Positions 1 through 64,000 of a DNA stretch of 64,000 bases are shown piece after piece. A model generated the notes under the pieces. That model had not been told where the DNA came from, did not search any database, and saw nothing but the letters and a program-made list of their open reading frames with translations. Both the position numbers and the translations under genes were made by a program. The number at the start of each line of letters is the position of its first letter. The first letter of the stretch is position 1. The stretch comes from Lytechinus pictus (lineage: Eukaryota), in contig NC_087254.1 in assembly GCF_037042905.1 (NCBI RefSeq), positions 11,284,001-11,348,000 on the forward strand, in the 5' to 3' direction.

Positions 1-3000
1 TCAATTTGACAACATTACCATGAACTTTAATTGTGACACACTCTCTCTTCTTCATCTTAATATAAGAAGCCTGAACAAACACTTTGATGAATTACAGTTG
101 CTTTTGAATAATCCCTCTCCTAAACCATTATCTGTTATAGGTTTAACAGAGACTTGGCTTTCACAGGACTCCAACCTTCCACTTTCTATTGACAATTATA
201 ACCTTGTTACTAAAAACCGACAGGGGAGATTGGGTGGAGGCGCCGTGTTGTATATTCTTCATAAATTTCGTTATTTTGTCCACGAAACAATTTCAATTAG
301 TAATGATATAATGGAATCTCTTTTTCTAGAAATTGAAGTTTCAGGCGGTAGGAATGTTATTGTAGGTGTTGTTTACCGCCCTCCCAGCTCTAACGGTAAC
401 GATTTTATTGCTCGTTTATCTGACATACTTCGGAATAATATGTTTAAAAATAAAGATTGTTTTATTATGGGAGATTTTAATATAAATATTCTTAAATGTG
501 CCTCTAATAATATTGCACATGAGGTTATAGAAACATTTTTGTCTGCCTCTTTCTTGCCACTCGTTACCAAACCCACTCGTGTTGCAAATTTATCTAGTAC
601 TTTAATTTATAATATTTTTTCCAATGTTGTTCATCATCCTGATTCATACATTATTCTTTCAGATACAACTGATCATTACCCGATAATGACTTCCTACAAA
701 TTATCGCAACCTAATAATATTCACGGCCCCCGCCCTCTACGACGTATAGTTAACGCACAGAATTTATCCAGATTGAATGATAGTTTAGAAAATGTGGACT
801 GGTCTTGTGTTCTTGATTCAACTGATGTTAACTCTTCATATGATAATTTCATTACTTTACTTAATAGGCACATGGATACCTTTCTTCCAAAGCAAAGAAA
901 GAACAACAACAATGATTACAAGAAAACTCCTAGACTTCCTTGGATATCAAAATCTTTACTTCGTTCAATAAATCGAAAAAATAACCTATATTATAAATAC
1001 AAATCAAAACCTACTGAACAAAATAGAGATAAATATACATCTTACAAAAACACATTGACGAGAATAATTCGCTTAGAAAAGAAAAAATATTTTACTAATA
1101 AACTAGAATTACATAAACATGATATGCAAAATACTTGGAAAATTCTTAAACAAGCCATGAACATAGCGGATAACAAAATTGACATTACAAAAATATCATC
1201 AAATGATATGGTTATTCAAGATTTTGGTAACATAGCAAATGCTTTTAATACTCATTTTTCTTCCATAGGTAAAAATTTGGCCAACAATATACCGCCCTCT
1301 CGCAGGCATTTCTCAGATTTTCTTGGTCCCTCCAACCCAAGCTCGATCTTTTTAAATCCAACGCATAATCATGAAGTCATGGACATTGTTTCTAACTTAG
1401 GCAACAAGAAAAGCTCTGGATATGACGATATTAATAATATTATAGTAAAATCAATTATTCCATTCATTGTTGTTCCCCTAGTTCATATTTTTAATCTATC
1501 TTTAATTAACGGGCAAGTTCCTGATTCTATGAAAATCGCTAAAGTTATCCCATTGTATAAAAAGGGGGACAGGCTGAGTGTTAATAATTATCGTCCGATC
1601 TCTTTACTACCGTGTTTTTCAAAAATTTTAGAAAAAATCATATATGTTCGAACTTTCAATTTCTTAAAATATCATGATATATTCTCAAATTTTCAATTCG
1701 GCTTTAGAGAAAAACACAGTACCGTTCATGCTCTGTTGTCATTCATTGAAAAGGTAGCTCATGCCTTAGATAAATCTTCTCATATGGTTGGTATATTCCT
1801 GGACTTCTCCAAGGCCTTTGATACAATCAACCACGAAATATTACTTAGCAAACTTTTTCATTATGGTATACGTGGCAAGGCCTTGGAGTGGTTCAGGAAT
1901 TACCTTTCCAATCGAAAACAATTTGTTTCATTGAATGACCATTCTTCCAACTTATGTGACATTAATTGCGGTGTGCCACAAGGAAGCCTTTTGGGACCTC
2001 TACTTTTCATAATATATATTAACGATTTTTGCAGATCATCCGAAATTTTGTCTTTCATAATCTTTGCTGATGACACCAATTTATTTATTTCTGATAAAGA
2101 CCCACACACTCTTGTTCAAACAATCAATCAAGAACCGTCTAAAATACTCGAATGGATTAGAAGTAACAAACTTTCTCTTAATATTGAAAAAACAAAATAC
2201 ATGTTGTACAGTAACACCTTAAATTCATTACCTAACACTATTAAGTTTGATAATTTGCAATTGGAATGTGTATCGAATATTAAATTTTTAGGTGTCACTG
2301 TAGATAATAAACTTTCTTGGAAGTGTCATATTGACAGTATTTGCAAAACAATTTCTCGTAATATTGGTGTCATGAATAAATTAAGAATGTTCCTCCCGTC
2401 GACTTCCTTACTCACACTCTACTCTTCTTTAGTATTACCATATCTTCACTACGGTCTTCTTATATGGGGAAACACACATCAAACTTTACTTAACAGGATT
2501 TTATTGCTGCAAAAGAAAGCACTTCGGATTATTTTTTCTTCTCACGCACGTTCCCACACTGATCCTATTTTTTTCGAAAAATTTTTTTTGAAGATCAGTG
2601 ATCTTTACCTACTCCAGCTTGGCCAATTTATGTACCAATACAATAATAATATGCTTCCTTTTATTTTTCATGACATGTTCTTAAAAAACAGCTCCTCACA
2701 CAATTACCCTACTAGACGTCGCGATGACCTTCATTTGCCTATGCTCAGAACGATGTTCGCCCAAAATACATTTATATATAGTGGCCCAAAATTTTGGAAT
2801 TCTCTTCACCCTGATATCCAGCTTTCCCCTTCTCTTAATTCTTTTTAAAGAAAATTGAAATTCATTTTGTTGCAGTCTTGCAAAACCCCACATTGATTCC
2901 TTTACCTCTATGATATATTTATTTATTTATTGTTTACCTGTTTACAGGTTACCCTCGGTGATTGTGTTAGTTTGACTACACTTCTCTCATTCTCTCTCTC

Positions 3001-3555
3001 TCCTCTCTCTTTGCCTTTCTCTTCATTTCTCCCTTCTTCGGATTTTCGCAGTTTGTGCAGCAATGTTTGTTTATTTTTACTCTGTTTGTGTGTCTTATCT
3101 TTTGTTGTTGTTGTTTTGCTTTGTTGTGTCTTCTTGTCTTTGTTGTCTCTGCTCACCTTTAATATTTATTTCATTTATTATAATTATTTTTTTCATATCT
3201 TTATAATTATTTTTTTATATCTTTATTTCATTATCTTTTTTGTATTGCTGCTTTTTTTGGCCCATATAGATTTAAGTGTTATACGTTATACTTTTTTTTC
3301 TTTTTGAGTGGTCCACCCTTTACAAGCTTTGCTTTTTAGTGGGCCACTCCATTTTTCCAACATATCTTGCATATTATTATCAAATTGGAAATATTATCTT
3401 CTGTATCAAGTGTATATTTTTTATATTTGGTTTATTTGAATATTTATGTCATTTATATTGTCTGATGTTATGTTTTATATATTGTTATTATTGCATTGTA
3501 AAATTTGTTGGAAAAATGAATAAATAAATGAATGAAAATGAATGAATGAATGAAT
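1..3555 (+). mobile_element. Non-LTR retrotransposon (CR1/L2 group LINE), 5' part outside window
   Basis: 942-aa endonuclease-RT ORF, T-rich 3' UTR with hairpin gagtggtccac..gtgggccactc (3306-3350), AATAAA and (GAAT)n tail ending about 3555. Confidence 0.92.
20..2848 (+). CDS. LINE ORF2: APE-type endonuclease plus reverse transcriptase
   Basis: EN motifs LNIRSL, TETWL, VYRPP, GDFN, TDHYP; RT motifs [41 protein letters not shown]. Confidence 0.95.
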   Translation: MNFNCDTLSLLHLNIRSLNKHFDELQLLLNNPSPKPLSVIGLTETWLSQDSNLPLSIDNYNLVTKNRQGRLGGGAVLYILHKFRYFVHETISISNDIMESLFLEIEVSGGRNVIVGVVYRPPSSNGNDFIARLSDILRNNMFKNKDCFIMGDFNINILKCASNNIAHEVIETFLSASFLPLVTKPTRVANLSSTLIYNIFSNVVHHPDSYIILSDTTDHYPIMTSYKLSQPNNIHGPRPLRRIVNAQNLSRLNDSLENVDWSCVLDSTDVNSSYDNFITLLNRHMDTFLPKQRKNNNNDYKKTPRLPWISKSLLRSINRKNNLYYKYKSKPTEQNRDKYTSYKNTLTRIIRLEKKKYFTNKLELHKHDMQNTWKILKQAMNIADNKIDITKISSNDMVIQDFGNIANAFNTHFSSIGKNLANNIPPSRRHFSDFLGPSNPSSIFLNPTHNHEVMDIVSNLGNKKSSGYDDINNIIVKSIIPFIVVPLVHIFNLSLINGQVPDSMKIAKVIPLYKKGDRLSVNNYRPISLLPCFSKILEKIIYVRTFNFLKYHDIFSNFQFGFREKHSTVHALLSFIEKVAHALDKSSHMVGIFLDFSKAFDTINHEILLSKLFHYGIRGKALEWFRNYLSNRKQFVSLNDHSSNLCDINCGVPQGSLLGPLLFIIYINDFCRSSEILSFIIFADDTNLFISDKDPHTLVQTINQEPSKILEWIRSNKLSLNIEKTKYMLYSNTLNSLPNTIKFDNLQLECVSNIKFLGVTVDNKLSWKCHIDSICKTISRNIGVMNKLRMFLPSTSLLTLYSSLVLPYLHYGLLIWGNTHQTLLNRILLLQKKALRIIFSSHARSHTDPIFFEKFFLKISDLYLLQLGQFMYQYNNNMLPFIFHDMFLKNSSSHNYPTRRRDDLHLPMLRTMFAQNTFIYSGPKFWNSLHPDIQLSPSLNSF

Positions 3556-4117
3556 ATCCCAGTCCTTAAGAAATAAGTGGAGAACTCGCACTGAAGGCCT
3601 GCCTTGAACTCTGCCAATAGTATAATTAGTATACATCATAGTCTCTTAACATTCTAAGGTGTATACCTATTAGTAGGTCAAAGTTCTCTGCTGAATGCCT
3701 TATAAAGAGAAATGAACTTATCATCATCTTAAGGAGGAAGTGGCACTTTGCACTCTCAATAATGGAAGATCTGATTGACCTGGAGATCAGGTATTTTGAT
3801 GCCACATACCATTTTGGGTCAAAGATAACCCTAAAGTTGCTGCATAAGGTCCAACTTGAACATTTATGACTCAGATCTGACCCTTTCTGTGTCAAATCAA
3901 ACCTTATTTAGATAATTTTTTCAACCCGGAACGGAGTGTGACACCAACTGACCTGGTTTCTTGTGTTTGAATGAGGTCATTCAAATATGGCAAAAGACAC
4001 AAAAGTGGCAAATGCTTTAACAACCATACGCCTTTCCACTCCAGTGATATCAAACTGTGTGTTAAGATAAATTTTTGACATTATGAAATACGAAGGCATA
4101 GTAGTCTAGTTGATCTG

Positions 4118-4292
4118 GTGGGTGTTTCATAAAGCTGTTTGTGAGTTAAGAGCAACTATAAGAATGACTGGTGATCCTTTCTTGTGGTAAATGGTAAACT
4201 GAATTGGCGACGGTCAATCTAGCGCGTAAGAAAGGTTCACCAGTCGTTCTTTGAGTCATTCTTAACTTACAAACAGCTTTATGAAACAGCCC
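4118..4292. mobile_element. MITE (Harbinger-like, CWG flanks) inserted into a tRNA-derived SINE
   Basis: TIR gtttcataaagctgtttgtgagttaag / cttaacttacaaacagctttatgaaac; CTG and CAG flanks; SINE A-box half on the left and B-box half on the right. Confidence 0.8.
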
Positions 4293-4455
4293 CAGGCTCT
4301 TGTCTTTCAATCACAGGGTTGTGGGTTTGAATCCCAACCATTGCACATTTTCCGAAAGAAATTTATACAAATTGGGCTGGGGTTATGAAAATAGTGTGCC
4401 TCGGAATAGATTAATTCTAGAAAGATCATTATTATGAAATACTTGAATATCTCAC

Positions 4456-4578
4456 CCGTTTGGCAGTCTTGTCCTACAAAACAGCTTGGGCAGTTACAGG
4501 TATATTGCTGACAGTTTCCCGGAACAGGTTGACATGCACCACCAGCTTCACAAGGATTAGGGTCACATGGATTCATTT
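4456..4578 (-). CDS. Exon 39: 8-Cys EGF ([39 protein letters not shown])
   Basis: aag acceptor, gtgaga donor, 123 nt; the donor implies further exons left of the window. Confidence 0.88.
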
Positions 4579-7500
4579 CTTTACGAAGGAAACCAATCAC
4601 ATCCAGATTAATCATAATAATCATAACAACAACAATAAAATAAAAAATATTTATCCAAAGGTAGCTACTAAAATTATAAAACCTTTTTAGCAGCGGGCCC
4701 TGTATAACACAGGGGTGTGAGTGGTCACAAATAAAAAGATCTGAAAAAAGCTGAAACTTGTAAAAAAAGTCTGAAATAGAAAGAGCTCCCATACATTTTG
4801 TACAGAGGAAAGCCAAAAGTAAGCTGAAATTAAGCTGAAAATCGAAACGAAAACAATCTGAAATCAGATAAAAATCTGAACTCTCACACCCCTGATAACA
4901 TAACATATTGCTGTTACCCTTCTCCAACCTCAATGCTGCCTAGCTAGAGGGCAGAAGGTCCCATTTTTGTAAGTCTTTGGTATCAATTAAATTCTGTCTG
5001 TATTTGGAATCGGTTCTAACGAGAGAAATGAGGTTTGAAAAGATGGTTTAACAAAAGAATCAATGTGACACAAATCTATGTGTTTCCATAGATGTCTGAA
5101 GTGTGGGTTTTCCAACATAGAGGTACTAGAAAACTCAGAAAACATGTAGACTTAGAAACATGTTTATGTAATGTATAAAAGAGTTAAATCTTCTCTTATC
5201 AATAATTGTAATACAGACTTAGAACATGATTACATATGTGCTAGTAGGATTTCCATTTCAATGATAAACTACTCCTTCAGAAACTGACAACTTCTTACTC
5301 TTCATGTGAGTGCATTTTAAATTGTGGTTGGCCAAAGAATGATAGCATATTCAATCTCATTCTTTTTCATATCAAATAGAACGTTAGTAGAGAGAAGTTT
5401 ACTAGGAAATTAAAATTACAAGATGCAACTTGTCGATGATTAACATAGAACCTAACTGAACATCAGGGGTACGTGTCATCCAAGAACCTGTTGAATGTTT
5501 TATGAAACAAGTCCTGTTTTTTCTGACAGCTTTTATACCAACAGTTATTCTTAACCAATTTAAAATTAAGGAAGACAAAAATGTTGCTGGAACACTCTCC
5601 TGAAGTGTTAAACCATATTTCTTAATACAAAAGTGAGTGTCTAATATGTTTGAAATCATACACATACCTGTCTCGCAAGTATTCCCAGTAAAACAGCTGG
5701 TGCATTGACAAGTGAAGTCATTGCATGAGGTAGCCGATATGAAGCAAACACCCCCATTCAAACACGGCTGCCCCTCACACGGATTTACTCCTGATAATCA
5801 AAAGAATGTGAAGAAATTGAGAAGTATATAGAAATAAAGGCAACTGGGTTTGTTATTTGTTTTTGTATCATTTATGTATATTCTCTCATATAACATTGAA
5901 CATATCTACGGATAGCCCCAGTTGAACATAGTTGCCAATGATTCCTGATGTTCAAAATAATGCTTCGAAGAAAGTGGTTTAGCATACCAAAAATAGCAAC
6001 TTCGTGTAATTTTTTATTTATGAAACACTGACGTTTATTATACTTGTAAATAGCAAGTGAACATAATCTAATGCAAATAGATCTTAAAATCAATACCATA
6101 CTTTAATCAAAGAAAATTCAATCTTTGATAATGATTAAGAAATACCTCAACATCGTGGGAACCCCTGAACTAATATTAATTGAAACACAATCTTATAAGG
6201 GTTAATAACTAATCCAATACTTACTTGTGCCACAGTTATCTCCTTGAAAACAGTTTGCACACTGGCACTGACGGGTAGAACAATCCAATGCATTACAGGT
6301 AGCCCCATTCAGACAAGGAAGCGATTGACATGGGTCCAATACTACATAACAATCATCAAATTAAATTGTATATTATATTGATGAACAACTAAATCAAAGA
6401 TAACTTAAAATAAGCTTGTTTGCACCATGGGTCTTTCTTCTTGAGAAAGGTATCGATCAATGTTGGAATATTCAGGCCTATGTTGTACATGCAAAGGTAA
6501 AATTAGCGCATCAACATTTATGACTGAATTTAATATGAATTCAATATAATGGATTCAAACTACCAAAAGAATAATATGTAATAATGATGAATATATTGTA
6601 TTAACATGGCAATAAATCTTATATAATCATTTATTCATGGTGAGAGAAGTAAACTTACATGTTTGACAGAATTGTCCGGTATAACATCCATTGCAGTTGC
6701 ACGTATACTGATCACATGTTCCACTAGTAGGAATGCACTCGGCTCCATTCAGACACAGATTATTTTCACATGGCTCTATCACTGTGTAAAATATACAAAA
6801 ACACACAAATGTAAGGTGTTAGTAGAAACATGGAGAAATACTGTCTTACAAAGTATTATTCTCTCAGATACATGTATATATAACAAATTCTCAAAGCTAT
6901 TAGTGGTGTAGATTTTATGGAAAACCTTTTATAACCACACATTCTACATTGATTCATTTTGGAACTGATGCTAAGCTTGTTTGAATCCAAACTTTAAAGC
7001 AAATTTTATTTTAAAACAACAAATGTCACTTCAACTTATATCAACTCATTATGATAAGAAGCTTGCCATTTATGGAAGATAGACAGTCTGATTGTGGAGA
7101 ATTGGTTGGCATGAGGCAGATGAAAGAGTTTGGGCCTTATTTGTATTATTCTTTTTTCAGAACCCAAAGTAAGAGGTAAGATATAGATATGTCGTTTAAT
7201 CTGACGCAGATGGCTCTTCAATGTTTTTGTGTCAACATCAACACAAATATTATGTTTCAATTGCACTTTTAATTTGGCTTAAAATAGTCATAAACATAAA
7301 GATACCTAGCCGTTAATATCAATTTTGGAAAATTAGTAGACCAGGGGATAGAGTCATGGAAGTCAAATGGAAGATGACTTAATTCTTCCAATCAAATATT
7401 AGTGGTATTAAAGAGTAACACAAGAAGACCCTCTCCCATTGTGTACTTGACAGATTTTTTTTAAGTTGAAGGGGGGACATCTTCCCATTTCTATAGTGTT

Positions 7501-10500
7501 CTTCCTCCTTTCTTCCCTATCTTTGTTCAATACTTAAAAGACCATAAGGGAGATGGCCACCCCTGCCCCCCCCCCCCCGTACTACCGTGGTTTCACAGTA
7601 AACCAAGTATTCTTTTGTGGGCAAGTGTTGGTCCTGAAAAGTACCACCCACACTCTTTTCCCACCCAAACTTGACGTTTTGACAAGTGTGTTTTATATAT
7701 AGTAATGCGAGTTTAACTTGCCTTGTTCACAGAACTGTCCTCTAAAGCACCCTTGGCACTGGCAGGAGTAGTCCACACAGGATCCAGGTACAGCTTCACA
7801 GACAGCTCCATTCTGGCACTGGTTTGTCTCACAGGCATCAATGACTGTTCAATAAAAAGTGATTAATCACGTTGAATTTAAGAGTGCAGCATATAATGGG
7901 GATATCTTAAAACTTGTTATGGTAAAGAATTCAAAATATCAGTTTGAATAAGCTAATGAAATAATTAAATTTGGTCAGCTGCATGTAAACTTGTCATAAG
8001 AATTGTGCATCTGTTATCATAACAATTTCTTGGTGGGAAAATAGGCCCCTGATCTAGGGCTAATAGCTCCCTATTCGGCATCTGGCATGTCCAATGTAAC
8101 TCAGAGAAAGCACTGATATAACCCTAAATACTTCTTGCATTAGATGCCCAAGGAACCTTCCCATTCAACCCCCCCAAAAAAATATGCTACTGTATTATAA
8201 GACAGTTAAAGAATTTAGCTGACAGAAAACCCTGCTTGCTACGTTGAAGGTCAAGATGCAAAACATCCTCTTCTCATTATTCTAATCAATGTAAATCAAA
8301 ACTTTAATACAAATTGTAAAATATAGAAATTGAAGAATATTTCCGAGCAATTTTTCAGCATAAAATATCAGATATTGAGTATGCTTACATTGTTCACAGT
8401 TTTGTCCTCTGTAGCAATCTGCACATGCACACTGGTGTTGGGTACATGATCCAGGCATAACTGAACAAGAACCGCCGTTAAAACATGGTCTACTTGCACA
8501 TGGCATTAGCACTACAGGCAGGTAAAAGAACATGAAAATTGAGAGAAAAATCCTTCTGCTTCAGATTCAGATCAATTCTTTCATCTATAAGGGAAAATTT
8601 ATGCTGTTAGTATAGATTTCACATATGTATGTTGTATATATATGTATAATATATGGCGATTGTCCATGCACCCCCTATAACAGATACAGCCGAGAACATC
8701 AATAAGGACCTCTGCAAGAAATTCAAAGAGTTCAGACTACAGATAACAGCCAATGCAAACAAAACCATAGTCAACTTTCTTGATGTAACAATTGACCTCT
8801 CCAAGAAAGAGTTCAGGCCTTACTCAAAACCAGATTCCCACCTATATGTGCATGCAGAATCAAATCAACCACCAGACGTCACCGGGAGAATACCACAGTT
8901 CATCAAAACCTGCCTGTCCAACATTTCCAGCAGCGTATACATCTTCAACAGTGTAAAACCAGACGAGAAAGCACTACAACATGGTGGACACAAACCCAAA
9001 CTGACATACACACTGAAAAACTCTACCAGCAGCAGTAAAAGAGACCCAAAATCAAAGAAAACAAAACATGACATGGTTAAACCCACCATACAGCAAGCAT
9101 GTCAGAACAAACATCGACAGATAGTTCCTAGCCCTTGTTGAACAGCACTTCCCAAAAGAGCACCTGCTCCACAAGGTCTGCAACAGGAACACTCTGAAAG
9201 TCAGCTATAGCTGCATGGACAACATTACCACAACAATAAAGGCCCACAACAACAGGATAACAAACACTCATCAAGACCAAACCAAGGACTCCTGCAACTG
9301 CAGAAAGAAAGAGGATCGCCCGATCCCTGGCAAATACAAAGCCGAGGCAGCAACATCTAGCGACAAGACGGTGAACATCGAGATCACATCAACTTTATTC
9401 AAAGCAAGGTATGCAACCCATAAATCAAGCATCACCAATAGGGGAAAAAGACACCAAATTGAGCTCAGCAATTACATATGGAGACTGAAGGATGAAGGCA
9501 CACCCTACTCACTCAAATGAAGGATCGTAAGACATGCGCAGCCCTACTCACTAAAAACAAAGAGGTGCAATCTGTGTCTGTGTGAGAAGTACCACATCAT
9601 TACAGCCAAGAAAACAAGAAATGCTTAACTCAAGAACATAACTCATCTCAACCTGTAAAAAAAAAAAAATTATTTTCCTCTCAGCACAGTGGTTAACCAT
9701 AGACCCCCCCTCATTTATGCCCTCAACCCACTCCGCCCCCACACTTCCCCCTACCCAGTTTAAAGCCAATAGCTATTATCTGTTAACTGTTGTCATTTCA
9801 TCCTCCTTTTTTGTGTCTTTTCTTTGTTTGCTTGACTGCAATAGAGTTATTGTTCTCTTTAATTGATTAAGTTGCTGATGAGCTTTCGGGTGTAACAGTC
9901 TGTACAACAAAACATCTAAGCAACTTGCTCTATCCTATTCTGTAGTGTCATTTAATAATAATAATGATAATAATAGCTACTTACACAGCACATAGGTTGA
10001 CTTTTCGGTGTATATCTAATATGGCACTTCAGAAAAGTAAATTCCACAAAAATAATTGAAATTGAATAGACACGGAAAGATACTAGAAAGTTAATTCTCT
10101 TTAACAAATTACACTATAAAATGTATATGAGTATCATGAAAATATTTAAATAATATGCTTTTTAACCCTAAACAGGCCGGGGGGGGGGGGTTGAATCAAC
10201 CCCCCCTCAACATTTTTTGACCGCGCCACTCGCAGAGTTTATAATTTTAAGTCTCACGCATCTTTTGAGACCAAATTTACGACGCCCGTGTACGCAGTTC
10301 CGAAATTACGCAACATATTGTAAGTGCATGTCAGACCAAAAATTGTTCCAAAACGTGATTTTGTGTACAAAGTCAATGCAAATTGAGTTTTCTCATCTTA
10401 TTCATAAAGATATGATTATTTTTACTTTAAACAGCTAAAATCAATTGATTTTAGCATAATTACGCTTCAAAAAGGTTGTGCAATAAATCTGGTGGAAAAA

Positions 10501-13500
10501 ACAAAGAAAAACAAAAGGTTGAAAAACATAGAAATACATAAGAAATTCATAAAACAATAAAATACATAAGAAATTGATTTCCGAACCGAAGTTTTATTCA
10601 ATTGCGATTGTTAATAATGCTACAAAGAATATTTTTACAAAAAATTAGCATTCTAGGAGCTTTATTTAGTGAATTAGAGCAAAAAGTATGATTTATGCAT
10701 AAATTAGCATAATTAATTCATATAAAATAAAATCTCATTATTTTGGAAAATTTTACCATACAGCCTTGTAGATTACATCGCACACTACCAGCGTGCAAAT
10801 TTTTGCGGCGCTCGCGCGATCGGCGGCCGAGATCTCAGGGGGGGGGGTGAATCAACCCCCCCCCCCCCCCCCCCCGGCCACAGAACAGCCAAAAAAGCCC
10901 GGCCTAGTTCGGGTTAAAACAAGATCTTACACGTCTCACACAGCCTTCCTGTATAGCAACCAGGGCAGTCACATGTGTAATCTATGCATGAGCCACTGAC
11001 AGGTTGACATATTCCACCATTCTGACATGGATTCGGAGAACACTGGTCCAATCCTAAAGATGAAAAACAGGATTCATTACATTGTGATAGGTAGCGATTG
11101 TTTATAGTTTTCTAGGAAACTTCATCATACAGAATGAATGTCTATGGAAAATGGCATTAGTGTCTTAAAATATTGTCAGAGGCAATTAAAGAACTATTGA
11201 ATTGACAAATTTATACCAGGTATCATATCACAAAACATAACACATAAATGGAAACATTAACCTTATTCCACTAATGTACTAGGAGACTAATAAAATATCA
11301 TGTGCCATCATGAACAATAATCTATCTGTGAAGCTACTCCTTTACTGCACCCATCACAGAACAGTATAATTTATTGTCCCAGTCATGTGGCACCTGTGTT
11401 TTCTCACTTACTTGAATTAATTTTGCATCCATTAGCTCTATCATCAACACATTTTGCAATGGCCCTTTCTAATGAAGACCAATACGATATAAATTGTACA
11501 AGTGATATGAGGACTTACTGTTCTGGCAACGATCCCCAACATAGCACTGTGGGCATCGGCAGATGATATCTAAGCATCGGCTTCCTACAGCGTCACAAGT
11601 ACCTCCATTCAGACAAGGATTGGGTGAACATTGATCTAATCCTAGGAGGGTTAAGTACAAAACAAAGTTATATATAATAATACATGGTGGCTCAGGGGTA
11701 CAGTGTCTGTCTCATGAAGGAGAGTCGTTGGTTCAATCCAAGGCCGAGCCATACCAAAGACCTTAAAAATGGGACCTTCTGCCTTCTGATCAGGTGCTTG
11801 AAGTATAACATTGGAAAAGGGTAATAACATTATATGCATGGCCTGCTGTGAGAACAGGGGAGTGTTTGATCAAAATTTTCATTTATTTATTTATACATTC
11901 GTTCATCTACTTTTTTCATTTCATCATTGATTCATTTATTTATTTATTATTTTTTTTATTTAATAATTATTATTTCCCACTTAATCATAATTTTAAAATT
12001 ATATATTTGAAGGGATGTATCCTAATGATTCATATGACGGAACTGAGAGAAAATTATTCATAATGAAAAATCACACAATCACTCTCCCCACTGTGGGTGT
12101 AAAACATTGTCTATTAATATCATATCTCAGGATTCACATAAATTCTATGGCCATATTCTGAAGTTCAGTTTAACGTAAACCATGGTCTTACTGAGTGCTA
12201 AAATTATGGGTAGCTAAACGTTCAAACTTTGTTATATATTTCTTACATTTACTGTGTTCTTTCCCCTTGCTCCTTGCTCTAATGGTGAAAAAAACATTTC
12301 ATTCATTATCCCAAGACAGATGAATAAATTGAGCATGAAATGTGCTGACAAATTGAACCTATATTGTGAGTGAGAGATTAGTGTCGCAATTGGCTCTCCA
12401 TAGCTAAACCACAACTTCAGACCAGAGTTTGAATTTATTCCAAGTTTGAAATATGGGTAAACATGTCTTTGAACCATATCCTGGTAATGCACTTACTTGT
12501 CTGACACTGATCTCCTACAAAACACAGCTGACATTGGCATGTATAATCAGTGCACGACCCTGGTGTGCGGATACAGAATCCATTATTCTGGCAAGGATTT
12601 GGGCTGCACTGATCATCAACTGGGGTGGAATAAACAAAGAGAAGTTTGAATTGCCCAGCTTGTCTATAAGGAATGATATTGTGCTGAAGAAAGACATGCT
12701 CGAAAACTTTTTTGTCATGCACTAATCAGGAGTACACACTGCTATTGATGAGTGTAAGACAAAAAAAATTGTCTTTATTCAGCACCATTTTCAAATTTTG
12801 TAGCACTAAACTACTTTCATGTTTGTATTTATTACAAATTGCTTAAGTGAAGGAAAATAGGGAGAGAACTATAATGAATGTGAAAAAAAACTACCTAGAG
12901 AGGTCTCTAGCTACAATACCGCCTTACTCAAGCGTTTCTACTTGTCCCTTTTCAAGCGTAAATATCTTGAATCTTGTAAATACATTTTCCATGATCTGAC
13001 CAAAGCTGCATCTTGAGACCAAACTAAAATCTCAATACAAAGAGAGTTGAAAAAAACAACTGCCTAATATTAGCAGTATTGCCAATTCAAATATTGATAT
13101 AGAAAAGGGTACAGAAAGTTAACTTTTATACCATAATGGTTCTCTAATTTTCACAAATGTTGTTGCAATATTGCTTAGCTTATCCCTGTTTTTCACCACA
13201 TATCATGGGAGATTGACTTACATATTTCGCAGTTCTGTCCTTGGTAGCAATTGGTACAGCTGCATTGGTATTGATCACATTGATTGTTCAGTACCGAACA
13301 TGTTCCTCCAAACTGACAAGGAAAACTACTGCATGGATTAAAAACTGAGAAGAGAGAAACAAATAATGTTGTTGCATCAGAGAATATCAACTAAAATGTA
13401 TCTTGTCTTTGATCACTTCATACAAATATTGTGTGAAACTTAACTACATCTTAAGCTCCTGTACAGTTATCAAGATTGATTAATTATCAATATCTCAAGC

Positions 13501-16500
13501 ACAATGATATGCAATTTCAAGTAACATTTGTTATGATAAGAAATTACTGGTTATAAACACAATGTACATGAAATTCATGTTGGAAATTATTAAAAAATGT
13601 GTGGATATTTTCACTCTTCAATGCTGTATTTTAATATTTTGAAGTCTTCAGTACATAAGAATCTGATTATCTATATTCGATCAATACATTGGTTCTTGAC
13701 TTACATATTTCACAGAATGACCCCGTGTAGCAGGCTGGACACTGGCATGCATAGTTGAAACACGAGTTGGGATTAGCCATGCAAGTACCTCCATTCTGAC
13801 ACTGATGATTGGCACAGGCATTTTGCTCTGAAAGATAAAAAGATATAAAAAAGCAAACTCTCTTTTGATGGGGATTGTATAGAAAGGTTTTGATGTGTAC
13901 GTAGTTCTTTTCATTCAGGGACCACAGAACAGTTTTGTAATTTGAACCAAATGTAGGGGAGCAGCTGACCATGCAAAAAAAGGCACAATACCATATGACT
14001 GTCATTTCTTATGTTTTTTATACTTAAAAAAATAAGAGGAGCTGAAGTTCACTTGCCACTCCCCCCCCCCACATGGCATCAAGTTATTAACATTCCCGAC
14101 CTTTCGTTGGAGAACGCGAACGCTATTTACGACGGTAGTTGATTTTGGAAGAGACTTTTGGGCCCGTCGTAACTTGTAAAAGACTGTCCTGCAATTTAAA
14201 TTATGTGACAAGAAGATTTTGTTTAGCTTTCGCATCTGCAACGGAAACATCAATCTGCGGTGCATGTGCAAAATACTATGGTAACAGCAACATATCCGAT
14301 GAAGGATGACTTTTCAGAGCCACATTTGGTTCCTCCTTTAGCTCAGGAAGCCGCCCGTGGGGGCCACTTCCATTGACGAGTGCATACCAGGCGCGACCAT
14401 GCTAAAGAGGTTTTCCTTTTCAAGAGCCGGCTTGTTTACGTATGTAAAGTAATTGGGTGCTTTTCGAAGCCTTAAGTGGTATCAATTCGTCAGTGGAAGT
14501 GGTCCCCGGAGTTAGCCGGGGAAGCAACATCCAATCAGCGCGCCTGTACCTAAAAAGCGCCTTATAAGTAGCCGAGCTGGTATCTGGAGTTTAATATCAT
14601 CTAAATCAACGACAGTCCTAAAGTCAACTCAGTACAGGTTACGGCTTTATGTTAAATGTGAAAGATTTAGATTCGAAGGAGGTCATGGATGTAAGCTTGA
14701 ATTCGGTGAGTTTCTTAGAAACTCCTAGAAGTATCTAGAAGAAAATGTTACATAACCCCAAAAAATACAAAACATGTATAAATTTCAATTTTAGCTTCCA
14801 AAATATAAAATTGCCCTAATGGGCAGCTCTGCAGAGCTTGCTCCATCAGTTTGAACTAATGTTTAATGGGTCTTGTACCCCTATCTGAGAAAAATTTGTG
14901 CGAGGTCATGAGGACCCCCAGCCCTTTGGACGACCTTTATCAATCAAGCATGCGTCTTTATCGCCAGCTACATACACGGTATGTCTTCGAAACTTGATGT
15001 TTGATAAGCTCAAATCTTATACCCCCAAACTTGGGGGTAAGTATTCGTGCTGGAGTTGGAATCACACACCAATATATATTTGCAATTTTGCTTATTCGAT
15101 CTGAAATAACATGTACGGCTTTTGTATGTATTTCCATTGGTATTTTAAGTCTGTATATGTGCATACGTATTTGTAACGTTGTAAACCTGATGTGAAAGGA
15201 ATTTCCTACAAAGGAAAATAAGTACATTCAATTCAATTCAAATTGCTTGTCATCTCGCGGCCGGCTTTCAAATGAAACAACACAACAAAGTCACGCAATC
15301 ATTGTCTTATTGTAACAGTTTTTAATTTTTACTTCCCAGAAGATTAGATTGGAAAGTAAAGTCAGTGCTGATCTGGACTTCATCGTGTTAAGTTCTAATT
15401 TATTCTGCATTCACCCTATCTTCAGTTTAATAATTTTAGTTTAATCAAAGTAAGGAGAGCTTTGGAGATTGAATTTACAGGAGAGCATAGGAGACTGAAG
15501 TGCAAGAGTTTATGATTTTGGAGTGTACAACGGTCATGTTACAGTAATTTATGAGCATTTGAATGGCAAGATCAATGAAGATTCTTCTATTGGCAATGCA
15601 AAAATTAAGGGACTGAAAGATTTCCACAAGCTAGAAAATATTGGGTTTATCAAAATAGGGCAGTGCATTTAATCAGAGGTGAAAAGAGGCATATTGCATA
15701 CATGTAAGAGGAATTCAGTGTGAAAAAGGAGCGAAATGGCGGCAATAAACAAAATTAGTATAAAGGGATTATTCTGTTGAAAAGATTACTTCCAGAAAGG
15801 AATAAAAAAAACACTAAATCAGTTAAACCGACGCTACGGGCATCAAAAGAGCTGTTACATAGAGGAAACTTTTTTATACGAATAGCGGAAAGTGCGTTTG
15901 TTAAATAAAGTCAGTCTAAGATTAAAAGGGACAATAGACATGTTTGTAAAGGAGTTTTATGTGGGTAGAAAGAGGCACGTTTTAACGTCATCATATTTCA
16001 TGAATATCCAATGTATTGTGTATTAAACAGAGATACTCATTTTACCTTTTTCTTTTAGCGTCTGACGGAGAAATATAGCCTTGTGAGAGACAGTTTGAAC
16101 AGATATTGGTTATTTTAATGCAGGATTATATGTTTTTAATCATGAAATGTATGAACATTTTCATTATGTACACTATATATGTATCAAATTACCTTTTCAC
16201 CCTTTGTTCTTTTCATCCGAAACAGTACGACGTGGGACGCCAAGAGTTGCAGCATTTTGATCGGGAGGTGACTGTTGTAAAACCGTTCCAGCACAAGAGC
16301 AAGACCAGTCAACGCGGAAAGGCGTGGTAGGAGGTTGCTGAACACATGCAGCAGAGGTGATTTAGAGTCGACGCCCGCGCGGTAAGAGATAAAATGAATC
16401 TATTGAAAAACCAAGTAAAAATGCGAAACAGGCAAGAGAGAGCTGCCAGTGGCATTGCCATAAATGAAACTGATGAGGAAAGGAGAAACAGACAGGCGAT

Positions 16501-19500
16501 AGAGGAAATGATTTAAGAGGAGGAGGATATTGAGTTTGCTCCTAAAGAAAGGAATGATGAAGAGAAGAAAGAAGCTGGAGCTGAACTCCGGAAACGGGAC
16601 ATTGGATGCCAAGAGTTGCAGCATTTTGATCGGGGAGGTGATTGTTGTAAAACCGTTCCAGCACAAGAGCAAGACCAGTCAACGCGGAAAGGCGTGGCAG
16701 GAGGTTGCTGAACACATGCAGCAGAGGGGATTTAGAGTCGACGCCCGCGCGGTAAGAGATAAAATGAATCTATTGAAAAACCAAGTAAAAATGCGAAACA
16801 GGCAAGAAAGAGCTGCCAGTGGCATTGCCATAAATGAAACTGATGAGGAAAGGAGAAACAGACAGGCGATAGAGGAGATGATACAAGAGGAGGAGGATAT
16901 TGAGTTTGCTTCTAAAGAAAGGAATGATGAAGAGAAGAAGAGAGAAGCTGGAGCTGAACTCTGGAAACGAGCTTGTGAGACGTTTGGAGAAACAAGAAAG
17001 AGGTATTCTTACATTTTATACCAATATTTCTGTTCAAAATGAAATTAAAACCTGATTTTAGTTTTTATTAAACCCTCCAAAAGAGCAGGTGACTATAGGC
17101 CTACATTTCACTACAAGATCAATGAGATCATGTGCCCCAAACAGGTTGTGATGTAAAGGACATAAACTAAAAATGTGTTTTTTCAATAAACCTACTGATT
17201 TGACATCATAATTTAATGTATATAGAATCCCTGTGTGTTTTGCCTCGACACTTCTGAAGTAAAGGTACAAAATATGTAAAGCAAATAATTAAATCGCTAT
17301 TTTAAATCAAAATGAAGATATGACTGATATAGTGGTCTGTTTTATTTGCCTGAAAATACCATGATATGGCATTGAAATATTATTAAAATTTTAAATGGTT
17401 AAAATGCATTCAGTGACTTTGTAATATTCTAATATTCAATCATACTCGAGTATAGTTCACATTACTGACTGTTTACCATAGCTGAAAACATTATTCAACT
17501 AAGAATGTGGAGGGGTCAATCATCATTTTCACGTCATTCTATATTTCTAAAGCAGTGCTTATTTGTGTTTTATGCTCAATGTCTTTCTTTAAGGTGAAAA
17601 TTAATATTCATGATTAATTCCATGATTCTTTTTTGTACATCCCCACCCTCATCCCTTTTTATATCTGACTGTCTATTGATTTCAATTAAATCTTGATTAG
17701 AATAGTTTTTTATCATTATTGTAGTACATAAGACACTAAGATTTGCATTGAAATTTCAAGTTTTGCAGAAGTTTTCTTCATGGATGCTATCTAACACAGC
17801 ACTTGAGACAACTTTCCCCTGCCAAAAAATTAGGTGGCACAAGTTAACCAATATGCTGTGACAAATGTTCGCATTGAATACCAATTAATTACAATGTTTT
17901 TCTGCTATGATTTCAATTGTTTTGTGTATTTTACTATCAATCTTACCATAAGGTTAGGTTTTACAACTTGGCACCTAATTTTTGGGGCGGAGCTGAGTTG
18001 TCTCCATAGGGTTAGAAAATGTATCAGTAAAATTAGCCAAAACAATTGATGAATGTCAATTATATCAACAGAAAAAAAAGATGTAATATTAAGCAATCAG
18101 ATGAATGCCGTTTACTTTGTACTAGAGTTCGATTTTTCAGCCATTTTGGTCATGTCATTGCATGGGGCGCCGTGACGGTATATTCTGAGGGGGAATTAAA
18201 GAATCAAATATTAGCGTAGTGTTAGAGCTGTTCATGTGGGGGAGGGCGATCATCCCACAATTGTTATAGGGTGAGATATTAGCCAAAACACTGTTTTTCA
18301 TCTGAAACAATTAGATGTGATTTTGAAATGAGAGAAACAATATTTTGATTTCAATATATTTTTAACACTTCCCTTTCTGCGCAACTTAATACAATATTTT
18401 CATTTCAGACACCAAGGTGAATGCAGTACGGCAACACGTACCCAAAGGAAACCGGCCGAAATACACTGGCATTGATCGAACGAAAAATGGAGTGTGACCG
18501 AGAATTGAAAAGGGAGGAGATGGAAAGGAGACTTGAGGATGAAAATAGGAGACGGGAGGAAGAGGCTCAACAAAAAACAGATGAGGAGAAACGGGAGAAA
18601 AGATTTGAACAAATGCTCCAGCAACAACAGCAACTCATTCAACAACAGCAGCAGCAACAACAGCAACAACAACACAATCAGAATATGCAGACAATGATGT
18701 TGGCTCTCCCGAAATCTATAGCCAGTACAAAACAAGGCAAACGCCAAGCGTTGTCTCGCCTGCATATTGCAGTCATGAAGAGACTGCATGTCAAATCTGA
18801 AGGGTAACATCTAAGAAACTTTGACAGCTTTTCTATTGTACCATTGGCAAATTTGTGTGAATATTATAAATGGTGCCAAGAACTATAGCTCATTAAATAA
18901 ATAACAACAGTTTTTAAAGAATAAACAAGTAAAATACAAAATCTGGTTCAGGTATAGAGAGTACTGAGTTCTGAAGTAAAATGTTAGTGTTAAAAAGTAT
19001 AAAATTATAAAGTTCATGTCACTAGAGGAACAAAGTAGTGTGAAAGTTCATTGACCTTTGACCTTAATCAAATTCAACTCACATTCGAACCTGACCTGCA
19101 CCTTGAAGAGATGGACCTCTGTTACGAGTTTGGCGATCCCACCTCGAAGCTATAGAAAGTTATTGTGTGTACAAAATAGCACAGTGCCAGTCATGGAAAG
19201 TTCATTGACCTTTGACCTTAATCAAATTCAACTCACATTTGAACTTGACCTGCACCTTCAAGAGATGGACCTCTTGTATGAATTTGGCAATCCTACCTCG
19301 AAGATATAAAAAGTTATTATGTGTACAACACAGCACAGTGCCAGTCATGGAAAGTTCATTGACCTTTGACCTTAATCAAATTCAACTCACATTCAAACTT
19401 GACCTGCACCTTCAAAAGATGGGCCTCTTGTATGAATTTGGCAATCCTACCTCGAAGATATAGAAAGTTATTGTGTGTACAGCACAGCAGTGCCAGTCAT

Positions 19501-22500
19501 GGGAAGTTCATTGACCTTTGACCTTATTCAAATTCGGCTCACATTTGAACTTGACCTGCACCTTCAAGAGATGGACCTCTGTTATGAATATGGCGATCTC
19601 ACCTCGAAGCTATAGAAAGTTATTGTGTGTACAACACAGCACAGTGCCAGTCATGGAAAGTTCATTGACCTTTGACCTTATTCACATTCGACTAATATTC
19701 GAACTTGACCTGTGCCTTCAAGAGATGGGCCTCTGGTATGAATTTGGCGATCCCAACTCGAAGCTATAGAAAGTTATTGTGTGTACAACACAGCACAGTG
19801 CCAGTCATGGAAAGTTCATTGACCTTTGACCTTATTCACATTCGACTAATATTCGAACTTGAGCTGTGCCTTCAGGAGATGGACCTCTGGTATGAATTTG
19901 GCGATCCCACCTCGAAGCTATAGAAAGTTATTGTGTGTACAACACAGCACAGTGCCAGTCATGGAAAGCTCATTGACAATTGACCTTATTCAAATTCAAC
20001 TCATATTCGAACTTGACCTGTGCCTTCAGGAGATGGACCTCTGGTATGAATTTGGTGATCCCACCTCGAAGCTATAGAAAGTTATTGGGTGTACAACACA
20101 ATTGTTAACGACAACGCCGCCAGAAATAGTGATACCTATGTCTCGCTCCGCTACGCAGGCGAGACAAAAATAGTGTGTTTGGAGTGACCGTTGGACAGAT
20201 AGCAGGTTCAGTATTTGTCTTTCTAAACTTGAAAAATCTTAAGCATAACATTTATTTTTTTCTGAAGATGCAAGATCTATTTTTTTTGTATATGTCTTTA
20301 AATAAAGAGAAGTATATCAGCAAATTTAATTTATTTAGGTGCATCTGCCTGCCAAGATGAGGCTAATGATTGTGTATAAACTTTAGTTACTTGCCAAATT
20401 CATTTAATCAAAATATTTATTTCACTTTGTGTGTTTGACTTTGTAAAGTTCTTATCAGTGTGACTCAGATCTTTCATTATGCTAAACATTTTGCCAAAGA
20501 GGCGTGTTGAACGAACAGTACTTGCCGTTACAATGTGTGCAACTTTATTTTTACTTGGTAACTTATATGTATTTATGCTTATATATACATGTATTTATTT
20601 TACATGATTTTTTAGTCATTTGAAAAGATATGTCTACTTTTTAGTAATGCAAAATATAGATGAAAAATGTGTCAAGCTTTATTACTTGCATGTAAACTTC
20701 TATCTGGCGGTTTAATTATTCATTACAGAAACTGACTGAGTAAGAGTGCAGAATGCACAAGTTAATATGTTTAAGTATGTGACATGACAACCGGAGCTTA
20801 TTTTATTTAATTGATTCCCATAAACCTGACAAAGATGATTTAGCTTTGATATTAGTTTGTTTACTGTACAATATTTATGATTGATTTACTTTAAGAAATA
20901 TTTTTCAATACCTAAAGTGAAAGACGTCATTGAAGAGAGAGAGGCTGTATATGTCACATTTTAGACATTTCCTTTTGTTTGTTGCTGAAATAAACACTAG
21001 AACAAATTCATGTAAAGTGTAATGAAGTTTTAAAAATATTGCTCGAAACGTGATGTCTTGTCCTCTCATCATTCTCATCTCATTAAACATTTGAAGTATT
21101 TTGTGCCTAAAGTGAAATAGACATCCCAAAGAAAATGTTTATGTGAGTGTGTATAAAGTTATAACAAGAGTTTTCTCCTTTTTCCCCTGAAATATATGAT
21201 ACAAGGAAGAAGAGATTCCTTTTTTTGTATACTGTACTTTTCAAAGTATCACCCTCAGTATTAAAAATTATTTATTGATATCTCATTCAGTATGTAACTA
21301 GAGTGAAACGGGTTATTGCAAAGAAAGCTGCATATCACATTTGATTTTTTAGATTATTATTTGGTTTGTGTGTGTGTTATACAGAATTCTATGTCTTTTT
21401 AAAATCATTTTTTTGTACATAATGAGGATATGATCAAACTCATTGCCGAGGTATATGGTACATCTCTTGAGAAATAAAGGTATTCATTTTCTAAAAGCTG
21501 TTTTGGCTGCCTTTTTATCCCCAAATGAAGATCAGAAGCGGCAACATCCTGGGAGAGGTGTGCGAGTTTATTATCATTTGGATATTTGGTTTGTTTTAAA
21601 TGTCAAGTCCACCTCAAACAAATGATTTAAATCAATGGAGAAAGATGAAGCAGGCAGTGACATGAAAATGAGAGAGTCGATGTCCCTCCTTTTGTTATTT
21701 TTGTTTGGTTTGAATTTTACAAGATTTCAACTGTCACAGATTTGACAAGGACCAACTTGAGTGAACCATGAAATGTACAAATAATGAATTGAATTTATTA
21801 GAACGTCACTGGCATTCGCCAATATTTTGTTCAAAACAACAAGTACAAAATAATACGAAACAAATATAACAATACAAGGAATATAGGCAGATAATTTAAA
21901 TATCCTATGTTCAAGGAGGAATACACAAAAAGTTTCATCGAGGAGAAAACTAGAATATCTTAAATTTCCTATGATAAACAAATAGTGAATGGGCAACGTC
22001 ATCAGTCTCCTTATTTGCATGACCAGAATGTCGAGATAACCTTTTGTCAAATTAAGCGAAACGTGGCAAATTGTTGTACAATGGATTTAGATACAATTTT
22101 CACTGTTGAACTTGGACTTTTTTCCATTTGATTTCCATTACATAGTAAAATCAATGGAAACTTAGATAATATTTTAAAAGACATCTGACACTAAGAAACG
22201 TTTTGGTCATTAAGACATCTTTGAATGTTCATCGTATGTACATAAGTCTTGTGAAGAAATCATAAAAAGGACTATTGGAATAGAAACCCCAAGCTAATTC
22301 AAATCATTGTTACCATTGGGGTACATCCCAATGCGACAGCGCCCATCACCATGCTTGCTCTGGTATGTAAATTGCCAATTGGTCTACTGCCAACTCTTCC
22401 ACTCAACACATGGTCTACCTCCATTTAGTCTAATGCCAGTCTGTCCACCATTTCGTCTAGCAACCATTTGGTCCAATAACAATTTGGTCCAACCATCACT

Positions 22501-25500
22501 TCGTCTATCACCAGTTCGTCTATGACCATTTCGTCTCATAACCAGTTATTGGTCTAATATCTGTTTTATTTTCATTCATTTTGCCCAATTATCACTTAGG
22601 GTGTGTAGCAAGAAAATATTTGCAATCAATCAAAAATATTCTGTTGCAATTTTACAATTGATTGATCATTTTCAACTATAGCAAATATCATATTACACTC
22701 CTTGTTTCATGGAGCAGATTAGCAATCAATCGTTAATTTGCAATTAATTGCATGGCATATGATTGACTTGGGGAATGAAAATAGACTTGCATTTGATCGC
22801 AAGTTTCTTACAACGCCCCATAAGTCTAATTAGACCAAATGGTATATGGACTTAAATGGCTATTGGACCAACTGGTTATTAGACGAAATGGTGAGTGGAC
22901 GAAATGATAATTAGACCATGTGGATATTAGACCAAATGATAGTAGACGAGTTGACAATTAAATAAATTGGCATTGGACCAAAAGAAAATAAACTCTGGTA
23001 TATTAAGCCAAATCATGACATGATGCCCAATTACATGTAACTTAGTTCCTCTTGGGGGAAAAAATAAGAAAAACTCATGAAGGCTAACTTGATGGGCTTG
23101 AGGCTTAATTTTACTGCCATTTCATTTATGCTTTCACTTAGCCACCTGATTAATCTGAGTACAATTTAATTAATTCTTTTTCAACCTATTCCATCATCAT
23201 GATCATACAGCATGTCAATAACTTCAGCAAGTGCAACAACCCTGCGTAACACAGTGTGCGAAGCTGCTCATGTTGATTTCAGGAGTAGATTTCAAATACC
23301 TATGTTCATTACGCTTCCAATGTACTTTACCGCACTGTTTAAAAACATGTTCATTCCACCTTGACTTATCATATTTCCCCTATGGCCATATTCGTTATCA
23401 CTCATTTTATATGTTATTACCTTGGTCTATATTGGCATCTTAATTAAGTGTCATACTAATACGTGATATATCTACAAATTAACAGAAAAAATCATCTCAA
23501 TCTCAACGTCTTATCTAATCCTTATCATACTAGACATGCATAGCATATAGGGCGATAGAGCTGCGTATGTTACGTAGCAGTAGGAAAAGGTTCAAGAATT
23601 TTACCTGAAAAAACTCAAGCACTCATCGTCGTTCAGATCATCTAATTGAAATTCATGCCTATATTGTATGTCAGGATTGACTGGTGCATTGATATCGGCA
23701 AGATGGACGAACTCTTCCTCATCTATGACATAAAAAAAGTAGGCTGCAACAAGCGCATCCTGAACTTCGTGTAGATTTGCCATGTTAAAAAAAAAAACAT
23801 GTGGGAGCATGCGCGCTCGGAATTAAAAGCGAGGGGATTTCCCCCATGTGAAACGAACACACGGCCCGGTCCCGAGCTGCTGCTGCTTCATGCCTGAGCT
23901 GAGTGATCGGTTTGCCCGTCCTACACCTACGCAAACGGTAAGCCATCTCGGATACATTGTGAAGGACATATGCTCTGTGGACTTATTCCCCCCCCAAAAA
24001 AAAAATGGGGGAGGGTTAGATTTCCAAAATATTCTTACATTAATCAGGTATTTGAAAGGTTAGATTAATTATACCGAAGTGGTGTTTATAAGATTTTATT
24101 AAATTTCAAAACCAGGATCCATAATAGACCTGCATTTTGATAAAAATCTTGTTTTAATTGGGAAATCAAGAATTAATTTTGGGGTATATGTTCCCTGTAT
24201 GGAGTGTAAGAACAGAAATTAACCCATATACTGTACAGGCATGGTGATTGTCTTGAGTATAGGATCCGTGATGTGGAGTCCTCGCGCTCGGGCTGTACAT
24301 GGTCATGATGTACAGCATAAAGCGAGGCCCATATGATGAGGCTTCTCGAGCTCTCGACGTGACGTGTGCAAAAATCATCCCAAATCGGATCGATAGGTCG
24401 TTGTTTTGCACACGACCGCTCATTTAACGTCTGCGTTGCCGATGCGAAAGGTGGCTATTAACATTAAGCAGAACTTTAGAAAGAGATAGGCCTATAAACA
24501 CAGAGCACAAGAAATTGCTGGTTATAAGAATGGCTCTTTAAAAAGTGAAGGTGAGGGAGAGATTAGTTTACCTATTTCACACTGTGCTCCTGTAAAACAC
24601 CCTAAACACTGGCATTGATATGACGTACAAGAAGCCAAAGTTGATAAACATTGTCCGCCATTGATGCAGGGTGAACTGTCGCACGGGTCTCTCCCTGTAG
24701 GCAAAGTTACATAATGATATGGAAGATTCAAGACAGAGGAATAAACAAACAAACAATGGAGTATCAGACATAACACCGTATCATTTTCAACATAATATTG
24801 AAGGGATTGTTCATGAAAGTATCCAATAAAATTTGTGTATTTGATGATGCATTCATATTAAATGTTATGTCACATCAAATAAAAAAAATCAAAGTCTTTT
24901 AGTTTCCAACATAAATGAAATGAAACTTCAGCTAATCCTTTTTCTGGGATCTACTATTATTTATTTTTCCAATAAATACTTCTTTAATGTATATACAAAA
25001 AAATCATTAAGAGTATTATAAATGTGCTTACATGTTTGGCAGGTATCTCCAGTGTAACAGAACGGACATGAACAGGTGTAATTAGTACAGGATCCCGGTA
25101 GTCTACTACAGGCACCTCCATTGGCACAAGGGTTAGGGTTGCATTGATCCACAACTGCATCAAAAAAAAAAATCAGGGAACAAAAAAGGATAAATAAAAT
25201 CGTAGGTATATATTTGTTTAAGATAGCACTGTTTGTTTAAAGATGATATTGAAATTATAGAAAATGATATGGATCTATTAAATATGATCAAACATAATGA
25301 ACATTCTGTTTGAACTGATTTATGGTTCATTACATGGACATATTATAATACAATGTTTATTCATTCTTTGCATTAAGGTTAATTAACCATGGCAAGTATC
25401 AAAGACAGGAACTGATTAACATTCAAGGTTTAAACATTGTACAGAAACATTCTTTATCATGAATACTTGTTGATGCTTCTAGGGTGTTTCATGATCGTTT

Positions 25501-28500
25501 CATTTATCCACATTACGTCAAACCCCCGTTTGGGAACGGACCGCAGTTCAGATTGCAAACTGTGGTATTTCACCCCATTTTGCATTTGAAAATCTAAAAC
25601 ATCATTTCCAAGCCCAGGGGGCCGTTTCATAAAGCTGTTGGTAAGTTAAGAGCGACTTTAAGAACGACTGGTGATTATCGCCAATGGTGTGTACCATTTA
25701 CCACAAGACAGGATCACCAGTCGCTCTTAACTTACGAACAGCTTTATGAAACACCCGCCTGATCAACCCCGCTTGGCCAGGTAATCCCCGCTGTCTCAAT
25801 TTCACCTCCACAGGCCAAATTATGAGCGTTGAGCCAAGGACGAAATGATAAACAACAGCTGTGCTATTACGTAAGAATTCTCTGCCTGTAGTAGGACCTT
25901 CGGAATGAAATTATTGTATTCGATATTTAATCACGTTTTCAAAGGCAGATTGTATTCAGAAATTCAATGTTAGTCCATTTTTAATTTCGAACGAAGAAAA
26001 TCGACCTCGAAATAAGGAAAGTAAGTGAATAAAAATGGCGGCATGGTTTGCAAGGACCGCAGTCGGGCTGTTGCGTTATATCCGGACCGAGGTCAAGAAA
26101 CAGGTGTTTTGATACTTATATTGCTTGCTTGGGGCAGTAGGGTTTTTCGTACTTGGAGAAAAGAATTGATTGCAAGGGAAACTGGGGTATAGTGTTCTCA
26201 AATGGAGGTTTTTCATCATGCAACAACTGCCAGCACAGAATAAATTCATGATTGATTGACTGCATTCAATTGAATGAGTCGAGGGACCAGAAGAGTGTGA
26301 ATTGAATGTAAGGTCGAAATGTTTATTGAAAAAGTCCATAAAAATATCAAAGGTAAACATTCCATTTGAATCCATTTATGGTAGATAAAATTTATATTAT
26401 CAGATTATTATAATAAATCATGCTTTATTCATATTCAATGTGTTTAAGGCAAAAAAAACCACTGAAATTAATTAAATAGCAATCAAGGTTAAAACATTGT
26501 AAATTTAAGTTTCTTACAATTTAAGTTCCAATTATCAGGAACAATTATAAATGCTTCTGAACACCAGCTTATGACTACTTACACGTAATACATCTATCCC
26601 CAGTCCAGCATCCTATACAATCACACATATAGTCAGTACAGGAGACTTGCTGGCACTGGCCACCGTTGAAACATGGATTGTTCTGGCAAGGGTCGAGTAC
26701 TGTAGGTTTAAAAAAATGTTTAAAAATATAGTCAAGAAAGAATAGATTTAAAATTAAGATAACTGGAAGACTTTGGAACAAAAATGCCAAATATAATAAT
26801 TACAACTAAAGAATTGAAGAAGCAAGATAACAGATTATGAAAGAAATGTTTAATGTATTTATTGAGATATTAAGTTGGTTATGATGAATAAATTCCTCGT
26901 TTAGAGGTAAAAAAAGGTTAAAAAGTCAATTGTTTTATATTCACAATATAAAGTATTATCAAAAGTGACCAGCTAAATGTAGAATGAAATCTGTCAATGA
27001 TTTATCATCATCAGTGCTCTTGTGTAATTTACAACAGATGAATATATTCTAACTACCCATTTTTCTATTGCATGTTATTGAAACATTTGAAAGCATTTTG
27101 TGTTGCATAATCAAAGCGGGTAAATGAATCCCACACGGAAGTAATTTATCAGTTAACAGTTAATCACATAATATTGTAATGTGAAAATGATAATAATATA
27201 GAGTATTTCTAGAGCGTACACATCCGCCTAGTTAGGTGCTCAAGGTGCTAATATATTACCCATCTAAGCTGGGGTACAGATTCTGGTGCTCAAAGCTTTT
27301 TGAGGAATTACTTCCTGCCTGTACCCATTGAAAGAAATTACGCCACTGGCTGGGAATTGAACACATGTTTCAAAGTCCAGAGACTAATCCCATGGGCCAC
27401 AACGCTCCATAAGGTAACAACACTTTCTTCTCTCAACTTCATCAGGGTCGAAAATAATACTTACGTGTGCTGCAAGTAGAGCCAGTAAAGCAACCGGGGC
27501 ATTGACATTCAAACAATGTGCATGATCCTTGGGTTAGCTGGCAAGTACCACCATTAATACATGGGTTACCATTATCCATACATGCGTTGATTGCTGAAAT
27601 CATAGGAAGAAAGCAATCATTATAAGAAATTAGTACGTCTCTCATCAAATACAATTTTCGTTAACATTTTTGTTAAATATACAAATGACAGACAATATTG
27701 TTATACAGCATCAATTAGATTCTATTCAAAATAATTCATATTGTATTATGGTTTGGATATCTTTTCTTTAATAAATATGATATAATTACTTATCCCAAAC
27801 ACATGTATTGACGGTAAAAAAAATTGATCTTTAGAAGAAACATCAAAATTTAAATGAAATCACACTGGCAAAGCAGACTCGAGGCCAACGAAAGCTTTAA
27901 AATAATCACCCATGACTTCATCAATTGGTTTGGAACTGGTTTATCTGCATGTCTTCAAATAAATCTCAAGGCACAAGCCAATAACCAGTCTTTCTTGTTT
28001 TTAATTAAACGTCGTCAACTTTGTACTAAATTTACGGATAACTGACTTATTATGGGATACAATCGGGGTTATTCAAACCTTATTGAAATAACAATTAATA
28101 ATAAAATCATGTGATACTACATCTCTGTTCATAATTTACCAATTTCACAGAATGATCCAGTGAAGCAAGATGGGCAGATACAGGCTGATACATTACATGA
28201 AGTTCCTCCTTCTCTGAAGCAAGTTCCTCCATTCATACAAGGGCTTATATCACAGGGATTAAGCACTGACAAATAAACACAACAAAATAAAAAAAAATAT
28301 TGATCAAAGATTCAGATGTGTACGAAAGGTACTGAAAGAAAAAAAAACACATCAAAAAAAATCTATACTTAAAAAAAAGAAGACTCTTCCTATTAAAAAA
28401 AATCCACAATTCCTTATACCTGGAAGAGTTTTAATAAATTTCATATGTACTTCTAGGTAGTTTTGGCTTGTCCAACTATGTTACATTAAAATGATTGACA

Positions 28501-31500
28501 CATTTATTTGAGAGCGAAGGTCGTGGGTTTGAGTCCATCCAAGGTGGATTGAAGCCTGCGATGTGTGTAAACGTCTCTCCCCTGTTATAGATGCAGGCTA
28601 TGTTACAACGGAAAACACTCCGTCCCTCGGATAGGACATTAAATGGAGGCTCCATGTAGAGGAGAGTCACCTTTCACGTTAAGAACCCACTGCACTATTT
28701 GTATAAGAGTAGGGGAAAACCCGTTGTAGTTGACCATCTACATTCACCAATCAGTTATATCGCGAGGAAAGACCTGCGGTCATAGTGATTCAGTTCACTT
28801 TTTGCCTCCAAGGCACAGGTGATGCTAAACAAAATAATAATAATAATTTCATTTGATAAATTCTTTTCTTTCCCATTTTCAGACATTTATGGAATTACAT
28901 AGTAAGGAGCATCTTCTGCATTTAAAAAATGTGTGCAGATATTCAAATATCCATAGACTTGATTAAACACAATCAAATCAAAAGAGCTTCCAAATTAACT
29001 CACACGTTTGGCAGTTATCTCCCGAGAAACAACCCTGGCATCTACATGTGTACTGAGAGCATGAATCTTGTACCAGTTGACACTCGCCACCATTCAAACA
29101 TGGTGAAGATTGACAAGCATGCACCTCTGTAAAGCAAAAAAGTGTAAAAACATATCACATTAAATCTATTAACTGATTTGTTTTATTTTTTACAACATAA
29201 ACCACTTATCACATTGACAAAGAAAAAGAGATTACACCACTTATATATACATCATGTAAACACCATGCAAGTAAACAATGTTTGAATCCCAAAATTCTTA
29301 AAAATTACACAGCAGATAATTAATTTGTTGGAGTAAAAAATGGCTGAAAGTATAGCATTCCATAATATTCTTTCCAAAATAATAAACGAAAACTAATGCA
29401 AAATACTGATTTTTTTTGTCCCTTAGTTTCATCATATAAAAGTTTTGACTAAACCAGTTGTAATACATGTATACGTTGAGGGAAAGTGGTTAATTCAGTT
29501 TTGACTGTCCTCTGACAATTCATTTATTTATGAGGAGAAATTGACTCAATCAAAACTGCCATATAGTCCACACTGATGAAGTTGCAAATGCACTGTCAAA
29601 CCAGCTCTTGAGCGGCGTTGTTAGTGTACATGCATCACTGGTTGTTAAAATCATATTATCATGGCAAGAGAGATTGTTATTAGACCCCACCCCTCACTGG
29701 AGTGGGCAAAATTTATGTCACATATGAATTTCCCAGTATGAAAGAAAAAATAAAATGATTATGCACCATTGTTATCAGAAATTGCTACTGTTCTTTTTTA
29801 TTCAGGAAAAAAAAAACATCTACCCGTCTGAAATAAATTCATAATTTCATCTTGAAATCTCTCAGCAACACTGATGCAATAAACCCTAAACAGAAAAAGT
29901 TTGCCTATTAAAAGTGTCAATCAGACCACCCACTTCCAAAGTAATATATAAAGTATTGGAACTTACAGACTCATCGCTATGTCGTATTATGGAAGTAAGA
30001 GATTATAATTACGAAATAAACTGATAACCGGAAAAAATAAATAAAAAATTAGTTAGTTTCTGTTGAGCAGCGCTCTCATGGTATGACGAAAAATGAACTG
30101 AAAGAGGATGATATACCTGTCAAGCAGTTTCTGCCTGTGTAACAACCTGCACATTGACAGGTGAAATCACCACACGATGATCCGTTGCTGCTACAGGTAC
30201 CTCCGTTGAAACAAGGATTAGGATCACACTGGGTTATGGCTAAGACAAAACAAAAGAATTGAAAGAAATAAACTTAAAGTTTGAAAAGAAATCCAACACT
30301 CTGTCCATGTACATCATATTAGTCATATTTAAACATAGGTTTTATTAGTGACTAAAAGATGCTTTTAGATTAAGGAAATTGTATTACTTCTTAGGTTAAA
30401 GTCTCCAACTGGTCACCAAAAACATGTGGGTATAATCATCAATATTTCAGGAAGGAATTTAAGGACGTTCCACAGTTAAAGTGAAATCCATGTCATTTTC
30501 ACCAAACTTTGCACATATGTACTTTAGAACCTTAATATTCGAAATATGCAAAAATTAACATAGGTCCATGTGCTTGATTTTTTGCTATAGAGCTTCAAAG
30601 TTCACCCAAATTGATGTTCTTAAGAATTGCGCATTCAAAAGAATTTGGCATTTTTAGACCGCCCAAGATTACTACAATGAGTTTAAACTTGTATTACTCA
30701 GTCAAAATACATGAAAAAGTCATCAAATTTCGCAAGAGAGTTAATAATTGTATCGTTAGAATGGAGAATCTATTTATAGTGCTATTGGTTTGCAATTTTA
30801 AGTTTAACAGCACTGTCAGTTCTTAAAAATGGCGTAAAAGATAACAAAATCCCAATCTAAAAAATGTAAAATTTCAGTAACAAACTACAAAAGTACAATA
30901 AATGCTGCACTTTGTTCAAAATCCATGTCATTTTCACCAGAATTTGCAAAGTTGTAGAGGAAGGTATACCTAAGAGGTACAAACATTAAAAAATAGGGGT
31001 TCATGTGCTTGTTTTTAAACTATCAGCATTTTTATTAAAGCAAATGTGCTTTTTAAAACACCAAAAATGCGCCGAATGCTTTGTATCTATGTTAAGAAAA
31101 AATCAAAACCACTCTACCATTTATTCAAACTCGGGATAATATTCGTGATTCTTGGCAGCACTGCAGAGTAAAGTATTTTGAAATTGTAGATAATTTTTTT
31201 GGAATGGTCCATGGAATAATTTCATATTTTTAGCTTCATAAAATAACGCATCGGATCTGCAGTTAGAGTGCAGAAGATGAGAAAAATTAGCTCATTCCCG
31301 CAGCTAATTAATCACCTGTTCATCCATTGTGACGTCTGCGCGCAGAGTGTAAACTATGCGCAGATCATAATGCGCACAAACATAACTGTGGAACGTCCTT
31401 AAGAGACAGGTATGACGGGGGTCAAGGGAGCAAGCATTTTTATTTATTCAAATATATTTTGATAAGAGAACAAGATCAGCACGAGACACTGTTTTACACT

Positions 31501-34500
31501 AAGGATATACACACAGAATAAATCATAATAATGATAATAATGATAACAATGATGATAAAGACAATAATAATTACAATAGCGATAATAATAATCATAATAA
31601 TAATCATAAAATAATGATTAAGATAATTCAAACAATTTTTATCATGCTTTTCCCATTTCTTCAGTAGATGCTCAAGGCGATAACGAGTCTACAAAGGACC
31701 ATGACCCTGGTACAATTAAACATTGATCACTATGAAGAGATACATGAAGGTTGATAAGATTACATTACCTGTTTCACAGTTCGACCCTATGAAGCATCCG
31801 TCACACTGGCAGGTATACCCTTGGCACGATCCAGCAAGAGGTGTGCACATACCCCCATTCAAACACGGATTTGGGCTACACTGGTCAATAACTACATGTA
31901 GTTAAGGTACAAATACAGAGAAAGGTTATGAGATAAGCCAAGGTAGCTTTGAGGGTCTGACACTGGGGTAGCTTCAGGGTATTCTGAAAGGGGGCAAAAT
32001 GACCTAACAGTGATTTTTTTTTTGTCAATTCAATAACAGGGTTAATATAGAGACAGGACCAAGACCTGATTTTTATATTTAGCTTTCTTCCCTTTACCAT
32101 TAGATATTGTAGGTTCAGTTCATATTTCATATTATTCAAGAGTATTTTTTCACAATTTTTCAGGAAAAATTAAAACTAATTGAGAGAACGAAAAGTTAAT
32201 ATAATTTCTATTCATAATTTCTCATTTATATAATTGTATTTGTGATCTATGTCCACCTTAGTAATAACCAAGCTTATTGGTGAGCAGTATATTAATGTCT
32301 CAAAATTAAGGATTACACATGTAGATTAACCAGAAGAACCTATATTAACTCTACTGTATGAACAAGTTGCCTATTGTAAAAATCATAATCTAATAATTTC
32401 AAAGAGTTGAAACGATTCTGTTCTTCCTGAATATCATGGTATCATAAAATTGGAAATACACTAAACTGATATTTTCAAAATCGAACTCACAGTTTTCACA
32501 GTTTGTTCCATTGTAGCATCCAACACAAGCGCATTCATAATCAGTACATGATAGTCTACGACAAAGGGCTCCATTCAAGCAACTGTTGGGCTCACATGGA
32601 TTAACAACTGCAGAAAAAGTGAAGCATAGAAATAAAAGAAATTAATAAGCTCCAATCGATCAGTCTGCTGCTAGTTAATGTTTTTTCTGATAATTTTGAT
32701 GATTTGATAAACCCAAATAAAAATAAACCTAATGTATACTGAAACAATCAGTAACTAGGCAAAATCAAGCCCTTTGCAAAAACAAAACTCAGGATTTTTT
32801 GTGTTTTCTGACTGTATACAAGTTGTTCACTTAGAAAATCTGTTACATTTTGAACATTTGCTATTCTGGATAATTGATACAATTCATTTGTGATGAAACC
32901 ATGCTTATTTTTAAGAAAGGACCCTTCTAGAAAGATAGAGAAAAAACAATCTGATATGCTTACATTCCATTTTAGATGTTATTGGAATTGACTAGTATAA
33001 AAAAAAGTCTCTGATCACTGATCTACACTCGAACATATACAACTGATATAATAACCCAGCTTTGTGTAGCAGGTTAAAGTTGGGTATTACATTGACTGAA
33101 TAATACATTCATGAAATAATATTACTAAGGAGTGGGCCATATACACTTTTTAAACAGGTGAGGATTACAATTTTTACATAGCTTTTTTAAATTTAAATCT
33201 TTGCATTATGTAAAATTTACATATAGTGCTATGCAGCTTATGGTGCTACAAAGTAATAAATTCATTGAAACTTACATTCCGAGCAGGTTGGGCCGGAGAA
33301 GCATCCTTGACATTGGCACGTAAAGTTATTACATTCTCCCGCTACCAGACTACACACACCACCAAACTGACATGGGAAACTCTGACAAGGATCAATAGCT
33401 AGATGAGAAAGAAAATTTGAAAAATGCATACTCTCAATGGTTAGACAGAAAAATTATTTTGATAAATGTATATATAAATCAACTTGAAAATTTGTAGTAT
33501 AATTTCTGTAAGTTCATCAAACCAATTATAAATAAGAGAGGTGAGTTTTATCATCAACTACATTTTTTTTCTTTTATTCATCTAAAATCCAATGTAAACC
33601 AAAGATAAATATCTAACATCATATATACATTTATTTACTTCCCGATCTGTATTCGATAATATATTATGTTTAATTATATTACATTATGCTCTACCTTCTC
33701 TATGTTAAACTTCAATTAGTCATTTTTCTTTGTATATAGATGTATATCTGGTTAATAATTGGAAATCTATGGAAAATGTATTGATGTATTACTGATTTAT
33801 GTGACATACAATTATGAAAGTTTTTGTTTGTTATTGTATATATTTTAGAACAAAATGTTCATGCCAAATGAAGTTTGTTAATAAATTCAAATTCGAATTC
33901 AAAATAATGAAATAAATGAGGCTTATGTGAGGTGGTAATTAATGTTGATGTGAAAGTGTCATTGCTCCCTTCCCTTCCTAGATTAATGTAGTTTGGGAAA
34001 TAATTATTTGACCCTTTCCTATTAAGCTCTCATGTGGCATGGTCTATTAAAGGGATGGTCCGGGCTGAAGATATTTCTAAATAAATAGAGTATAATTCAC
34101 AAAGCAAAAGGCTGAAAATCTCATCAAAATTGGATAACAAATAACAAAGCTATTGAATTTTAAAGTTTATCAATATTTTGTGAAAACAGTTATATGCACA
34201 TCGTCATAAATACTCATTAGGTGGACTGATGTCACATCCCCACTTTCCTTTTTCTTTTGTTATTACATGAAATCATAAATGTTTCATTTTTTCATACATG
34301 TGTAAATGATATGTCTCCATTATGATGAAATAAGTTGCGGCAATAAATAACTAATGCACTTAATCAGTTGTCAATGCAACTGTTATAGTTCTTGGTTAAA
34401 AAAAATTGAATAAACATAATAATTTCATATAATAAAATACAAAAGATCAAGTGGGGATATGACATCATCAGCCCACCTAATGAATATTCATACAGACATG

Positions 34501-37500
34501 CCTAGAACTGTTTCACTGGAATAATGCAAATCTTAAAAATTCATGAACTTTGTTATTTGTTATCAGATTTTGATCAAATTGAGTCAGCATTATGCTTTGT
34601 GAATTTTACTCTATTTATTAAGATAAGAATATTTCCAGCCTGGACCATCCCTTTAAATATTTCCCAAGATGTTATCCTAAGTAAATATAATCTATATACA
34701 AGAATATTTGTATATTATGATGCTACATTTGATATCCTACAACTTTAATACTAACTTTCAAGGTTTCAAGATCCAATAATTGTAATTTATTAACTTTTGT
34801 AGTTTTAATAAATTCAGCAAACGTTTTATTCTTGATTTGTTACAGGATCATTTACATTTAAAAAAAAGGAAAAATAAGTTTTATAGTAAATGGAATAATT
34901 CCTATGACATGCTGCAAATAGTGATAAAACAAGATCATGACTGTAAAATTAAGATTTTTCTTAACTGAAACTGAAACACCTGTTGGTGTGACTGGACAGC
35001 ATTGAGTTTCATAACTCTCATGAACCTGGGCCAGTCTGTATCAATCTTGTTACTATTTCACTTCGCTAAGTAAAATGCCTAACTCGTATTCACATCACAT
35101 AAGTATTTTATTTCATCAAGCTATAAAGTTAAAGCTAAATAATGTGCAATGTATGTAACCATCTGGGCGCTTATGCACATTTGTACACCGCACGCAAGCT
35201 AGACTTAGGCCAGGTATGCAACTGACTTTGATTTAAGCAAAGTATTTGTCCCCCCCCCCCAAAAAAAAAAAAACAGTTGATTTGCAGCTTAAGAGTCAAA
35301 CTGCAAAATGGCCCTGGTGATTTTAAAGCAGACTTACGTAAATGACAGAATTGTCCTTCAAAGCAGCCCTGACATTGACATGTATAATCAAAACACGACC
35401 CTGCTAGAGGGCTGCAAGTTGCTCCATTCTGACAAGCGTTGTTATTACATGGATCTTGTACTGAAATTTAAAAAAAATATATAAATAAACGGTTTTCACC
35501 TTATAAGTATGCTGTAGACACTGCAAAGGAGGCACTCAATCAATGTTGATTAAGATATTAGATTGATTGGACAGTCATGTGATTTTTTTCTATTTCACAT
35601 CCGCACTGCTCATCCTGTTATTCTCACTGATTTCATTTTTTTTTTACACGTTTTCACAAAAAAATATCAAACCGTCCGTTGTAACAGATGTTTCAATGAG
35701 TAATTTATCCTATTCTTTGGATCAGAAAGTAAGGATAAAAAATACTAAAATAAAAAGCATAAGGTAGGGGAAATTACATTGTGAGCTCACTCGTGCTCAT
35801 TGCATAATGGAGCATTGTGGCCCAGTGGATTAGTATTCTGACTCTGAAATAGAGGGTCATGGGTTTGAATCCCAGCCATGGCATAATTTTCTTCAAGCAA
35901 GAAATTTATCCACATTGTGCTGGACTAAACCCAGGTAAGGTGAATGGGTATCCGGCAAGATACATTCCTTGAATGCATGAGCGATGAAAGGCAGCTCAAG
36001 CTAAAGCCGGGGTAATAATGATTATAACAATGCCCCTCGGAATATAATATTTCTAGATACATGTAGATGGCACTATATAAATGCCTATTATTATCATTAT
36101 TGATAAAAAAATATTTGTTTCAATCTAAAATGCAAACTAGGGTCAGGGAGAGTGAGAGAGGTTTGTAAAATTGCAGTTCACTGATATTTAGCATGACTAT
36201 TCATCAAAACTATTTCCTGGAGGACATAAGATTCCCAGTTTTTTGCTTAATATTCAAATTCTTTAATCAAGCTCTCAAAAAATGTAATACCATAACTCAA
36301 TTATTTCATTATTTTCATACTTGTTCATACAAAAAATATTGATCTACCCTTTGTAATGGATACTGAATAAATGAGTAGTTTACCCCATTCTTATATCTTT
36401 GGAGTGGAAAATTGGGATTGAAAAATTGCTTAATATTCAATCGCCATCATCAAGCCCTCGAATAGTGTAAGTGGACTCACAAAGTTCGCAGTTAGGTCCG
36501 GTGTAGCATCCTGGACATTGACACGTAGCAACAGAGCACGACAATGGTTGACATGTTCCGCCATTCAAACAGACCTGAGATGAGCATGGATCTGATGCTG
36601 TTAGAAGAGAAAAGTCCAAAGTCACAAACACAAATCACAAGGATTAAAAACCGACAGTTAGAGGGTGATTTCATAAATAAGTGGGCCAATTTGTACATTT
36701 TTGTGTCCATTTAAATAAAGCATTTTGAGCTATTGCTGCCATTGAAATTATCATTAAACCATTCAGATTTTAGTTGGCTACCAAATATCAAAAAAGAGGC
36801 CATAGATGTGCATTTGATGTATCTTAGACCTCATGGTAGTTTTATGTTGGTTTCGATGGCATAAAGTTCAAAGTTTCTTATGTTAACGGGATACCCAAAA
36901 TGTCACAACTTGCCACCATATTTTACTAAATTACCAATAAATGAACATGAAATTCATACTCGTTTGGAACTATATTCATTAACAACGCATGCGTACAAAC
37001 ATAACAATAGACCCTGGTAGCATGCCATTATTGTAAGTCAGAAATACATCATGATTCAATCTATATCTAAAGTGCATCTGTAAGTATTGGGTGTATCTAC
37101 AGCAGATACAGTATTTTATACTATGCAAAAGTTACTTAGTGTATCTGCGGAATGCAGGGAAAACCAGCTTCATTTATATCATGTTGAGATATTTAATAAG
37201 GTTGTGAGAATGATGCTAGCTATATAAGGACATCCTAAAAATTTCTTCACTAAAGAAGAGGACGCATACTTATTTGGCAGTTGTCTCCTTCAAAGCAGGT
37301 TGGACAGCGGCATTCGTACTCCTGGCAAGATAACCTCAAACAAACTCCTCCATTACCACATGGGTTTACAGTGCATGGGTCCAATACTACATCATAGAGA
37401 CAATTAAAAAAGGGAAAATTATGATGATAGAAATTATGGTTTAGTTCTTTCTTTTCATTTTGTTTACTCATGTTCATTTTATGTTCTTGATTGAAGTAGA

Positions 37501-40500
37501 AGAAAAAAGCATAACTATATCTTGGATATTTCTCAACGCATTTCACATTCTAGTTTAGTGACAAAATTTGGGAAATTACTAATATAAATTTGTCTGTCTC
37601 AAATGCACTGGAAGGCTACAATCCAATCCGATCCTAGTCATTGAATTGGTACTACACTCTTTCCTTGTAGTTACAATGTGCTTCACAATTTGCTACATGT
37701 CAGTCACTCAACAGAAACATTTGAAAAAAGACCAGTTCAATTCACTTCTGTAATTATAGCTTATGACTTTTTTTAACAAAAGATGGGCATACGTTAAGTC
37801 CACTATTCTGAAAAAAAATGGCTTTAGATTTAACAAGGATTCTATGAGATACAAGTCCAAGTTCAGGAGAACATTTCATTAAGGTACTCACATGTTTCAC
37901 AGGTCAGTCCAGTGCTGCAGCCCTGACAATTGCAAGAGAACTCTGTACAGGATCCAGGTGTTGCAGTACAGATGCTGTTAAACTGACACGGGTTGGGGTT
38001 GCACTGATTTTGAGCTGGATAAGAAAGACAGTACAGTGTGTATCTTACGGCAGGGAGGTTACCTATTTGTTATGTTAGTCAAATTTCCAGAAACTGAAGC
38101 TACTACTTTTTAAAGAGAAAACAGAAATATTAAGGAGAATGTAGCTCCAAACACCTACAAAAACAATGCATACATAAAACGTTCAAGAAGTTGTTTTATT
38201 GAAATCGGGGGCCATGTAGTACCCAAACTTAAAATATAGATATTCATAAGCAATTGTACAGCAATCATATATATCATTTATCAAAAACAGTGCACCAAAG
38301 TAACTGGGACCAAATATATTACCAATGTTACACATATTATTTGTGTTAGGAGAAAGTAAAATGGAGGTACCGTTTTCACAAAACTGTCCTTGGAAACATC
38401 CAATGCACTGGCATTCAAAGGCATCACACGATCCACTAACAGGAATACAGGCTGCCCCGTTCATACATGGTGACGGTTCACATGGGGTAATAGCTGTAGA
38501 TGTAAATGGAACACACACTACTCTTTTAACGCTGCATTGATTCCTAACAAAATCATTCATTCATGTTTTGTTACATGTTCTATTCAGTTCATATAATCAA
38601 TTTGCCATGGACCCAATGGAGAAAGTAAGATTAATTTACCTTATGAAATCCACTGTTTTGGGACCTCTTGCAGAAAGAGATCTCTTTAAACGCAACTATT
38701 GCAATAAAATGAAACAATCATAATATCCACTTTCTTTTAATTAGTTACTTGAAAATATATGTGTAAGGTTCTTAAAGTTATGCCTGAATGCATCTCTTCT
38801 GTGACTGGGTCTCTTTTACTTTATCATCATTCTCTTCCTCCTCCTGTAAATTAATGCTAAAGTGTTTTGGTTGAAGCAAAATCAGAGATAATGAAGCAAT
38901 GAAATAAATGATGGAATCATTAAAAGTGGTTTACCTCATTTTCAAAATAAAAAGTTTAATTCATTAAACTCACTCTTTGAATCATCATTATGATACTCAC
39001 GTGTAAGACAGTTCTGCCCTGTAAAGCACCCCTGACATGTACAACTATAGTCGGTACAGGTTACAGGACTACACAACCCCTGGTTGCCACAAGGATTGTT
39101 ACTGCAAGGATCCAGCTCTGTGAAAGATGCAAGGAGATATAATATTAGTTTGTGATACAGGGAAACATTTTCATATGGTCATGAATACACAATACAATTA
39201 TTTTTATCCATTCGGGCATACATGAGAAATAATTTGTCCTTTTCATGTTTTTCTGTCAGATTAATGGTAAAAGAAAGTAGTTGCAGCAAGCAATTATTTC
39301 ATGACAAAGTCTTTTAAATCAAGGTTAATTGTCACCATATTATCATATATCTAGATCTGATACATTAATGTAAACTTATCTTTGTGTAATCGGTTAAAAT
39401 CGATAATTCTGATGATCACTAACACAGAAAAGCATATGACAGCGCATTATTATTGCTTGATAAAATACCTGACACTTGATGGAATTCCATGCTTATCTTA
39501 CTCATTTCTCGCAATCATGCATTTTCTTCCAGAGCCATTTTGCACATATTTTTTATTTATACATACAAACACTTGGGTGGTAATTTCATTGGATTCTGTT
39601 TGAACTCTTTTTCAGGTCGTTTCCACAACTGGTGTTTATCTTTAACTTCAAATATTGAATATTCATGTTAGCAGAACATTTAAAAAGGACATAAAATCCC
39701 CATGGTGTAAAGTAAAAAGGGCACATTTCACCTATTACAGCAAATAACACATTGGCTACTGAATTCTATGATTCCTGTAGTCTTTGTACAGGGATCACCA
39801 GATTTTACTTGGCAATTAATTTAGAAATTTAGAAAACTTATTTGTCACATGCTTTGCAGTTCACCCCTATGTGACTGCAACAGAAATGCACATGAGATTC
39901 TCTTCACTTAGCTATGCATACAAGGCTTTGTGTTATTCATCTCGATCACACCATAGGACAGGGGTAATCAACCCCACCCCCACTTGGTTACACGGTCCTT
40001 ATTACAACTGGCAGGCAAAAGATATTCATTCGAGCCAACCCATTCTCAATTTTTAAATTTGATATTGCTGATTGACAAAAATGAATGAATATGATTGACA
40101 ATCTAACACTGATTCTAGGGAGGGTACCTACTGAACTTCCTTTTTCCAAATTGGAAAGATATATCACTACTTTGGAACTATTTTTTTACTGGCGGAAGAA
40201 TTAGGGCCGTTAACTCTCTCAAGTGATGAATTTGATCCTGTCAGGTGTAGTCTTCATAAATGCCGATTTATTTTTAAAATGAGCCATTTGAGGTACCCTT
40301 TTCTGGTCATATATGAAATGTCAGACATATATCCTCTCCACTGGTAGTAAACATTCAACCCTCGGATTTCCTCCTTATTTTCTATGAATTTTTTTAAAGT
40401 GGCACTTTAACACACGAGTCTATGGGAAATGAATTAGGCCTGTGATACCACTTACTGTCTGCGAGAGCAGTGTAACATGGACAGAATATCCTCATACTTA

Positions 40501-43500
40501 CGAGTTTCACAGTTCACCCCTGTGTTGCAATTGCGGCAGATGCAGCTGTACTCGGTGCAAACAGTACTTGACGGTATACATAAACCATCGTTCTGACATG
40601 GATTCGGACTGCATGGTGTTATACCTGGATGAAGGACCAATCATTTAACGTCTTATTATAAAAACATAGCATGTTGAATGAGTTCAATATTACAATACAA
40701 TGAGTTCAATATTATAAATAATTTGATGCTTAAGTTTGGTATTCCCAAAGACATTTTCACATGAAACCAAGTCTACCATAAATTAGCCATAGTATTGAAC
40801 ACATTTATTTGAAGATAAATTAAACAAATATCAAATTGTCAGGGGAAAATGAAAATAAGACATTCAAGCACAGAAATTCTGTCTCTCTTGGGTTAAAAAT
40901 ATTTTGATTTCTTTTGTTACCACGGAAGTCATGAGGATATGGAAATAGGGATTTCCATATTAGTGAGCGTTGGGATATTGGGACACCGCTGAACTATCAC
41001 CAGGGAGTGGAGGATCTGTTGGCACTGCCTGACGGCTAGTGCCAACCTGATAACAAGATTAATGGTGTAAGTGCTTGGAAACACCACATTCAGAGCATTA
41101 TGAATGCAGAATATTGTGCATCTGACTTAGCATATTGGAAAGCTTGTTCGAAGCCAACTTATAGCAGAGCCACACTGGCTTAACTGACTTTAGACGGCCT
41201 TATCTACTGTATTTCCAATGATGTATACCAAGGGTCAGTTTGAAGTCAGTTTAACTGGTTTGATTGTAGCACAATAATCATCTACTCACCCTGTTGACAG
41301 AGGGATCCTTCAACACATGCTGGGCACTGGCATGTGAATGATGTACATGAACCTTGATCAGTGATACAGGTACCTCCATTTGCACAAGGATTGTTAACAC
41401 ATGGATTCAAGTCTGAAAATGTACAATGGTTAATCTCTTATACACTTTGTACGATTATAGATATCACAACTGAATTTTCATGATTCTATATTCACTTTGA
41501 ATCTAGTATTCTGATATCGCTTCAAGTATACTACAACCAGCTTAGATTCTTATTGGTAATGACATTGTCATATAGATCAACCTTACCATGTATACAGGCA
41601 TTAATTACTCATGCTCTATTGTTAATGATATTTTCATAAAATTCCAAATAAATGTACCCCAAGTGCTGGATAGAGTGTGGCCAACTGATAGGTGTGTCAA
41701 ATTTTATCATCAATATTAAACCAGCATGCTCTCAAAATGATGTTCATGTTATCTTCCATACAAACTATAAAGACAAATAAGACAAGCTTTCAAATGAATT
41801 TTATACAAAATAGTGGTGCTAATACTGGTAGTCTGCATGATAAATGTGAAGTTGGAAACAGTGGGAAATCATTTATCAACTTCAAATTCTTACCAGTTCC
41901 CATGTACGTTGTCACCGTTTCCCCCAAAGAGCTCATATCTTCTTTACAATAAAATCAATTCACTATAATCCTCTTCTGTATTTTGTTCTAGTGGATGAAT
42001 ATTGCCCCATTTTCTACATTATATACGTTAACTAGCATACTTAACTGAAATAATGCTTAATAAGGCATTTTCCACTGTGGCTTTCATGCATGAACATACC
42101 TGTTGCACATGTTGATCCCTGAAAGCATGCGTCACAGGTACAGATGAAACCCAAACAGTTGTTTGGATCCTGTTGACAAGTTCCTCCATTAAGACAGGGG
42201 CTATTCGCACATGGATCAATGGCTAGCAGGAAAAAGGAGAGTTATCATTTATACATTTGAACTTGGCATAAATGTTTAATATTAATCATATGGAATCAAA
42301 GGTTGACTGTCCGTCTCCTGAAGACGGACAGTCAACCTGCCCGAAACGTCGAGTCTCTCTACTACTCATCATCTCTACTCGCCGACTCAAGCCAGCGTCT
42401 CCTCACTAGCTCTACTACTCAAGCTGTTCTCAACTCATCAATCTTTCCTGGTTTACAGTCCTTTTCAGGACTACTTTCAAGAAAGAATACTCTACTCTCA
42501 AATCTCCACTTTCTCGCCTATCCATTTCTTCTCTTCTCCTATCCACTGTTTCTACAACACTTCACATGGTGTACCGTAAACCACATCAGCGATTGTACAT
42601 ACCACTATGCAAACCTTCAAACAACATCTCAAAATGACTTTGTTTCCAGATTAATTTTACCTATTGAATGATACTGGGGGTTGAACCAAGGCTCTTCCAT
42701 TCAAGTAAATTTCATTCTAACTTGTAATACAGTTCACTCCTCACCGGCAAACTGCAATTTGACTTCACAGAATAATACATTATGTTGTGTGAGTAATAAG
42801 TGTATTTGCGAATATAACCAACAATCCATGACTCATTGAAAATTTTACATTGATTGGGAAAATAGCATCAGTGACCAACCATCTACCTCATGAACAGGTT
42901 AACCAAGTCACCTACACCACGGCCACCAACATTCTGCCCTCTTATCAGGAGCTTGGCATTTTGAAATAGATAATTCTTATAACATAAGTACACTGTGAAC
43001 GGCCCTTCGACATGTAAGTGATAGGCCTTCTCACCTAAGATTAAAATATTAGATATTAAGAGATGATTAAATGATTCCAATTTTTTTCAATTTTCATCAT
43101 GTGTAATTTTACTTATGAAGTGATGAGTTCAGTATTCTAACAAGTCATGATATTGAGGTGGTGGTTTTCAGAACTGTTCCAGATATACCTTGGACAGGTA
43201 ATTTTACTGATGCCCTTGCTGATGTGCATTGTTTGAATACTTATGGTGAGAGACTGCTGATTTGACAGGCTCCATTGATACATGAACTGGGATTGCATGG
43301 ATTCGTGGAGTAGGAGAGAGAGATTGTGAGAGAGGGGGGGGGGGGGGCAAATATCAATGCTGATGTATATTATCTGAATACTTACGGATGTCACAGTTCT
43401 GACCAGTGTAGCACAAGTTGCAAAGACAACTGTACTGTGTGCATGGTGAGAAACTGCTGATCTGACAGGCTCCATTGATACATGGACTGGGGTTGCATGG

Positions 43501-46500
43501 ATTCTGACCTGTTAAAAGAAAGGGAGTGGAGATTGAGAGAAAGAGAGAGAGAGAGAGGGGGGGAAGAACGGGGGGAGATAACAAGATACTTTAAATACTT
43601 ATCGACCGATCTCAACCAACGTGTAAACAAGCACTACAATACACAATTTAAAGTTGTGATATTCTTAATAAACTTTCACCATTGTTTACGATTTTCAAAT
43701 GAATAATGTTTAGGTGTAAATGAATATATACTGTATGTCGAGGTATGTACACTATACGGAGTATAATAATCTGTAAACATTATTTTAGTGGACTTACCAA
43801 CAGTGCAACGGTCCCCTGTAAAACATCCTTGACACTGACAGGTGAAGTCTGTACATGAACCATCGATTGCTGAACACTGTCCTCCATTCTGACAAGGAAA
43901 ACTACTACACGGATTCATCACTGAGAATGGAAAGACAGAAAGATCAATAATTATCATGGCATGAAACACGAATGAGATGGAGGAAAAAAGCTGTTTGTAA
44001 TAATAATAATAATAATAGGCATTTATATAGCGCCATCTATCTAGAAATATTCTATTCTGAGGCGCACAAGAAAAGAAAGAAAGTTTGGATGAGTGTCAAA
44101 GTGCCAATAACTAATACTGTTAGAAAAGGTAAGACTTCAGTTTAGATTTGTAGGTCTCCAGTGATGGTATCATTCTTAAATATAACGGCAAATTATTCCA
44201 GAGAGAAGGTGCTGAGGCAGAGAAAGCTCGCGCACCATGTGCTACACGTGTCTTGGGAGTCTTAAGAAGTTGCTGGTGTGATGATCTTAGGCTACGAGCT
44301 GGTGTATAAGGCATGACAAGGTCTTGTAGATATGTTGGTGCCAAACCATTTAACACTGTAAGTGACGAATGACATTGTGCATGACTAGTGACCCTTTATT
44401 GAGCTATATGACATAACCGTATATCCCTATGCAGCTGATATAATACTTATGAACATGTTTCAATTGAGCACAACGTCATGCTTAACTTTGCAAACAGCTT
44501 TATGAAACGCCCACCAGTCTCTTAAATAGGGCACAGACTGAGGTGTTTAATGTTATCATTTATGATCCCCACTTTGTGTATCCTCAGTAGTCATGGGGTC
44601 ACCCTTTCTGATTCAACATGCTAAGAAGTATATCCCAATTATAGGTAACAACTCAATTCTTATTTTCGTAGTAAGCTGGAAAATATCTTCCTCTGACTTC
44701 TAAATTACATCACTGCATCTGATAGGGACTGGATAGTCATAAATACTATTTAGTCAGAAAACTAGCCGATTCATCGATAGGAAACATGGATCGTAGGGGT
44801 GTTTTGGTCTAGTGGTTACAACTCTCATCTTTCAATCAGAGGGACGTGGGTTTGAATCCCAGCCATGGCGTGTTTTCCTTCAGCAAGAAATTTACCCACA
44901 TTGTGCTGCACTTGACCCAGGTGAGGTGAATGGGTACCAGGTAGGATTTATTCCCTGAATGCTTTAGCGCCTATACGATGGCTCAGCTACAGCCGCGGTA
45001 ATAATATGATCCCAAGTATCAAGTGCAGTATATGGAATTATAGTAGCTGCACTATATAAATGGAACATATTATTATTATTATTTATTTCAAAATATCAAA
45101 TAAGATTTTTTTTACAAATGATCAGGAATGACAGTGAATACTAACACGTGCTGCAGGTAGGTCCTACAAAACACCCAGTACACACACAGGATGTAGACGT
45201 GCAATCGGGTGACATCAGGCATGATCCCCCATTTCTACATGGGTTGTTTGTCTGGCACAGGTCAATTCCTAAAAGCACAATATCATAGAAAAAGATATGT
45301 AATTTTTCATTACAATTTTTGTACAATGTAGCTATCCAAATAGAAAAATGATGAGAAAAAGCATTTCATAGATAAGATAAGATTTTATCAAATGTTATCA
45401 ACCCGCAATCAGGAGTATGATATTCTCAACAAGAACCAATTTACAATGATGAGCATGTGTATAAAATTAATATATTTTCAATAATAAATATAAATTTTTC
45501 CATTGTGAAAATACATGTTGCAAAAGGTTAATAGAGCAACAACATTAACAAAACCCACTATAAACTAATTTTAAAGTTGTGTTAAGCACAATTGCATTGT
45601 AGAATGCGTATCGATGTTTAACCACTCTCCCACTTCTGGTAGTTTCATTCACTCTGGTAACTAAATTTTCTACATAAACAGATAAAAATTGTAAAAATAA
45701 CAAAAACCCCACAAAAACAATAACCGTTAGTCCAAGACATATCAGAATACAATAAAAACCACAATTCAGCAACATGACAGTTACTTTTGATAAGAGGAAT
45801 GCCAACAAGAATGGTTTACAAACATTGTCTAACATGTAAGTGGTAGTCGCATCTTCAAACTTGGAAATCATGAATATACCATATATTAATTTAAATTCAA
45901 AGTTAGAATTAGGCACTTACTCTGTGAACATGTATTTCCAATGAAGCACACATCACACTGACATACAAAGTCAGTGCATCCGATACCCTGTGGAATGCAG
46001 ATCCCATTGTTCTGACATGGGTTGGGATTCTGGCATTGGTTTATACCTAGTGATATAAAAAAGATCATTATATAGTTCAGGAATAATAAAGGTTTGACCT
46101 CAAATTTGAAGTCAATGACCTGAAAGTCATCTGAGTTCAATCTCCCTACCTCTTGATCTTAAAGTTAAGGTTATTACAACGGCTATTGCTGGTAAATGTT
46201 TAATGCCTTAGTAATATTTCTTTAATTATAACAATCAGGACAGTCACTTTATGACTATTAATATTTTTTTTCAATCTCTCCATTTTAGATTTATGTAAAT
46301 TAGATATTGCTCTACTTATCAGATCTTTCTGAAAGTTTGGTAATTCATTTTTGGGACTAAACAGTAATGCAGTGCACAAAGAAAATTATATCACAAAGTT
46401 TTAGGGGTTCACCCACAAAATCAGTCATTTTCCTTGACTACTGTAAGTTATTACAATTCTTGAAACATTTTACAGCATATTGATGAATTATATTAAAATA

Positions 46501-48869
46501 AAAAGAAAGGCGAGACACAAAATCACACGAAGGCTTTGGCACACTAAAACTATTCTCTTAATCAATGACAACATTAATGCAGGAATCAGTTTTCTCCCTT
46601 TTTTAGCTCTTAAGGCATTCCCTTCATTTCTCTCAATTTTTAGATCTGAAATGGACTACTCAATAAAAGTAAATTAGACTATTTAAACAAAAAATTGGAA
46701 TAAGTTTCCCAAATCTCTAACCAAAAACGGTTATCAATATTTAACTCCCCAGCATTCAGCATATACTGTATTATATGATGTATCTGTAGATTCCCTCCAA
46801 GAGTCCACTCTAACATTTTAAAAGACCTTTGCAAGTTCATGAAAGTAAAAATAAATGTTCACAATTGTCACTTGGCCAAAGACATCTCTAAACCGCACTA
46901 CACAACATTCTCAATCTCTCTAAATCCATCGTCACCCCCAAACCATCACAATAGATGACACATATTTTGGGGAGGCCTTTCTTGTGTTTCAGATCTCCGC
47001 GAACCCCTTTTAATCACTGGTCTCAATCAAGACTCGGCTGCATCACACAAATACAGATGCAAAATGAAATGCATTAATGATATATTTCATATACACCTTC
47101 AAAATAACGAAATTGTTAAATTACTTACGGCTTGAACAGGTTAAGCCAGTGAAGCAGGGTGGGCAGTCACAGATAGTTGAGGTACACTGACCATTGGTAA
47201 AACAGGTCCCACCATTCAGACATGGGTTACTAGTAGAACACAAATTATTACCTAATGTGCAAAAAAAACATCGGAACGTTTGTATGGCATATCAAAATTT
47301 TGAATTTTTATCACTCAGATTCAATAACAGTACAGCAATTCATTGTTCTTGAACTCTACTAAAATCATTGTTCCCGCCTCTGTACTACTCAAGTTGTGAT
47401 ATATCCTCGCTTACCATATACATTTCTCATTCACACAATACACTTGTAACATGTAAAGAAATGAGTTTCTTATTGACTTTATGGTACATGAGAAAGTGCA
47501 CAGTCTCCACCATCTAAATGATTCAGAAGAAAATGCCATAACAAAGAATGTTTGTTTACAAATCAGCAATTCGTGAAAATGGGAAAACATATCAGGCAAA
47601 TGAGGGCAGGTACACTAAAATTATCTGTACATGGATTCAAGATAAATCCAGATCAGTTGTGAATAGTGACCAAACTCTGAATTCAATTTCAATTCTAAAG
47701 ATTGATTTTTTAACTCTAAAAGTACATTTAGATTAAAATACTCACAGATTTAATCCTAATCCAGAGGTCGACTGGTTACTATTCACATCTGATCCAGATT
47801 TAATTAAAATCCATGTAATTCAGTGTTTATCAGTTGAAAACTTATCTCACTCATTAATCCTCCTGTACGAAAAGGTACAAAGATCTATCGCCTAGCATAT
47901 AAAATACACAAGGGTGACAGGCTATTTTGCCCTCATGACAGCCCAAATCACCTCTTATATTCCCCAAATTTCTGTTTCTGTTTATGGTAATTCGTGTAGG
48001 AACTCGGCAGGACAGCGTTTTGCTGGTAAATGCCAAGCTGGCATATAACCAATTACCTACAAAACATTTTACGTCTAGGTTAATTAGTCATAGTGGCTGA
48101 TGTTATAGATGACAGATATCACTCTCGGGCCTTTTTATCAAAGTGGAGACAATGGCAGAGTTGGGATTTGAACTCACAACCTTGCGATTATGAGTCCAAT
48201 GCTCTAACCACTGGACCACATGACCTGTGTGGTCCAGTGAATGCTTTGGGTGACCATTTTTTTTAGAGTTGCCAAAAATCTGCCACAAAGTCAAGAATGG
48301 TTTAAGAAATCAATATTCTACAATACACATACACTAGAATTTTTTTCAGAGTTGCCAAAAATCTGCCACAAAGTCAAGAATGGTTTAAGAAATCAATAAT
48401 CGACAATACACATACACTAGAATCATGAAATTCGCATCTAAGCCTACCATATCACTGCTTAATGCACAAAGGGTATCCCTAGAAATGTAAGAGAGAGCCC
48501 CCCAAAATTTAGCAATTGCAACAATGTGATATTAATAATGGCCCCCAAATTATTTGCTAGTCTGCTGTCACCCTTACCTATCTCGCATCTGTTACCATTG
48601 TAGCACGGAGTACAGCTACAAGTGAAGGTGTTTGACTGGAAGTTAGGGGTACAGGTCCCTCCATTCAGACAAGGACCCCATCCACATGGATCAGTTGCTG
48701 GAGGAAAAACAAAATTTCATTTTACATTTTGAAAATAATTCATATAAATATATCATCTTTTTTGTCAATTCCATTTGTTATATAATAGATCAACAGGATG
48801 TCATATATACTTTATGGATGTCCCTGCACAATTGTTTCCAACCCCTCCTTACCCTTTTACCTATCTATC

Positions 48870-48900
<31 letters not shown>

Positions 48901-51900
48901 TTTTTCTATCTATCTATCATTGTACATTTCACAATTTGCCAACATAATAATAATAATAGCCAATTTTTATAAAGCGCTTTTCCCTGAATGGCTCAAAGCG
49001 CGTTACAGCATATTATTACCCCGGTCATTGGATTCATTTCAATCCCGCACGAAAAGTGCACAATTTCCACTCCCTGGGGAGCATTCCTTGCATTCATCGC
49101 AGCCTCATTATGGCGCTGGCAAAATCAAACATACAATATCTTTTGCATCCTACCGGGTACCCATTTAGCACCTGGGTCAAGAGTGGCAAAGTGTGGATTA
49201 ACGCCTTGCCAAAGGACGCTAGACCGCGGTGGGATTCGAACACACGACCCTCTGTTTACAAGGCGAGAGTCAGAACCACTACACCACGGCTCTTCTTATG
49301 GTAACCTCTTTAAAATCAGAACAAATGGATGAAGATACATGTATATAGTAATAGTAGATATGTAAACATATAAAATTCATAGGAAACTTGATTTCATTTT
49401 ATCTCCAAAGGTAGAGATGGTACACATCTGCAACTGCCTGAAGGTTATAAGGAACTTCATCGGTTACACAGCAATGATAGCACAAAGATGTGGCAAATGT
49501 GGACATATACGTCATAAATGAAATGTCCTTTGAACTACTATTAAGTCTGCATGTGTCTCAATAAAATCAAATTATCAATTCAATTCAATTCAAGTCAACA
49601 ATACCTTTATTCAAATCAGATCTCTCAATACAAACAGGAGTACAGTTACAGAATACAGGTATATAGTACCATGTAACTTCTCAGGTTTTATCCTTCTTAT
49701 TCGATCATATTGTATCATAAATGTGTAGTTCAATATGTGTAGTTAAAAAATGTCGGTTGAAATAACTTTGATAGAAAAACATAACAATGAACAAAAGAAA
49801 TACTAACATACAATAATTACAACAGAATTAAAAAGAACTATTGACTTCTTACTTGCTGTCCACTGTAGCTGCCATCCATTGGCAGAACCTGTAGCATCCG
49901 ACCTGAAAAGCATCCAGACCGTATCAGTGTTCAAACTGAACGCATTGGGCACCACACTCCCACTGAACTGATGCAAGATGCCATCGACGGGTTGGAAACT
50001 CGTGGGAACAGTGAGTCCGATCCCGACGTAAAGCTTGTCATCGACGTCGATGCTGAAGGTGACCTGGAATGACAACCTGATCGACGTCGCGGTTTGGATG
50101 TAGAGCTGGTACATTTGGGAGAAGCCATTGGGGTAGTTGTTGGGGAAGGCAGGGGAGGAAAAGAATGTGAGCTGACAGGTGGATGAAGGGTACCCAAAAC
50201 ATCTGTTTGCGGCATTGAAAGAACCTAAATAAAGACAAGACCAAATATTGATTCATTGTTACATGAATTTCTGTAAATATTATCAAGATTACTCAAAGTC
50301 AAAACTTATGAAATCGGCTTACCCTTTATACAGTCATAACCCTCCATTGCTAAAATCACTATAGAAAGCACATCTACTTTTTTTTCCTTCTCTAACTCGT
50401 CTTCTTTTTCTTCTCCTTTTCCTTCATATTTCCTTTTCCCGTAATTCCTTACTTAATTATTAGCATTACGTTCAATATCATCATTGTCACATCACAACCA
50501 CCATCAATCATCACCAGCATTATCATAATCATCATCATCAGTATCATGATGATCATGATCATTGTAACCATGCAATTCACTATCATGACCAATGGCATCT
50601 TGGCTTATATCACCATGAATATCATGATCATAATAATCATCACCACCATCGTCAACACCAACACCATCATCACCTATTCTCTATCAATATGACCAATACC
50701 ATCTTTGCTGCAATCATCATATAACATCAACACTATCATTGTCATCACCATCATCACCATTATCATCACTATCATCACGCTTATCATCACCATCATCACA
50801 ATCATCACCATCATCTTCATTAACATCCTCACCATCATTAGCAGCAGCATCATGATCATCATCACCATCATCATCAGTACCACATCATCAGTACCATATT
50901 ATCATTATCATCATCATCATCATCACCACCATCACCATCATCATCATCGTCATCGATCAGCATTTACTATTGACCATCACCACCAGCACTACTACCGGGC
51001 CATTGACTCACCGATTACCACACAGTGGAGTCGGCCGCCATTTCATTTCATTTTTCATTTCATTTATTTAGTCCAAATTCTCATTAAAAAACATACAACA
51101 TACAAATCAAAGAATACACTATATACAAATAAAGATACAAAAATAGAAATACATTTAACAAGAGAATATTCTCGTTCTCGTTCAAAAATACGTTAACGAG
51201 TACGAGTCCATGCACACGTAATCCAGACGGCCAGCTGAGAGCCGCTGGGACGTTAACAGACGTCGCTGGGAGCGATGTTCGGGCTGCCCCCGGGGGCGGG
51301 CTGCCGCATTTGTAACTAGCTCAACACTGAAAAACTTACCAAGTTAAATGCATAAAATCAGTCTCTCTTTGCATTACATAACATCTCCTTCTTCTTGCAA
51401 TGAACACCAATCGCATAAATACTTTCATACTCCTTTTTATCACGCTGATATCATTAATTCCATAATAATATAGGCCACTACTAGTACTACATAAATCAAA
51501 TTTTAACAACCGATTTAGTTCTTTCTTACCAGTAAACGACGGGAAACCAAATAACAAGAAATGTTTATCGGAAAACCTGCCACAAACCACTCATCCTACG
51601 AACGAGGTTATAATACGACCCTCTTATCGTCAGCATCATTTGTTTTGCACTCGTCGTCAACTCCATCTTCAAGGTCGCCAAGCGTCATCATTGTCACCAT
51701 AAACCATCAAATGTATTACTTATTAGTATCTGTCATCGTCATGTGACGCCATCATCAAAATCAAAATCATTATCATCGTCGACATTATCATCACCTTCAT
51801 TTCCATCACCATGCATCAACAACTTTCATCAGAATCATCATCACAATCGAGGCATCGTCATAGCATCACATCCATAGGCGGATCCAGGGGGCCCGAGTGG

Positions 51901-54900
51901 CTCGGGCCCCCTTATTGGCGGAGCAAAAAAAAAGAAAAAAGGGGGGAAAAAGAAAAGAAAAAAAGGGAAAAGAGAAGGGGAAACATAAGAGGAGGAAGAC
52001 GAGCTAATATAATAAGATGAGGGGAAGACTTGGAAAATAATTTTAAAATCTTCCATGTCGGGATATATAATTTTCGCTCGGAGCTTAAAATATAAAATTT
52101 TGAAGTAAATATACAAAACATATTTCAGCTCGGAAATTGAACTTTCATTATTTTGTTTGATTTACAGATTTATTTTTAAAAAGTGCTCTGTAAAAATTTA
52201 TGTTTTATGATCTGAATATTAACATTTTCTGCTTGCGCTGCGCGCTCGCAAAACTTTATTTGTAAGGTACCTATTATTCTCCTGTATTCCATAAAGTTAT
52301 TAAAATGTCCCTATGCAGGTCAGATTGTCAAAACGTATCAGCTAGCGCTTCACGCTCGCATTTTGATTGGTGAGTTATGTATAATTCTAAAACAAACTAT
52401 TTAAAATCCCCATTTGATGACAGTTTATCAAAACTTTCGGCTCGCGATTTCCGCTCGCATTGATTGTTGAAAAATATTAACTCATGCATCTTATTCATAA
52501 TTACAAAAGTGCTTTAAATGTCCAGTTTTCAGGCCATAAAATTAACAGACTTCGCGCTCTCATGCTTAGGAAGAGAAATAGGAAGATATAGTCATCATTT
52601 TTATATGATGACACAATTTCCTGATAAAATGTCCCGGTCCTATGTCAAAACTCAAAGTAACAATAATGAAACATATCAGCTCTTTTTTAACTGTGATCCA
52701 TATCCACCTCACAATTTTCCAACAAAGTGCTTGAAATACAGAGCCTTTTTCAGATCGGAATATCATATATTTTTAGCTCGCGCTTTGCGCTCGCTTTATT
52801 GATTTTCAACTTAAGAAAGGTATTTAGACTGATACCCAAATTCTAGGTAGAAATCTGAAATACGCGTTTATTCAGATACACAGGTTGTTCTCTATTCAAA
52901 TCATTATCCAGTTTCAGATCACACTATCAAAAATTGTCTGTTCGCGCTTTGCGCTTGCATTATTAATATGGGAAAATTTCCAATTACTCATCCATTTTAT
53001 GATTAATAAAATATGAATAGAGTGTCCAGAATTTTTTCGCTCGCGCTTCGCGCTCACATCAATTGTTTGGTTATATACTCATCCTTTCCACGATTACAAA
53101 AAGTGCTTATCATTTCCATTCTTCAGGTAGAAATGTCAACATTTTCAGCTCGCGCTTCGCGCCCGCATTATTTGATAGTTAAAATAAACGTCTTCACGGC
53201 TTACAAGCAGCTGTTAACAGATTCTTTTTTGATCAGATCAAAACGTATATTAAAATAAATAAAAAAATTCTGCTCGCACTTTGCGCTCGCATTATTAATG
53301 TAAGATGATTTCCAATTATTCATCCTTTTCATGATTTACAAATCATGAATAGCTGATGTCCAATTTTAAGGTTTGGATCTCGAATTTCATGGCTAACAAA
53401 CTGCCGTTAACAGATCCTTTTTTTTTGGTGATTGATTGATTGGTGGGGATTTTTTACCTGATTGCTAAGAAAGCATGAATGCTTGTAAGCAAGCAACCAG
53501 AGGACCGACGGCTTAAGGTCCTCTCCGAAGGACCTGGTAATGAGGATTAATGCCTTACCTAAGGGCACTAGCGCACCAAGTGGGAATCGAACCCGGGTCA
53601 CCGGAATACGAATCCCCCGCTCTACCGACTGAGCTATCGCGCCTTCAGATCAAAACGTATATTAAAAATTTATGCTCGAGCTTCGCGCTCGTAGCAATTA
53701 TTTAGTTGGATACACATCTTGTTTAGGATCATAAACATTGCCCAAAATGTTTGAATATTAAGACAAAATACATAAAATAAACAAAAAGCTCGCACTTCGC
53801 GCTCGCACTTTTTAAAAAGGCTTATANNNNNNNNNNNNNNNNNNNNNNNNNNNNNNNNNNNNNNNNNNNNNNNNNNNNNNNNNNNNNNNNNNNNNNNNNN
53901 NNNNNNNNNNNNNNNNNNNNNNNNNNNNNNNNNNNNNNNNNNNNNNNNNNNNNNNNNNNNNNNNNNNNNNNNNNNNNTAGGACTACGTACCCCTTCAAAG
54001 AAATAAACAAAAATTAACTTCGAGCTGCCGATCGGGGAAAATATGGCTGAAAAAAAAATCCGCTCCCCCCCCCCCTATTGGCGAAGGCTGGATCCGCCCC
54101 TGCTATTAGGACTACCCCTTCAAAGAAACAAACAAAAATTAAAACTTCGAGCGGCCGATCGGGGAAAATGTGGCTGACAAAAATATTCATCATCAATATC
54201 AACGTTAACATTATCGACATCCTTGATCATCATCATCATCAACAACAACAACATCACCACCGTCATCGCCGTTGTCATATACCATCATCATAATCATCAT
54301 ATGCTCACGACAACTACTACAATCCATTGACTCACCTACTTCCATGCAGTCGAATCCCATTCTATTAGTATTAAAACATTGACAAGCGAAGTTAGGAGTC
54401 CTTCCCGGTCTTTCGTAGCAGAACCCCAATCCACTGCAGGGATTGGAAGTACACGCTGTTTAAACATAAACGGGGAAAGATTTAATATAATTGATTTATT
54501 AAATACAAGATTTATTAAATAGTTGCAGTTTATCCCTTTCGTAGCCGCGGAACGATTTTCAAATTGGGGGGGGGGGGGCTGACCATGCAAATAAATCACA
54601 ATCATATGGTCATTTTTACGTTTTTGTACACGGTTTTGGAAAAAAGTGGGGGGCTGAAGCCCCCCCCCCCCCCTCCGCTCCGCGGCCCCTTCAAGTAGCT
54701 GACAATGATTGTTAGGTAAAGGAAAAAAAAATTCAGACGATATACTCGTTTATTTAGCACTAACTTCAAATCTTCTCAACAATTACTTGATCTAAAAAAA
54801 TCAAACAAGCATTACACTTATTTTTTAAATCAAGATCAGAAGTCAACATTTCAAATTTTCCACAAGTTTTTCATTTTTCCATTTTTTTTTCAAGACTTGA

Positions 54901-57900
54901 GACAGCCGATGAGAAAGCCGATGACCTCATCTCCGCACTGTTTCTCTTGTATTTTGAAATATCAATTGCCATTTTTATGAATTTTATAATAAAGCAATTC
55001 TTGGGTGAATCATAGTGAGTTATACTGGGGTCAAACCATGTTCGTACTATTGGAGACATAAGGTGACATATAATTTTTCATATTTTATATGATCATGGTA
55101 TAGTGAGTATGTGATACAGTGGCGTACCTAGGATTTTTCACAGGGGGGCAAATTCATCCGCCCAAAAAAAAGGTCTTCAACCACAAATAAAGGATTTCGT
55201 ACCAGAAAAAAAATTGACAAGCAAAAAAAAAAAAAAAAAAGGTCTTCGAGACTCGTCAGGGGGGCAGGGATATGTCCCTTGCATGGGTTGTGACTCGTCT
55301 GCCCCCCGTAGGTACGCTAGTGGCGTGATATCATCGATTTCGTAATTTCCCTACAGCATTTTGTTTTCGTCCTATACATTGCCATAATGTCTTAGAATTC
55401 TCACATCTGTCATGGGGGGGGGGGGGGGTGGCTGGGGTGAGTGGGCAGTAATTTGTATAAGATGTCTGCTATAATTTTTTTCTGTGATTTTGCTGGACTA
55501 CTTACTTTATATTTATTTGAAGTCATGTCATTTTATTTGTATCTTGTGTATACATTTATGTTTGATTGTGCTTTTAAAAAAACGAATAAAGAAGCTATTA
55601 TCATCATCATCATCATAATTATTATTATTACTGTTGTTGTTATTATCATCATTATAATTATTATATGTTAAGTATGAAACCTTTTCATAGATTAAGCGAA
55701 AATTAAAGGCGAAGTTCACCCTGACAAAAAGTTTATTATAAAAATAGCAGAAAAATTATAAAGAAATATTGCCGAAGCTTTGAGAAAAATTCATCAAAGA
55801 ATAAAACAAAAATCATTAGAATTTTAATTAGTTGATTTGTGACGTCAGACGCGAGCAGCTTTCCTACATATCGTATGGTAAAAAATCAATGAAATGTAAT
55901 TTTCTCATAAAGAGGAAAACAAGTTTTACTGTACCTTCAATATTATTATTATTATTATATTATTATCATTTTATATCAATAGATAAATAATTTCACACCC
56001 CTTACTAAAAAGAAAACAAACATAAGTCATGACAAATCTCCTACCCCAATTATTGATACTGTGCCTTGACAAATCTCCTTGACAAATCCCCTTACTAAAA
56101 AGAAAACAAACATAAGCCTTGACAAATCTCCTACCCCAATTATTGATACTGTGTTCCTTGATTTTAGTAAGGCCTTCGACCGCATGCCCCACGACATTCT
56201 TCTTAATAAGCTCTCTGAGAATTACAATATACAAGGTAGTCTGTGGAATTGGATAAAGTCGTTTGTATCTAATCGTTACCAGGTTGTGCAATACCGTGGT
56301 TCTTGCTCAGATCCTGCAATTGTTTCTTCTGGTATACCCCAAGGAAGTGTCCTGGGTCCGAGATTGTTTAATATGTTTATCAATGATCTAGTAAGAGTTG
56401 TCCAATCACATTGCCTGCTTTTTGCAGATGACACATTGATATATAGATTGATTAGAGACCCAGTTGAGACCAGATTCCTTCAGGAGGATCTAGATAGGGT
56501 TGTATCATGGTGTAGTCTTAACAAGATGCAGTTGAATGCCAGTAAAACCAAAGCTATGAGAATTGCTCCTCGTAAAAAGAATGTTGGTAACACTAGTTAC
56601 ATGATAGATGATGAGGTAATTGAACAGGTCAGTTGTATCAAGTACTTAGGGGTATTTCTCAATTCCCAGTTGAATTGGGATGACCATGTTAATCATGTTG
56701 TTTCAAGGTGTAACCGTATGCTCGGGCTCCTAACCCGTATGTCGGCTGGCCTCTCTTCACGAGCGCTTCTGACATTATACAAGTCACTTGTGTTGCCCAT
56801 CCTTGATTACGGAGTGCCAGCTTGGATGGTCTATACTCAGAATCATATTGATATGCTTGAGCACATTCAGAGAAGGGCAACACGAATGATTCTCAGACAG
56901 CGACGTCAAGAGATGCCATATGACCAACGTTTGCGATTATTAAAATGGCATACGCTAAAATCTCGGAGGATTTTCTTAATGGTGTCCTTTTTTGTTAAAT
57001 TGTTGTATGGTTTGATCGTTTGCGAAGTCGCAAGGGATAATATTGTAATACGTGTAAGGCGTTCTGACGTAGATGTTAGATTTGTACACCTAAAGGCAAG
57101 AACAGAGAGACTCCATCAGACTGCAATTCACAGATATCCCATAGTATGGGAAGCCCTGCCCTCTGAAAGCAGAGTTGAAATAGTCTCAGGAAACATTAAT
57201 CATGTTCTGTGTGTCCTCAAGAGGGATATCCTTAAGTTCCAGTTAGATTAAAATATAAATTAGAATATGTCTAAAGATCCACAACACATTATCAAGTTTC
57301 TTTTTAATTTTCTAAACTGTGTCCAATTTATTATTTCTTTATATCTTTTATCTCATTCGTTGTAAAGTTATTTATTTCCACTGTTGGCTCAATTATATTT
57401 AACCAAATATTTGTTCCTCCTGTTTTCTTTGGTTAAGTCAAACATAAGTTGGTTCCCTTTTTTTTTGTGCAACCTACCTGTCTTGTACTATTATGTTATT
57501 CTATTTTGTAACTCTATTATGTAATGATCTTTTTTCACCCAATCAGGTGTGGGAGGGAAGGCGTGTGGGCCATGGCCATTAAGTTGACCTATTCCCTACC
57601 CAGGCTACCTGGTTGGGTGAGAAAGGGTCTAACAATTATTTGTATTTTTTTAATTTTGCATTGTACATGCTGTTTTGTTTTTGATGAAGTGCCGAATAAA
57701 ATAATAATAATAATAATAATAAGTCATCACAAACATAACATACTGGGTACCTGCTCATTCATGACGTCACAAGTCCAAAACTTTAAATTCTAATAACTTT
57801 TTTATCAAAATCTTTTATGGATTTTCAAACTTTTCTATAGGGTGAACTTCCCCTTTAAACATATTATAACTTTCCTATTAACATACGATTTGATGAAATT

Positions 57901-60370
57901 ACAGCATCTTACTTGCTTGAATTTTGTTTCTCTCCTTTCTATTCAAATTGTAAAGGTCACTTCAAATGTCGAGAAATGGCAAATTTACATTCATATTTTA
58001 GAACACAGTTCCAATTTGCAACGTACTGTCTGAATTACATCTGATCTAACGGATGCTAGTTTGTCAGTTGGTGATCATAAACAATTGGCGTGTTTATCTT
58101 TACATTTTTATATCTGTACACAACTAAAAGTTATTTGTAATCGTCAATTTCACTGACCCATACAGGAACGAGGGAGACAACTTAGCGGGGTGTCTAAGTT
58201 GGAGTGAAACTCCAGCGTCAAAAGGGATGTTAAATGAAAATAAAACGTTCTTTTTTATTATTCAAAATTGATTTGACAGTTTCAAACCCCTCTCTCTCTC
58301 GGGTCTTTAGTTAACAAACTCTACACCTATTTTCTTCTCATTTGGGACCCCCTTTTTATCATCCCTATCAGATTATTCGTTATATTAAAGAAATAAATGA
58401 TGAAACAAGAATTTAAAGCAAATCTTAATGTTTCTTGTGAGATTGTGTGTGTGTGATTGTCGAGCAAGATCAATATCAGCGGCGTAATGACCAAAAAATA
58501 AATGGAGATGGTCACAACATAGTGCGCGGGGAAGGCGTAAATAAAATCGCGAGCGAGCGAAAATGTTGGCATTTTTTAAATAAAAAGCGAAGTTTGCGAT
58601 AGATTTTTTACATGGTATCAAAAATATATATCATATTTTTTACATTTTCCAATTCATTTTATTTTTTTATTTTTTTTTTGGAAACTATTTTAGGGAGGGG
58701 TGGTGATAATCGCGAATGGTTACAATTATCCGAACATGGATTGATCAAGCCTAAAATCTATAAGAATTCTTATTTGATTATTAAATGTTTTGTTTGATTT
58801 ATAATAACTGGATGCTTTACATATGTCTGTATTGTGACACAAAATCATTGTTATTAGATGATCAAGCTAATAACATTTTCTAAACTATGTTCTTCTTCTT
58901 TCTTTTCTTTTTTTGTGTGCAAAACCACGCAATGTGCATATATAATGTTTTTCACATTACTATCTAATATTAACATATAAGTGTGGCAAACTTGATTAAT
59001 GCTGGTCATTGTTATTTTGTGGTCATCATTTGCCAGAGATATCACGTGATTGTTTAAACAATGACAATATTGTCATATGTATAATTTGGGTAATAAAGTT
59101 TGCAACTTCAATAAATTCACCATGAAAATTGTATTAGGGTAGACCTACTGAATGGAATAGTTTGGAATTTGGTTGTTAGGGCTCATTGCTTTATCTTGAA
59201 AAATCAATTTCACTCTTGGACTATGTCCTTGTTGGAAATTGTTATGGATCGGTGAATATTATGGTCCATTTGAAAGCAGCCAATGCCACTCTGACTTTGT
59301 TTTGAAGGCCTGTCATTTTACTTTCAAATCCATTTCACTGGGCAATCAAAATTGTTCATTATTGAATATGCCCAATAACCACAAAGCCTCTAGCGTACCT
59401 ACGGGGGGGGGGGCAGAGGGGCAGTCTGCCCCCCCCCCCTGACGAGCCACCACCTATGCAAAGCCACCACCCATGCATGTATCCCTGCCCCCCTGACGAG
59501 CTTGAAAGACCTTTTTGCCCCCCCCCCTGACGAAAATCCTGGAAAATCCTAGGTACGCCAGTGCACAAAGCACATGATTATATGACGGCTTCGAGTGAAG
59601 GACAAAGAAATATTTATTCAATTTCCTTTCTTCTTAGCTGCCTAAAATGGTCCTATCGATGTCTTGCCTTCTGAAATAAATCATGTTCTTGTTAATGTAT
59701 ATAGTCTGCCGAGTTCCGTAAAAACGCTTTTTATACGATAGTGATCGCACATTGTTTGATATAAAAAATATATATATACATTGCACATTTAAACAGCAAT
59801 GTTAGTACCGAGTGTTTATCCTTAAATGTTGGATATTGTTCAACTTTGAAACCATTTGTTGAACTTCATGATTATAGTAAAACAGGCTGTATGAAAATTA
59901 TAAATTTTCTTCAATTTTGTTTTTGCTGTGTTTTTACTGTATAGAATACTTATGTGGAAAGAAATTAATCTGATAATGCATTGTGACTGTACAAATGAAT
60001 GTTGATGATAACAGATTTTTAATAGCAACGCATGGGACAATGAAGCACTGGCAACAACCGATAAAGATATATGTTTTTATTAAATTGTCCTTCTACTCTT
60101 CTATAAATAAAATAGTTAGGTGTCAAACCTGTTTAATCAAAAGTGAATAATTATCATGTCTTGCTCTTTTCTAATGAAACTGAATAACGGAGGGATCATG
60201 AGAAGATAAATATATAGGCCTATGTTACAAAAATAAATATGATCGACAATTTTCTTACCTTCTTGGGCTATCGCATCATGCACTGACAATGACAGGATGA
60301 TAATAATTACCAAAGATCGTCTCCCTACGATGGCTCCAAGATGATTTGATTTAAATCCGTTCATCACCAT
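4456..60370 (-). CDS. Multi-exon fibropellin-like extracellular protein gene (signal peptide, EGF, CUB, at least 36 Cys-rich EGF repeats); 3'-incomplete, 39 exons in window
   Basis: The start exon ends at a GT donor and the 38 internal exons are AG..GT (one AG..GC). All introns are phase 1 and the exons join into one open frame of 5005 nt. The signal-EGF-CUB-EGFn order matches sea urchin fibropellins. No stop codon or terminal domain lies within the window. Confidence 0.9.
4710..4894. mobile_element. Small MITE with 12-bp TIR CAGGGGTGTGAG
   Basis: caggggtgtgag ... ctcacacccctg, internal ctgaaa repeats, ataaca on both flanks. Confidence 0.75.
5668..5790 (-). CDS. Exon 38: 8-Cys EGF ([39 protein letters not shown])
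   Basis: cag/gtatgt, 123 nt. Confidence 0.9.
6225..6341 (-). CDS. Exon 37: 8-Cys EGF ([37 protein letters not shown])
   Basis: tag/gtaagt, 117 nt. Confidence 0.9.
6659..6781 (-). CDS. Exon 36: 8-Cys EGF ([39 protein letters not shown])
   Basis: cag/gtaagt, 123 nt. Confidence 0.9.
7722..7844 (-). CDS. Exon 35: 8-Cys EGF with GC donor ([39 protein letters not shown])
   Basis: cag acceptor; donor AAG|GCAAGT gives the standard 123 nt and phase 1. Confidence 0.87.
8389..8511 (-). CDS. Exon 34: 8-Cys EGF ([39 protein letters not shown])
   Basis: tag/gtaagc, 123 nt. Confidence 0.9.
8653..9930 (+). mobile_element. Degenerate Penelope-like retroelement (RT C-terminus and GIY-YIG endonuclease region)
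   Basis: Frameshifted segments [65 protein letters not shown], typical of Penelope ORFs. Confidence 0.85.
10166..10913. mobile_element. Non-autonomous piggyBac-like element
   Basis: TTAA on both sides; imperfect TIR CCCTAAACAGGCCGGG versus CCCGAACTAGGCCGGG (reverse complement of right end). Confidence 0.8.
10931..11053 (-). CDS. Exon 33: 8-Cys EGF ([39 protein letters not shown])
   Basis: tag/gtaaga, 123 nt. Confidence 0.9.
11519..11641 (-). CDS. Exon 32: 8-Cys EGF ([39 protein letters not shown])
   Basis: tag/gtaagt, 123 nt. Confidence 0.9.
12497..12619 (-). CDS. Exon 31: 8-Cys EGF ([39 protein letters not shown])
   Basis: cag/gtaagt, 123 nt. Confidence 0.9.
13222..13344 (-). CDS. Exon 30: 8-Cys EGF ([39 protein letters not shown])
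   Basis: cag/gtaagt, 123 nt. Confidence 0.9.
13705..13827 (-). CDS. Exon 29: 8-Cys EGF ([39 protein letters not shown])
   Basis: cag/gtaagt, 123 nt. Confidence 0.9.
16226..18807 (+). pseudogene. Myb/SANT-like DNA-binding accessory gene of the transposon, disrupted
   Basis: [59 protein letters not shown]; donor after 17002, acceptor at 18408; coiled-coil and polyQ C-terminus; internal duplication, stops and frameshifts. Confidence 0.8.
19021..20170. mobile_element. Non-autonomous Helitron/Helentron-like (HINE-type) element with internal tandem array
   Basis: Left end ACTAG; right end hairpin tgtctcgc..gcgagaca followed by an A-run; TGACCTTTGACC-rich internal repeats. Confidence 0.65.
19042..20100. 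repeat. 154-bp tandem repeat, about 6.9 copies
   Basis: Unit starts at 19042, 19196, 19350, 19502, 19656, 19810 and 19964. Confidence 0.97.
22367..22993. mobile_element. Foldback/MITE-like element with short subterminal repeats and a nested MITE (22599-22820)
   Basis: Left arm ttggtcta/ttcgtcta repeats, right arm tagaccaa/tagacgaa repeats; nested piece bounded by gggtgtgtagcaagaaa / tttcttacaacgcccc with TTA/TAA flanks. Confidence 0.6.
23605..23783 (-). pseudogene. First exon of a Harbinger/ISL2EU-type transposase; catalytic DDE exons not found
   Basis: [50 protein letters not shown] followed by a GT donor; resembles the N-terminus of invertebrate HARBI1-like transposases (recognised from memory, not searched). 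Confidence 0.65.
24572..24694 (-). CDS. Exon 28: 8-Cys EGF ([39 protein letters not shown])
   Basis: cag/gtaaac, 123 nt; followed by the 10.7 kb transposon-filled intron. Confidence 0.9.
25032..25154 (-). CDS. Exon 27: 8-Cys EGF ([39 protein letters not shown])
   Basis: cag/gtaagc, 123 nt. Confidence 0.9.
25618..25758. mobile_element. MITE of the same family as 4118-4292, opposite orientation
   Basis: Same TIR gtttcataaagctgtt..taagttaag; CAG and CTG flanks. Confidence 0.8.
26583..26699 (-). CDS. Exon 26: 8-Cys EGF ([37 protein letters not shown])
   Basis: cag/gtaagt, 117 nt. Confidence 0.9.
27190..27408 (-). mobile_element. tRNA-derived SINE, degenerate
   Basis: Reverse strand begins GGAGCGTTGTGGCCC, as in the 35809 copy; (AAT)-type tail. 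Confidence 0.65.
27465..27593 (-). CDS. Exon 25: 8-Cys EGF ([41 protein letters not shown])
   Basis: cag/gtaagt, 129 nt. Confidence 0.9.
28140..28265 (-). CDS. Exon 24: 8-Cys EGF ([40 protein letters not shown])
   Basis: cag/gtaaat, 126 nt. Confidence 0.9.
28510..28850 (+). mobile_element. tRNA-derived SINE, 5'-eroded
   Basis: B-box-like ggtcgtgggtttgagtcc, body, aataataataat tail. Confidence 0.55.
29004..29126 (-). CDS. Exon 23: 8-Cys EGF ([39 protein letters not shown])
   Basis: cag/gtgagt, 123 nt. Confidence 0.9.
30117..30239 (-). CDS. Exon 22: 8-Cys EGF ([39 protein letters not shown])
   Basis: tag/gtatat, 123 nt. Confidence 0.9.
30463..31398. mobile_element. Non-autonomous Kolobok-like DNA transposon
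   Basis: TTAA on both flanks; perfect 16-bp TIR GGACGTTCCACAGTTA. Confidence 0.88.
31769..31891 (-). CDS. Exon 21: 8-Cys EGF ([39 protein letters not shown])
   Basis: tag/gtaatg, 123 nt. Confidence 0.9.
32491..32607 (-). CDS. Exon 20: 8-Cys EGF ([37 protein letters not shown])
   Basis: cag/gtgagt, 117 nt. Confidence 0.9.
33276..33398 (-). CDS. Exon 19: 8-Cys EGF ([39 protein letters not shown])
   Basis: tag/gtaagt, 123 nt. Confidence 0.9.
34051..34652. mobile_element. Non-autonomous Kolobok-like DNA transposon
   Basis: TTAA flanks; TIR AGGGATGGTCC(G/A)GGCTG. Confidence 0.88.
35338..35460 (-). CDS. Exon 18: 8-Cys EGF ([39 protein letters not shown])
   Basis: cag/gtaagt, 123 nt. Confidence 0.9.
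35809..36100 (+). mobile_element. tRNA-derived SINE
   Basis: A box tggcccagtgg, B box gggtttgaatcc, body shared with the 44796 copy, (TAT)n tail. Confidence 0.8.
36481..36597 (-). CDS. Exon 17: 8-Cys EGF ([37 protein letters not shown])
   Basis: cag/gtgagt, 117 nt. Confidence 0.9.
37270..37386 (-). CDS. Exon 16: 8-Cys EGF ([37 protein letters not shown])
   Basis: tag/gtatgc, 117 nt. Confidence 0.9.
37892..38014 (-). CDS. Exon 15: 8-Cys EGF ([39 protein letters not shown])
   Basis: cag/gtgagt, 123 nt. Confidence 0.9.
38371..38493 (-). CDS. Exon 14: 8-Cys EGF ([39 protein letters not shown])
   Basis: cag/gtacct (weak donor), 123 nt. Confidence 0.87.
39001..39117 (-). CDS. Exon 13: 8-Cys EGF ([37 protein letters not shown])
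   Basis: cag/gtgagt, 117 nt. Confidence 0.9.
40502..40624 (-). CDS. Exon 12: 8-Cys EGF ([39 protein letters not shown])
   Basis: cag/gtaagt, 123 nt. Confidence 0.9.
41290..41412 (-). CDS. Exon 11: 8-Cys EGF ([39 protein letters not shown])
   Basis: cag/gtgagt, 123 nt. Confidence 0.9.
42100..42222 (-). CDS. Exon 10: 8-Cys EGF ([39 protein letters not shown])
   Basis: tag/gtatgt, 123 nt. Confidence 0.9.
42300..42632 (+). mobile_element. Probable Penelope terminal-repeat remnant
   Basis: Begins with a 17-bp inverted duplication and a hammerhead core, followed by a CT-rich body; right boundary approximate. Confidence 0.55.
42315..42353 (+). ncRNA. Minimal type I hammerhead ribozyme motif (Penelope-associated type)
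   Basis: ctc-CTGAAGA-c-ggacag tcaac ctgccc-GAAACGTC-gag: catalytic core, stem II with one mismatch, palindromic ACGT stem III, 3-bp stem I. Confidence 0.72.
43217..43348 (-). pseudogene. Dead tandem copy of exon 9 with flanks
   Basis: 43245-43304 matches 43445-43504 with a few substitutions; intron flanks also duplicated; both splice sites lost. Confidence 0.85.
43386..43508 (-). CDS. Exon 9: 8-Cys EGF ([39 protein letters not shown])
   Basis: cag/gtaagt, 123 nt. Confidence 0.9.
43798..43920 (-). CDS. Exon 8: 8-Cys EGF ([39 protein letters not shown])
   Basis: cag/gtaagt, 123 nt. Confidence 0.9.
44120..44356 (-). mobile_element. L2-type LINE 3' fragment
   Basis: [44 protein letters not shown], the typical L2 ORF2 C-terminus. 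Confidence 0.8.
44796..45085 (+). mobile_element. tRNA-derived SINE
   Basis: A box tggtctagtgg, B box gggtttgaatcc, shared body, (TAT)n tail. Confidence 0.8.
45146..45268 (-). CDS. Exon 7: 8-Cys EGF ([39 protein letters not shown])
   Basis: tag/gttagt, 123 nt. Confidence 0.88.
45921..46046 (-). CDS. Exon 6: 8-Cys EGF ([40 protein letters not shown])
   Basis: tag/gtaagt, 126 nt. Confidence 0.9.
47129..47251 (-). CDS. Exon 5: 8-Cys EGF ([39 protein letters not shown])
   Basis: tag/gtaagt, 123 nt. Confidence 0.9.
48259..48423. repeat. Tandem duplication, about 82 bp x2
   Basis: agagttgccaaaaatctgccacaaagtcaagaatggtttaagaaatcaata..catacactagaat occurs twice head to tail. Confidence 0.9.
48578..48697 (-). 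CDS. Exon 4: first array EGF, 7 Cys ([38 protein letters not shown])
   Basis: cag/gtaagg, 120 nt, phase 1-1. Confidence 0.9.
48945..49292 (-). mobile_element. tRNA-derived SINE
   Basis: Reverse strand GAGCCGTGGTGTAGTGG..GGTCGTGTGTTCGAATCCC, (TAT)n tail. Confidence 0.82.
49853..50224 (-). CDS. Exon 3: divergent CUB domain
   Basis: [10 protein letters not shown] ... [20 protein letters not shown] motifs; 372 nt, phase 1-1, tag acceptor and gtaaga donor. Confidence 0.88.
50475..50990. repeat. Degenerate (CAT/CAC)n low-complexity tract
   Basis: Long run of catcat/caccat; similar tracts near 51650-51870 and 54190-54300. Confidence 0.9.
53418..53643 (-). mobile_element. tRNA-derived SINE nested in the 51873-54102 element
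   Basis: Reverse strand GGCGCGATAGCTCAGTCGGTAGAGC..CCGGGTTCGATTCCC, body, (AATC)n and poly-A tail; cagatc near both ends. Confidence 0.82.
53827..53977. other. Assembly gap (151 N)
   Basis: Run of N. Confidence 1.
54336..54455 (-). CDS. Exon 2: 6-Cys EGF ([39 protein letters not shown])
   Basis: cag acceptor, gtgagt donor, 120 nt, phase 1-1. Confidence 0.85.
   Translation of the reverse strand, partial: RVLPIPAVDWGSATKDREGLLTSLVNVLILIEWDSTAWK
55117..55322. mobile_element. hAT-like MITE
   Basis: cagtggcgtaccta .. taggtacgctagtg; flanks atgtgata / gcgtgata (imperfect 8-bp duplication). Confidence 0.78.
55707..57854. mobile_element. Kolobok-like MITE interrupted by a LINE
   Basis: TTAA flanks; TIR agg(c/g)gaagttcaccct. 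Confidence 0.82.
56079..57722 (+). mobile_element. 5'-truncated CR1-group LINE (RT fragment ORF 56079-57251, 3' UTR, (AAT)n tail)
   Basis: [40 protein letters not shown] motifs; AATAAA and (AAT)n tail. Confidence 0.9.
59388..59563. mobile_element. hAT-like MITE, same family as 55117-55322, inverted
   Basis: Perfect 8-bp target duplication cacaaagc; TIR core gcgtaccta / taggtacgc. Confidence 0.85.
60259..60370 (-). CDS. Exon 1: start codon and signal peptide ([37 protein letters not shown])
   Basis: ATG, basic residues, hydrophobic core and AIA-QE cleavage-like site; donor AAG|GTAAGA; 112 nt, phase 1, compatible with exon 2. Confidence 0.8.
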
Positions 60371-61554
60371 TTTGTCTTAGATGACAATGATTCAAATCAT
60401 GATATTGATATTGATTGAAGGAAATATAACGTGTTAACACGAGAAAGATATTCCTCCCTTGTGGTGACGGTATAGAAGATTCGAAGAAGAGCGTGGGTTA
60501 ACTTTTCAATCGTTTAAGAGTTAGTATCAATGATACAAGAAAGCTCTTGCGTTTTACAAAACCATCTGACAAAAGTAGTATGTTCCTGGCAGCCGCAAAA
60601 GTAGGCCTAACATAGCAGTCATAAAAGAGTGATAATGTAATTTTCCTTGAGCGCAAGACTATGATGAAATCAATATCGATATATGTCCAATATTCTTTCC
60701 TTCACGGTTTTTTTTTTCCTCGTATCAATCAATTTCATATGGACGTAGCTGATCAGGACATTCGCCGCGCGGGTACGAAATCCTTGATGGGTTACGTGCG
60801 GGAACATATTTCAAGTGGAACCAGAAGGAAAAAAAGGTGTCAAGCAAAGCCTGTTCATGAGGGTGACGACGTTTCATTGAGATTTATTTTCATATCATCT
60901 AACGCTGAATTAGATAACAATGAACTGCATCCACTGCACACTCGATTACACATTTCGGTTTGTTATATGTTGGTTTAGATTCTCGAGCGAAGTTAGGGTT
61001 GGGTTCTGTTTACATTGATTCGTCTTCAGATTGTAGCTGTATTATTTATTATCATGACATATGGATTCATGAAGAGTTATGATGTGCAGTGGTTTTATGT
61101 CAACATTCATAATATCGCAAGCACCGACTATACTTTTTACATCTTTGAGGAGGGTCACGAGGGCGGGGCTGGCATTTATCTAGTCTATCGTGTGCCATTT
61201 CTCTTCCTTTTTAAAGTGCTTTAATTGAAGCTATTTCAACTGGTATATATATCCCACTTCTAAACTTCTGATAATTGCTATGTTGAAAGTCCTTGCATGC
61301 ACAACTGTATAACATGTACAAAGTTAGTTGAATCTATATATGACGAGTGTTCGTAATGAATTAATATTAATTTTTTTTTTAACTCCAAGTGATATCAACA
61401 TAATTTTATTCGAGGGAATACGCGTGTTTGGGTGATTTATTGTTGATATACATGCAAATTATAATATGCTTTTAATTCTAAACATCCGGTAAAGACCTAT
61501 ACTTTCATCATACAAAACATTACCTTGTAATTACCTTAATGCTTATCTTCTTCA

Positions 61555-61880
61555 TCTTACTTTTAAATATCACTATCTTCTCTGTCTGCCTTTCTTTCTC
61601 TTTCTCTCTTCCCGCTCTCTCTTTCTGTATGTGCACCCCGTCTCTCAACCTTACCTCTCTCTCTCTGAATCAGCCTTTATTTCTTCACCTCTCTCTTTCT
61701 CTTACTCAGCCTATTTTCTTTCTGTCTATATATCCATGCCTCTCTCATCATCACCTGTCTCTGTCTTTCTGTGTCTGACTCAGCCTCTCTTTCATTTTCT
61801 TTCTCCCTTTATGTCTGCCGCCTACTCTTTACCCTCCCTCCGTACTTCACAGTATATAAGCCAATGTCTCCTTTTCTTTC
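61555..61880. repeat. CT-rich low-complexity tract
   Basis: Pyrimidine-rich degenerate (CT)n. Confidence 0.8.
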
Positions 61881-64000
61881 TTGAGATAAACCTTTTCGCT
61901 CTGGCGACATGAATTCCCTGTTCAAAACATTTCAGTTTTGTATGATGATATTACCAATAGGCCTATAATAACCAATTTACTTTTGTTTCATTCGTATAAC
62001 GATTTTTAAACATTTACACGCACAATTTAGAAGACTATATTGAATGCTTTACAATTCACCTCAAATTGTAAATACAACCCTCCCCCCATCCTTCCCCGTG
62101 TTCAACATCTTTCAAAACCCAGAGTCTCGCACTTATAAAATGAAAGGAGTTCAGTCAGTGAGACCTGTGGTGCTGCATGGTGAGACACAATGTTGATATT
62201 TTTATCAAAGATAATATGTCTTTTGTTAAAGAGAGGCCATAAAAACAAAAAAGGTGTCTTTTACCCATCGCTGGGACTCGCCCGGTCATCAGTGTGTCAC
62301 CCTTCGACGTATGGTTGGCTGAATACGTCACAAAGAAATCGTTTCCATACCATCATTCACAGCCCTGGCTATAACCTTAACCCATACAGTTGGAAGGCTT
62401 CCCACAATGTACATTATTCACTCAACTCTTTGCATAAACGAGTTGTTTAATTTAGGTTCGATTGTTCACCATAAGTTGCATCGCGTAATCAAAGTTTAAA
62501 TGAAAGGAAATATTAAGATTACGATAGTTCAGCAGCTCTTTTAGAAATATAATATCAATATGAATATCTCATCAATTTTTAAAATAATTTCTTCATTCAA
62601 CTAAATCTCATTAAAATGTTGATGGATAAGTATATAGCTTATTAATCATATCAACAGGAAAATATGTGGCAGATTTAAAATTGCTAAACTTTGTACCAAA
62701 TACCGTTATAGATATGAATGAAAATGAATATTATACGAACGTAATTAGGATGATGAAATCATATCTCTTAATTTAACCCGGTACTACTGTAACACATCAT
62801 ACTAACGCATTTGAAAGAAATATCTTCTTTATTTCATCTATATGTTCTAATATATTGCAAAATACTAATGAGCCACATCACTGTTCTCAACGACAATGAG
62901 CTAAGATGACAATGAGCATACGAACAATATTTGAATATAATACCAAATCAGAAACGTATTAATATCAACCATGTCAACAATATACAAATAAATGGCAAGA
63001 TTTGAAATTAAATAGTTAAGCACCCTGGATATAAAATGATACTTTACGTATTTTTATTCAAACAAAGACTAAATAGGTTTCAACATTAACACCAAAACTC
63101 ATTGGACCTAACCATGAAACATGAAACACAATTTTATCTTGTTGGAATATCATTATACTGATATCTTGGTAATACATGTCGACGCTTCTTCGTCGTCGAC
63201 GAAAACTTGAATGTGTTCGCAGAAGAAAAATGAAAGGACCCCATCTACGACAGTTGAAGTCAGTGCCACTGCACCCTACAGTTTCATTTTATATTTCCAT
63301 AGAACTATTTCAAAAATCTTCGAAATTATATTTCTTTTTTTACATAAAGATAAGAACCCTGATAGAATTCTGATTATGGATATCTGTATATAAAAGTAAA
63401 ATTTTAAGTTTAAATCACATCACGTTAATCGACTGTCGTTGATTTTGGGCAAGTGCTTCCATTTCCATGAGAAAGTGGACTTATGCCTATTTTGTTTTCT
63501 GGCTGACAGATATCATGTCTTTTGCTGTTTAGTTCCATTTTTTTGTTGACTTGAATTGTTAAAAAAGGATATCCTACCCCTAAAAACATTAATACATGTA
63601 TTCCATAGACAAGAGGTACCTGAAGTGACCACCATTCCAAAATGTTTCATGTCTAAATTATTATGTCTAATTATTTTCGTGTTGGTGCTTTCACCGGGAT
63701 TCACCGGGATTACAAGATTTTTTGAAACTGATAAAGCTAGAAATGTCAGGTATGATATAAAATATATTTCCTCAAATATATTGAAAATGACATAAAGAGA
63801 TTGCATTGATTGTCTCGAAGCTCTTTCAGTTTGTCACCATTATCTGCACAAAACTGTTAGCCATGGACTGGCGTAACCCTCGGCAAGCCGTGATCATCGT
63901 CGGACTCCATGGTCGCGATTAAATCACTAAAATCAGGAGCCTCGTGGTGGTTGCTACTAGCAACCGATCCAGCACACACCGAGTCCAGTGGTAAGCCCAA

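What the first reader, a model, noticed from the sequence alone, without database searches (positions are those of the whole stretch)
4456..48697. Array of 8-cysteine EGF modules whose two extra cysteines probably staple each module to the next
Seen: exons 5-39 (35 modules) all read C1-x4..6-C2-x4..5-C3-x4..7-Ca-x4-C4-x-C5-x2-Cb-x5-C6, and the spacing from Ca to C6 never varies although other residues diverge. Ca lies in the C3-C4 major hairpin loop. Cb replaces the usual Gly of C5-x-x-G-(F/Y)-x-G-x-x-C6. Established: in Notch/fibrillin-type tandem EGF pairs, the aromatic residue of that G-(F/Y) motif in module n packs on the tip of the major hairpin of module n+1, whereas within one module the two sites lie at opposite ends. 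The pattern differs from laminin LE repeats (extra pair after C6) and TB domains. Integrin I-EGF offers a partial analogy, with an upstream Cys bonding to the hairpin turn. Inference: Cb(n) bonds to Ca(n+1), making a covalently locked EGF rod of at least 36 units. I do not recognise this as a described EGF subtype, but cannot confirm novelty without a search.
Basis: partly seen in the sequence, partly recalled or inferred. Interest (0 to 1): 0.92.

Follow-up and report, generated by a model that had tools for sequence, protein, structure and literature searches.

The report
Disulfide-stapled EGF rod, 77 modules
A giant sea-urchin membrane protein gene encodes a chain of 77 EGF modules, each with two extra cysteines whose presence and absence at the array ends show that each module is disulfide-bonded to the next, an EGF variant we found described nowhere.

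Summary
On the minus strand, 35 single-module phase-1 exons (47251-4456) each encode an EGF module with 8 cysteines at the stated spacing.

- The array runs beyond the window. It has one opening module that lacks Ca but has Cb (48697-48578, also noted by the scan on this same window, s1-324899). Then come 75 full modules and a closing module with Ca but no Cb.
- After that come a separate two-module pair (no Ca/has Cb, then has Ca/no Cb), 11 ordinary 6-Cys EGFs, a transmembrane helix and a 15-residue tail.
- In this gene, Cb(n) and Ca(n+1) are both present at 77 junctions, both absent at 12, and never discordant.
- The same one-module offset recurs in hyalin of all echinoderm classes sampled, in hemichordate membrane proteins, and as isolated pairs in rotifers (91 unique junctions against 12 discordant).
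- An intramodule Ca-Cb bond is therefore effectively excluded.

It remains inferred that Cb, rather than a re-paired C6, is the bridging residue.

No Pfam family, solved structure or paper with this connectivity was found. No annotated protein product and no RNA run were found, so expression is untested.

The parts
60259..60370 (-). Exon 1: start codon and signal peptide (37 aa; hydrophobic core [11 protein letters not shown], ends AIAQ-E), phase-1 GTAAG donor
   Evidence: The N-terminus resembles that of hyalin P0112.
54336..54455 (-). Exon 2: ordinary 6-Cys EGF of the type that opens hyalin
   Evidence: Pfam EGF 18.1 bits.
49853..50224 (-). Exon 3: CUB domain
   Evidence: Pfam CUB E 1.8e-10. 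tblastn match to hyalin P0112 residues 79-195, 35% identity.
48578..48697 (-). Exon 4: array module 1, 7 Cys, lacks Ca and has Cb (opens the stapled run)
47129..47251 (-). 8-Cys module exon (array module 2)
45921..46046 (-). 8-Cys module exon (module 3)
45146..45268 (-). 8-Cys module exon (module 4)
43798..43920 (-). 8-Cys module exon (module 5)
43386..43508 (-). 8-Cys module exon (module 6; C2-x4-C3)
42100..42222 (-). 8-Cys module exon (module 7)
41290..41412 (-). 8-Cys module exon (module 8)
40502..40624 (-). 8-Cys module exon (module 9)
39001..39117 (-). 8-Cys module exon (module 10; short C3-x4-Ca loop)
38371..38493 (-). 8-Cys module exon (module 11)
37892..38014 (-). 8-Cys module exon (module 12)
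37270..37386 (-). 8-Cys module exon (module 13; short loop)
36481..36597 (-). 8-Cys module exon (module 14; short loop)
35338..35460 (-). 8-Cys module exon (module 15)
33276..33398 (-). 8-Cys module exon (module 16)
32491..32607 (-). 8-Cys module exon (module 17; short loop)
31769..31891 (-). 8-Cys module exon (module 18)
30117..30239 (-). 8-Cys module exon (module 19)
29004..29126 (-). 8-Cys module exon (module 20)
28140..28265 (-). 8-Cys module exon (module 21)
27465..27593 (-). 8-Cys module exon (module 22; C1-x6-C2)
26583..26699 (-). 8-Cys module exon (module 23; short loop)
25032..25154 (-). 8-Cys module exon (module 24)
24572..24694 (-). 8-Cys module exon (module 25), followed by a 10.7-kb intron
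13705..13827 (-). 8-Cys module exon (module 26)
13222..13344 (-). 8-Cys module exon (module 27)
12497..12619 (-). 8-Cys module exon (module 28)
11519..11641 (-). 8-Cys module exon (module 29)
10931..11053 (-). 8-Cys module exon (module 30)
8389..8511 (-). 8-Cys module exon (module 31)
7722..7844 (-). 8-Cys module exon (module 32; GC donor)
6659..6781 (-). 8-Cys module exon (module 33)
6225..6341 (-). 8-Cys module exon (module 34; short loop)
5668..5790 (-). 8-Cys module exon (module 35)
4456..4578 (-). 8-Cys module exon (module 36). The gene continues below position 1 of the window for about 58 kb.

Best explanation
The window holds the 5' half of a gene of about 119 kb and about 95 exons on the minus strand. 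It encodes a type I membrane protein of about 3,900 residues.

Domain order: signal peptide, one ordinary EGF, a CUB domain, a run of 77 stapled EGF modules, a separate stapled pair, 11 ordinary EGF or cbEGF-like modules, one transmembrane helix, and a 15-residue tail.

Each stapled module most likely keeps the three canonical EGF disulfides. It also carries Cb (three residues after C5, directly before the conserved packing aromatic) and Ca (in the turn of the major hairpin, five residues before C4).

Cb of module n most likely bonds to Ca of module n+1. Every junction is then covalently locked at the interface that Notch and fibrillin hold together with a hydrophobic contact and calcium. The result would be a calcium-independent, disulfide-continuous rod.

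Shown: the exon structure, the cysteine pattern, the one-module offset in the presence and absence of Ca and Cb, and its recurrence in other proteins.

Inferred: that the extra cysteines are oxidised, that Cb and not C6 is the bridging residue, the rigidity of the rod, and expression of the gene.
For: 1. Offset in this gene. Module 1 lacks Ca and has Cb. Modules 2-76 have both. Module 77 has Ca only, 78 has Cb only, 79 has Ca only, and 80-90 have neither. Junction counts for Cb(n) with Ca(n+1) are 77 both, 12 neither, 0 discordant. Four modules have an odd cysteine count.

2. Same offset elsewhere. The hyalin array reads -b ab ab ab ab a- (a = Ca present, b = Cb present) in sea urchins, a brittle star, sea stars and sea cucumbers (some sea-cucumber arrays have three full modules). 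Hemichordate P0107 and P0118 show it too. Rotifers (P0002, P0024, P0169) and the unnamed ENA protein P0103 carry isolated -b then a- pairs. Over 7,030 unique junctions in database proteins the counts are 91 both, 6 Cb only, 6 Ca only and 6,927 neither.

3. Parity is rescued when no Ca follows. P0062 and P0285 have a lone Cys 6-7 residues after C6. Bdelloid P0168 and P0176 have an extra Cys beside the next C1. Crinoid P0361 has a vicinal CC at Cb.

4. Geometry. [quoted passage not shown] That aromatic is F, Y or W in 65 of 77 modules with Cb. The AlphaFold2 model of the hyalin array (pLDDT 87) keeps both EGF hairpins, with Ca in the turn between the major strands and Cb just before the first minor strand. 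Three-module stretches superpose on Notch1 EGF11-13 (TM 0.6-0.68).

5. Register. Cb keeps its distance to the aromatic and to C6 even where C5-Cb grows to x4 or x6 (P0062, P0107, P0118). Ca is fixed relative to C4 while C3-Ca varies from 3 to 10 residues. All 77 stapled junctions have a 6-residue linker, and unstapled junctions vary.

6. Selection. Non-cysteine identity between the 75 full modules averages 31%, yet all 600 cysteines are kept.

7. Calcium. The residue before C1 is Pro in 38 and Glu in 0 of 77 stapled modules, against Glu in 4 of 11 unstapled modules.
Against: - No disulfide was observed.
- The offset rule fits equally well a re-paired scheme in which C5 bonds Cb and C6(n) bonds Ca(n+1).
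- Two orthologous proteins (P0184, P0193) carry a Cb with no extra Cys in the next module. P0144 starts with a module that already has Ca.
- No RNA run was listed, and the runs that were laid are DNA of a relative.
- No annotated protein with more than 7 such modules exists in the two protein collections searched. Expression of this gene is therefore unproven.
Confidence: 0.75

Rival explanations
1. Neighbouring modules are still joined by a disulfide, but with re-paired cysteines. C5 bonds Cb in a local CxxC loop, and the freed C6 of module n bonds Ca of module n+1.
For: It predicts exactly the same presence and absence offset as the staple model. C6 lies at the junction. The end caps with a lone Cys 6-7 residues after C6 (P0062, P0285) could close a small C6 loop. 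In integrin I-EGF, a Cys next to the previous module's last Cys bonds the hairpin Cys (PMC12383024).
Against: - The segment Cb-aromatic-x-Gly-x-x-C6 keeps the canonical minor-hairpin spacing in all modules.
- C5-Cb spacing is not conserved (x2, x4, x6).
- The model keeps the minor hairpin.
- This scheme needs an existing disulfide to be rewired, rather than two point changes.
Confidence: 0.12
2. Ca and Cb form a fourth disulfide inside each module, as in other 8-Cys EGF variants.
For: 75 of 79 array modules in this gene carry both cysteines.
Against: - Four modules of this gene and 99 of 170 unique database modules with an extra Cys carry only one of the two. They are always ordered as Cb first, then Ca in the next module.
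- By published EGF geometry the major beta-turn of a module faces the preceding module. That the packing-aromatic site faces the following module, placing the two sites at opposite ends, is an inference from it.
Confidence: 0.03
3. The extra cysteines do not bond within the chain. They are free thiols, metal ligands or intermolecular cross-links that polymerise the protein. Teneurin's odd EGF cysteines are an example of the last (my own knowledge).
For: The orphan Cb in P0184 and P0193 has no visible partner in its own chain. The protein may belong to an extracellular matrix, as hyalin does.
Against: - A generic cross-link or metal site does not predict that arrays open without Ca and close without Cb, nor the isolated adjacent pairs in rotifer proteins.
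- It also does not predict the invariant 6-residue linker at stapled junctions only.
- 154 unpaired thiols in one secreted chain would be unusual.
Confidence: 0.05

Closest known systems
Tandem EGF/cbEGF rods of Notch and fibrillin
   Same: - EGF fold with the six canonical cysteines.
- One module per phase-1 exon and a 6-residue linker.
- A conserved aromatic at C5+4 that packs on the next module's major beta-turn.
- Best sequence and fold matches: Notch1 EGF4-7, 11-13 and 20-24.
   Different: - Two extra cysteines per module, placed at that very interface.
- The calcium-binding consensus is mostly lost (Pro before C1 in 38 of 77 modules, Glu in none).
- The junction would be covalent rather than held by calcium and hydrophobic packing.
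Integrin beta I-EGF domains
   Same: Eight cysteines. One extra Cys lies in the hairpin between canonical C3 and C4 and bonds a Cys lying upstream of canonical C1. In beta3, a disulfide spans the EGF1-EGF2 junction (PMC12383024).
   Different: In I-EGF the upstream partner lies in the linker just before canonical C1 (my reading of the 1-5, 2-4, 3-6, 7-8 pattern), so the bond counts as intradomain. Here the partner lies inside the preceding module's minor hairpin. No integrin chain appears among the sequence or fold matches.
Laminin-type EGF (LE) repeats
   Same: Eight cysteines, four disulfides per repeat, rod-like arrays.
   Different: By my own knowledge, the LE extra pair (C7-C8) lies after C6 and closes an extra loop within the repeat. 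Here both extra cysteines lie before C6 and their occurrence is offset by one module. No laminin EGF hit appears in Pfam at E up to 10.
Hyalin (sea-urchin hyaline-layer protein) and its paralogues
   Same: - The same N-terminal cassette: signal peptide, atypical EGF, CUB.
- The same stapled module type: hyalin has a 6-module array reading -b ab ab ab ab a-.
   Different: - Hyalin is built mostly of HYR repeats and has only 5 staples.
- This gene has no HYR match in the 214 kb examined and has 77 staples.
- Sources name these proteins Notch-like, mucin-like or uncharacterised, not as a distinct EGF type.
Teneurin EGF repeats
   Same: EGF modules with an odd cysteine that bonds outside its own module (my own knowledge). 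Pfam EGF_TEN gives weak matches.
   Different: Teneurin's odd cysteines link two chains. Here the partners alternate along one chain. EGF_TEN scores 31.9-39.4 bits against a cut-off of 65.

Membership tests
EGF-like domain (Pfam PF00008, Notch/hEGF type) | Six cysteines at EGF spacing that match the family profile and fold | tested here: met
   PF00008 is the best or only hit for 5 of 6 single modules, at 16.7-29.4 bits around the 21.5 cut-off. The best PDB sequence matches are Notch1 EGFs. The AF2 model matches Notch1 EGF arrays.
EGF-like domain (canonical) | Exactly three disulfides, all confined to the module | tested here: not met
   There are eight cysteines per module. The modules with 7 Cys at the array ends require a partner in the neighbouring module. 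The bond itself was not observed.
Calcium-binding EGF (cbEGF, PF07645) | D/N-x-D/N-E/Q consensus directly before C1 | tested here: not met
   In the 77 stapled modules the residue before C1 is P 38, Q 11, A 9, V 7, L 5 and E 0. There is no EGF_CA hit for stapled modules. Some of the 11 C-terminal 6-Cys modules do read IDEC or VNEC.
Laminin-type EGF (LE) | Extra cysteine pair located after C6 | tested here: not met
   Ca lies between C3 and C4, and Cb between C5 and C6. There is no laminin EGF hit at E up to 10.
Integrin I-EGF | Extra cysteine in the C3-C4 hairpin | tested here: met
   Ca sits five residues before C4 in the turn of the major hairpin.
Integrin I-EGF | Its partner is a cysteine in the linker just before canonical C1 | tested here: not met
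   The six linker residues hold no Cys in any of the 77 stapled junctions. Only the bdelloid rotifer variants P0168 and P0176 have a Cys there.
TB (8-Cys) domain of fibrillin/LTBP | Characteristic cysteine triplet and TB profile | tested here: not met
   There is no CCC triplet in any module and no TB hit in Pfam.
Hyalin family | N-terminal signal peptide, atypical EGF and CUB cassette | tested here: met
   tblastn match to hyalin residues 79-195 (E 5e-12) and Pfam CUB at 1.8e-10. The signal peptide and first EGF resemble those of hyalin.
Hyalin family | HYR repeats | tested here: not met
   tblastn of hyalin residues 1-3480 and of its C-terminal part against 214 kb around the gene gives only CUB and EGF matches.
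Teneurin EGF (PF25024) | Profile match above the curated cut-off | tested here: not met
   31.9-39.4 bits against a cut-off of 65 for three stapled arrays.

The most novel reading that the evidence does not exclude
Stapled EGF is a distinct extracellular building block, conserved in all five echinoderm classes and in hemichordates. In it a disulfide has taken over the role of calcium at every EGF-EGF junction. This gene uses 77 consecutive staples to make a covalently continuous rod, about 200 nm long and insensitive to calcium, anchored in the membrane. It would be a force-bearing or spacing tether with no described counterpart. The rotifer form (Ca-x3-C4, isolated pairs) would be a second, independent invention of the same staple.
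Probability: 0.35. Interest if true: 0.78.

Novelty: new variant of a known kind. Interest (0 to 1): 0.63.

Why it matters
EGF modules are among the most common and best-studied extracellular building blocks. Their disulfides are taken to be confined to the module, and array stiffness is attributed to calcium and a hydrophobic contact.

A form in which every junction is covalently stapled would change three things.
- It would change how such arrays are expected to fold. Oxidative folding could no longer proceed module by module.
- It would change how they respond to force, calcium and reductants.
- It would change how they are annotated. Here Pfam matched individual modules only weakly and sources call these proteins Notch-like or mucin-like.

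The staple also sits in hyalin, a classic protein of sea-urchin development. In addition, it gives protein engineers a natural design for locking tandem EGF modules.

The claim can be tested directly on a small recombinant fragment.

Tried and rejected
- **SG-SG distances.** The hyalin 6-module array was folded (pLDDT 87), but no coordinate file is exposed.
- **Folding the window's own modules in tandem.** This was impossible.
- **Ortholog of the giant gene.** No protein with more than 7 stapled modules turned up in the exhaustive profile search or in two word-based searches covering 366-1165 and 2899-9224 residues.
- **RNA evidence.** None was listed. The four runs that were laid are DNA contigs of a relative, at about 90-95% identity. 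They cover exons and introns alike with no splice joints.
- **Reading other stapled loci of this genome.** I did not try another route.
- **Super-repeat within the array.** None was found. Mean identity is flat at about 0.30-0.34 for lags 1-24.
- **Fibrosurfin as the gene's identity.** Rejected, because fibrosurfin is defined by SURF modules.
- **Complex prediction.** Not used. Its score would not report on the disulfide.


Full report
**Observation**

It matches 35 times, all on the minus strand, from 47240 down to 4463.

Each match is flanked by a polypyrimidine tract and AG 11 nt upstream of C1. Each has GT (34 exons) or GC (1 exon) 7 nt downstream of C6. Every module is therefore its own phase-1/phase-1 exon, 117-129 nt long, and consecutive modules are separated by six residues.

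In the alignment of the 35 modules, seven of the eight cysteine columns and the Gly three residues after Cb are invariant. The C3 column is offset by one module with a shorter C2-C3 loop. Mean column identity is 54%.

Pfam sees only the generic EGF family, at scores around its cut-off. The best solved relatives are Notch1 EGFs. Their alignments show Ca inside a three-residue insertion of the C3-C4 hairpin and a non-cysteine opposite Cb.

**The whole gene**

The window is G000:C10:11284001-11348000. I read 150 kb more around it. The exons in order are:
- Upstream, a start codon and signal peptide at 60370-60259.
- An ordinary 6-Cys EGF at 54455-54336.
- A CUB domain at 50224-49853 (Pfam E 1.8e-10), which also matches hyalin residues 79-195.
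- A 7-Cys module at 48697-48578.
- Downstream of the window, 40 further 8-Cys modules, then three 7-Cys modules and eleven 6-Cys EGFs.
- A last exon encoding a transmembrane helix and a 15-residue basic tail followed by a stop.

All splice phases agree. The product is a type I membrane protein of about 3,900 residues from about 95 exons spread over about 119 kb.

**The decisive pattern**

Write a for Ca present and b for Cb present. The modules then read:
- module 1: -b
- modules 2-76: ab
- module 77: a-
- module 78: -b
- module 79: a-
- modules 80-90: --

(module 76 was corrected by eye because its C1 lies upstream of the regex start.)

Cb(n) and Ca(n+1) are both present at 77 junctions, both absent at 12, and never discordant. 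Four modules have an odd number of cysteines. An intramodule Ca-Cb bond would leave those four with a free thiol. A bond from module n to module n+1 leaves none. The direction is also fixed: arrays open without Ca and close without Cb.

I checked it and found the other three.

**Replication in other proteins**

A profile of the 35 modules was searched against 1.84 billion representative proteins. The top of the list was ordinary 6-Cys EGF giants, but it also held proteins with short arrays of the same module. Look-ups of their cluster records and source names gave their origins:
- hyalin and paralogues of sea urchins
- proteins of a brittle star, sea stars and sea cucumbers
- a crinoid adhesion GPCR
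- membrane proteins of two hemichordates

In the complete arrays the reading is -b, then a run of ab, then a-. P0062, P0361 and P0144 end or begin differently, as described below.

Rotifer giants (Seison, Brachionus) and the unnamed ENA protein P0103 carry isolated -b followed directly by a- within otherwise 6-Cys arrays.

Over 7,030 unique junctions the counts are 91 both, 6 Cb only, 6 Ca only and 6,927 neither. These are not independent events, but the association is overwhelming.

Where a final Cb has no Ca to meet, parity is restored by another cysteine:
- a lone Cys 6-7 residues after C6 (P0062, P0285)
- a Cys beside the next C1 (bdelloids P0168, P0176)
- a vicinal CC (crinoid P0361)

True exceptions are an orphan Cb conserved in Diadema and Lytechinus (P0184, P0193) and an Amphiura model (P0144) that may lack exons.

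**Which cysteine bridges**

The offset alone cannot separate Cb(n)-Ca(n+1) from a re-paired scheme (C5-Cb plus C6(n)-Ca(n+1)). Five lines favour the former.
[quoted passage not shown] Cb is the residue just before that aromatic, which remains F, Y or W in 65 of 77 modules.
- An AlphaFold2 model of the hyalin array (12-sequence alignment, pLDDT 87) keeps both hairpins of each module. Ca lies in the turn between the major strands and Cb at the start of the minor strand.
- Three modules of that model superpose on Notch1 EGF11-13.
- Cb keeps its spacing to the aromatic and to C6 even when C5-Cb lengthens to 4 or 6 residues in hemichordate modules. Ca is fixed relative to C4 while C3-Ca ranges from 3 to 10 residues.
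- All 77 stapled junctions have the 6-residue linker, whereas unstapled junctions vary.

Coordinates of the model were not available.

**Selection and calcium**

The 75 full modules share on average 31% of their non-cysteine residues (maximum 59%) and show no super-repeat, so the array is old. All 600 of their cysteines are nevertheless kept, which puts Ca and Cb under the same constraint as the canonical six.

The residue before C1, which is Glu or Gln in calcium-binding EGFs, is Pro in 38 and Glu in none of the 77 stapled modules. It is Glu in 4 of the 11 unstapled C-terminal modules. I infer that the staple replaces calcium as the element that fixes the junction.

From general knowledge of EGF rods (about 2.5-3 nm per module), 79 stapled modules would span roughly 200 nm. 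That length is an estimate, not a result.

**Novelty**
- No Pfam family other than generic EGF reaches its threshold on stapled arrays; EGF_TEN stays far below its cut-off.
- No solved chain with this pattern appears among the sequence or fold matches.
- Four full-text searches on EGF cysteine patterns and interdomain disulfides found no description.
- The nearest precedent is integrin I-EGF, where a hairpin cysteine bonds a cysteine just upstream of the module (PMC12383024).

I class this as a new variant of a known kind.

**Limits**
- Expression is untested. No RNA run was listed, and the runs laid are DNA of a relative about 5-10% diverged, which at least shows that the locus exists there too.
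- No annotated product of this gene was found in either protein collection.
- A DNA pattern for the Cb motif occurs about 210 times more often in this genome than its reversed control, and this gene accounts for about 77 of them. Further stapled genes therefore exist, but I could not read them.

Noticed in passing
G000:C2:48906093-48910433 (minus strand), outside the window: Five hits of the Cb DNA pattern translate to exactly the five Cb motifs of P0114, the 'mucin-17-like' protein of Lytechinus pictus. That protein's contig is 70.58 Mb, and C2 here reaches at least 69.7 Mb. The genome is therefore probably L. pictus or a very close relative.
   Followed up: partly
G000:C1:28068611-28076817 (+) and G000:C2:60681080-60683408 (+): Further clusters of the Cb motif (10 hits in 8 kb, and 5 hits in 2.3 kb) are probably other stapled arrays.
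   Followed up: no
G000:C18:9548328-9589467 (minus strand): Dozens of EGF-like profile hits with equal scores (39.3 bits) lie many about 333 bp apart. They look like a tandem array of near-identical units.
   Followed up: no
window 2-2845 (+): An open reading frame of about 948 aa for a LINE-type endonuclease and reverse transcriptase lies on the opposite strand, inside the 6.8-kb intron between array modules 36 and 37. A second RT fragment lies at 56070-57248 (+), in the intron between exons 1 and 2.
   Followed up: no
window 39158-40536: Intronic high-copy repeat. Contig depth in a relative's DNA runs is in the 10^4-10^5 range, against tens elsewhere, and many internal joints are seen.
   Followed up: no
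window about 4110-4300: A short element of about 180 nt has dozens of listed copies (about 40 loci) across the genome at about 88% identity. Each locus also matches on the other strand at about 76%, which suggests a palindromic, MITE-like structure.
   Followed up: no
window 53827-53977: A run of 151 N (assembly gap or mask) lies in the intron between the first EGF exon and the CUB exon. It was left as it is.
   Followed up: no
proteins P0002, P0024, P0103, P0169 (rotifers and one unnamed ENA contig): Their isolated stapled pairs have Ca-x3-C4 and linkers of 6-8 residues. Echinoderms and hemichordates have Ca-x4-C4 and long arrays. This may be an independent origin of the same staple.
   Followed up: partly
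array modules 1-79 of the gene (window and downstream): Consensus sites of the EGF O-glycosylation type are frequent: C2-x4-S/T-C3 in 40 of 79 modules, C1-x-S-x-P/A-C2 in 21, and S/T two residues after Cb in 47. There are only 8 N-x-S/T sequons.
   Followed up: no

What the first reader, a model, noticed from the sequence alone, without database searches (positions are those of the whole stretch)
48578..48697. First array module has 7 cysteines and lacks exactly the one that would have no upstream partner
Seen: the module right after the CUB domain keeps Cb ([12 protein letters not shown]) but has Ser at the Ca position. The codon is TCA, two changes from any Cys codon, so it is not a simple point mutation or base-call error. 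The isolated EGF before the CUB (exon 2) has neither extra Cys. Inference: an intra-module Ca-Cb bond predicts 6 or 8 Cys, while a chained bond predicts Cb-only at the array start and Ca-only at its end. An alternative is that the odd Cys forms an inter-chain dimer bond, as in teneurin EGF repeats.
Basis: partly seen in the sequence, partly recalled or inferred. Interest (0 to 1): 0.82.

Follow-up and report, generated by a model that had tools for sequence, protein, structure and literature searches.

The report
Disulfide-stapled EGF array: first module
In this probable sea-urchin gene, a chain of at least 36 small EGF domains seems to have each domain tied to the next by an extra disulfide bond, and the missing cysteine in the first domain is what that arrangement predicts; related proteins show the same pattern at both ends of their chains.

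Summary
Window 48578-48697 (minus strand) is a phase 1-1 exon. It encodes the first EGF module after a CUB domain. It has 7 Cys: Ser (TCA, 48635-48633) sits where the next 35 modules have the extra Cys "Ca", and the second extra Cys "Cb" is kept.

The chained-bond reading is strongly supported. The end of this gene's array lies off the window, so I tested the prediction on relatives.
- Every array whose start is seen begins with a Cb-only module.
- Nearly every array whose end is seen finishes with a Ca-only module, followed by ordinary 6-Cys EGFs or a membrane anchor.
- This holds in echinoderms of five classes and three hemichordates. Two-module Cb|Ca pairs occur in rotifers.
- In 6193 adjacent module pairs, Cb(n) and Ca(n+1) co-occur 62 times. 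Cb(n) lacks Ca(n+1) 6 times, and four of those have a partner Cys elsewhere in module n+1.
- Within single modules, Ca and Cb are uncoupled 68 times.

Cb is next to the "packing aromatic" and Ca is in the major beta-turn. These are the two sides of the canonical tandem-EGF interface.

The teneurin-like dimer and intramodule alternatives are disfavoured. No bond was observed directly. I found no paper describing this staple. The same reader also filed a note on the whole array (s1-324872).

The parts
60259..60370 (-). Candidate exon 1: start codon plus a signal-peptide-like hydrophobic stretch; ends in phase 1 at AAG|gtaaga
   Evidence: inferred from ORF, hydrophobic core and donor phase only
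54336..54455 (-). Exon 2: ordinary 6-Cys EGF module, with neither Ca nor Cb
49853..50224 (-). Exon 3: CUB domain with 2 Cys
   Evidence: Pfam PF00431, E=1.8e-10
48578..48697 (-). Exon 4 = array module 1 (the finding): 7 Cys, Ser (TCA 48635-48633) at Ca, Cb present (TGC 48605-48603)
24572..47251 (-). Array modules 2-25 (exons 5-28), one 117-129 nt phase 1-1 exon each, every one with 8 Cys. Exon coordinates: 47129-47251, 45921-46046, 45146-45268, 43798-43920, 43386-43508, 42100-42222, 41290-41412, 40502-40624, 39001-39117, 38371-38493, 37892-38014, 37270-37386, 36481-36597, 35338-35460, 33276-33398, 32491-32607, 31769-31891, 30117-30239, 29004-29126, 28140-28265, 27465-27593, 26583-26699, 25032-25154, 24572-24694
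13828..24571 (-). Largest intron of the array (10.7 kb); no further EGF-like open segment found in it
4456..13827 (-). Array modules 26-36 (exons 29-39), all with 8 Cys. Exon coordinates: 13705-13827, 13222-13344, 12497-12619, 11519-11641, 10931-11053, 8389-8511, 7722-7844 (GC donor), 6659-6781, 6225-6341, 5668-5790, 4456-4578. The last visible module still has Cb, so the chain must continue or be capped left of the window

Best explanation
The gene on the minus strand encodes signal peptide - EGF - CUB - at least 36 EGF-like modules. Each module is one phase 1-1 exon. The spliced model has 1668 residues and 295 Cys, and it is open at its 3' end.

Each array module keeps the six canonical EGF cysteines and adds two more:
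- Ca lies five residues before C4, in the turn of the major beta-hairpin.
- Cb lies three residues after C5, six before C6, directly before the conserved aromatic residue.

The best reading is that Cb of module n forms a disulfide with Ca of module n+1. The array would then be a covalently stapled rod. Module 1 has no upstream partner, so it carries Ser at Ca and keeps Cb. The terminal module, not in this window, should carry Ca but not Cb, or be followed by a lone capping Cys.

The staple sits at the interface that holds Notch and fibrillin tandem EGFs in a line. These modules lack the calcium-binding consensus. The bond therefore probably gives a calcium-independent stiff stalk that carries the EGF-CUB head; at the roughly 2.5-3 nm per EGF module that I recall, 36 modules would span about 100 nm.

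Because every internal exon carries both Ca and Cb and has symmetric phase, duplicating or skipping an exon keeps the disulfide register.

Shown: the sequence pattern and its comparative regularity. Inferred: the bond itself, the rigidity and the stalk role.
For: (1) Window: 35 of 36 modules have Ca, all 36 have Cb, and the only Ca-less module is the first. The C6-to-C1 linker is exactly 6 residues in 35 of 35 junctions. An aromatic follows Cb in 33 of 36 modules. The total Cys count is odd, at 295.

(2) Relatives from a profile search of 1.84 billion representatives and three word-indexed searches:
- An echinoderm block, in proteins that sources name hyalin or mucin-like, reads 7-8-8-8-8-7 in Amphiura, Holothuria, Apostichopus, two Lytechinus species, Patiria and Asterias. 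All 46 Cys are invariant.
- Hemichordates: P0117 and P0124 are FN3-[7-(8)x6-7]-membrane anchor. P0452 is signal peptide-[7-8-8-7]-membrane anchor.
- Capped variants: P0069 and P0448.
- The crinoid fragment P0416 starts -b ab ab.

(3) Two-module Cb|Ca pairs sit inside 6-Cys arrays in the rotifers Seison and Brachionus and in ENA proteins.

(4) Statistics on 297 non-redundant proteins, 7610 modules:
- Adjacent pairs: Cb(n)&Ca(n+1) 62, Cb only 6, Ca only 17, neither 6108 (Fisher p about 3e-125).
- Most discordant pairs have a partner Cys shifted by one residue, in the linker, or doubled at C1.
- Within a module, Ca-only occurs 44 times and Cb-only 24 times, against 47 with both.
- All 17 chains start without Ca.

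[quoted passage not shown] Cb is the residue before that aromatic. Ca lies in that turn: in the AF2 model the strands are 54-57 and 65-68 and Ca is residue 62.

(6) AF2 of the Lytechinus block gave mean pLDDT 87.3. Three of its modules superpose on Notch1 EGF11-13 (2vj3) at 2.9 A, TM 0.76.
Against: - No disulfide was observed. The structure tool gives no coordinates, so S-S distances could not be read.
- pTM of the six-module model is only 0.39.
- The end of this gene's own array is outside the window.
- One sea-urchin protein family (P0292, P0302) has a single Cb-bearing calcium-type EGF followed by a 6-Cys module. A few rotifer modules have a lone Ca.
- P0507 (Apostichopus, partial model) ends its 8-Cys run with a Cb-bearing module followed by a 6-Cys EGF. 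P0163 (Ptychodera, a broken model) starts with an 8-Cys module. Both may be gene-model artefacts.
- The sequence pattern alone cannot tell Cb-Ca(n+1) from another Cys of the C-terminal sub-domain bonding to Ca(n+1).
Confidence: 0.82

Rival explanations
1. The chain is inter-module, but with different wiring. C5 and Cb (a C-x-x-C pair) bond to each other, and C6 of module n bonds to Ca of module n+1, or some other reshuffle occurs within the C-terminal sub-domain.
For: It gives the same 7-(8)n-7 parity pattern as the favoured model. C5-x-x-Cb is invariant in the window.
Against: - It would break the canonical C5-C6 bond.
- At the array end, the Cb position is most often Gly, the residue that occupies this position in Notch EGFs. 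That fits a simple add-on Cys.
- Cb, not C6, neighbours the packing aromatic that touches the next module's turn.
- The AF2 secondary structure is that of a normal EGF.
Confidence: 0.08
2. Ca and Cb bond within each module. The odd cysteines of the first and last modules are free, pair with each other, or bind something else.
For: Most modules carry both Ca and Cb (35 of 36 here). Sequence alone shows no bond.
Against: - It does not predict which Cys is missing at which end, yet 17 of 17 chains lack Ca first, and 15 of those 17 lack Cb last in the automatic count (16 with P0124 checked by eye); the seventeenth has a cap Cys.
- Two-module pairs have Cb in one module and Ca in the next, with no intramodule partner.
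- Ca-only and Cb-only modules occur 68 times.
- From general EGF geometry (my own knowledge), the hairpin turn and the residue after C5 of one module lie at opposite ends of the module.
Confidence: 0.05
3. The odd cysteine of module 1 makes an inter-chain disulfide, giving a covalent dimer as with the free cysteines of teneurin EGF2 and EGF5.
For: Teneurin EGF2 and EGF5 each hold a free Cys used for covalent cis-dimerisation (PMC9058538). A 7-Cys EGF is formally compatible with this.
Against: - In relatives the odd modules are always the two ends of an 8-Cys run, in a fixed orientation, so each chain has an even total.
- Caps made of a lone Cys replace a missing end module.
- The matches of relatives to Pfam EGF_TEN are far below its threshold (27-59 bits against a cut-off of 65).
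Confidence: 0.04
4. The Ser is a chance substitution, an assembly error, or a sign of a decaying gene.
For: It is a single residue in a single genome copy.
Against: - Two base changes separate TCA from a Cys codon.
- 39 exons splice into an open frame of 1668 residues with every other Cys kept and consensus splice sites.
- The same first-module state is found in all relatives.
Confidence: 0.01

Closest known systems
Calcium-binding EGF rods of Notch and fibrillin (for example Notch1 EGF11-13, PDB 2vj3)
   Same: - The module sequence is closest to Notch and Delta EGFs.
- The linker is 6 residues.
- The packing aromatic four residues after C5 is conserved.
- The AF2 model superposes over three modules at 2.9 A.
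- The interface described in PMC4826273 is where Ca and Cb sit.
   Different: - There is no calcium-binding consensus: 0 of 35 linkers fit it.
- The residue before the aromatic (Gly in the Notch EGFs aligned) is Cys, and the next module's hairpin turn carries a Cys.
- The interface is therefore presumably held by a covalent bond rather than by calcium plus packing.
Integrin beta-subunit I-EGF domains (8 Cys; pattern 1-5, 2-4, 3-6, 7-8)
   Same: They are EGF-derived modules with 8 Cys. The review PMC12383024 gives that bonding pattern and describes a disulfide spanning the loop between EGF1 and EGF2. By the usual equivalence to EGF cysteines (my own knowledge), the extra bond 1-5 ends in the hairpin between EGF C3 and C4, and one end module is atypical.
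   Different: By the usual description (my own knowledge), the I-EGF partner is an extra Cys at the module's own N-terminus, just after the previous module's last Cys, so the bond counts as intradomain. Here the partner lies inside the previous module, six residues before its C6. There is no sequence relationship beyond the EGF fold.
Laminin-type EGF (LE) modules, 8 Cys
   Same: They form rod-like tandem arrays of 8-Cys EGF-derived modules.
   Different: From established knowledge, the LE extra pair (C7-C8) follows C6 and is intramodule. Pfam Laminin_EGF did not match the window modules.
Teneurin EGF2 and EGF5 (odd-Cys EGFs)
   Same: They are EGF modules with an odd number of cysteines that are functional, not errors (PMC9058538).
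   Different: Teneurin's free Cys makes inter-chain bonds. Here the odd modules are the two ends of a run, and the parity closes within one chain.
Unannotated 8-Cys EGF runs in echinoderm proteins that sources name hyalin or mucin-like, and in hemichordate membrane proteins (P0008, P0064, P0112, P0116, P0126, P0132, P0173, P0117, P0124, P0452, P0069)
   Same: They have the same Ca and Cb positions, the same short linkers of about six residues and the same 7-(8)n-7 layout. The window's array is a member of this module class.
   Different: Those runs have 4-8 modules and sit behind HYR or FN3 domains. The window's run has at least 36 modules behind an EGF-CUB head. No protein with more than 8 chained modules was retrieved.

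Membership tests
EGF-like domain (Pfam PF00008, hEGF type) | Six Cys with C1-C3, C2-C4, C5-C6 spacing, a C-x-C motif at C4/C5, and Gly three residues before C6 | tested here: met
   Pfam EGF hits at or just below the cut-off for single modules. A profile of the modules hits Notch1 and DLL1 EGFs in the PDB at up to E=4.5e-31. All six positions are conserved in the 36 modules, five as invariant alignment columns and C3 present in every module though offset by one column in one; Gly is invariant.
Calcium-binding EGF (cbEGF) | D/N-x-D/N-E/Q directly before C1 | tested here: not met
   None of the 35 inter-module linkers fits this N-terminal consensus. The residue before C1 is mostly Pro. The second element of the consensus, D/N after C3, was not counted.
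Laminin-type EGF (LE) | 8 Cys with the extra pair C7-C8 downstream of C6 | tested here: not met
   The extra Cys lie between C3 and C4 and between C5 and C6. There was no Laminin_EGF Pfam hit.
Integrin I-EGF | 8 Cys with an extra Cys N-terminal to EGF C1, bonded to a Cys in the C3-C4 hairpin | tested here: not met
   There is no Cys in any of the 35 linkers or before C1. A hairpin Cys is present (Ca).
Teneurin-type dimerising EGF | An internal EGF with one free Cys that forms an inter-chain bond; membership of Pfam EGF_TEN | tested here: not met
   EGF_TEN scores of relatives are 27-59 bits against a cut-off of 65. Odd modules occur only at the ends of runs. Inter-chain bonding itself cannot be tested with these tools.
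Stapled 8-Cys EGF run (the class proposed here) | First module Cb only, internal modules Ca+Cb, last module Ca only or a lone capping Cys | tested here: inconclusive
   The start and 35 internal modules are met in the window. The end is outside the window. The full pattern is met in relatives.
Stapled 8-Cys EGF run (the class proposed here) | An actual Cb(n)-Ca(n+1) disulfide | not testable with these tools
   Structure prediction returns no coordinates. No solved structure carries these Cys.
CUB domain | Match to Pfam PF00431 above its threshold | tested here: met
   41.5 bits against a cut-off of 21.4, E=1.8e-10. Only the first CUB Cys pair is present.

The most novel reading that the evidence does not exclude
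There is a previously undescribed class of EGF arrays in which every junction is covalently stapled, Cb(n) to Ca(n+1), at the canonical packing interface. This would give a calcium-independent rigid rod. Its length could change by exon duplication or skipping without breaking the disulfide register. The window holds by far the longest example (at least 36 modules). The same staple seems to have arisen or persisted as isolated pairs in rotifers.
Probability: 0.6. Interest if true: 0.7.

Novelty: new variant of a known kind. Interest (0 to 1): 0.62.

Why it matters
- It would add a third way of stiffening tandem EGF arrays, a covalent inter-module staple, beside calcium binding and the laminin/integrin-type extra loops.
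- It explains why 7-Cys EGF modules at the ends of runs are functional rather than errors. That matters for annotating the many EGF-rich genes of echinoderms and hemichordates.
- It gives a simple rule for reading odd-Cys EGFs: look at the neighbouring module.
- It offers a natural design for long, rigid, calcium-independent protein spacers.
- It is directly testable with a small recombinant fragment.

Tried and rejected
- **Reading S-S distances from the AF2 model.** The tool returns only confidence and secondary structure, and no coordinate file appears in /data. The bond is therefore not shown. The second AF2 job was not used because it could not add distances.
- **Finding this gene's own protein or an orthologue, to see the last module.** None of the 507 retrieved proteins has more than 8 chained modules. 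The end of the array stays unknown.
- **A looser statistic counting any extra Cys on either side of a junction.** It was swamped by unrelated oddities, such as the fish EYS "CC" at C1 and parsing of C-x-C-x-C. I dropped it in favour of the position-specific count.
- **Literature searches for inter-EGF, inter-module or inter-repeat disulfides, and for odd-Cys EGFs in echinoderms.** They found nothing on this staple. The "extra disulfide" of the mussel protein Pvfp-5beta is just the sixth canonical bond.
- **Earlier notes of the scan.** The near-place look-up was empty.
- **Pfam.** It gives only generic EGF for the modules.

Full report
**1. What is at the coordinates**

On the minus strand, 48697..48578 is a 120-nt exon with a good acceptor (cctccag|CA) and donor (ATAG|gtaagg), in phase 1-1. 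It encodes one EGF-like module with seven cysteines.

It is two changes away from TGT or TGC. The Cys called Cb is TGC at 48605-48603.

The exon upstream (49853-50224) is a CUB domain (Pfam E=1.8e-10) with two Cys. The exon before that (54336-54455) is an ordinary six-Cys EGF. A plausible first exon with a start codon and a signal-peptide-like stretch lies at 60259-60370 and ends in the right phase.

**2. The array**

Downstream of module 1 there are 35 further one-exon modules, reaching down to 4456-4578.
- All are 117-129 nt and phase 1-1. All have consensus splice sites except one GC donor, after the exon at 7722-7844.
- The 39 exons splice into an open frame of 1668 residues with 295 Cys, an odd number.
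- In the module alignment (A1) five of the six canonical Cys columns are invariant. C3 is present in every module, offset by one column in one module. Cb and a Gly are also invariant.
- Ca is Cys in 35 modules and Ser only in module 1.
- Spacing is rigid: Ca-x4-C4, C5-x2-Cb, Cb-x5-C6, and exactly six residues between C6 and the next C1 in 35 of 35 junctions.
- The residue after Cb is Phe, Tyr or Trp in 33 of 36 modules.
- None of the linkers fits the calcium-binding consensus.
- The last visible module still has Cb. Left of it there is only a LINE-type element, so the end of the array is outside the window.

**3. What the modules resemble**

Pfam sees only generic EGF. A profile of the modules hits Notch1 and DLL1 EGFs best among solved structures. 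No solved chain has Cys at either extra position. In those alignments Cb replaces the Gly that precedes the conserved aromatic, and Ca falls in the loop before the Y/F-x-C4 strand.

**4. Test of the prediction in relatives**

A profile search of 1.84 billion cluster representatives and three word-indexed searches gave 507 proteins. I classified every EGF module by position. Ca was scored as a Cys 4-5 residues before C4. Cb was scored as a Cys 6 residues before C6.

Modules with these Cys are rare. They cluster in Ambulacraria (echinoderms and hemichordates).

(a) *Echinoderm block.* Proteins that sources name hyalin or mucin-like carry a block reading Cb-only, four modules with both, Ca-only, then ordinary EGFs. 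The species are Amphiura filiformis, Holothuria leucospilota, Apostichopus japonicus, Lytechinus pictus (two copies in P0276), L. variegatus, Patiria miniata and Asterias rubens. In the alignment of seven of these proteins, all 46 Cys (7+8x4+7) are invariant (A2).

(b) *Hemichordates.*
- Ptychodera P0117 and Glandiceps P0124 are FN3-[7-(8)x6-7]-membrane anchor.
- Glandiceps P0452 is a complete signal peptide-[7-8-8-7]-stalk-membrane anchor protein.

(c) *Capped variants.*
- Ptychodera P0069 runs 7-(8)x7 and then has a lone Cys seven residues after the last C6.
- Saccoglossus P0448 has a lone Cys two residues after the C6 of a preceding calcium-type EGF, then three 8-Cys modules, then a lone Cys.

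(d) *Crinoid.* The fragment P0416 starts Cb-only, both, both.

(e) *Outside Ambulacraria.* Two-module units, Cb-only followed by Ca-only, are embedded in ordinary 6-Cys arrays in the rotifers Seison nebaliae and Brachionus calyciflorus and in unnamed ENA proteins. In bdelloid rotifers the first Cys is shifted by one residue, or the partner is a doubled Cys at C1.

**5. Numbers**

The set is 297 non-redundant proteins with 7610 complete modules.

| Adjacent pairs | Count |
|---|---|
| Cb(n) with Ca(n+1) | 62 |
| Cb(n) alone | 6 |
| Ca(n+1) alone | 17 |
| Neither | 6108 |

Fisher p is about 3e-125. An earlier count on 263 proteins gave 62, 0, 4 and 3787.

- Four of the six "Cb alone" pairs have a doubled Cys at C1 of the next module.
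- Most "Ca alone" pairs have a Cys one residue off the Cb position, or a Cys in the linker.
- Within single modules the two Cys are uncoupled 68 times: 44 Ca-only and 24 Cb-only, against 47 with both.
- All 17 chains start without Ca. Fifteen end without Cb. A sixteenth (P0124) does so by eye, and the seventeenth has the cap Cys.
- These counts are not independent events, because orthologues share history. The pattern still holds across at least three Ambulacrarian architectures plus the rotifer pairs.

**6. Exceptions, recorded as such**

- One sea-urchin family (Diadema P0292, Lytechinus P0302) has a single calcium-type EGF with Cb, followed after a longer linker by a 6-Cys module.
- A few bdelloid modules have a lone Ca.
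- P0507 is a partial Apostichopus model. Its last 8-Cys module is followed directly by a 6-Cys EGF. Two symmetric exons present in its paralogue P0173 seem to be missing.
- P0163 is a Ptychodera model with an apparent frameshift. It starts with an 8-Cys module.

**7. Geometry**

[quoted passage not shown] This gives the rod shape.

Cb is the residue just before that aromatic. In the AF2 model of the Lytechinus block (built on the 7-row alignment A2; mean pLDDT 87.3, pTM 0.39), the major hairpin strands of module 2 are residues 54-57 and 65-68, and Ca is residue 62, in the turn. Three modules of the model superpose on Notch1 EGF11-13 at 2.9 A with TM 0.76.

The two extra Cys are therefore placed on the two faces of the canonical junction. 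From general knowledge of the EGF fold, the hairpin turn and the start of the minor sheet of one module are at opposite ends of that module. That argues against an intramodule bond. I could not read coordinates, so this step is inference.

**8. Mechanism proposed**

Each junction carries a forward staple, Cb(n) to Ca(n+1). Together with the fixed six-residue linker and the retained aromatic, this should lock the tilt of each junction without calcium. The array would become a stiff stalk; at the roughly 2.5-3 nm per EGF module that I recall, 36 modules would span about 100 nm.

In hemichordate relatives such runs sit between a head domain and the membrane. Here the head is EGF-CUB, and the C-terminal end is unknown.

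Every internal exon carries one Ca and one Cb and has symmetric phase. Duplicating or skipping an exon would therefore keep all cysteines paired, which may explain how the run grew to 36 or more modules. Function beyond "rigid spacer" is not addressed by any data here.

**9. Rivals**

- The same parity pattern would arise if another Cys of the C-terminal sub-domain, for example C6 with C5-Cb forming a C-x-x-C bond, made the forward link. I rate this low, because the Cb position is most often the canonical Gly in last modules and the rest of the module is a normal EGF.
- Intramodule bonding fails to predict the polarity of the end modules, the two-module pairs and the caps.
- A teneurin-like inter-chain bond (PMC9058538) fails for the same reasons.
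- Error or decay is excluded by the intact 39-exon frame and by the recurrence of the pattern in relatives.

**10. Novelty**

Four full-text searches found no description of a disulfide linking consecutive EGF domains at this interface. The nearest described case is the integrin beta I-EGF. A review gives its 1-5, 2-4, 3-6, 7-8 bonding pattern and describes a disulfide spanning the EGF1-EGF2 loop. By the usual equivalence (my knowledge), its extra bond ends in the same hairpin but starts from an extra Cys at the module's own N-terminus.

I class the finding as a new variant of a known kind. The library lacks most subscription journals, so the novelty is provisional.

That note is not independent support. 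Another note calls this genome a sea urchin (s1-306802). I did not verify this, but it fits the restriction of long 8-Cys runs to Ambulacraria.

Noticed in passing
window 2-2845 (+): An uninterrupted 948-codon open frame runs in from the left edge. It has an endonuclease/exonuclease/phosphatase domain and a reverse transcriptase (Pfam E=1.1e-08 and 4.3e-38). It is a seemingly intact LINE-type element in the intron after array module 36, on the opposite strand.
   Followed up: partly
window 56070-57248 (+): A 393-codon open frame with the C-terminal part of a reverse transcriptase (Pfam E=1.9e-24). It is a truncated retroelement inside the candidate first intron.
   Followed up: partly
window 53571-53642 (-): ARAGORN calls a tRNA-Thr (CGT) in intron 2, next to the N run at 53827-53977. 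Translated segments at about 4310-4360 and 49200-49300 resemble the one at this site, which might mean tRNA-derived SINE copies rather than a working tRNA gene.
   Followed up: no
window 7716-7721 (-), the donor of the exon at 7722-7844: This is the only non-GT donor in the gene: CAAG|gcaagt, a GC-AG intron.
   Followed up: no
P0292 residues 3577-3651 (Diadema setosum); P0302 residues 3405-3480 (Lytechinus variegatus): A conserved calcium-type EGF carries Cb (C-x-C-x-S-C-Y-S-G), but the next module, after an 8-residue linker, has only six Cys. This is a lone Cb with no visible partner, and an exception to the staple rule in sea urchins.
   Followed up: partly
P0277, P0283, P0287-P0291 (bdelloid rotifers); P0282, P0294, P0296, P0298: Variant staples. 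In one family the first Cys sits two residues after C5 (C-x-C-P-C-G-F) and the next module has Ca. In another, Cb is followed by a module with a doubled Cys at C1. This suggests that the junction bond arose more than once, with different geometry.
   Followed up: partly
P0117 (Ptychodera flava) residues 556-637: The gene model joins an FN3 - 8-Cys EGF run - membrane anchor protein to the start of an amiloride-sensitive sodium channel domain (Pfam ASC, E=1.6e-20). This is either a fused gene model or an unusual architecture.
   Followed up: no
P0276 (Lytechinus pictus) residues 271-513 and 1708-1950: There are two nearly identical copies of the 7-8-8-8-8-7 block in one 1965-residue protein that its source names hyalin-like. 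This is either a recent internal duplication or an assembly duplication.
   Followed up: no
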